A stretch of 32,884 nt of DNA from the IMG/VR virus record IMGVR_UViG_3300022844_000012, positions 1 through 32,884 of that record. One strand, 5' to 3'. Of this stretch, positions 1 to 32,884 are shown one piece after another (position 1 is the first letter of the stretch; each line of letters begins with the position of its first letter). The notes beneath the pieces are model-generated. The model searched no databases, was not told where the DNA came from, and worked only from the letters and a program-made list of their open reading frames with translations. Origin of the DNA: a virus (lineage: Duplodnaviria > Caudoviricetes). Made by a program: the position numbers and the translations under genes.

Positions 1-6
1 CGGTCG

Positions 7-90
7 TTACGCGGATCTCTGGATGATTGCCCAACATGGCCTGCATCTTCCGCCCCGGTCGCCCCCTACTTGTTTTTCTAGCGCGCTCAC
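7..90 (-). pseudogene. N-terminal stub resembling a DUF3310/SaV-like gene
   Basis: GTG start overlaps the upstream stop (GTGA). Reads MSALEKQVGGD, then RGGRCRPCWAIIQRSA*. The usual continuation (HY) is missing. Confidence 0.4.
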
Positions 91-368
91 TTGCTTTGCT
101 CCGGCGGCTTGTCCCAAGGCAGTGGCAGCACTGCGTCGTGGAACTCAATGCGGGTGCCGTACTCTGGGTGGCCATGTATCTCCATCGCAGCATGAAACGA
201 GTCCCACACTGATATGGATGACACTGCGGTCAGCCAGTTGAGTACGCACTTCCCGTTGTCGAACACAACGCCTTCGTACTGGGGTTCGTCCGGCGGGTTG
301 ACTTGGCTTTCGTTGTGGGTGCTGCTGATGTCCAGCGTTCTGTATGCAGTAAATCTATTCATTATCAA
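87..368 (-). CDS. conserved phage hypothetical protein
   Basis: 93-aa ORF coupled to neighbours. EGVVFDNGKCVLNW...HGHPEYGTRIEF resembles a recurrent small phage family. Confidence 0.75.
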   Translation of the reverse strand: MIMNRFTAYRTLDISSTHNESQVNPPDEPQYEGVVFDNGKCVLNWLTAVSSISVWDSFHAAMEIHGHPEYGTRIEFHDAVLPLPWDKPPEQSK

Positions 369-702
369 GCTCCTGTGTGCGGGCAGATGGTGGAATTGTT
401 GTGTACTCTAGCCTGCCATATTCATTAATCGGCCAGATGGAGGCTTCTAAATCATTCCGCATTGCATCACGTTCAGCCTCCAACTTTTGGCGTTGGTACT
501 TCAAGCCATCCGTCACTATCACGTAAGACTCGATCTGGTTAGCGGCAGATAATTTCGTGCTGTGCAATTCTTTCTTTATTTCAGCATTCTCATCGGTTAA
601 ACGTGCGACCTCTGCTTCGTGGTTTTTGTTCTTAACCCAATCGCCAAATGGGTGGAAGTATTCGATGCCATCTTTGCCGAACTCGTATCTTTGAATACTC
701 AT
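355..702 (-). CDS. hypothetical coiled-coil protein (Ead/Ea22-like accessory region)
   Basis: 115-aa ORF, ATGA overlap with the upstream gene, heptad-like central segment. Confidence 0.7.
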   Translation of the reverse strand: MSIQRYEFGKDGIEYFHPFGDWVKNKNHEAEVARLTDENAEIKKELHSTKLSAANQIESYVIVTDGLKYQRQKLEAERDAMRNDLEASIWPINEYGRLEYTTIPPSARTQELDNE

Positions 703-1097
703 ACACCCCCTCCTAGTAACTCAGTGCGGTTAGCGCACCAACCAGACATACAGTTATTATCGCTCCTGTTCTCGATAGAAGGACTCCCACAATCAGGACA
801 TTCAGCCTCCCGCAGCGCAGACTTGAGGGCGGTGTTAGCTTCAATTAAGTCGTGGTGCGTCTTGTTTCGGCATTGGAACGCTTCGATATTACCGGCGGTG
901 ACAAGTGTTTGTTGTAGCCGTTCTTTCAGCTCCATGACTTCAGCCTCTAGCGCGGTGATGCGATCGGCTGCTTCAAGCTGTATAAAGGGCACGAACTCAG
1001 AAAATGTCCGCTTCTTGCTATCTGCCACCGCGTATATCCCTCTCAGCCGATCCGTCAACGGCCCGCCATTTAGTGCTATTCCATCACCTATGCTCAT
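699..1097 (-). CDS. hypothetical protein, coiled coil plus C-terminal Cys cluster
   Basis: EAADRITALEAE coiled coil, CPDC...C..GWC motif, ATGA coupling. Confidence 0.7.
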   Translation of the reverse strand: MSIGDGIALNGGPLTDRLRGIYAVADSKKRTFSEFVPFIQLEAADRITALEAEVMELKERLQQTLVTAGNIEAFQCRNKTHHDLIEANTALKSALREAECPDCGSPSIENRSDNNCMSGWCANRTELLGGGV

Positions 1098-1312
1098 GGT
1101 GCCTCTCTCGTGTCTGGTGCTATAAAACCTATCGAGATAATGATGGGGAAAAATATCAACTGTAGCGCCTGATGATTACCGTCACTGATCATCCCCAGTC
1201 TGAACCTAATCACCTCACCATCAATCGCCCATTGACCATCGCTAGACAACCGCCAAGCTAAAAGCATTCTACCAAATTCGTGAAAGTGCATAGGGGGGTT
1301 TTTCTTACTCAT
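1094..1312 (-). CDS. hypothetical protein
   Basis: 72-aa ORF tightly coupled in the leftward operon, GAGGGG RBS. Confidence 0.6.
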   Translation of the reverse strand: MSKKNPPMHFHEFGRMLLAWRLSSDGQWAIDGEVIRFRLGMISDGNHQALQLIFFPIIISIGFIAPDTREAP

Positions 1313-1509
1313 TACCCCTCTCCCCGCGCCTTCATATCGTTCAGCAAATCAATCTCGTGCTCCGCTTTTTGCATTGCCTGAACCGTCTTAAAATACTGAC
1401 GTTTAATCCCTGCCGTGGGATTTTCTACGTTCAGATAAACCCTGTGCGTTATTATTGCGAGTTGGTTGTGCGCGTCTTCGGTTTCTAACGTGTTTTGTTT
1501 ATAGCTCAT
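1312..1509 (-). CDS. hypothetical protein
   Basis: 65-aa ORF, GGAGAGG RBS, coupled. Confidence 0.65.
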   Translation of the reverse strand: MSYKQNTLETEDAHNQLAIITHRVYLNVENPTAGIKRQYFKTVQAMQKAEHEIDLLNDMKARGEG

Positions 1510-1749
1510 TTACCCTCTCCCTGTAATGGCTGCTATGGCTTCCGTCAACATATCGGCTAGGTCATCATCGCCAGAGTTCATGTTGAGGTAAGAGCCGTGA
1601 TCATTCACCACCCGATTAGTTAGAGTTATCAACTCATCCACCAGATCGGTGCGCGTGTAGCTTGTGCCGCCTGCTGCCTTTGATTTATGTTCTGAGAGCA
1701 ACCACTCGCAGTACCTGTTCGCGTGTATCACCTTTGGCATATCACTCAT
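1510..1749 (-). CDS. hypothetical protein
   Basis: 79-aa ORF. MPKVIHA...YTRTDLVDEL pattern is common in phage accessory ORFs. Confidence 0.7.
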   Translation of the reverse strand: MSDMPKVIHANRYCEWLLSEHKSKAAGGTSYTRTDLVDELITLTNRVVNDHGSYLNMNSGDDDLADMLTEAIAAITGRG

Positions 1750-2222
1750 AGAATATCCTTTAATATGATTGTGTGCTCCAGGGATAGGGTGACTGTGCCG
1801 CCGACGAGCAGCAAAGCCGCCAGGTCTTCTAACGCTCGCACTCGCTTTTCGCCTGGGCTGAAAGACACTAAGTAAGGAACAGCTAATGAGTAATAGCGGT
1901 AGTATTTTTCATGATACACCTCATCGGGGTTCAGCGTGTGATGTGCCGGCGCCACCTTTTTAGTAGCGCCACGCCAATTGCGAGGGACATCACGATAGTG
2001 TTGCAGCAGACCATACATTTTACGGTTCATGCACTCCAGAAACTTTATTTCCTTCTCCGCATAGTCCAGTTGCTTCACCTTGAGTTTTTGCTCCGCTAGT
2101 GCAGCTGCCGCAACGCTTTTAACACGCTGGGCTTCTACTGAAACCTGTTCAGCGGTTATCGCGGCCCGCACACGCGGCAGTAGCTCTTTGCATCTTGCTG
2201 GGGTTAGGACTGCTTCACTCAT
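1746..2222 (-). CDS. hypothetical protein
   Basis: Start moved to the ATG at 2222 (MSEAVLTP), which overlaps the stop of the upstream small ORF. Confidence 0.65.
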   Translation of the reverse strand: MSEAVLTPARCKELLPRVRAAITAEQVSVEAQRVKSVAAAALAEQKLKVKQLDYAEKEIKFLECMNRKMYGLLQHYRDVPRNWRGATKKVAPAHHTLNPDEVYHEKYYRYYSLAVPYLVSFSPGEKRVRALEDLAALLLVGGTVTLSLEHTIILKDIL

Positions 2223-2395
2223 GGCGCACCCACGGTATAAGCTTGCATTTGAACCCAAGAATTAGCTTCGAATTTCGCCAAATCTCTACTAGCAAACTTG
2301 AACCCTTCTGCGGCTAACCGCGTGCCCTCGTAGATGCTGAACACCCAGCTGGTATCATTCCCTTCGTTGTATATATCTATCCTATAGTCGCTCAT
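2219..2395 (-). CDS. small hypothetical protein (58 aa, not in ORF track)
   Basis: MSDYRIDIYNEGNDTSWVFSIYEG...VGAP*. ATGA overlaps at both ends, AGGAG RBS. Confidence 0.65.
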   Translation of the reverse strand: MSDYRIDIYNEGNDTSWVFSIYEGTRLAAEGFKFASRDLAKFEANSWVQMQAYTVGAP

Positions 2396-2652
2396 GATGT
2401 TTGCTCCTGATGCATGTACGCTTGGTCGTTAAGTACTTCGGCTAACGCGATTGCGTGGAATTTGTGCAGATCCAGAATAGTGCGATTGATTGTGCCGTGT
2501 ATATGGCCTCCGCCGTTGTGCCGGCTCTCTGCTATCAGGATCTTATCTGGACCGAACCATCCCCATGAGCCTTCAGCGTGACAGACCTCCCGCACCACTG
2601 ACACTTCGTAATGATCGGGTTCCCCTTTGACTGCTAATATCAATTTATTCAT
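2392..2652 (-). CDS. hypothetical protein
   Basis: 86-aa ORF with AAGGAGA RBS. Confidence 0.7.
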   Translation of the reverse strand: MNKLILAVKGEPDHYEVSVVREVCHAEGSWGWFGPDKILIAESRHNGGGHIHGTINRTILDLHKFHAIALAEVLNDQAYMHQEQTS

Positions 2653-2735
2653 CGTATCTCTCCTTCGGTGCGTTCGTGTTTAGCGAGTTCTGTGACCAGG
2701 CCTTCGAAGTCTTGGAGCCGTGTTCTTTGCAGTAA

Positions 2736-2903
2736 TTACTCAATGGATTCTCCCCGTAAAGACTCAATAGCCCTCTGCGCTTCATCCAGGTCGCGGCATA
2801 GAAGGCGGTTCGTGCTCTCTAGTTCGGTGATGCGTTCCTTGTACCGATCGCACTGCTCAGAAACGTCCATTAACCTATCCTCTAACTTCTCAAGGATGCT
2901 CAT
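2736..2903 (-). CDS. small coiled-coil protein (55 aa, not in ORF track)
   Basis: MSILEKLEDRLMDVSEQCDRYKERITELES...GESIE*, ATGA-coupled to the upstream gene. Confidence 0.6.
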   Translation of the reverse strand: MSILEKLEDRLMDVSEQCDRYKERITELESTNRLLCRDLDEAQRAIESLRGESIE

Positions 2904-3214
2904 TTGCTAACCCCTATAATGACCCTGCAACCATCTTTTCTTCTGCCTGAATCCTGACATAACCCCTTTTCGATCAAGCCAGAGATTCTGCTAGAGAAAC
3001 TACTGACGCCCTTGCCCATTAAAGGTGCCAAATCCTTCATTGTAAGGCCGTTAGAGGACTTTATGATGTGTTGGCACACGATATGCTCATCGCCCTTAGA
3101 ATTGACTGTATGAGCCGCATCTATGGACGTATCAGGGGCATCTTTGCGGTGTAGTCGGTGCGGTTCTTTGCCGTACTTGTGCATAATCCCGACAGTACCT
3201 CTGTAATCAACCAT
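2900..3214 (-). CDS. putative winged-helix DNA-binding protein
   Basis: HRKDAPDTSIDAA motif followed by GLTMKDLA...SSRISGLIEKGL helix-turn-helix pattern. AGGAG/AAGGA RBS. Confidence 0.65.
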   Translation of the reverse strand: MVDYRGTVGIMHKYGKEPHRLHRKDAPDTSIDAAHTVNSKGDEHIVCQHIIKSSNGLTMKDLAPLMGKGVSSFSSRISGLIEKGLCQDSGRRKDGCRVIIGVSK

Positions 3215-3223
3215 ATCCTTCTC

Positions 3224-3619
3224 CTAAAATGGAATATCATCTGAAAAATCTTCAGGGGGCGCGTCTTTACCTTGAGGCTTTTGATTACCTGGCTCACGTT
3301 TAGACCCAACAAAGTGGAATTCACTCGCCACAATGTCCGTTGTATAACGTTTAACGCCGTCTTTTTCCCATTCTTTGTATTCTAATGAGCCTTCGATAAC
3401 CAACTGATCGCCCTTTTTAACGTGTTGAGCAATAATCTCACCCATCTTTCCAAAGGCTTTGACTGTATGCCATTCAGTCTTCTCCTTTTTCTCGTTGGTA
3501 TCCTTAACCGTCCAGCGTTTAGTGGTCGCCATTGAGAAATTAGCTACCGAATTACCGTTTGGCATTTGTCTAACTTCAGGATCGTTGCCCAATCTGCCCA
3601 ATAAATTTACTTTATTCAT
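3224..3619 (-). CDS. ssb: single-stranded DNA-binding protein
   Basis: MNKVNLLGRLGNDPEVR, TEWH, KKGDQLVIEGSL OB-fold motifs and acidic DDIPF tail. Confidence 0.97.
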   Translation of the reverse strand: MNKVNLLGRLGNDPEVRQMPNGNSVANFSMATTKRWTVKDTNEKKEKTEWHTVKAFGKMGEIIAQHVKKGDQLVIEGSLEYKEWEKDGVKRYTTDIVASEFHFVGSKREPGNQKPQGKDAPPEDFSDDIPF

Positions 3620-4116
3620 ATATATCTTCCTTTTTTACACCGCTTGCGGCGAGGTGAGTTTTCTAAAGCATGAAGTTTCGAATGTGCCGATCTGGTCATT
3701 AGTTGTAGATTTTCTATTCTATTGTCATCCCTAATCTTATTTATATGATGGACGGACTCGTTTGCGTATAGCCTTCTACCTATAACCCCCTCCATTGCTA
3801 TAACGTGGACTGACCTGCCTTTATTCGGCCCCATTGTGTACTCAATCCATCCGCCAGGTTTTTTACTTGTTCCCTTCCCGACTCCCATCTTAGCTACGGA
3901 TATTTTCCTTTTTTGCTCATCCGTCATCGGTGCGCGCTTAACGCCCTTGTTTGCAGACAATCGGCCTTGTGATGCCGCCAGCCTTGTCCCGTCAGCGAAC
4001 GTTCTTAAAATACCCAAGGGCTTTAACTTCCGTCTAGCGGTAGATTTAGAGACGCCCGTCTCTTTAGCGACTTGAGAAATGCTCATTCCAGACAAATACA
4101 TGTTTTTTATATCCAT
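3616..4116 (-). CDS. free-standing HNH homing endonuclease (HTH, NUMOD3-like motif, HNH)
   Basis: N-terminal HTH (SISQVAKETGVSKSTARRKL), MTDEQKRKIS motif, VHHINKIRDDNRIENLQL..H..LH nuclease motif. Confidence 0.9.
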   Translation of the reverse strand: MDIKNMYLSGMSISQVAKETGVSKSTARRKLKPLGILRTFADGTRLAASQGRLSANKGVKRAPMTDEQKRKISVAKMGVGKGTSKKPGGWIEYTMGPNKGRSVHVIAMEGVIGRRLYANESVHHINKIRDDNRIENLQLMTRSAHSKLHALENSPRRKRCKKGRYI

Positions 4117-4122
4117 GAACAG

Positions 4123-4128
4123 AGTTTA
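4123..4128 (-). promoter_or_regulatory. candidate -10 box for a leaderless HNH transcript
   Basis: TAAACT lies 6 nt before the HNH ATG. No Shine-Dalgarno and no clear -35. Confidence 0.35.
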
Positions 4129-4129
4129 A

Positions 4130-4165
4130 CTAATAGGGCCATCTAATAACAGTCACCTTGTTCAT
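4130..4165 (-). pseudogene. relic 5' end of ssb (MNKVTVI, then RWPY*)
   Basis: AAGGAAG RBS, ATGA overlap with the exonuclease stop, first codons match the SSB N-terminus MNKV. Confidence 0.75.
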
Positions 4166-5013
4166 TCTGCTTCCTTATGTGTGATTTTCATCTGCTGTGC
4201 CGCTTTCTTGCGGTATTTCTCTAGGTTCACACCCTCTAACTGAGGGACTATCGAGTAATCAACGCTGCCTTTCTTCTCGAAAAACGTGATTTGTGCGTTA
4301 TTACACGTTGAATTCTTCTCAATTCGAGTCTTTAAGAACGTTTCAATCGCTTTCTTTTCTTCTGTAAGGGTTTTAATCCGCTCAGCCAGTAGCTTGTGAT
4401 CGCCTAACTGCATGGCAATCTTTTCATCATCAATCTCAATCCAATCAGGTTCAGGTGGGTTAGCACAGAAATCATCCCATGCCTTGATTAACTTCTTCTT
4501 CTCTGACGGTTTGGGGCTGAACTTCAGGCATTTGAAAACACCAGGTTCAATGAACACAAACAAATAGCTGTAATCAGTCGGGACAACGTAATGCTGATGA
4601 ACCAGTTGCCACATATAGTGTTCGGGAATCTCACCTTTGATTACTGACTTCCACGTTGCTGAATCAACACCTTTGTACGGGCATTTAATCTCAACGTTAT
4701 AAGTCTGACGATTTTCATCACGGCCGTAAGCATCTAGCGAAGCTGAATACTCACCTTGATTCGCAACCACTGGCTCTAGCGTAGCTTTCAGATACTTCTC
4801 TGCTGCTGCTCTAGCGATAGGCTCCATGTTATGACCATGTTCTGTAGCAACGTTACCAAAGAACGTAGACTCTCCCTGCTTCTCTAGCCAGAGTTTGTAC
4901 TTTGTTCTGAATGGATCTACCCCCATGATTGAACCAGCCTCAGAAGCGTTCCTGTAGCGGCTACGGTGGGCTAACCATTCTTTAGAGCCTTGAGTCAATT
5001 CGACAAATTTCAT
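4162..5013 (-). CDS. YqaJ-like (lambda exonuclease family) recombination nuclease
   Basis: QGSKEWLAHR, ASLD, VEIKCP and YMWQLVHQ motifs. Confidence 0.93.
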   Translation of the reverse strand: MKFVELTQGSKEWLAHRSRYRNASEAGSIMGVDPFRTKYKLWLEKQGESTFFGNVATEHGHNMEPIARAAAEKYLKATLEPVVANQGEYSASLDAYGRDENRQTYNVEIKCPYKGVDSATWKSVIKGEIPEHYMWQLVHQHYVVPTDYSYLFVFIEPGVFKCLKFSPKPSEKKKLIKAWDDFCANPPEPDWIEIDDEKIAMQLGDHKLLAERIKTLTEEKKAIETFLKTRIEKNSTCNNAQITFFEKKGSVDYSIVPQLEGVNLEKYRKKAAQQMKITHKEAE

Positions 5014-6083
5014 GCGGTTTCCTTTTTAAGTTCGGTTAAATTGATTTGCGGTGCATCGTCAAGCCCGACCAGCCTAGTTACCGCCTCTGCTGTCGTTATT
5101 GTCTTATTCGCTTCCCATGTTGGGTCAACATTGAACTCATCAAATATCAACTCATTACCAATCATCGGGGTTTTGACATTAATGCCGTACCCATTCCACT
5201 TGAATTGCCGCAAGCCTCTAATATGCTCCCGTACATGACTTGACCCGCCTCCGGTTTTTCGGTCGTGCGCTCTAACGTGATGGATAATTTTCTTACTCAC
5301 GCCATCCTCAACAACATTTTCCCTATCCTTAAAGTAATGCTTAGTGTCTTTTTTAGGGACACAAAAGGTCATGCGCTTACCATCTTTTTTACAGATAACG
5401 TGCCACATCTCGTTCTTTGCTTGCCAGAAATTAAATACTGAGTGGGCATAATATTTAACACCCTCAATATTGTTGTCTGACCCAAATGTACTAAGCCTCC
5501 AACTTCTTGAAACGTAACCCCCTCCGTTTGGAAGGCTAACTTGATGACCGTATAGGCGTTTAAGTGGAACAGCTTGATTGTCGATAATTTGCACATCGTA
5601 AGTCCCCCAATACAACTTCCCCTCGGTATGCCCGCACTGGAATCCGATGCCGATTTCATAAACAGGATGCTCTTTATTGTGTGCTTCCAAGAACCACTGG
5701 TTTCTTGTTGGCAACTTTATCGCATACACAAATGCAATATTGTCGTCCTCGCTCATCTGAAAAGAAGGATCGTTGGCAAAAAACATCATTGTGGGTCTTT
5801 TTCCGTGTTCAATCTTATCGCTTTCTACTTGGTAATCTGGCTGCGGAACAAATGGCCCCATCTTTCTCAGCGCCCTTAAATTGTTCCAATCTGCACTTCC
5901 CGACCATCCCTTAACTTCCCTCTTGATATACAACCGCTCAAAATGAGCGTCCAAGTTATCAAGGGTTTTCTTGATAGTTTTGCCCCTGTAAACTCTTTTC
6001 TTTCTGGCTTTCTTTGGCTGTTCAGGAGCCTTGGTTTTAAAAAAACTCCTGATGAATGCGACTATTTTTTTAATAATCTTCAC
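5010..6083 (-). CDS. uncharacterised 357-aa protein with HxVRxHxR motifs
   Basis: Long coupled ORF. C-terminal HHVRAHDRK...HVREHIRG. Confidence 0.8.
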   Translation of the reverse strand: MKIIKKIVAFIRSFFKTKAPEQPKKARKKRVYRGKTIKKTLDNLDAHFERLYIKREVKGWSGSADWNNLRALRKMGPFVPQPDYQVESDKIEHGKRPTMMFFANDPSFQMSEDDNIAFVYAIKLPTRNQWFLEAHNKEHPVYEIGIGFQCGHTEGKLYWGTYDVQIIDNQAVPLKRLYGHQVSLPNGGGYVSRSWRLSTFGSDNNIEGVKYYAHSVFNFWQAKNEMWHVICKKDGKRMTFCVPKKDTKHYFKDRENVVEDGVSKKIIHHVRAHDRKTGGGSSHVREHIRGLRQFKWNGYGINVKTPMIGNELIFDEFNVDPTWEANKTITTAEAVTRLVGLDDAPQINLTELKKETA

Positions 6084-6652
6084 TTCGCTTCTCCCTTCAT
6101 TTCTTTAACTTTCTTCTCTAGTCGGATGATGGACGCTTCAACGCTACCATCTGCCATGATGTAGCTTTCAACATCGGAAAAACTGGTGCCTGTTCGTTCG
6201 CACAAGTCGGCTACCTGGCCTTTCTTGCCGTTAAAAGGGTCATAAGGGCCGGTAGTTTCTAAATTGGGCAGATCCTCACCAGCGTAGATGTAAAGACCGA
6301 GACCATGAAAGGCTATAGCTTTGACCAGTGTTCGCTGTAATGCGGTGTTCACATCAAAGGAATTGGGATTCTGGATAGATTTGTTCTGGTGGTTTAGCAC
6401 TGGCATGATTTCAGTAGCGGCAACACCTTCAACCGTTACCGTGACCACTACATAAGCGTAACCATCGTTATCCTTCATGTAAGGGACCTGACCAGTGGCA
6501 ATGTCGTCAAATATTTCCTTTTTGAAGGTAGCGTCAGGGTAATGCTCTTTGAGCGTAGACCATGCCCATGCCCATGATAGGTAGCTAAACTTACCTTTCT
6601 TTTCTATGTGCTTACTAACATCAATAGCACTTAACGTTTTCCATACACTCAT
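6080..6652 (-). CDS. Sak/Rad52-like single-strand annealing protein (DUF1071-like)
   Basis: IEKKGKFSYLSWAWAW and FDVNTALQRTLVKAIAFHGLGLYIYAGEDLP motifs. Confidence 0.93.
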   Translation of the reverse strand: MSVWKTLSAIDVSKHIEKKGKFSYLSWAWAWSTLKEHYPDATFKKEIFDDIATGQVPYMKDNDGYAYVVVTVTVEGVAATEIMPVLNHQNKSIQNPNSFDVNTALQRTLVKAIAFHGLGLYIYAGEDLPNLETTGPYDPFNGKKGQVADLCERTGTSFSDVESYIMADGSVEASIIRLEKKVKEMKGEAK

Positions 6653-6831
6653 TTTATTGCTCCATGTTTAGTGATTAATTCTTGTGCCTTTTGCGACATT
6701 TCTGCCATGCCCTCAATCTTGCCCTGCGTTCTAGCCCGTAATATCAACTGCTCGAACCATTCAGATGAAACGGCATCTAACTTATGGTCGGTGATGAACT
6801 GGCGCTCAAGATCGTTCATTAGATCGCTCAT
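6649..6831 (-). CDS. hypothetical protein
   Basis: 60-aa ORF, ATGA coupling on both sides. Confidence 0.65.
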   Translation of the reverse strand: MSDLMNDLERQFITDHKLDAVSSEWFEQLILRARTQGKIEGMAEMSQKAQELITKHGAIK

Positions 6832-7361
6832 TCCTGCCCCTTTGCTTTGTTGATGATGATTCTTGTGAAGCGAAGCAATGTAATGTCTAGCATTGCCCGC
6901 TGTAGGTCGTTCAAATTAGCCTCACGGCCGTATCGGTTGATTATGTTGAGAGGTTTGTTGTCAATCAGGTCACATTCCGCAATACCTGGCAGAAGGTCAG
7001 TATCCCAAAAGGTTTCGTTATCAATCTGGTGATCAAACCGCCACTGAAAGCCATAAAACTTAATTTCCCATTCACGGTAGTAGAAGGCTACTTCGCTGTC
7101 GTCGTGACAGCACTCATCATCTGGCCCCATACCGCTTATAAGCTTCCAAGCTAGGTCAGACGCGCCCAATATGCCTTGATCACTTAGGGCGACAACGGTT
7201 TCTTCATGCAGTTGATAGGCATCCCATATATGTTCTTCAGTAAGCTGGTCTTCAGCATCCGTCATAAACATATGGGTATTGTCTTCTTGTGGGTCGTGGC
7301 CGTATTGATCCATACCATTCAGAATTGCACGATCCTCAATATCAGTTTTAGATATATACAC
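6828..7361 (-). CDS. acidic hypothetical protein
   Basis: 177-aa Asp/Glu-rich ORF, GTG start with GGAGG RBS. Confidence 0.75.
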   Translation of the reverse strand: MYISKTDIEDRAILNGMDQYGHDPQEDNTHMFMTDAEDQLTEEHIWDAYQLHEETVVALSDQGILGASDLAWKLISGMGPDDECCHDDSEVAFYYREWEIKFYGFQWRFDHQIDNETFWDTDLLPGIAECDLIDNKPLNIINRYGREANLNDLQRAMLDITLLRFTRIIINKAKGQE

Positions 7362-7526
7362 CTAAGCCTCCATCATTTTTTCAAGACGCAAGGCTAGGTC
7401 AGCCATTTCTTGAATGATCTGATGCTGTTCTTCACTAGGATGGAATGACCCGCGTAGTTCATTGCGAAGCACGAAAAGTGCATGGTCGATTTGGTAGGTG
7501 TTGAGTATAAATATTGTTAAAGACAT
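7362..7526 (-). CDS. small hypothetical protein
   Basis: Start moved to the ATG at 7526 (MSLTIFILN), which follows the AAAGGAA RBS inside the duplicated leader. Confidence 0.6.
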   Translation of the reverse strand: MSLTIFILNTYQIDHALFVLRNELRGSFHPSEEQHQIIQEMADLALRLEKMMEA

Positions 7527-7527
7527 A

Positions 7528-7567
7528 TTCAGTTCCTTTATAAGATTCAATTAAGACTAGGTGATAG
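7528..7567. repeat. 40-bp direct repeat, copy 1 (leader plus RBS)
   Basis: TTCAGTTCCTTTATAAGATTCAATTAAgaCTAGGTGATAG, 38/40 identical to 8232-8271. Confidence 0.95.
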
Positions 7568-7576
7568 GTCGTTTTC

Positions 7577-7855
7577 TCATAGTTGACCGCCATAGCCAGA
7601 TCCATCGTCAGATCCATCGTTATATCCATATCCAGATCCATATCCATATCCATATCCAGATCCATCCCCAGATCCATATCCATATCCATATCCAGATCCA
7701 TATCCATATCCAGATCCATCCCCAGATCCATATCCGTCCCCAGATCCATATCCATATCCATATCCAGATCCATATCCGTCCCCAGATCCATATCCAGCTC
7801 CATATCCAGCTCCATCCGTGGGGTCAGAATCCTCTGATAATTTAATTGACTTCAT
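7577..7855 (-). CDS. Gly/Tyr/Ser/Asp low-complexity repeat protein
   Basis: GYGYGSGDG repeats encoded by a hexamer tandem array (GGATAT/GGATCT). Overlaps the end of the upstream gene. Confidence 0.7.
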   Translation of the reverse strand: MKSIKLSEDSDPTDGAGYGAGYGSGDGYGSGYGYGYGSGDGYGSGDGSGYGYGSGYGYGYGSGDGSGYGYGYGSGYGYNDGSDDGSGYGGQL

Positions 7856-8228
7856 GGACCGCCTGCCCCTTTATTGAATTCATTGCAACTATCGAGCAAA
7901 AGATTATTTCACAAGCCTCTGGAAGAATGATCTTCTCGACTCTTGCCGTTATTTTTGAAGTTGATTCAAGCCCGTTCACTGCAACGCCAGAAAGCGAGTG
8001 TGATTTGTTAGCCGCTTTCCAGTACCAGAGCCGCCGTGACTCAGTTAACACAACCTCGCGCCCCTCGTAAGACTTCAAATATCCGGCGTGTACGCCAGCA
8101 TCTCGACAGCGAACAATGACGTAATCGCCTATCATTTCCTTGTCGCCTGAAGTTTGGCCCTGGGTTTCACTGCAATTACTATCGTCGAGTAACGCCGACA
8201 ATAGACGCTCAATTAATTTTTTGTTCAT
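7842..8228 (-). CDS. DUF6948-like protein
   Basis: YVIVRCRDAGVHAG...EVVLTESRRLWYW...SLSGVA motif. From recall, this family is usually followed by a Gly-Tyr repeat gene. Confidence 0.75.
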   Translation of the reverse strand: MNKKLIERLLSALLDDSNCSETQGQTSGDKEMIGDYVIVRCRDAGVHAGYLKSYEGREVVLTESRRLWYWKAANKSHSLSGVAVNGLESTSKITARVEKIILPEACEIIFCSIVAMNSIKGQAVHEVN

Positions 8229-8231
8229 CGT

Positions 8232-8271
8232 TTCAGTTCCTTTATAAGATTCAATTAACGCTAGGTGATAG
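8232..8271. repeat. 40-bp direct repeat, copy 2
   Basis: TTCAGTTCCTTTATAAGATTCAATTAAcgCTAGGTGATAG. Confidence 0.95.
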
Positions 8272-8296
8272 TATGTTGTAACATTAAATGTCGCAA
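8268..8296 (-). promoter_or_regulatory. sigma70-type leftward promoter
   Basis: TTGCGA-N17-TACTAT at the head of the leftward operon. Confidence 0.6.
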
Positions 8297-8316
8297 AGAC
8301 CGATTAGGAATAAGAA

Positions 8317-8517
8317 ATGAGTTTAATAGAATGGATGCAAGCCTATGGATATGGGGCTAGGGCGTACCTTGCCAAATCTCTAGACATTCAGCCAGTGACG
8401 ATAGATAGGTGGATGAAACGCCATGACCTAGAAATCTTTGTTGATATAGGATCTGAGCTAGACCAGGTTGAATTAGTCAGGGTCACTAAGATCAAACACC
8501 TAAAAGCTGTGCAGTAG
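8317..8517 (+). CDS. Cro-like HTH regulator
   Basis: 66 aa, ARAYLAKSLDIQPVTIDRW HTH, first gene of the divergent rightward operon. Confidence 0.7.
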   Translation: MSLIEWMQAYGYGARAYLAKSLDIQPVTIDRWMKRHDLEIFVDIGSELDQVELVRVTKIKHLKAVQ

Positions 8518-8601
8518 CATATTTAGCAACGGAATAAGTTGTGCAGCTCTTTTCGTCATTGAAAAACGTATAATCAATAACCCGTTATTAAACGAATGCA
8601 A

Positions 8602-8637
8602 TGTGACTAACTCTATGTTTTACCCCAGTTAGTCACA
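8602..8637. repeat. perfect 11-bp inverted repeat
   Basis: TGTGACTAACT-N14-AGTTAGTCACA. Confidence 0.85.
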
Positions 8638-8651
8638 CTCAAATTTCAGGC

Positions 8652-8766
8652 AATAAAAGGCCCACTGTAGACATTGCATCTAAGTAGGCCTAGTATCTAT
8701 TGCATGGCTGGAATTTGTCGTTCCAGTTGAAAGTTAGTTCCGGTAACAGATCAACCTTGCCTTTGA
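8652..8766 (-). ncRNA. candidate small antisense RNA (~115 nt)
   Basis: Minus-strand TTGAAG-N16-TACAAT promoter (8799-8772), CTGGAA/TTCCAG hairpin, terminal AGGCCTAC/GTGGGCCT stem followed by TTTTATT. Confidence 0.45.
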
Positions 8767-8871
8767 GCATGATTGTACCTTAAACCGTTTAACCTTCAAC
8801 CTTTTTCAGCTTGCAAAGTGGCGAATAATTGCGCGTCCAATGCAAAAAGTGATTTTATTTGTAGTACGGAT

Positions 8872-9065
8872 TAACACGCTAGGCATTTGAGACCGATGCC
8901 GATATTACAGAAAACGGGTTACGTGAAAGCAAACTATTCCCCTAAGAGTGGGGAGGGCCGGTGCGACCTACCGAATACAGGGTTCCGAATAATGTAGTGT
9001 GTTAGGCGAAAGAAGGCAGAGACCAACCTGTTAATATATTAGGGCTTTTACATAAGGTCTATATG
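8872..9065 (+). ncRNA. candidate multibranch structured RNA or leader
   Basis: Closing stem TAACACGCTA (8872-8881) / TAGTGTGTTA (8995-9004) encloses GGCAT/ATGCC, TCCCC/GGGGA and CGGT/ACCG hairpins. No ORF. Confidence 0.45.
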
Positions 9066-9102
9066 ACAACTATTGTCTGAATAACAGCAGCAAGAGGTTC
9101 AA

Positions 9103-9183
9103 ATGAAGCAGAAATTTATAGACCTAACGTTATCAACAGTCTTTTTATTATTCCTTATCGGTATTTATGGACTAGCATCATAA
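9103..9183 (+). CDS. 26-aa single-TM peptide
   Basis: GAGGT RBS, MKQKFIDLTLSTVFLLFLIGIYGLAS*. Confidence 0.5.
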   Translation: MKQKFIDLTLSTVFLLFLIGIYGLAS

Positions 9184-9218
9184 AATGATACAGTTCCTGT
9201 GACTTAAAGGAGTAAGAA

Positions 9219-9656
9219 ATGAGTGATACAGAAACTATGATAAAGGTAATGTCTGCTTATGTAGATGGGGACATGATCGAATGGAAGCCCCGTGGTAAGA
9301 ATCGCCCTTGGCAGGATATTATTGGTGGTTCACCTCGTTGGAATTGGGGCAAGAACGATTACAGGATCAAGCCAGAAGAGGCTGAGCATGTAAATATTGG
9401 CACAGACAAAAGGCTTTGGGCGCTGGAGCAACAAGTTAATAATTTGCAGTTGGCGCTACGAGAAGTCAGATTAAATCAAAATTCCAAATGGACAGGGACA
9501 ATGCTAAAGAAGCCCGAAGAAGTAATGATTGAGACTTGGGTTTATAAGCAAACTGGCGGCGTTCGCTTTTGCATTAGCGGAAGTAGGGCATCAAAAGAAT
9601 TAGAAGCAGACGCTAAAGATTTTTACTTATTGACGATTAAGTCCTCTAATGTTTGA
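9219..9656 (+). CDS. conserved phage hypothetical protein
   Basis: AAGGAG RBS. IKVMSAYVDG..IE...P.WNW...DYRIKP motif. Confidence 0.8.
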   Translation: MSDTETMIKVMSAYVDGDMIEWKPRGKNRPWQDIIGGSPRWNWGKNDYRIKPEEAEHVNIGTDKRLWALEQQVNNLQLALREVRLNQNSKWTGTMLKKPEEVMIETWVYKQTGGVRFCISGSRASKELEADAKDFYLLTIKSSNV

Positions 9657-10272
9657 TCAATTCTGGACTATATATCCAAAGAAAACGGGTCGTTTGGCAG
9701 CAGAAAAGAAGTTCAATGCTCTAAAGCCAGAGGTTCAAAAAGAGATCCTGAATCACCTGGCTATTCGAGTAGAGGCAGATAAAGGCTGGAAAGATGGCTT
9801 CATACCACTACCTGTAACATTCTTGAATCAGGGTAGATGGATGGATGAATATGAGAAGATAGAGCGGTTCAGACCTAAGATGGACGCGGTTAAGGTTGAG
9901 ATATGCCCTAACTGTAGAAGTCTAACCGCCTCTCAAATCCATCAAGACCAATGCGTTAAAGGGGCAGCACAAAACAGGATTTTACCTCCAGTGGTAGATA
10001 AGAAATACCGCTCAAATGAACAGAATCAGCGTTTTCATGCTATGTGCGGTGATATAACGACTCACTTGAAGGCTAAAGGCTCGAAAGTCTCTGCCTTGAT
10101 GGTGAAGGCATTGGTTAAAAAGCATTTTGGCCCGAATGTCACGATTGAGGTGGGCGGAATAACTGAAGAAGTTGTTAAGCCTTCAAGTAAATACACACCA
10201 AAGGAAATGACTGATCTAATGGATGAAATAACCGCTTGGGCCGCTACTGATTTAGAGTTGGTATTAAGATGA
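9649..10272 (+). CDS. fusion of a replication-protein C-terminal helical domain and a NinB-like domain
   Basis: FDQFWTIYPKK...PVTFLNQGRW.DE, then CPNC linker, then RSNEQNQRFHAMCGDI...SSKYTPKEMTDLMDEITAWAA. Confidence 0.75.
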   Translation: MFDQFWTIYPKKTGRLAAEKKFNALKPEVQKEILNHLAIRVEADKGWKDGFIPLPVTFLNQGRWMDEYEKIERFRPKMDAVKVEICPNCRSLTASQIHQDQCVKGAAQNRILPPVVDKKYRSNEQNQRFHAMCGDITTHLKAKGSKVSALMVKALVKKHFGPNVTIEVGGITEEVVKPSSKYTPKEMTDLMDEITAWAATDLELVLR

Positions 10273-10463
10273 GTCGAGGCAGATATACTGACACCAGGGC
10301 TTATTCATTCTTACCAGCTAGAGTTTTGATTATTGCTAAAGACGCAGCTAGAGCGGGGATTATTGCTAAGAAATTGGGACTACTGCAACGGCAATATATA
10401 TGGGAGACTGCTGATAGACCATTTTCGAGCGGCATGAAGATACATGATCGAGAATACTTATGA
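10269..10463 (+). CDS. hypothetical protein
   Basis: 64 aa, ATGA coupling. Confidence 0.55.
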   Translation: MSRGRYTDTRAYSFLPARVLIIAKDAARAGIIAKKLGLLQRQYIWETADRPFSSGMKIHDREYL

Positions 10464-10504
10464 ATTCCCTAACGGGATGCTCCAGCAGGTTAGTCCCCTG
10501 CATT

Positions 10505-10539
10505 ACCTCTCCCCTTCCCCAAGGGGTTGAGGTTTTTTT
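10505..10539 (+). terminator. intrinsic terminator
   Basis: ACCTC-CCCCTT/AAGGGG-GAGGT stem followed by a T run. Confidence 0.6.
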
Positions 10540-10555
10540 AACATAGGAGATAGTC

Positions 10556-10783
10556 ATGGATGATATGCGAAGGATCAACAAAGACGGTGTATTTCAGAAA
10601 ACAGAAATGGATAGAAACCGCATTGCCAGTGATGTAGAAGCATTTTTGGCAAAAGGTGGCTCTATAGAAGTAATCGAGCAAGGCGGAACATCTACTGTAG
10701 ACCATGTAACAAGCCAGTACATTTCATATGGTAAGCGTGGCGCAAAAGCATCGGGGAGGAATAAAAGTGGACGTTATTCATAG
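10556..10783 (+). CDS. small basic protein (SutA-like DVEAFLAKGG.IE motif)
   Basis: AGGAG RBS, IASDVEAFLAKGGSIEVI motif. Confidence 0.7.
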   Translation: MDDMRRINKDGVFQKTEMDRNRIASDVEAFLAKGGSIEVIEQGGTSTVDHVTSQYISYGKRGAKASGRNKSGRYS

Positions 10784-10925
10784 CCCACCACCTAATAACC
10801 TGGTTGAAACAGTCGATGGATATGTCCCTAAGTGTAAAGATTGGGTCAATCTATCAGATGGTGGGGCTTTGACTGACGAGCAGATAACTAGAAGAATCGA
10901 ATATTCAGAAAGGAATAAGAAGTGA
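10767..10925 (+). CDS. hypothetical protein
   Basis: GTG start after GGAGG, GTGA overlap with the next gene. Confidence 0.55.
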   Translation: MDVIHSPPPNNLVETVDGYVPKCKDWVNLSDGGALTDEQITRRIEYSERNKK

Positions 10926-11797
10926 CTAATCCATATTTTATAGACGAGCCAGCAGCAATCAGTTTCTCCGGCGGTAGGACATCGGCTTATATGCTTTACA
11001 AAATACTCGAAGCGCATGGCGGAAAGCTGCCTGACCACATCAAATGTTTGTTCAGTAACACTGGTAAGGAGCTTCCAGAAACCTTGGATTTCGTGCAGGC
11101 GTGTTCTGACAATTGGGGTGTTGAAATTGTTTGGCTTGAATTGGAAAGCATCCGGCGATTGACGGGCGGCAAGGTTAATAATGATATGGCGATCAGGGCT
11201 GACGAGTACGAAAGAAAATACAAGTTGGTTGATTACAACACAGCAAGCCGTGATGGACTGCCTTTCACCAGATTACTCATGGGCCTGCCTCAAATTCCTA
11301 ATGCTGTACAGAGAACTTGTACTGTAAATCTAAAGATCAGAGCGATGAAATGGTATCTGGAGTCCATCGGGTATGAGTCGCCGTGGGTTCAGTTTATTGG
11401 CATTCGTGCTGATGAGGAACGCAGGGCCAGAAAACTCCACGGCAAGATTAGCGAAGGACACGAGGCGGTTTGCCCGCTATGGGTCGATGGGATCACAAAG
11501 GAAGATGTTGGTGATTTCTGGCGGAAGCAAAATTTCGATTTGAAACTTCCAAACAACAATGGAACTACGGATTGGGGCAACTGTGATTTATGCCATCTTA
11601 AATCTAGGTCGAAAAGGCTCTCAATAATTCGAGAAAGACCAGACCTTGCAGACTGGTGGATACAAGCCGAGGGATTTAAAGGCCAGAGATTCCGCCCCGA
11701 CGAGCCAAGTTACGAACAGATGAAATTAATAGCGATAGATCAGGGTAACTTGTTCGAGTTTGACGATGAATCTATCCCATGTTTTTGTGGGGACTAG
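10922..11797 (+). CDS. PAPS-reductase-family (PP-loop) protein with Cys cluster
   Basis: SFSGGRTS, F.NTGKE.PETLDFV, RTCT..LKI, IGIRADE, GNCDLC and terminal CFCGD. Confidence 0.88.
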   Translation: MTNPYFIDEPAAISFSGGRTSAYMLYKILEAHGGKLPDHIKCLFSNTGKELPETLDFVQACSDNWGVEIVWLELESIRRLTGGKVNNDMAIRADEYERKYKLVDYNTASRDGLPFTRLLMGLPQIPNAVQRTCTVNLKIRAMKWYLESIGYESPWVQFIGIRADEERRARKLHGKISEGHEAVCPLWVDGITKEDVGDFWRKQNFDLKLPNNNGTTDWGNCDLCHLKSRSKRLSIIRERPDLADWWIQAEGFKGQRFRPDEPSYEQMKLIAIDQGNLFEFDDESIPCFCGD

Positions 11798-12223
11798 ATG
11801 AGAGGCAGAAAAGGCCCGAGGGATATAAACTCTAAAACTATCCCGCAATTACAAAATACTTTATGGCCGATATTCGCGCTATACATCAAAAAGAACCATT
11901 CGGTTGATGGTGTTCATTGTAAATGCTTCACCTGCGACAAGGCTCTAAAGATTGGGGATCGCGACTGCCAAGCGGGACACTGGATACCTAGAACCTATAG
12001 CCCTGTAAAGTATGAAGAAGATAATCTTAGGCCCCAATGTAGCCAATGCAATGAATTCTGGCATGGTAGGCCGGTAGAATTTGAGCGCAGGTTAAGATTA
12101 GAGATTGGGGATGAAAGGGTAGGCGAATTAAAAACACTGGCTACCCAATCGTGGAAATGGGATAGAAGTTGGCTAAAAGATCAAATAGCGTACTATAAAG
12201 AGCAGTTAAAGGATTATGAATGA
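11798..12223 (+). CDS. ninG: NinG/Rap-like endonuclease
   Basis: CFTC, QAGHWIPR, YEEDNLRPQCSQCN motifs. Confidence 0.85.
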   Translation: MRGRKGPRDINSKTIPQLQNTLWPIFALYIKKNHSVDGVHCKCFTCDKALKIGDRDCQAGHWIPRTYSPVKYEEDNLRPQCSQCNEFWHGRPVEFERRLRLEIGDERVGELKTLATQSWKWDRSWLKDQIAYYKEQLKDYE

Positions 12224-12444
12224 TGTGGAAAAACTTTACCCGTGAAGAATTTGCCTGTAAACACTGCGGCGCTAATGAAATTCAAGACATAACGATTGAT
12301 ATGGCGCAAGAGGTTAGGGATAAAGTCGGGTTTGCGTTACCCATATCGAGCGGGTATAGGTGTCCAGATCATCCAATCGAGAAAAGAAAGGCTAAACCTG
12401 GTACTCATTTTATTATGCAATACCTAGATAAAAAAGGGGCTTAA
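12220..12444 (+). pseudogene. C-terminally truncated peptidase M15A-type lysin
   Basis: KNFTREEFACKHCG and ISSGYRCPDHPIE..K.KPGTH match M15A. The downstream AxD and HxD zinc-ligand motifs are absent. Confidence 0.75.
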
Positions 12445-12450
12445 AGCCCC
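12430..12450 (-). terminator. intrinsic terminator of the leftward cassette
   Basis: GGGGCT-TTA-AGCCCC followed by T6 on the minus strand, directly after the last stop codon. Confidence 0.8.
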
Positions 12451-12623
12451 TATCTAACGCTACCGCTTGATTCCCGTAGATGCTTGCAAAATTCGTTCAC
12501 TTGCTCGATTGCCCATGTTGGAACGGTAACCCTGATCCGCACGATCCCGTTTTTCTCGCGTTGCCTAACCCTAAACTCGCGTTGATGCCTCGCGTTTTGT
12601 TCTGCCCTCGTTTCCTTTTTCAT
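12450..12623 (-). CDS. small basic protein, possible ribbon-helix-helix (57 aa, not in ORF track)
   Basis: MKKETRAEQNARHQREFRVRQREKNGIVRIRVTVPTWAIEQVNEFCKHLRESSGSVR*. Confidence 0.65.
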   Translation of the reverse strand: MKKETRAEQNARHQREFRVRQREKNGIVRIRVTVPTWAIEQVNEFCKHLRESSGSVR

Positions 12624-12815
12624 TCATTCACCCTTTTCTATATCATTGAGTATTTTTGCCCAAATTAACAAAACAGCATCATACCCCTCCAACAAAGCTT
12701 GGTGCTGCAAGCCAAACCAAGAATTAGGATCTTCTAACAATTCAAGGCTTTGTTTTAGTCGAAGAATACTTTTTTCTGTTTCTTGCTTGTTGATTGTCGC
12801 GCTAGATTTATACAT
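12624..12815 (-). CDS. hypothetical protein
   Basis: 63 aa, TAATG coupling to the upstream gene. Confidence 0.65.
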   Translation of the reverse strand: MYKSSATINKQETEKSILRLKQSLELLEDPNSWFGLQHQALLEGYDAVLLIWAKILNDIEKGE

Positions 12816-13126
12816 TACGCGGCACCTATATTCGTTTGAGATAATGCCGCTTTACATTCTTCGACTTGCTGCATGTAAGAGGCATACTTCCCGACTTCAG
12901 GAATATCCGCGTATGAGTACCACCATTTACCGTCCGGCTGTTTCGTGGCACTGCCCAGGACACCATGAGCATTAATCAACCCTACTTTCTCTTTTCTCAT
13001 ATTCATTATGGTTACTGATTTTTTATTACGCTTGGCATACCCTGAGCACGTACCTCCACTCTCAAAGAGACTATCGACGAACTCGCTATCAGATTCTGCA
13101 AACTTATTGCCATTTAAAATAATCAT
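12815..13126 (-). CDS. hypothetical protein
   Basis: 103 aa, AAGGGG RBS. Confidence 0.75.
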   Translation of the reverse strand: MIILNGNKFAESDSEFVDSLFESGGTCSGYAKRNKKSVTIMNMRKEKVGLINAHGVLGSATKQPDGKWWYSYADIPEVGKYASYMQQVEECKAALSQTNIGAA

Positions 13127-13194
13127 TTATTACCCCTTAAACAGTTAATTAGTTGGTCTCGCGTGTATCGTTTGCCGTGATATAGGTAGGTCAT
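13123..13194 (-). CDS. 23-aa mini-ORF
   Basis: MTYLYHGKRYTRDQLINCLRGNK*. AAGGAG RBS, ATGA overlaps at both ends. Confidence 0.4.
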   Translation of the reverse strand: MTYLYHGKRYTRDQLINCLRGNK

Positions 13195-13481
13195 TTGTTC
13201 AACTCCTTTCCTGTTTCAATGCCTGAAATAAAGTGTTTTACAGCGTGGTAGCACTCTTTTTTTGTGCCATATTCCATAGATATTGGATCACCTTGTGCAG
13301 TACAGCCAACATCCCGCGACATTCTAGACAACTTCACGCCTCCATAGGCCCAGTCGAGTAGGTAGCATCCTGCATTCGGTTGATAACGGCCGTCTACCAT
13401 TGAATAGGGGACTACCGGCATCCCAGTGATTTGGTTGAGCAAAGTAACGCGGTTTTCTAGGTCTGATTTTGATACTTTCAT
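13191..13481 (-). CDS. conserved phage early hypothetical protein
   Basis: AAGGA RBS, Y.LDWAYGGVKL motif. Confidence 0.75.
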   Translation of the reverse strand: MKVSKSDLENRVTLLNQITGMPVVPYSMVDGRYQPNAGCYLLDWAYGGVKLSRMSRDVGCTAQGDPISMEYGTKKECYHAVKHFISGIETGKELNK

Positions 13482-13513
13482 TTTATATTCCTTTAAACAG
13501 TGAATGTGTATCT

Positions 13514-13541
13514 ATATTAGCACCCTTATCCCATAAGGCAA
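13514..13541 (-). promoter_or_regulatory. sigma70-type promoter of the leftward cassette
   Basis: TTGCCT-N16-TAATAT with extended -10 TG. Confidence 0.65.
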
Positions 13542-13785
13542 GCTAAGAAGCCCATATATGGCGCTCTCCTTAGACCGTGTGATTATGTTAAAGTCCTGTT
13601 ATCAGTGGTTTAGGTTATATGGGTGTAATAACTGCTGAATTTGCCTCTATTACTCGACGATTTGGAATATATCACCATGTATATCTCAGTGGATAACCTT
13701 GTATAACTCGATGGAATATGAATGAGCTTCTTCATAACCAGGTGGAATAAGCTATACCGTTATGATCTAAACAGTAGGTTAGTAA

Positions 13786-13837
13786 GGGCTAGGGGGGTGG
13801 GTGAAGGAGGAAGGGGGGGTGGTGTTGTGGGGTAGGG
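13786..13837 (+). other. G-rich tract (six runs of 3 or more G)
   Basis: GGGCTAGGGGGGTGGGTGAAGGAGGAAGGGGGGGTGGTGTTGTGGGGTAGGG. Confidence 0.8.
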
Positions 13838-13940
13838 AAGCAATTCCTCGTAAATCGTTTTTGAAACCAATTCACCGTAACCCATTCTCAAACCAAAAAA
13901 ACAGATCCTGAGATCACTTCGTTTGAATACATTTCTTGTG

Positions 13941-14127
13941 GCCGTAGTAACCCTTTTACTTCGAACAGTAAAATTAGGTTTCTATGGCGGTTACCTGGAT
14001 AGGTTGCTGACTTATCCGAATAGCTAGTCTCTGATATGCCCTGTTTCCTCAGTCATATCCGCTCTGTCAAGTAGGGTCAACTTCGTCTCTGTGTTTAGTT
14101 TATTCACAGCCTTGAGCGAGTCAGCAA
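13941..14127 (-). ncRNA. candidate structured RNA (~190 nt)
   Basis: Perfect 9-bp closing stem (14004-14012 / 14119-14127), internal CTGTG/CACAG and GATATG/CATATC stems, long hairpin 13941-13988, minus-strand TAGAAT at 14137-14132. Confidence 0.5.
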
Positions 14128-14178
14128 GGTTATTCTACCTAATGACCTTCCTGATCAACAATTCGTTACAAGAATACT

Positions 14179-14206
14179 TTGCATAACTTTTGGTTATAGA
14201 TATGAT
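14179..14206 (+). promoter_or_regulatory. candidate promoter of the packaging operon
   Basis: TTGCAT-N16-TATGAT. Confidence 0.5.
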
Positions 14207-14235
14207 GTAAGTGTCCACTAACCACGGGGGATGAT

Positions 14236-14388
14236 ATGAAGGTTATGTATGCAGGTAAATTACACAAAGCAGAAGTGATTTTTAAGGATTCAAAGCCTTA
14301 CTTGATCTTGGGTGAAATAAACGTGATCATTCCTCTTTTGGAGTGTGCTGTTGAGACTAGATTATCCTGTCAACTGGAAGCCGCGTGA
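14236..14388 (+). CDS. 50-aa hypothetical protein (not in ORF track)
   Basis: GGGGG RBS, MKVMYAGKLHKAEVIFKDSKPYLILGE..., overlaps the terL start. Confidence 0.5.
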   Translation: MKVMYAGKLHKAEVIFKDSKPYLILGEINVIIPLLECAVETRLSCQLEAA

Positions 14389-15790
14389 TTATCAGCAAGG
14401 TGTTTGGGACTATCTAGGCAATGGTGGTCGTCATGCTGAACTTATCTGGCATCGTCGTGCAGGTAAGGATGATATAGCCCTTCGTCATGCTGGCTGTGAA
14501 ATGCTCACAACCCCTGCTAACTATTGGCATATGCTGCCTAAGTCTAACCAGGTGCGTAAAGCCATTTGGGAAGCGGTTAATCCTCATACGGGTATTCGAC
14601 GGATTAAAGAAGCCTTCCCGCCTGAGTTATTCAACTACCGTGAAACCGATATGGTCGTGTCGTGTAAGAAGAACTCTTCTACATGGCAATGTCTTGGTTC
14701 TGATAACTATGAAGGCGCTGTAGGATCGACACCCAAGGGAATTGTCTATTCTGAGTGGGCATTGGCTAACCCTGCTGCTCGCGGTTATTTGCGACCGATT
14801 ATTGCTGAAAACAATGGCTGGCAAATCTTTGTTGGCACACCTCGGGGTAAGAATCATGCCTACCAAACTTTCAAAGCATCACAAAAGCGCAAAGCCGCCT
14901 ACTCGGAAATCCTCACGATCCACGACACCGGAGTGCTCAGCCCGTCACAGCTTATTGAAGAACTTGAAGAATACATCTCGACCTATGGTGAGGACTACGG
15001 ACTAGCCCTTTATGAGCAGGAGTATGAATGTTCATTCGATTCGGCTATTTTAGGTGCTTTCTACGCCTTAGAATTCAACAAGATTGATAAACAGGAGCGT
15101 GTCCGTGATACAAAATGGAATCCCGATTACCCTGTTCATGTTGTCATGGATATTGGTCGTCGTGACGATACTGCGATGTGGTTCTTCCAAGCATATGGGG
15201 GACAACTATATATTTTGGAGTATTTCGCTGCTTCTGGTCGCGACCCTTCTTTTTATATGGGGGTCGTGGCTGGCCGTGGGTGTAACGTAGACATTATCGA
15301 CGGTCACTGTAAGGTTTCATGGGGTGATACGAACGATTTTGCTGAACACTCGCTTTGGGACATAGCTTCTATCTGGATGCCACATGATGCCAGGGCGAAG
15401 AAGTTTGATACTCTAAAGACGGGTGAAGAACAGTTTGCGGCGGGCTTTGGATGGGGTAAAGTCCATATTGTCTCGAATATCTCAATTCAGGACGGTATTA
15501 ATGCGGGGCGTATGGCACTAAACTACGCTCAGTTTGATGAAGACAAGACGCACGATGGCTTAGAAGCTCTTAGGTCTTATCATCGTGAGTGGGATGATTC
15601 AAAGAAGATATTTAAGCAGACAGCAGAGCATGATTGGTCTAGCCACGGTGCTGATGCTTGGCGATATTTGGGGGTAGTTTGGAGTCAGGATCGTCTTCCT
15701 GCTGAAAAAGCACCCATGAAGACCAACTTAGACCGATCATTTAACAACTTGGTCGAGTCAAACAAGAAGCGGAGGCTAGGCAATGAGTAG
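14345..15790 (+). CDS. terL: terminase large subunit
   Basis: WKPRDYQ, WHRRAGKD Walker A, IVYSEW Walker B variant, GTPRGKNH, MDIGRRDDTA and HDWSSHGADAWRY nuclease motifs. Exact start uncertain. Confidence 0.96.
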   Translation: MLLRLDYPVNWKPRDYQQGVWDYLGNGGRHAELIWHRRAGKDDIALRHAGCEMLTTPANYWHMLPKSNQVRKAIWEAVNPHTGIRRIKEAFPPELFNYRETDMVVSCKKNSSTWQCLGSDNYEGAVGSTPKGIVYSEWALANPAARGYLRPIIAENNGWQIFVGTPRGKNHAYQTFKASQKRKAAYSEILTIHDTGVLSPSQLIEELEEYISTYGEDYGLALYEQEYECSFDSAILGAFYALEFNKIDKQERVRDTKWNPDYPVHVVMDIGRRDDTAMWFFQAYGGQLYILEYFAASGRDPSFYMGVVAGRGCNVDIIDGHCKVSWGDTNDFAEHSLWDIASIWMPHDARAKKFDTLKTGEEQFAAGFGWGKVHIVSNISIQDGINAGRMALNYAQFDEDKTHDGLEALRSYHREWDDSKKIFKQTAEHDWSSHGADAWRYLGVVWSQDRLPAEKAPMKTNLDRSFNNLVESNKKRRLGNE

Positions 15791-16070
15791 GGAGTGGAAG
15801 TACGCGGTTGTAGATTTATCGACCAACTCAACAACGGTGAGTGATGTGCCTTGCATAGTTAAAGGGTTCTACGTGAATACCACTATGTCTGCCCATGAAT
15901 GCCTGATTAAAGATGATACAACGCCCGTTATTAGAATCCCTGCGTCTACTGCTGCTGCTGCTGCCAGTGATTTTGACCAACTGAGGTTTGAAACTAGCCT
16001 TGTGGTCGACCCTGACGACTCTGCCACTGGTGAACTGCTGATTATGTTTGATCAGATGGAACAGATATGA
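15783..16070 (+). CDS. small beta-rich hypothetical protein
   Basis: GGAGG RBS, lies between terL and portal. Confidence 0.75.
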   Translation: MSREWKYAVVDLSTNSTTVSDVPCIVKGFYVNTTMSAHECLIKDDTTPVIRIPASTAAAAASDFDQLRFETSLVVDPDDSATGELLIMFDQMEQI

Positions 16071-16100
16071 GTATTACTTCAGGCGATACCCAGGAGAATT

Positions 16101-16394
16101 ATGGACATTATTGAGACTATCACGCATCCGATTAGAGCAATTGTTCACCTTAAAGAAGATGAGGATCGAGCGGTTGCGACATTGACTAGATTGCCTTTAT
16201 TTCAGGTAGTGTTGCCTTCTGACCCACAGTTTTACTCTCCAACAGGCGATTATATCCGTCTGAATTTTGAGAATGACTCGATGGGCAACCCTATGAACGA
16301 GCTTCATGGGTGGTTTAAGGTAGAATCTATTATTATTGACGAAGTTCTTGAAGAATACGTCGAACAAGAGTGGGTAGAAACTGCAAATGGATGA
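16101..16394 (+). CDS. hypothetical protein
   Basis: AGGAG RBS, overlaps the portal start. Confidence 0.75.
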   Translation: MDIIETITHPIRAIVHLKEDEDRAVATLTRLPLFQVVLPSDPQFYSPTGDYIRLNFENDSMGNPMNELHGWFKVESIIIDEVLEEYVEQEWVETANG

Positions 16395-18483
16395 GAATGA
16401 AGACAAGCCCCTAGACGGGCCGCAACAGGCGAAGAAATGGGCCAAAGAGATCGACTTATCGAAAAAACGCGATGAGGACTACCTGAAAGAAGGTAAAACG
16501 ATCAATAAGCGGTATAGAAATGAGGCGAAAGCTGCCGATAGAGGCAGTAATTCTCAAGGTGGGGCTTCTCAACAGTTCAATATCCTATGGGCTAATACTG
16601 AAACCATCTGCCCTGCTCTATACGCACAAAGCCCTAGACCCGATATTCGTCGCAGGAATGGCAGTCAAGAAGCTGCATCACTCACGGCCGCAGAGATTTT
16701 AGAACGAGCGTCCACTTATACCTTTGAAATGGCCGATTTTGACAACTATATGCTGTCATCTGTTAAGGATATGCAGTTGCCAGGTCGAGGTTCTTTAAGG
16801 CTTCACTATGAGGCCAAGTTTGAGCAAGTAGAAGACGAAGAAGGTGAAATGGTTGATGGGGAGGTAACTTCCGAAGAAGTCTATTACTCTAGTATTGATT
16901 GGGATTGCCTGTTGCTTGGCCCTGCCGAACGATGGGAAGACCTACCTTGGCTGGCTATTAAGCACAAATTCGACAAAGAGGCGGTTAAGAAGCAATTTCC
17001 AGACTTTGCTGACAAGGTAAACTACTCAGAGACTCAAAAGGGCGAGAATCAGGACGATGATGAGAATGCACGTGTTGAGCCTGAAGCGGTATTTTGGGAG
17101 ATTCTGGACAAAGATACTCGTCAAGTTCTCTGGTACGCGGAAGATTATAGAGACTCATTAGTTAAGGTCGTTGACGATCCTTGGGGATTTAAAGACTTTT
17201 GGCCGCTACCAAAGCCGCTTTATGCGTTTGCTTCGACAACCTCAATGGTGCCGGTGGCAGAGTTTCTTCAATATGACGTTCTTGCCGATCAACTAGAGGA
17301 TATTACTGTTCGTATGGGCCGTATTATCAGGGCTATACGGGTGCGAGGTATTTACGACTCCACTATGTCTGAGCTAGGAAAGCTCTTTGATGGTGGTGAT
17401 AATCAGATGATACCTGCTGAAAACCTCTCAAGACTGATTGATAACGGCGGTTTAGAGAAATCGATATGGATGTTCCCCAATAACGACTTGGTGAACGTGC
17501 TTCAACAACTTTGGCAATCGCGCCAGCAGTTAATTCAGCAAATTTACGAGATTACCGGCATTTCAGACATTCTACGGGGCCAATCTAACCCTAACGAGAC
17601 TTTGGGCGCTCAACAGATAAAGGCCAACTTTGGCTCTCAGAGATTGTCATCAAAGCAAAAGGAAGTGCAGAAATACGCTCGGGATACGTTGAGAATGACT
17701 TGCGAGCTAATTGCAGAGAAGTTCTCGATTGAAACTCTGAAAGGCATGACTTCAGTTGAATTAATGACTGAAGAAGAAAAGATGATGCAGATCCAGCAGT
17801 TTCAGATGCAGCAACAACAACAGATGCAAGCCGCACAACAGCAACCACCTCAACCTGGTCAACAACCTCCGCAACCACAACAGCCACCTGAAGAACTGGT
17901 TAACGCTGTTACGTGGGAGAAAGTTAAGCAGTTGATGGAGAATGAGCTACTTCGCAATTATCTGATCGACATTGAGACTGATTCAACGATTGAAGCTGAT
18001 CAATCTGCTGACCAACAAGCCCTATCGTCTATGCTTCAGGGTATTTCGCAGTTTGGAGCCAATGTAGGCCCATTACTGGAATCGGGTATTTTGTCCAAAG
18101 ATGCGGCAAAACAACTATTAGTCTCCATGCTCAGGCGCTTTAAGTTAGGCCGTGAGGTAGAAGAAGCTATTGATCAGCCTATTGAAGAAACTCCTGATGA
18201 AGATGCAGGGGCGAAACAGGCCGAACAGCAAGCTCAACAGATGGAAATTCAGAAATCTCAGGCTGAAATGCAGTCTAGGATGCAGGAACTTGAAATGAAG
18301 GGTCAGCAACAGCAGCAGCACATGCAGTCTGAAATGCAAAAAATGCAGATGCAGGGGCAGCAAGACCAGATGGCTCATCAGGCTAAGATTAAAGAAATCG
18401 AGATGAAAATGGTTCAGGATCGTGAAAAGCACCAGTTTGAGATGCGATCTTTAGCGGTTAAGGAGAATCAAGTTGGCAAGTAA
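16387..18483 (+). CDS. portal protein (podovirus type)
   Basis: 698 aa. FNILWANTE...PALY, IYEITGISDILRG...ETLGAQQIK motifs and a Q/M-rich C-terminal coiled coil. Confidence 0.92.
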   Translation: MDENEDKPLDGPQQAKKWAKEIDLSKKRDEDYLKEGKTINKRYRNEAKAADRGSNSQGGASQQFNILWANTETICPALYAQSPRPDIRRRNGSQEAASLTAAEILERASTYTFEMADFDNYMLSSVKDMQLPGRGSLRLHYEAKFEQVEDEEGEMVDGEVTSEEVYYSSIDWDCLLLGPAERWEDLPWLAIKHKFDKEAVKKQFPDFADKVNYSETQKGENQDDDENARVEPEAVFWEILDKDTRQVLWYAEDYRDSLVKVVDDPWGFKDFWPLPKPLYAFASTTSMVPVAEFLQYDVLADQLEDITVRMGRIIRAIRVRGIYDSTMSELGKLFDGGDNQMIPAENLSRLIDNGGLEKSIWMFPNNDLVNVLQQLWQSRQQLIQQIYEITGISDILRGQSNPNETLGAQQIKANFGSQRLSSKQKEVQKYARDTLRMTCELIAEKFSIETLKGMTSVELMTEEEKMMQIQQFQMQQQQQMQAAQQQPPQPGQQPPQPQQPPEELVNAVTWEKVKQLMENELLRNYLIDIETDSTIEADQSADQQALSSMLQGISQFGANVGPLLESGILSKDAAKQLLVSMLRRFKLGREVEEAIDQPIEETPDEDAGAKQAEQQAQQMEIQKSQAEMQSRMQELEMKGQQQQQHMQSEMQKMQMQGQQDQMAHQAKIKEIEMKMVQDREKHQFEMRSLAVKENQVGK

Positions 18484-18760
18484 GCGTAATGAGAAGTTTC
18501 TATTAACCCGCTTGAAGTCTATGTATGGCGAGGACTTTGACCCGATCATTCAGATTGCCGAGAACGCTGCTCGACTACAAGCGGCGATAATGAAGCGTAT
18601 TGAAGATGGTGCTGCTGATTCCGACTTATCTGCCTTGATCGAAGCTAACAAGGAATGGGAGCGTATGGCTCAGTTCACGCATCCTAAACTCAAGTCTGTT
18701 GAGCATACGGCTGAAGACGGGTTCTTTGAGGTACATATTCATAAAGGCGGTGATAAATGA
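18473..18760 (+). CDS. putative terminase small subunit-like protein
   Basis: FLLTRLKSMYGEDFDPI...AQFTHPKLKSVEH resembles helical TerS-like proteins I recall directly upstream of terL. TTG start. Confidence 0.55.
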   Translation: MASKRNEKFLLTRLKSMYGEDFDPIIQIAENAARLQAAIMKRIEDGAADSDLSALIEANKEWERMAQFTHPKLKSVEHTAEDGFFEVHIHKGGDK

Positions 18761-19260
18761 GCAAGGGTTCAGGGCGCAGGCCAAGGGCAATCTCTCTAGC
18801 TGATGAAGCATCTAAATGGGAGGCTGCATTCGGTAAACGGGGTGAGAACGAAGACCTAGACTCTGAAACCCAAGCAGTTCGGTACAAACAAGACCCCAAG
18901 AGCGGGAAGTTAGTGCCTGACTTTATGTGGGCGCAGTACGATATGTTGCCCCGAGAAACGGTCAAAACAGCCTTTATACAGCGCGATACCACTGTTGAAT
19001 ACGTTTCTGACGTTACCGGCAAGCTAGTCTCTGGTAGACGCGCTCACAGGTATGATCTTCACTCCACTGGCTCAAGAGTCTATGAAGGTCGTAAGACTGA
19101 ACAGCAAGAAGCAGACAATTACAAAGCCCACGAAGAAAAGAAGCTAATGGAGGCAATCGACAAATCTTTACCCGAGACATTAAATGATATTAAATACGGC
19201 AATAATCCACCATCAGAACAAGATAAAAACGGCGATGCCAAAATATCTTGGACGTTCTAA
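18757..19260 (+). CDS. conserved portal-adjacent hypothetical protein
   Basis: EYVSDVTGKLVSGRRAHRYDL motif, N-terminal MSKGSGRRP...FG peptide. Confidence 0.75.
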   Translation: MSKGSGRRPRAISLADEASKWEAAFGKRGENEDLDSETQAVRYKQDPKSGKLVPDFMWAQYDMLPRETVKTAFIQRDTTVEYVSDVTGKLVSGRRAHRYDLHSTGSRVYEGRKTEQQEADNYKAHEEKKLMEAIDKSLPETLNDIKYGNNPPSEQDKNGDAKISWTF

Positions 19261-19275
19261 CAGCGGAGTACACCT

Positions 19276-20283
19276 ATGCCAGAACAAAGTCTCGACGAAT
19301 CAATGGAAGAAACCCTAGCCGACATTAAAGGTCGTGCTGAAGAAGAAGTCGAAGAAGAAATCGTTGGTGAAGTCGTAGATGAGCCTGTTGCTGAGGTAGA
19401 AGCTCCTGTTGAAGAACCTGTATCAGAAACTCCTGTCGAGGAAGTTGAAGAAGAACCTGTATTTGAAGATCCCTCCATTGCCAATCCTCCTTCAACCTGG
19501 CGTGCGGCCGCAAAATCCAAATGGGGCGCTCTCGATCCCGAAGTCAGGGCTGAGATTAGAAAACGTGAATTAGACGTATCTAACGGGTTTTCTCAATATA
19601 AGCAGAAAGTAGACGAATTCAACGAGATTGAGGCTGTTACCAAGCCTTATGAGCAGATGATTAGGGGCGAGAATAGCTCGACGAAAGAGGTTGTAGGCGC
19701 TATGCTGCAATCTGCATACATCGTCAGGCATGGTCAGCCTAGCCAAAAAGTACAGATGGTGGCTAGATTAGCCAATGACTATGGCTTTATTAATGATCTT
19801 CGGGCATATTTGACTCAAGGAGCGATTCCGCAGCAACAACAGCCGCAAGGTATGAGTGCTGATGAGGTAAGAACTTTACTTCAACAGGATCGACAGGAAA
19901 GCGAACAGAAGCGTCAGGATTACGAAGTTACCCAACAGGTAAGTAGTTTTCAGAACGCTCAAAACGAAGACGGGACGTTAGTTCATCCCTACTTTGAGAA
20001 CGTGCGGCCCTTGATGGCTGCAATGATTGAAGCTAATCCAAGTCTAGGTTTGGAGGACGCTTACAATAACGCATTATGGGCTAGTGATGAGACTCGACCG
20101 TTTGTAGAACAACAAACCTCGTCCCAATCGCAAGCTAAGGCGCATACGGAGAAAGCGAAGAAGGCTTCACAAGCCAATATTCGTAAAAAATCTTCTCATG
20201 CTGCCGAACAGCCAGAACCCACAGGAAGCGTTGAAGATACAATGGCTGAGACTATGAGAAAAATTAAGTCTCGAAACAATTAA
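19276..20283 (+). CDS. capsid scaffolding protein
   Basis: Acidic N-terminus, PPSTW...W..L...VRAEIRKRE motif, helical, directly before the capsid gene. Confidence 0.8.
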   Translation: MPEQSLDESMEETLADIKGRAEEEVEEEIVGEVVDEPVAEVEAPVEEPVSETPVEEVEEEPVFEDPSIANPPSTWRAAAKSKWGALDPEVRAEIRKRELDVSNGFSQYKQKVDEFNEIEAVTKPYEQMIRGENSSTKEVVGAMLQSAYIVRHGQPSQKVQMVARLANDYGFINDLRAYLTQGAIPQQQQPQGMSADEVRTLLQQDRQESEQKRQDYEVTQQVSSFQNAQNEDGTLVHPYFENVRPLMAAMIEANPSLGLEDAYNNALWASDETRPFVEQQTSSQSQAKAHTEKAKKASQANIRKKSSHAAEQPEPTGSVEDTMAETMRKIKSRNN

Positions 20284-20302
20284 ATGATCTTGTGAGGTAT
20301 TT

Positions 20303-21289
20303 ATGACTTCCCCAAATAGTACGTTTTCGGAGCTAGTCACCACTACGTTCCGTAAGCACCAAGGCAGTTTTGCCGATAACGTGAGCAACAACAATGCTCT
20401 GTTAGGCAGAATGAAGACGAAGGGCCGAACTGAGAAAGTTGATGGCGGTCTTTCAATCGTTGAAGAACTGGACTATGCCGAGAATGGCACGTACCAGCGT
20501 TATTCAGGTTATGACTCTCTGGATATTTCTGCATCTGATGTTCTTTCTGCTGCTGAATACAACTGGAAGCAATCTGCGGTCCATATCACGGCTTCTGGTC
20601 GAGAACTGCGAATTAACTCTGGTGATTCTCAAATTACCAACCTGGCTAAGTCTCGTTTAAAGAACGCCATGCGAACCTACGCAAACAGCATGTCTACAGA
20701 TATTTATTCTGATGGATCTGCTTCAAATCAGATTAACGGGCTTCAGTCCATTATCCCTGATACTGCTGGTGGCACGCTTGGTGGCATTGATGGCGATACT
20801 TACACGTTCTGGCAAGCTGTAGTTCAGTCTGCTGCTGCACCGATTTCTGGTAGCGCAATTACTCTTTCTACAACAACCTTTGAACAGCCATTCTTGCAAC
20901 AACTTTGGCTCCAACTGGTTCGCGGCGTGGACAAGCCTGATTTGCTTGTTATGTCTAACGACTACTACACCTTCTTTGAAGGCTCTCAGGTGTCTCTAAA
21001 GCGTTACACTTCCGATACTGACCGATCTGCGGATTCTGCCAGTGCTGGTTTTGTTTCACTGAAGTATAAGACTGCTGACGTAGTATTTGACGGTGGTTCC
21101 GGTATTTCTTCTGCTCATGGTTATGCCTTGAACACAGATTACCTCAAGCTCGTTTGTCACACTGATGCCAACATGACTGAAGTTGATGAGCAACGAGCAA
21201 TCAATCAGGACGCGGTTGTTATCCCAATTATTTGGATGGGTAACATGTGTTGTTCTAACCGTTCACTTCAAGGCGTGCTGAAAGCATAA
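20303..21289 (+). CDS. major capsid protein
   Basis: 328 aa, GAGGT RBS. ADNVSNNNALL, YSGYD.L, AEYNWKQ, INGLQ, NRSLQGVL motifs. Confidence 0.92.
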   Translation: MTSPNSTFSELVTTTFRKHQGSFADNVSNNNALLGRMKTKGRTEKVDGGLSIVEELDYAENGTYQRYSGYDSLDISASDVLSAAEYNWKQSAVHITASGRELRINSGDSQITNLAKSRLKNAMRTYANSMSTDIYSDGSASNQINGLQSIIPDTAGGTLGGIDGDTYTFWQAVVQSAAAPISGSAITLSTTTFEQPFLQQLWLQLVRGVDKPDLLVMSNDYYTFFEGSQVSLKRYTSDTDRSADSASAGFVSLKYKTADVVFDGGSGISSAHGYALNTDYLKLVCHTDANMTEVDEQRAINQDAVVIPIIWMGNMCCSNRSLQGVLKA

Positions 21290-21299
21290 GGAGATAGTT

Positions 21300-21776
21300 A
21301 TGAGTGGATTAATTGGTGTACAACTGACTAGCGTTGATTCCACGGCTCAGTTCGCTGAAGGTCTTATTGATCAGCACTATGACGGTAAAGTTTACAAGTA
21401 CGTGAAAGTTCGTAATGAGACTGCAACTGTTGCCGGTGAAGCTGGTGACGTTGTTGGGTATCTAGGATCTCCTAGTGCTACCGAGAGCAACACTGTTGTA
21501 ACTGACAATACTGATGCGGCTACTAAGCCTGTTGGTGCTGGCGTGTTACTCGCTGATGTTGCTGGTGTTCTAGCGACCTCTTACTTCTGTTGGGTGCAGA
21601 TTCGCGGCCCATTTACAGCAAATCAGGATCTAGCGGATACGCCTGCTGATGGTGATGCGCTGTTCTTGTCTACCACGGATATGACTCTAACTCTCGCTAC
21701 TGCTGCTGATGATCCTGTCTGCGCTTATGCGATTGATGACTCTACTGATAAATGTATGGCTGCTTTTGCCTTCTAA
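21300..21776 (+). CDS. capsid decoration/cement protein
   Basis: Follows the capsid gene, AAGGAG RBS, G..YKYV and YFCWVQI.G motifs, Ala/Thr-rich. Confidence 0.7.
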   Translation: MSGLIGVQLTSVDSTAQFAEGLIDQHYDGKVYKYVKVRNETATVAGEAGDVVGYLGSPSATESNTVVTDNTDAATKPVGAGVLLADVAGVLATSYFCWVQIRGPFTANQDLADTPADGDALFLSTTDMTLTLATAADDPVCAYAIDDSTDKCMAAFAF

Positions 21777-21788
21777 TATCAGTTAGGA

Positions 21789-21830
21789 AAATATGGCTCC
21801 TTGGATGATGGTCTGAGGGGCTATTTTTTC
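21789..21830 (+). terminator. intrinsic terminator after the head genes
   Basis: GGCTCCTT/GAGGGGCT stem followed by ATTTTTT. Confidence 0.55.
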
Positions 21831-21883
21831 GCCCCATGAAAGTATAAAGTGACTTTTTATTACACACTAATAGGAACCATTCT

Positions 21884-22756
21884 ATGAGCATGATGGACAC
21901 ACCTCAGATCGACGCTACAACAGCAGAGCAGATTGCGCGTAATGGCGGTAAAGGGCTTCAAGAGGACGATCCACCCCTATTGAGGTTTGTTGAGGATACA
22001 GTTGTTGATACAAATGCGACTGAAAAGCAGGGTAGAACGGTCTATTTGCCTCAAGTGAAGGTGTTTATCCGCGCTATTGGCGATACCAAGTGCGAAACGC
22101 CTGATATTGTTGAAGGCTGGCGGGTAGAAGAAAAGCTCATTGAGAAGACCCGTAAGAAGAAAGTCTACCGAACACGCGAAGTTGAAGGTCAGGTTCGTGA
22201 GATTGAGGAAGAAATTGACGAACGTTATGAGGAGTCATACTTCTTCAACGTCCCGTATACGCCCTGGTTCGATAAGATCAAAGAGCGTCTGCATCACGGT
22301 CATATCTCTCAACGTTATTCTGATGCTTGCCACGCGGCTTACACTCGCTGGAAAGAGAAGCATTCTGACCCTATCGACGGTACTCCGGTCATTAGTTGGA
22401 ACATGGTAAACATGGCTCAACAGAAGAATATGGTTGATTTGGGCGTTGTCTCGATTGAGTTAGCGGCTGAAATGAACGAAGAAACAATGGATGCTCTAGG
22501 CATGGGCGCTCGTGAGATTAAGAAGAAAGCGATCAATTATCTCAAGTCTTCTACTCAGGAAAATGCTGAAGTTGTCGCTCTTAGGGCTGAAAACGCTCTA
22601 TTGAGAGAGGAAGGCGAGTCTAAAATGTCTGCTGTCGAGCAAAAACTTGCTGATTTGCAAGAAAGAGCCGAAAATACCCCCAAGAAACGCGGCAGACCAC
22701 CTAAAGGGATAGAAGGTAATGGCACTACTGGGAATGATTCAGAAGGTAACGGCTAG
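21884..22756 (+). CDS. conserved morphogenesis-region hypothetical protein
   Basis: DGTPVISW...LGVVSIE.AAE motif, C-terminal coiled coil and KRGRPPK. Confidence 0.8.
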   Translation: MSMMDTPQIDATTAEQIARNGGKGLQEDDPPLLRFVEDTVVDTNATEKQGRTVYLPQVKVFIRAIGDTKCETPDIVEGWRVEEKLIEKTRKKKVYRTREVEGQVREIEEEIDERYEESYFFNVPYTPWFDKIKERLHHGHISQRYSDACHAAYTRWKEKHSDPIDGTPVISWNMVNMAQQKNMVDLGVVSIELAAEMNEETMDALGMGAREIKKKAINYLKSSTQENAEVVALRAENALLREEGESKMSAVEQKLADLQERAENTPKKRGRPPKGIEGNGTTGNDSEGNG

Positions 22757-23435
22757 GATAGGTATATCAACGCCTACGAACGTCATAGGCAATAGTGATT
22801 CGCAAGTCGCTCAACTTCTGGCGCTGGCACAAGAGGAAGGTGAAGATTTAAGGGCTAGGTTTCAGTGGTCGGCCCTTGTTAGAAATAACACCTTCACCAT
22901 TACTTTGGCTGCGTCCCAAGGCGCTCTAAACGGTACGGTTATCTCCGACGGGGATTATGACTACATCACTGATCAAACGATGTGGAACCGTACCACTAGC
23001 CTGCCTATCATTGGCCCGCTAAATTCAAGATCATATCAAACACTTCAAGCATTCCCTGTTACCGGCCCATATCAACAATGGATGCTGCGCGGCAAGAATC
23101 TCATTCTCGATCCTGTCCCAACATCTGCCGATACAGCGGCTTTTGGCTACTATTCAACCAGTTTTTGCGAATCCTCCGGTGGTACTGCTCAACAAGCGTG
23201 GGCTGCTGATACGGATGAAGGTCTTTTAAATGAATCTCTAATGACTTTGGGTATTCGCTGGAGATGGTTGAAAGCCAAAGGTCTTGAGTATGCAGAGGAC
23301 TTTGCGACTTATGAGCGTAGAGTGACTGATGCTATGGCTCGGGATGGTGGTAATGAGACATTGAGCCTTGAGTCTAGGGATAGAGATTATCGTCAAGCGG
23401 GCATTATTGTTCCAATTACAGGTTATGGCTCGTGA
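22719..23435 (+). CDS. head-tail adaptor protein
   Basis: Position, size, and QWSAL / LGIRWRWLKAKGLEYAEDF motifs. Confidence 0.75.
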   Translation: MALLGMIQKVTARIGISTPTNVIGNSDSQVAQLLALAQEEGEDLRARFQWSALVRNNTFTITLAASQGALNGTVISDGDYDYITDQTMWNRTTSLPIIGPLNSRSYQTLQAFPVTGPYQQWMLRGKNLILDPVPTSADTAAFGYYSTSFCESSGGTAQQAWAADTDEGLLNESLMTLGIRWRWLKAKGLEYAEDFATYERRVTDAMARDGGNETLSLESRDRDYRQAGIIVPITGYGS

Positions 23436-25012
23436 GACAGCCTGCATTTAGGAAGAAAGGTCGAGGTAGACAGGTTTCGACAGCAGCTTCCCTTCCTGCT
23501 CCTACGGGTGGTTGGAATACGCGGGATAACCTGGCAGATATGAACGAATTATATGCTGCTTCGACTGATAATTGGTTTGGTGAAACAACGGATATTCGGG
23601 TTCGCAGAGGATTTGCAGACCATGTGACGGGTGCTGGTGCGGCAATTGAAACGCTAATGCCTTATAACTCGCAGGATAGTACCCAAACACTCTTTGCTGC
23701 TGCGGGTGATTCGTTTTATGACGTTACTTCAGCGGGCGCTATAGGATCGGCGGTTCAGGGCAGTCTTTCTAACGCTCGATGGCAGTACGATAATTTCACA
23801 AACTCTGCTGGAACCTCCTATTTAACGTGTTTTAACGGTGCTGACTCACCTAGATACTGGAATGGTTCCACGTGGACAACTATTACAGGTGGTTCTTCCC
23901 CTGCTATTACGGGCGTGACGACGACTGATATTGTCAATTCCTTTGTATTTAAGCGTCGAATGTACCTGATTCTGAATAACTCGCTTTCGCTCTATTACCT
24001 CCCTGTTGACTCAGTTGGTGGTGCTACAAACAGAACCCGACTTGACGGTTACTTTGATCGTGGCGGGTATATTGTCGCTGGCGGTAGTTGGACGCTCGAC
24101 GGTGGTGACGGTATAGACGATAAATTGGTCGTTATATCCTCTGAGGGGCAGATTGCGGTGTTTAGGGGGACTAATCCATCATCTTCATCCTCATGGGCCT
24201 TAGAGGGCGTGTGGAACGTTGGAGAGCCTATTGGACGCAGATGTTTAATCAAGAAAGGAGGTGATCTACTTATTCTGACGGTGGCAGGGCTATTTCCTCT
24301 ATCTAGGGCGTTAATTTCATCCAATGATGAGAAGGCTGTAGATGAGAGCGTTTCTCTGACCTACAACATTGAACAGTCGATGAGGACTTCGGCAGAGCAA
24401 TATAAGGCCAATTATGGCTGGTCTATGTCCTACTTCCCTGGTGGCAATCAGTTATTTTTGAACGTTCCTGTAGTCGAAGGCTCTGAACAGCAACAGTACG
24501 TAATGAATACTACGACTTCATCATGGTGGCGTTTCACTGGCGTAGAAGCTAACTGTTGGGCGGTCTTTAACGAGGATCTGTACTTTGGTGGCGCGACGAC
24601 TGTCGGTAAGTTTGGTGCTGTTTTCGCTGATAATGGCGAGGATATTAGGACTAATATGAAGCAGGCGTTCTCATATCTTGGTCAGAGAGGGCGTTTAAAG
24701 CAACTTAAAGCGATGCGGCCGAACTTCTTGGCTAATGGTGTTCCGAGTGTTTCAGTGGCGTTTGCTATTGATTTCGGTGAGCAATCACCTGATACCTCTT
24801 TGAGCTTTACTCCACAATCTTCTGGTACTTGGGACTCATCCTCATGGGATGGCGGGATATGGGGCGGCGATGTTAGTGCCTTCAATGATTGGCAGACAGT
24901 TGGTGCCGTAGGTACTGCACTTAGTTTGAGGATGATCAGCCTTACAAACGGCCTAGATTGCAGATACACTTCAAGCGATATATTATACGAGAATGGCGGG
25001 GTCATTGGATAA
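23432..25012 (+). CDS. tail nozzle / packaged-DNA stabilisation protein (P22 gp10-like)
   Basis: PAPTGGWNTRD start, beta-propeller-like composition, position after the adaptor. Confidence 0.8.
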   Translation: MRQPAFRKKGRGRQVSTAASLPAPTGGWNTRDNLADMNELYAASTDNWFGETTDIRVRRGFADHVTGAGAAIETLMPYNSQDSTQTLFAAAGDSFYDVTSAGAIGSAVQGSLSNARWQYDNFTNSAGTSYLTCFNGADSPRYWNGSTWTTITGGSSPAITGVTTTDIVNSFVFKRRMYLILNNSLSLYYLPVDSVGGATNRTRLDGYFDRGGYIVAGGSWTLDGGDGIDDKLVVISSEGQIAVFRGTNPSSSSSWALEGVWNVGEPIGRRCLIKKGGDLLILTVAGLFPLSRALISSNDEKAVDESVSLTYNIEQSMRTSAEQYKANYGWSMSYFPGGNQLFLNVPVVEGSEQQQYVMNTTTSSWWRFTGVEANCWAVFNEDLYFGGATTVGKFGAVFADNGEDIRTNMKQAFSYLGQRGRLKQLKAMRPNFLANGVPSVSVAFAIDFGEQSPDTSLSFTPQSSGTWDSSSWDGGIWGGDVSAFNDWQTVGAVGTALSLRMISLTNGLDCRYTSSDILYENGGVIG

Positions 25013-25451
25013 GTACCAATTTGTAGCCACGACCGAAGAATATGCTGAACTTGCAGGCATACCTTTTGACCCTAAAGGTTGTTGTGGAGTTACGGCGATA
25101 AAGGACGGTAAAGTGTCCGGTGTTTGTGTTTTAGACAATTGGACTGAGAATGCGTGTGAAATACACATGAAAGTACCGGATAAGTGGGCTTTCAAGCATG
25201 GTTATTTAGAGGAAATTTTTAACTTTATATTTTGCGAGGCTGACCGAGGACTTGTTATTGCAACTCCAAAGTCAGACAACAACCAACTCAAACGATTCGT
25301 TACTGATCTTGGATTTAAACGTGTTGGTGTTATTCCGAATGGTTATAAAGTAGGCGTTGATGTTGAAATCAACATTTTACTAAAAGAAAACTGTAGGTAT
25401 ATCACTAATGGGATTTCTCGGAACAGGCGACAGCGCACCGCCACCACCTGA
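24993..25451 (+). CDS. GNAT-fold morphogenesis protein (T7 gp13 / P22 gp14-like position)
   Basis: N....RF...LGFKRVG GNAT motif, between nozzle and ejection genes. Confidence 0.7.
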   Translation: MAGSLDKYQFVATTEEYAELAGIPFDPKGCCGVTAIKDGKVSGVCVLDNWTENACEIHMKVPDKWAFKHGYLEEIFNFIFCEADRGLVIATPKSDNNQLKRFVTDLGFKRVGVIPNGYKVGVDVEINILLKENCRYITNGISRNRRQRTATT

Positions 25452-28275
25452 TTATGCGGCTCAAGCAAGAGCGCAGGGTGAAGCGAATAAAGATGCAGCC
25501 TATCAGACGACTGTATTAAGCAACCCTAACATCTATACGCCAACAGGCTCCCAAACAACCACTTGGGGGCCGGCTAATCAGGGGCAACCAGGTTCAACTT
25601 CGACTCCTTGGCAAAACCAGCCTTTAGCGGGCGGTCTTTACTCGCCTACTGGTGGTGGCCCTGGTGATTGGCAGCAGAACGATGCAACTGCCTCCACTCA
25701 AGGCTCAGGGCCTCAAGGTGGCGCTCAGACTACTCAGAATTCTGGATTTAATAATACGGGCAATGCTAATCAAAACCCACAGTCAGGACTAGACCCCTTA
25801 CAGGGAGCGCAATGGAATCCTGCTACTGGGACATTGCAAAATCCAGACGGAACTACATTTGACCCAACTCAGGCATATAATTCTGCTGCTGGCGGGAACG
25901 GAATACCTCCTGCACTTGCAGGAATACCCCAAGCAACGGTTAATCAGCATCTATCGCCTACTGAACAGGCCAAGATGGATAAGAATGACCTTCTGCAACT
26001 CTCATTACTGGATACCGCCCAAGGTGGTCTAGGTCGTGTGAATAACATGATGGATACGCCATTTGATATGAGCAATATCACAGAAATTTCCGATATTGAT
26101 ACTGGAAACGGCTTTAATGCTCAGAGATATTTGGCTGAAAACCCCGATGTTGCTGCTGCTGGCGTTGATCCTTACCAACATTACCAACAATACGGCAAAA
26201 CTGAGGGTCGGGGCGGTGCTGGAATCCCTACTCTGAACTCCAACGGCTTGCAGGAAATGTCAGGTGTTGATATTGGTCAGTTATCCCCGCAGGGCAATAT
26301 TGATACTTCTGGATTGACCGAGCTACAGGGTATTGATACTTCTGGATACGGGCAATACGGGAACATTGATACGAGTCAATTAGCCGATCAGGGCAATATT
26401 GATACTTCTGGATTGACCGAGCTACAGGGTATTGATACTTCTGGATACGGGCAATACGGGAACATTGATACGAGTCAATTAGCCGATCAGGGCAATATTG
26501 ATACTTCTGGAATGAATCAAGGTGGCTCGCTGAATACTGATGGGACTAGAAATTATGAGTCTCTAAACCGAAATGGACAGCCTAATATAAACGGATTGTC
26601 TCAGGAGGGTAGCGTTCAAGGTCTTGATAGAAATGGGATGCAGAATGTCCGTGGATTGGATCAAAACGGGCTTCCTCAGCAGTCTGGAATCAACCGCAAT
26701 GAACTCAGTGCTAACGGTGAGTTGAATTCAAACGCTCGGTCTTATATGGATCAGCGAGAAACAACCGGAACAGTCGGTGGTAATGATCGTGTTTATGACT
26801 CTCTAGTTCAGCGTAGACAAGGCCAGTTCGATCAACAGCGTGAGCAGGCCGAATCAGACCTTATTTCAAGAGGATTTGTGCCAGGTAGCGAAGGTTATCG
26901 TGAGCGAATGCGCGAGATCGACCAAGAAATGAACGATTATAAGTTGGCTGCAATGGCTCAAGCGGGTCAGGAACAGCAAAGATTGTTCAATATGGAAAGT
27001 GGAATGCGTGATCAAGATTTTGGTCAAGCGCAGGCATCGGCTCAGTTTGCTCAACAATTGAGAGCGCAGGGCATGGATGAACAGCAGGTTCAGGCTCAAG
27101 TTAATGATATGAACCGTAGTCAGCAGTTTTCTGAACGTCAGGATATGTCGAACTTTGATATGAGGCGTCAGGATCAGCAGTTTGGTCAGAAACAGGCTGT
27201 ATCGCAATTCTCTCAGAACCAGAATCAGCAGGATTTCAATCAGCGTCAGAATGTCTCGAACTTTGATTTGCAGAGTAACCAGCAGGATTTCGCTCAGAGA
27301 CAGGCAGTTTCTAATGATGCTCAATCTCAAAGGGCGCAGCAAATGGCCGAAAGAGGGCAAATTGCCAACTTTAATGAAGGCCAGCGTGTTCGTGAATTTG
27401 GTGAGCAAGAGTCTTTGGCCCAGTTTCAACAGCAATTACGCGCTCAAGGTCTTAATGAGCAACAGATTCAGGCTGAAATGCAGAATAAACAGCGTTCTAT
27501 GCAGTTATCTGAAGATCAGTCTATGGCTGACAACGCGGTCAGAAACCGTACCCAACAGTTCAACGAGCAAGAGCGTATGGCTCAGTTTGCTCAAGGTCTA
27601 CGAGCGCAGGGGCTTAGTGAGCAACAGATTCAAGCTCAAGTTAATAACGCAATGCGTAGCCAGCAGTTTGGCGAACGTGCTGCAACTGCTGGATTCGATC
27701 AATCTGAAGCTCAGAGACAGTTTTCTAACAGTGCTGCTCAGAATCAAGCGACTGCTCAACAGCGTCAGCAAGAGATTCAGGAGCAGGCTTACCTTAGAAG
27801 TCTGCCATTGAACGAGATAAACGCCCTTAGAAGTGGCTCACAGGCTTCATTACCTCAGTTTCAACAGTATACAGGCGCTAACGTAGCTCCTCCTCCACTG
27901 TTTGATGCTGCTGTAGCCCAAGGTAACTTTGACCAAGCCTCTTACGCTAACTCCCCTGACGTATTGGGTGGGTTGTTTAGTCTTGGCGGCGCTGCTCTAG
28001 GCGGGATGACAGGCGGCGCTACAACCGCCCTACAAGCTGGTGCTGCTGGCGCATTCGGGACACCTAGTGACATTCGACTGAAAGATAACTTAGTCGAAAT
28101 TGGTGAACTTGGCCCTCTGAAGGTCTTTGAGTGGGATTGGAATGGAAAACTTGGGCTTAAAGGCAAGAGCAAAGGCTTTATTGCGCAGCAAGTTCAGAAG
28201 CTATTTCCTCAGTTCGTTATTGAGAAATCTGGTTATCTCCATATTAAATATGATGAGTTATTGGAGGCGATCTAA
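25408..28275 (+). CDS. internal virion / DNA ejection protein with repeat arrays and a C-terminal S74 intramolecular chaperone domain
   Basis: APPPPDY start, L..RG..PGSEGY core, LRSLPLNEINAL, Gly/Ala hydrophobic segment, SDIRLKDN cleavage motif. Confidence 0.8.
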   Translation: MGFLGTGDSAPPPPDYAAQARAQGEANKDAAYQTTVLSNPNIYTPTGSQTTTWGPANQGQPGSTSTPWQNQPLAGGLYSPTGGGPGDWQQNDATASTQGSGPQGGAQTTQNSGFNNTGNANQNPQSGLDPLQGAQWNPATGTLQNPDGTTFDPTQAYNSAAGGNGIPPALAGIPQATVNQHLSPTEQAKMDKNDLLQLSLLDTAQGGLGRVNNMMDTPFDMSNITEISDIDTGNGFNAQRYLAENPDVAAAGVDPYQHYQQYGKTEGRGGAGIPTLNSNGLQEMSGVDIGQLSPQGNIDTSGLTELQGIDTSGYGQYGNIDTSQLADQGNIDTSGLTELQGIDTSGYGQYGNIDTSQLADQGNIDTSGMNQGGSLNTDGTRNYESLNRNGQPNINGLSQEGSVQGLDRNGMQNVRGLDQNGLPQQSGINRNELSANGELNSNARSYMDQRETTGTVGGNDRVYDSLVQRRQGQFDQQREQAESDLISRGFVPGSEGYRERMREIDQEMNDYKLAAMAQAGQEQQRLFNMESGMRDQDFGQAQASAQFAQQLRAQGMDEQQVQAQVNDMNRSQQFSERQDMSNFDMRRQDQQFGQKQAVSQFSQNQNQQDFNQRQNVSNFDLQSNQQDFAQRQAVSNDAQSQRAQQMAERGQIANFNEGQRVREFGEQESLAQFQQQLRAQGLNEQQIQAEMQNKQRSMQLSEDQSMADNAVRNRTQQFNEQERMAQFAQGLRAQGLSEQQIQAQVNNAMRSQQFGERAATAGFDQSEAQRQFSNSAAQNQATAQQRQQEIQEQAYLRSLPLNEINALRSGSQASLPQFQQYTGANVAPPPLFDAAVAQGNFDQASYANSPDVLGGLFSLGGAALGGMTGGATTALQAGAAGAFGTPSDIRLKDNLVEIGELGPLKVFEWDWNGKLGLKGKSKGFIAQQVQKLFPQFVIEKSGYLHIKYDELLEAI
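26290..26511 (+). repeat. perfect 99-bp tandem duplication (about 2.2 copies)
   Basis: Units start at 26290, 26389 and 26488. In frame, 33 aa each. Confidence 0.95.
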
Positions 28276-29462
28276 TGCCAACAGGATACACACCACAGTC
28301 TTCACTTGATCGACGCAAGGCCTTGATGAATCAACTCCGTCAAACGCCCATGAACGATACGGGCAAGAAGACGGATTGGGGCAGGGGTCTAGCTCACATG
28401 TTGAGACAGTACCAAGCAGGTCAAATGGGTCGTGAGCAGGAAGAGCAGATTGCCCGTAATACTGAAATCCAAGGCACTGAAATGGCTGACTTGGTTTCTG
28501 GTATATCGAATCCGGGCGCTAGTAAAGCTCAGGACTTTGGCTCAATGGGAGTATTTCAAGGCGGTGCACCTCAACCCAAGGCAGATCCAAGTCAAAGTGG
28601 CGGTCAGGGCATAGACCCTTATTCAAGTGCTGTATCTGGAATTGGCCAAGATTTGGGATCAAGAATGTCCGGTGGCGAAGCGGTAGACCCCGCTATGCTT
28701 GCTGGTGCTCAAGAAAACGCTGTATCAACTCCTGCCTTGGGTGACAGGAAGTACTCTTCTCCTATGGCTCAGAAACTCAAGATGCAGCAAGTTCTCAATA
28801 ATGCCTCTAGTGATAGAGCGCGTGGGTTCTCTGAATCTGATGCCGCAAGAGATCATAAAAACGCATTAGAATTGCAAGGCGTTAAGAATAAAGGGAGCGG
28901 TTTTAGGTCAACCCCACGGCCAATAGCTACAGATAAAGGTTATATGCAGTACGTTGATGGTCAATGGATTCCAATGGTTGATGAGGATGGAGATCCTAGA
29001 CTTGCGGCTCAGTATTCTGCGGCACTTCAAGGGGAAATATCTGAAACAAAGGCCCAAGGCGCAGCTACAGGCAAGCGGAATTATGGGATGCAGGGCATTA
29101 GTGAAATCATAGCTAATGGCAGAGCGATCCTAACGGGCGATCAGGCTCCTACGGCAAGTGGCGTTGGCGCTATGGCTGACTCTGTGGGCGGATTCTTTGG
29201 CTACTCTCCTGACGGTGCTGATAAGGCTGCTGAGATGAAAGCGGTTGGCGGTGCGTTGACAGCTAAAATGCCAAGAATGGAAGGCCCGCAATCCGATGCT
29301 GACAGAAAGATGTATGTCGAAATGGCCGGTCAGATAGGCGATGCCAGTGTTCCACTATCACAAAGAGAGGCTGCACTAGATGTTGTGGAAGCTCTTTGGT
29401 CGCAATATGAGCAGAGTAAAGTCTCGGTTGAGAGGACGGCTGAACTAGAGGCTAAGTATTAA
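28275..29462 (+). CDS. putative DNA ejection protein
   Basis: Gly/Ala/Gln-rich, MPRMEGPQSDAD motif, coupled within the ejection cluster. Confidence 0.7.
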   Translation: MPTGYTPQSSLDRRKALMNQLRQTPMNDTGKKTDWGRGLAHMLRQYQAGQMGREQEEQIARNTEIQGTEMADLVSGISNPGASKAQDFGSMGVFQGGAPQPKADPSQSGGQGIDPYSSAVSGIGQDLGSRMSGGEAVDPAMLAGAQENAVSTPALGDRKYSSPMAQKLKMQQVLNNASSDRARGFSESDAARDHKNALELQGVKNKGSGFRSTPRPIATDKGYMQYVDGQWIPMVDEDGDPRLAAQYSAALQGEISETKAQGAATGKRNYGMQGISEIIANGRAILTGDQAPTASGVGAMADSVGGFFGYSPDGADKAAEMKAVGGALTAKMPRMEGPQSDADRKMYVEMAGQIGDASVPLSQREAALDVVEALWSQYEQSKVSVERTAELEAKY

Positions 29463-31642
29463 TGAGCAGCTATGAAAAATACATGGAAATGGCTAATAAA
29501 GCTGATGAGGCTGGCGAGGAAGAAGATGCCAGGGACTTGGTTGCACTTGCTAGGCAGGCAAAATCTTCTCAGAGCCTAGATCAAGATAAGTCCGTTTCCG
29601 AGTATAAAGAACCTAACCTAGTAGACGCTATTGCTGGAAACCCTGTTTATAGGGCAGTTCAAGGCGTTGCTGACTTACCATTAGGTGCTACACAGTTTAT
29701 TGCCAATAAGACAGGCGTTGGCGAAGACACCATGAATTCGTTTATGAAAAGACGCGATGAAATAATGAATGAAGGGCGCAAGCAGTACGGCGATGAAGGC
29801 ATGGATCTGTGGCGCATGGGCGGCAATGTTGCGGGAGGCGGCGTTGCAGGTAAGGGAATTCAGTTAGGCACTGGTTTTGCACAGCAACTTGGGCGCGGTA
29901 TTGTCACTGGCGCAGGGTTTGGCGCTATTACTCCTGTTGGCGAAGGTGACTATTGGGACAAGAGTATAGAAAATACGAAAACTGGCGCTTTTTTAGGCGG
30001 GTTGATACCTGGCGCTACAAATGCCGTAAAGGGCACTTATGGATCTGTGGTAAAACCTCTAGCAGATAAGTTTGGGCCTATATTTGAAAGTACAAACAAG
30101 AGTATTTCCAAAATACTGCGAGGATCTGTTCCAGAATCACGGCGCGGGGAATTGAGCGCGGCGTTAAGGGACAACAAAAGCCCTGTTTCTCAAGGTACTG
30201 CTGGAGAAGTGGCTTCTGATGTTAGGCTTCCAGAGTTTTCGGCTATTGCTAGGACTGCCGAGGAACGAAGACCTAACCAGACTTTCGCTGTAAGAGAGGC
30301 TCAAGCTGAATCTAGGCAGGCTATTTTGGATAGGATTGCTGGTAATGCTGACGATCTGAGCAATGCCAAGACAAAACGAAAGGTCGTGTCGGACATTCTT
30401 CGAGAGAATGCCTATGAAAATGCCGCCTCTAACACTGATGAATATTTAGGCGCAGCAGGTCGAGTTGGCAGGCTTTCAGGCGGCGCTAGTCCTGATGGCG
30501 GGGTTCGCTCTGTTGCTGATGCTGTAAGGCTTCGCTCTGGAATTGAGGATGAGGTTTCTAAGGCTATAGCGGGTAGTAAGAATCAAAGCACTGTATGGGG
30601 CGCTAAGATACCGGCCAAATACACGCCGCACCGAAACATGATTGAAACGGCTGATGAATTCGTTAATGACGCAAAGTTCATAGAAAAAGCTAAGAAGTTT
30701 GATCTGGAGCAGGCCAAAGCATTGGTAAGCTCGATGGATGCTTATGGCATCAAGCCTCTAACAGTAGGCTCTGTGAATAAGAGGCTCCAATTAGTTGTCG
30801 ATAACCCTGAAACTGCCGGTGCTGCGAAAACGATCATTAAGAAGATAATGAAAGGGATTGAGTCTGAAGCTGAGGATGGCCTTATAGATCCTGTTCGCTT
30901 ATACCGAATGAGGAAGTTAGACCTTGAGCAAACTGCCGAACGGTTATTTGGCAAAGATGGCGCTAGTCAATATCAAGCTGCCCTTGTCAGGGATGCCCAA
31001 AAAGCCATTGATGATGCTATGGAATCTGCATCAGGCGGCGGCTGGAAGGCTTATTTGAAGGCTTATTCTGAATTATCTCGACCAATTGAGAAGTTACAGG
31101 TTGGGCAACAAATACGAAGCACGTTGTATCCTGAAGGCTCAGATATGATTCAAGGTGCTGCCGAACGATCAACTGCATTATCTAAGTCTCTCAGGGATCA
31201 AAGTACGGTCAAAAGAGCTACGGGCGACAGTACCAGGCAGGTTTCAGAAATTATTCCTGAGAATGATATGCTCGATTTGAAGGACTTGCGTTCTGATTTG
31301 TTGAGGTCTAAAAATTACGATACATTGTCGAAGCGGGGCGGCAGGCCAAATATTGATATGGAAAGCGCCCAATTGCCGAATGCTTTATGGCGCGAAGTAA
31401 TGATTACTAACAATGTTCTTCGCGGATTAGGTGAGACAAAACAAGCAAAGGTTATGGATAAAATTGGTGAGCTAATGTTTGCCGATTCGGGCAACGGGTT
31501 TGGTGAATTGGCTGACTTGATCGACTCACTACCTCCTGAAAACAGGAGCAAGGTTCTAAAGCTCATTGCTGAAAAAGCCCCCAATATAAGCGCGGTAATT
31601 GGCGCAACGACAACAGGAGAAGCAAATGCCACGCAACTGTAG
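29462..31642 (+). CDS. putative large DNA ejection protein
   Basis: 726 aa, Gly-rich membrane-active N-terminal segments, helical remainder. Confidence 0.7.
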   Translation: MSSYEKYMEMANKADEAGEEEDARDLVALARQAKSSQSLDQDKSVSEYKEPNLVDAIAGNPVYRAVQGVADLPLGATQFIANKTGVGEDTMNSFMKRRDEIMNEGRKQYGDEGMDLWRMGGNVAGGGVAGKGIQLGTGFAQQLGRGIVTGAGFGAITPVGEGDYWDKSIENTKTGAFLGGLIPGATNAVKGTYGSVVKPLADKFGPIFESTNKSISKILRGSVPESRRGELSAALRDNKSPVSQGTAGEVASDVRLPEFSAIARTAEERRPNQTFAVREAQAESRQAILDRIAGNADDLSNAKTKRKVVSDILRENAYENAASNTDEYLGAAGRVGRLSGGASPDGGVRSVADAVRLRSGIEDEVSKAIAGSKNQSTVWGAKIPAKYTPHRNMIETADEFVNDAKFIEKAKKFDLEQAKALVSSMDAYGIKPLTVGSVNKRLQLVVDNPETAGAAKTIIKKIMKGIESEAEDGLIDPVRLYRMRKLDLEQTAERLFGKDGASQYQAALVRDAQKAIDDAMESASGGGWKAYLKAYSELSRPIEKLQVGQQIRSTLYPEGSDMIQGAAERSTALSKSLRDQSTVKRATGDSTRQVSEIIPENDMLDLKDLRSDLLRSKNYDTLSKRGGRPNIDMESAQLPNALWREVMITNNVLRGLGETKQAKVMDKIGELMFADSGNGFGELADLIDSLPPENRSKVLKLIAEKAPNISAVIGATTTGEANATQL

Positions 31643-31649
31643 TGGGACG
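31626..31649 (+). pseudogene. relic 5' end of the tail fibre gene (MPRNCSGT)
   Basis: AGGAG RBS then ATGCCACGCAACTGTAGTGGGACG, matching MPRNGSGS at 32181. Abuts the HNH stop codon. Confidence 0.8.
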
Positions 31650-32126
31650 CTAATCAGGAATTCCGCCCCTGCCATATTTCCAGCCTATTTCCAGTCCTTT
31701 AAGATTGTGGTGCTTGCCTTTGTAGATAACGTCGTCATAAGAAAGTCCACGGTTAGCTCGATCAACAATGGTGTCAGTCTTCAGATCGGCAAGATCGGCA
31801 AGATCGGCGGCAATATACTCGGTTCCATCAATAGTCACCTTTCTGGTTATCGTTTGATTCCTCTGCTGCTGTTTCCTACTGGCCCATCGGCAGTTTTCAG
31901 GAGAGTATCCAGAGTTATTATTAATTCTATCAAGAGTGTATCCTGTGGGCCTGTCGCCCATATCGGAAATAAAGTTTTTAAAACCCTGCTTGGGAATAAG
32001 CCATTGTTCGCAGATGGATATTCCTCTACCCCCGTAATCTTTAAATTGCTTAAACTTGGGGTTATGGCATCGGTCTTTCATGCTCATCCAGACATTATAA
32101 AGCGGGTGGGGATTTTTAAATGGCAT
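31650..32126 (-). CDS. free-standing HNH homing endonuclease, antisense to the late operon
   Basis: HPLYNVWMSMKDRC.NP, YGGRGI.IC..W, TLDRINNNSGYSPENCRWAS...Q.RN motifs. AAGGAG RBS. Confidence 0.92.
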   Translation of the reverse strand: MPFKNPHPLYNVWMSMKDRCHNPKFKQFKDYGGRGISICEQWLIPKQGFKNFISDMGDRPTGYTLDRINNNSGYSPENCRWASRKQQQRNQTITRKVTIDGTEYIAADLADLADLKTDTIVDRANRGLSYDDVIYKGKHHNLKGLEIGWKYGRGGIPD

Positions 32127-32153
32127 AGTAGTGACTCCTTAGAAGTTGCTAGT

Positions 32154-32181
32154 ATTATAAACGGATAAAGGGAGTAGTCAA
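32154..32181 (-). promoter_or_regulatory. near-consensus sigma70 promoter of the HNH gene
   Basis: TTGACT-N16-TATAAT, overlapping the RBS and start of the tail gene on the other strand. Confidence 0.8.
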
Positions 32182-32884
32182 TGCCGCGCAACGGTTCAGG
32201 TTCATACTCGTTACCAGCAGGCCAGCCTGTTGTAACTGGAACCACAATTAGCTCGACAACGCACAATAATACAATGTCTGACATTGCCTCTGAAATGACG
32301 AATTCAGTGGATAAGGATGGTCAGACGGTATTAACGGGGATTATTGACCATAACGGCAATAACATCATTCTCGATACGGATGGCGATACGCTTTTAGACC
32401 TTGGAACTGACGACCAGGTTGGAATAACCATTGCTGGTGCTGCTGATTTCCTCCTATTGGCTAACATCTTCAGGGCTTTGTCAGGATCTGTACTTGAGAC
32501 GAACACGATCAATGAGACTACTGCCGCTAGTGGCGTGACGATTGACGGTGTCGTGCTTAAAGACAGTGGGATTACTGCTGGCGGTGACATTCTCAGCGAC
32601 ACAGACTCAACCGACTCAATAGGCTCGAACGCTGTTAGATGGCTCAAAGGCTGGTTCGATACGCTGACGGCAGGAACGCTGACTATCCGTAGTGGTTCAA
32701 TCACTGATTCATCGGGCGCTATTACCTTCGGCAACGAGAACCTATCGACTACTGGCACACTTGACGCTGGTGATACTGACATCACAGGCACCCTTGATGT
32801 TAGTGGCGATATAACCGGCACTGGAGATATAGCGTTAACTAAAAGCACGGCGGTAACTGCGGAATTTGAGCGAACAGGCGGAAA
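32181..32884 (+). CDS. tail fibre/tailspike protein, N-terminal part (runs off the window)
   Basis: GGGAG RBS. MPRNGSGSYSLPAGQPVVTGTTISS...SDIASEMTNSVDKDGQT virion-attachment motif, then Gly/Thr/Asp-rich sequence. Confidence 0.85.
   Translation, partial: MPRNGSGSYSLPAGQPVVTGTTISSTTHNNTMSDIASEMTNSVDKDGQTVLTGIIDHNGNNIILDTDGDTLLDLGTDDQVGITIAGAADFLLLANIFRALSGSVLETNTINETTAASGVTIDGVVLKDSGITAGGDILSDTDSTDSIGSNAVRWLKGWFDTLTAGTLTIRSGSITDSSGAITFGNENLSTTGTLDAGDTDITGTLDVSGDITGTGDIALTKSTAVTAEFERTGG

Follow-up and report, generated by a model that had tools for sequence, protein, structure and literature searches.

The window analysed here is the whole of a linear virus record of 32,884 nt, and near-identical DNA is present in salt-lake metagenomes. 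Its genes include those for a portal, a major head protein, a terminase, Sak, a RecE-like exonuclease, and ssb. Elsewhere, the window contains a 92-aa ORF made up almost entirely of Gly-Tyr-Gly-Ser/Asp repeats (7577–7855, minus strand), a Gln-rich virion protein of 955 aa that contains internal repeats and, at its C-terminus, a Peptidase_S74 chaperone domain (25408–28275, plus strand), a PAPS-reductase-like gene in the replication region (10922–11797, plus strand), and long stretches without a sizeable ORF (13482–14344 and 8518–9218). Inspection of the ssb and tail-fibre loci confirmed that two window genes are interrupted within their opening codons by nuclease genes unrelated to each other, and that each nuclease gene is followed by a spare gene start. 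The features of the two loci are as follows.

4162..5013, minus strand: YqaJ/RecE-like exonuclease gene, whose stop codon overlaps the ATG of the ssb stub
4170..4176, minus strand: original ssb ribosome-binding site (RBS), read from the sequence
4130..4165, minus strand: ssb stub (old start), MNKVTVI followed by RWPY and a stop, with its ATG at 4165; 12.8 bits
3616..4116, minus strand: HNH1, 166 aa, with an N-terminal HTH and a C-terminal HNH_3 domain; ssb-targeted family
3626..3632, minus strand: replacement ssb RBS within the 3' end of HNH1, read from the sequence
3224..3619, minus strand: ssb with the replacement start MNKVNLLGR, without the motif NKV[IMT]xxG; its ATG overlaps the HNH1 stop
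29462..31642, plus strand: gene of the virion module, upstream of the tail stub and overlapping it by its last 17 nt; 726 aa, PHROG of unknown function
31615..31649, plus strand: original RBS and tail-gene stub MPRNCSGT, ATG at 31626, with the nearly invariant Gly5 changed to Cys
31650..32126, minus strand: HNH2, 158 aa, PHROG HNH (E 3.6e-49)
32154..32181, minus strand: sigma-70-like promoter of HNH2, 11/12 match with a 16-nt spacer, overlapping the new tail start
32168..32884, plus strand: replacement RBS and tail-fibre-like gene MPRNGSGS, ATG at 32181, PHROG tail fibre (E 5.9e-6); the contig ends within the gene
31626..32168, plus strand: stop-free mirror frame of 180 codons, running from the old start across HNH2 to the new RBS; proposed ribosome relay

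An earlier note on this DNA had described a stub coupled to the upstream gene, an HNH gene, and then a new RBS with a diverged copy of the first codons, and this order is present at both loci. The two nucleases differ, as it had also stated: HNH1 faces forward and combines an HTH with an HNH_3 domain, and HNH2 faces backward and belongs to an unrelated family. The loci are not products of one homing system, as had been proposed, but of two unrelated HNH families with a common strategy. A promoter of its own, which the note had assigned to each HNH gene, was recovered for HNH2 (11/12 sigma-70 match) and not for HNH1, upstream of which no promoter match was found in the window; among 11 other loci with free stubs, the promoter score was at least 10/12 in five.

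HNH1 matched Pfam HNH_3 with 48 bits (cut-off 24.8) as well as HTH_7, and the HH..N..N..H residues were invariant in its family (29–30 aligned homologs), while a search of solved structures with HNH1 returned a match to the HTH only. Behind the new start, the window encodes a full-length Pfam SSB domain (positions 1–103 of 104). Contigs of two other sequencing runs span the ssb cassette (X4, 2931–5062; X5, 2900–4506), and because they cross it, an assembly artefact at this locus was ruled out. The X5 contig has single-base deletions within HNH1 at window positions 3867 and 3903, which represent either a frameshifted allele or sequencing errors. The contigs of 4 of the 21 runs contained no empty ssb allele from the phage of the window itself, contigs being evidence of presence and not of absence.

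To place HNH1 in its family, loci were gathered by scans of viral, metagenome, and genome data, the best 80 being kept in three of the scans. Among the matches listed, ssb lay directly downstream in 68 of 253 HNH1-match loci; for homologs scoring at least 79 bits, again among the matches listed, it lay directly behind in 40 of 43 loci (38 of 41 distinct loci). The three exceptions comprised two loci with less than 80 nt of downstream sequence and one with an SSB-like gene recognized by eye. Conversely, HNH1 occurred in none of 80 independently fetched ssb loci. Several of 37 protein homologs of HNH1 had ssb-like N-termini (e.g., MASVNKVII and MAGSVNKV), and comparison with independent ssb starts confirmed this likeness.

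Stubs were scored with a 15-nt matrix derived from 74 distinct independent ssb starts, and a strict stub was required to reach at least 10 bits and to have an in-frame start codon. Strict stubs were found in 18 of the 38 distinct core HNH1 loci, compared with 1 of 22 distant ssb-adjacent HNH loci, 2 of 162 HNH loci away from ssb (p 3e-13 against the core), and none of 586 control windows. The enrichment of duplicated starts around HNH genes that the earlier note had called for is therefore present in this family. Twelve of the 18 strict stubs ended in a stop codon, and six were fused in frame to the HNH gene; the fused form also occurs in yong1 and Pmp11. In the scored window of the other 20 core loci there was no strict stub, and inspection by eye revealed shorter fused starts in 10 of them, full stubs approximately 300 nt upstream in two, and none in about six. 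The HNH1 tree was mostly unresolved, with 6 of 35 branches starred, and the loci therefore cannot be counted as fully independent.

Related genomes with and without the nuclease genes differ as the earlier note had predicted, the empty alleles reading straight from the stub into the gene body. In the cultured phages Bas81, Skate, and SeSz-2, the ssb allele is empty and MARGVNKVI runs directly into ssb; in HC6, ZCEC08, and L336, the same nine codons are followed by a promoter, an RBS, the HNH gene, a second RBS, and MSSIGINKCIILGRV, and the common ssb sequence is rejoined at about codon 14. The insertion in the HC6/Bas81 pair thus lies after codon 9, within the coding start. The empty ssb junction was spanned by 117 of 149 matching records, many of which are re-deposits. 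At the tail locus, an occupied allele with a stub (L511) and an empty one (L084) have upstream sequences that are 78% identical, and for the ssb and the tail cassettes alike, close relatives differ in whether the same allelic site is occupied. Furthermore, a 595-bp ssb cassette is 98.7–99.8% identical in five genomes whose flanks are 70–93% identical and whose upstream genes differ; by sequence comparison, the ssb cassette is shown to have spread horizontally and recently. Since relatives without the nuclease genes read straight through, spread by cutting of the intact start is likely. It has been reported that phage HNH genes mediate marker exclusion (accessible text of PMC12724721 and PMC2988022), and the cassettes might accordingly be kept for excluding competitor phages and not by selfish homing alone. 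We regard this as very unlikely: the patchy presence of the cassettes and their near-identity across diverged flanks fit selfish spread, and exclusion, although compatible with homing, leaves the stubs unexplained.

The replacement starts of ssb have been recoded. The motif NKV[IMT]xxG was present in 63 of the 74 empty ssb starts and in none of the 38 replacement starts (p 3e-20), whereas NRV occurred in none of the 74 empty starts and in 19 of the 38 replacement starts. At least five routes led to the loss of the motif (NRV, NKC, NKA, NLV, NKVN, and Gly to Cys), and the route differed within three well-supported HNH1 sister pairs; because well-supported sister HNHs differ in this way, the change arose repeatedly. 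NRV occurs naturally in some SSBs of Bacillota. In the replacement starts, it comes after prefixes that have NKV in the empty set. When the stub and the new start of the same locus were compared, the leading residues matched in 12 of 18 cases (2.0 expected on shuffling), and the new starts are therefore mostly lineage-matched, not foreign. Some stubs (L258 and L178) retain NKVILIG, and a recognition site must therefore reach past the first Gly. [quoted passage not shown]

In 8 of 80 loci, an HNH2 homolog in antisense orientation immediately preceded this tail-fibre-like gene, and further searches brought the tail-family set to 22 distinct loci, including the window. Among the hits to the tail cassette, no cultured phage was identified. 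HNH2 itself had no Pfam match, no PDB sequence match, and no hit in the solved-structure search. In the window it is truncated and lacks the C-terminal CxxGH..CxxC finger that is found in ten aligned homologs, and this copy of the nuclease may be dead. A 9-nt direct repeat (window 31674–31695) lies where HNH2 diverges from its homologs and loses the finger. The tail stub of the window scored 10.7 bits, a threshold of at least 10 bits being reached by 1 of 1,469 control windows; with the same controls, strict tail stubs were found in 3 of 14 loci, so that stubs are enriched here too, and inspection by eye identified stubs in two of the eight later tail loci. The tail family has fewer stubs than the ssb family. 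Two unrelated tail stubs (window 31626–31649 and L594) have Cys in place of the nearly invariant Gly5, and Asn4 is changed to Lys in L067. In the last of these loci, a C-terminal remnant of another, L072-like HNH gene lies between the stub and the present HNH gene (L067:1795–1855), which suggests, from the sequence, that an earlier cassette at this site gave way to the present one.

These data bear on classical intronless homing, in which the HNH enzyme would cut at a distance and the stub would be the neutral scar of a one-off insertion. Free-standing enzymes of T4 do cut hundreds to thousands of base pairs away, according to the accessible part of PMC2988022, and in the tail family no recoding was seen and the stubs are decaying, as in the Gly5-to-Cys changes of the window and of L594. 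However, the foreign sequence in the HC6/Bas81 pair stops at about codon 14, every new ssb start has lost the motif, by at least five routes, and in Pocitis76 an unrelated HNH gene before ssb has no stub and leaves NKVI intact. Cutting at a distance is therefore a distinctly unlikely account of these cassettes, and cutting at the gene start is preferred.

The tail stub MPRNCSGT, which the earlier note had recognized and which is present above chance, is not a dead end: it opens the 180-codon stop-free frame opposite HNH2, which the note had missed. The codons TTA, CTA, and TCA, which would place stops in this frame, account for 0 of the 158 codons of HNH2 in the window, compared with 2–6% in 17 other genes of the window. 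The mirror frame was stop-free in 11 of the 22 tail loci, including the window (9 of the first 14 and 2 of the 8 later loci, which served as a replication set), and these 11 loci represent about eight lineages with 32–61% identity. In all 11, the first stop of the frame fell within −21 to +8 nt of the new start, and in nine the frame began at a start codon tied to an upstream stop or an RBS; the frames of L098 and L108 had no clear start. The remaining 11 tail loci, with the stub-bearing L591 and L594 among them, lacked an open mirror frame.

An open mirror frame could be a functionless shadow ORF, a by-product of codon bias. GC-rich genes open mirror frames easily (6 of 22 controls above GC 0.58), half of the tail loci have no open frame, and at GC 0.50–0.56 the excess was not significant (4 of 9 open, compared with 4 of 12 for all controls). 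Against GC-matched controls, however, 10 of the 20 scored loci were open when approximately 0.8 were expected (the sum of the P0 values), L067 and L600 having been dropped from the scoring by a motif filter. Four open frames lay at GC 0.38–0.45, where 5–10 stops were expected (P0 3e-5 to 7e-3), and the other two frames of the open loci contained 6–15 stops. The scarcity of TTA, CTA, and TCA relative to other genes of the window and the termination of the frame at the new start also speak against a shadow ORF. Moreover, with orientation assigned only roughly, by the longest ORF in the flanks, HNH2-like genes elsewhere had an open frame in 0 of 33 co-oriented cases and in 6 of 10 cases antisense to both flanks (p 3e-5), one of the six (L626) being another tail locus. 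Taken with these comparisons, a shadow ORF seems unlikely, and a frame kept open by selection is favoured.

Open antisense frames occur not only at tail-gene loci but also behind a major capsid gene (L170) and a terminase gene (L115). The stop-free opposite frame of L170 bridges the major head gene to the next gene; that of L115, which was scored as not open, begins 3 nt after the terminase stop. In L170, L115, and L166, the antisense HNH genes lie at other junctions, the opposite frame is stop-free between the stop codon of the upstream gene and the start that follows, and no stub was seen. A portal identity for the gene downstream of L115 was considered and is unsupported, there being no PHROG match.

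The frame might alternatively encode a working protein, such as a nuclease inhibitor, for which the presence of an RBS and a start codon and the length of 180–240 codons could be cited. However, its peptide had no Pfam match under E 0.2, peptides were 57% identical where the HNH proteins were 85% identical, and HNH synonymous sites at the mirror frame varied as freely as those in the tail gene (68 of 155 versus 23 of 55), which makes a functional product highly improbable. Given this free synonymous variation and the lack of a Pfam match for the peptide, it is the openness of the frame, not its product, that appears to be selected. Strict terminators consisting of a hairpin and a T-run were found in 3 of 11 tail loci without and 0 of 11 with the putative relay frame, numbers too small to lean on.

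Taken together, it is likely that the HNH cassettes home into gene starts and rebuild each start from a spare copy, and that ribosomes reach the new start by relay from the old one. In this model, an empty allele would be cleaved at its intact start by the HNH enzyme, with the occupied allele as the template for repair. The predicted recognition site in ssb would start at the NKV codons, run beyond the first Gly, and be split by the insertion. The stub would then be the left half of the site and serve as the left homology arm, with the gene body as the other arm, and the new start would recode the left half. With only the left half remaining in the stub, and with this half altered in the new start, neither copy would be cut and no splicing would be needed; site splitting and recoding would together make the occupied allele immune. 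A forward HNH gene, often fused to the stub, would pass ribosomes from the old to the new start through its own frame, and a backward one would do so through the stop-free mirror frame. Such passage would preserve coupling and protect the late operon from polar termination. The changes in the tail stubs perhaps reflect selection against a relay peptide with an intact tail-anchoring motif.

Sequence comparison supports the comparative predictions of the earlier interpretation, and start-replacing cassettes are well supported at this level. We lean, with less assurance, toward the broader reading that splicing-free, start-replacing homing elements are widespread in phages and that the antisense strand of the backward copies is selected only for the absence of stops, as a ribosome relay. 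If so, selection on the relay ORF would act on its translation and not on its product; as a natural long antisense ORF maintained to let ribosomes pass, it would have a bearing on the interpretation of antisense ORFs and on polarity in phage late operons. The cassettes would also illustrate how a selfish nuclease, with neither intron nor intein, gains entry to a phage gene at its most conserved codons, and they would account for odd ssb N-termini and for HNH proteins that start with ssb residues. The ssb family can be tested directly, because a narrow site is predicted and both occupied (HC6 and ZCEC08) and empty (Bas81) alleles occur in phages of E. coli.

With its nuclease and DNA-binding domains, its allelic presence and absence, and its recent spread, HNH1 has the sequence hallmarks expected of a free-standing HNH homing endonuclease. 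On the layout of the occupied loci, which have a second RBS and start after the HNH gene and spacers of less than 100 nt, a homing endonuclease gene (HEG) borne by a group I intron or an intein was rejected. The literature searched, mostly the main text of freely accessible papers, contained no account of phages in which a 5' start is replaced or a relay frame is used, and the accessible text of phage HEG surveys (PMC10448857, PMC12724721, and PMC3706429) does not describe duplicated starts. Among known systems, as far as the available text of PMC2988022 describes them, the free-standing seg and mob enzymes of T4 and its relatives are inserted between genes and cut far away; the phage cassettes resemble them in their free-standing HNH genes, the co-conversion of flanks, and overlapping start and stop codons, and differ in inserting within the coding start, with a predicted site split by the insertion. 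The same text describes Aeh1 mobE in nrdA and T4 mobA in gene 60/39, where the HNH gene likewise lies within coding sequence without splicing; there, however, the host protein is split into two reassembling chains, whereas the cassettes leave a stub and provide a full-length protein from the spare start, as seen in the SSB domain.

In fungal mitochondria, free-standing HEGs adjoin duplicated pieces of atp9, atp6, and cox1, including duplications of the atp9 N-terminus; these are organellar GIY-YIG or LAGLIDADG genes, and no recoded start or relay frame is described for them in the accessible part of PMC7487136. The HNH insertions at lysin A of Cluster J mycobacteriophages, described as single rearrangements, similarly give a neighbouring gene a new end (the 3' end in Omega), although a duplicated start is not reported in the available text (PMC3706429). 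The comparison extends to the WHO elements of Torulaspora and Lachancea yeasts, which replace the 3' end of FBA1 via a duplicated fragment (Coughlan et al., bioRxiv 10.1101/2020.01.20.913210, accessible text). As in the model for the phage cassettes, there is no splicing, a duplicated fragment of the host gene is the second homology arm, and the rebuilt host gene has a resistant end. WHO elements, however, carry an intein-like endonuclease with a zinc finger and target FBA1, whereas the phage cassettes carry HNH enzymes, target ssb and tail genes, and replace the 5' end. By analogy, the phage cassettes would work like WHO elements, not as members of that group but as its 5' mirror image.
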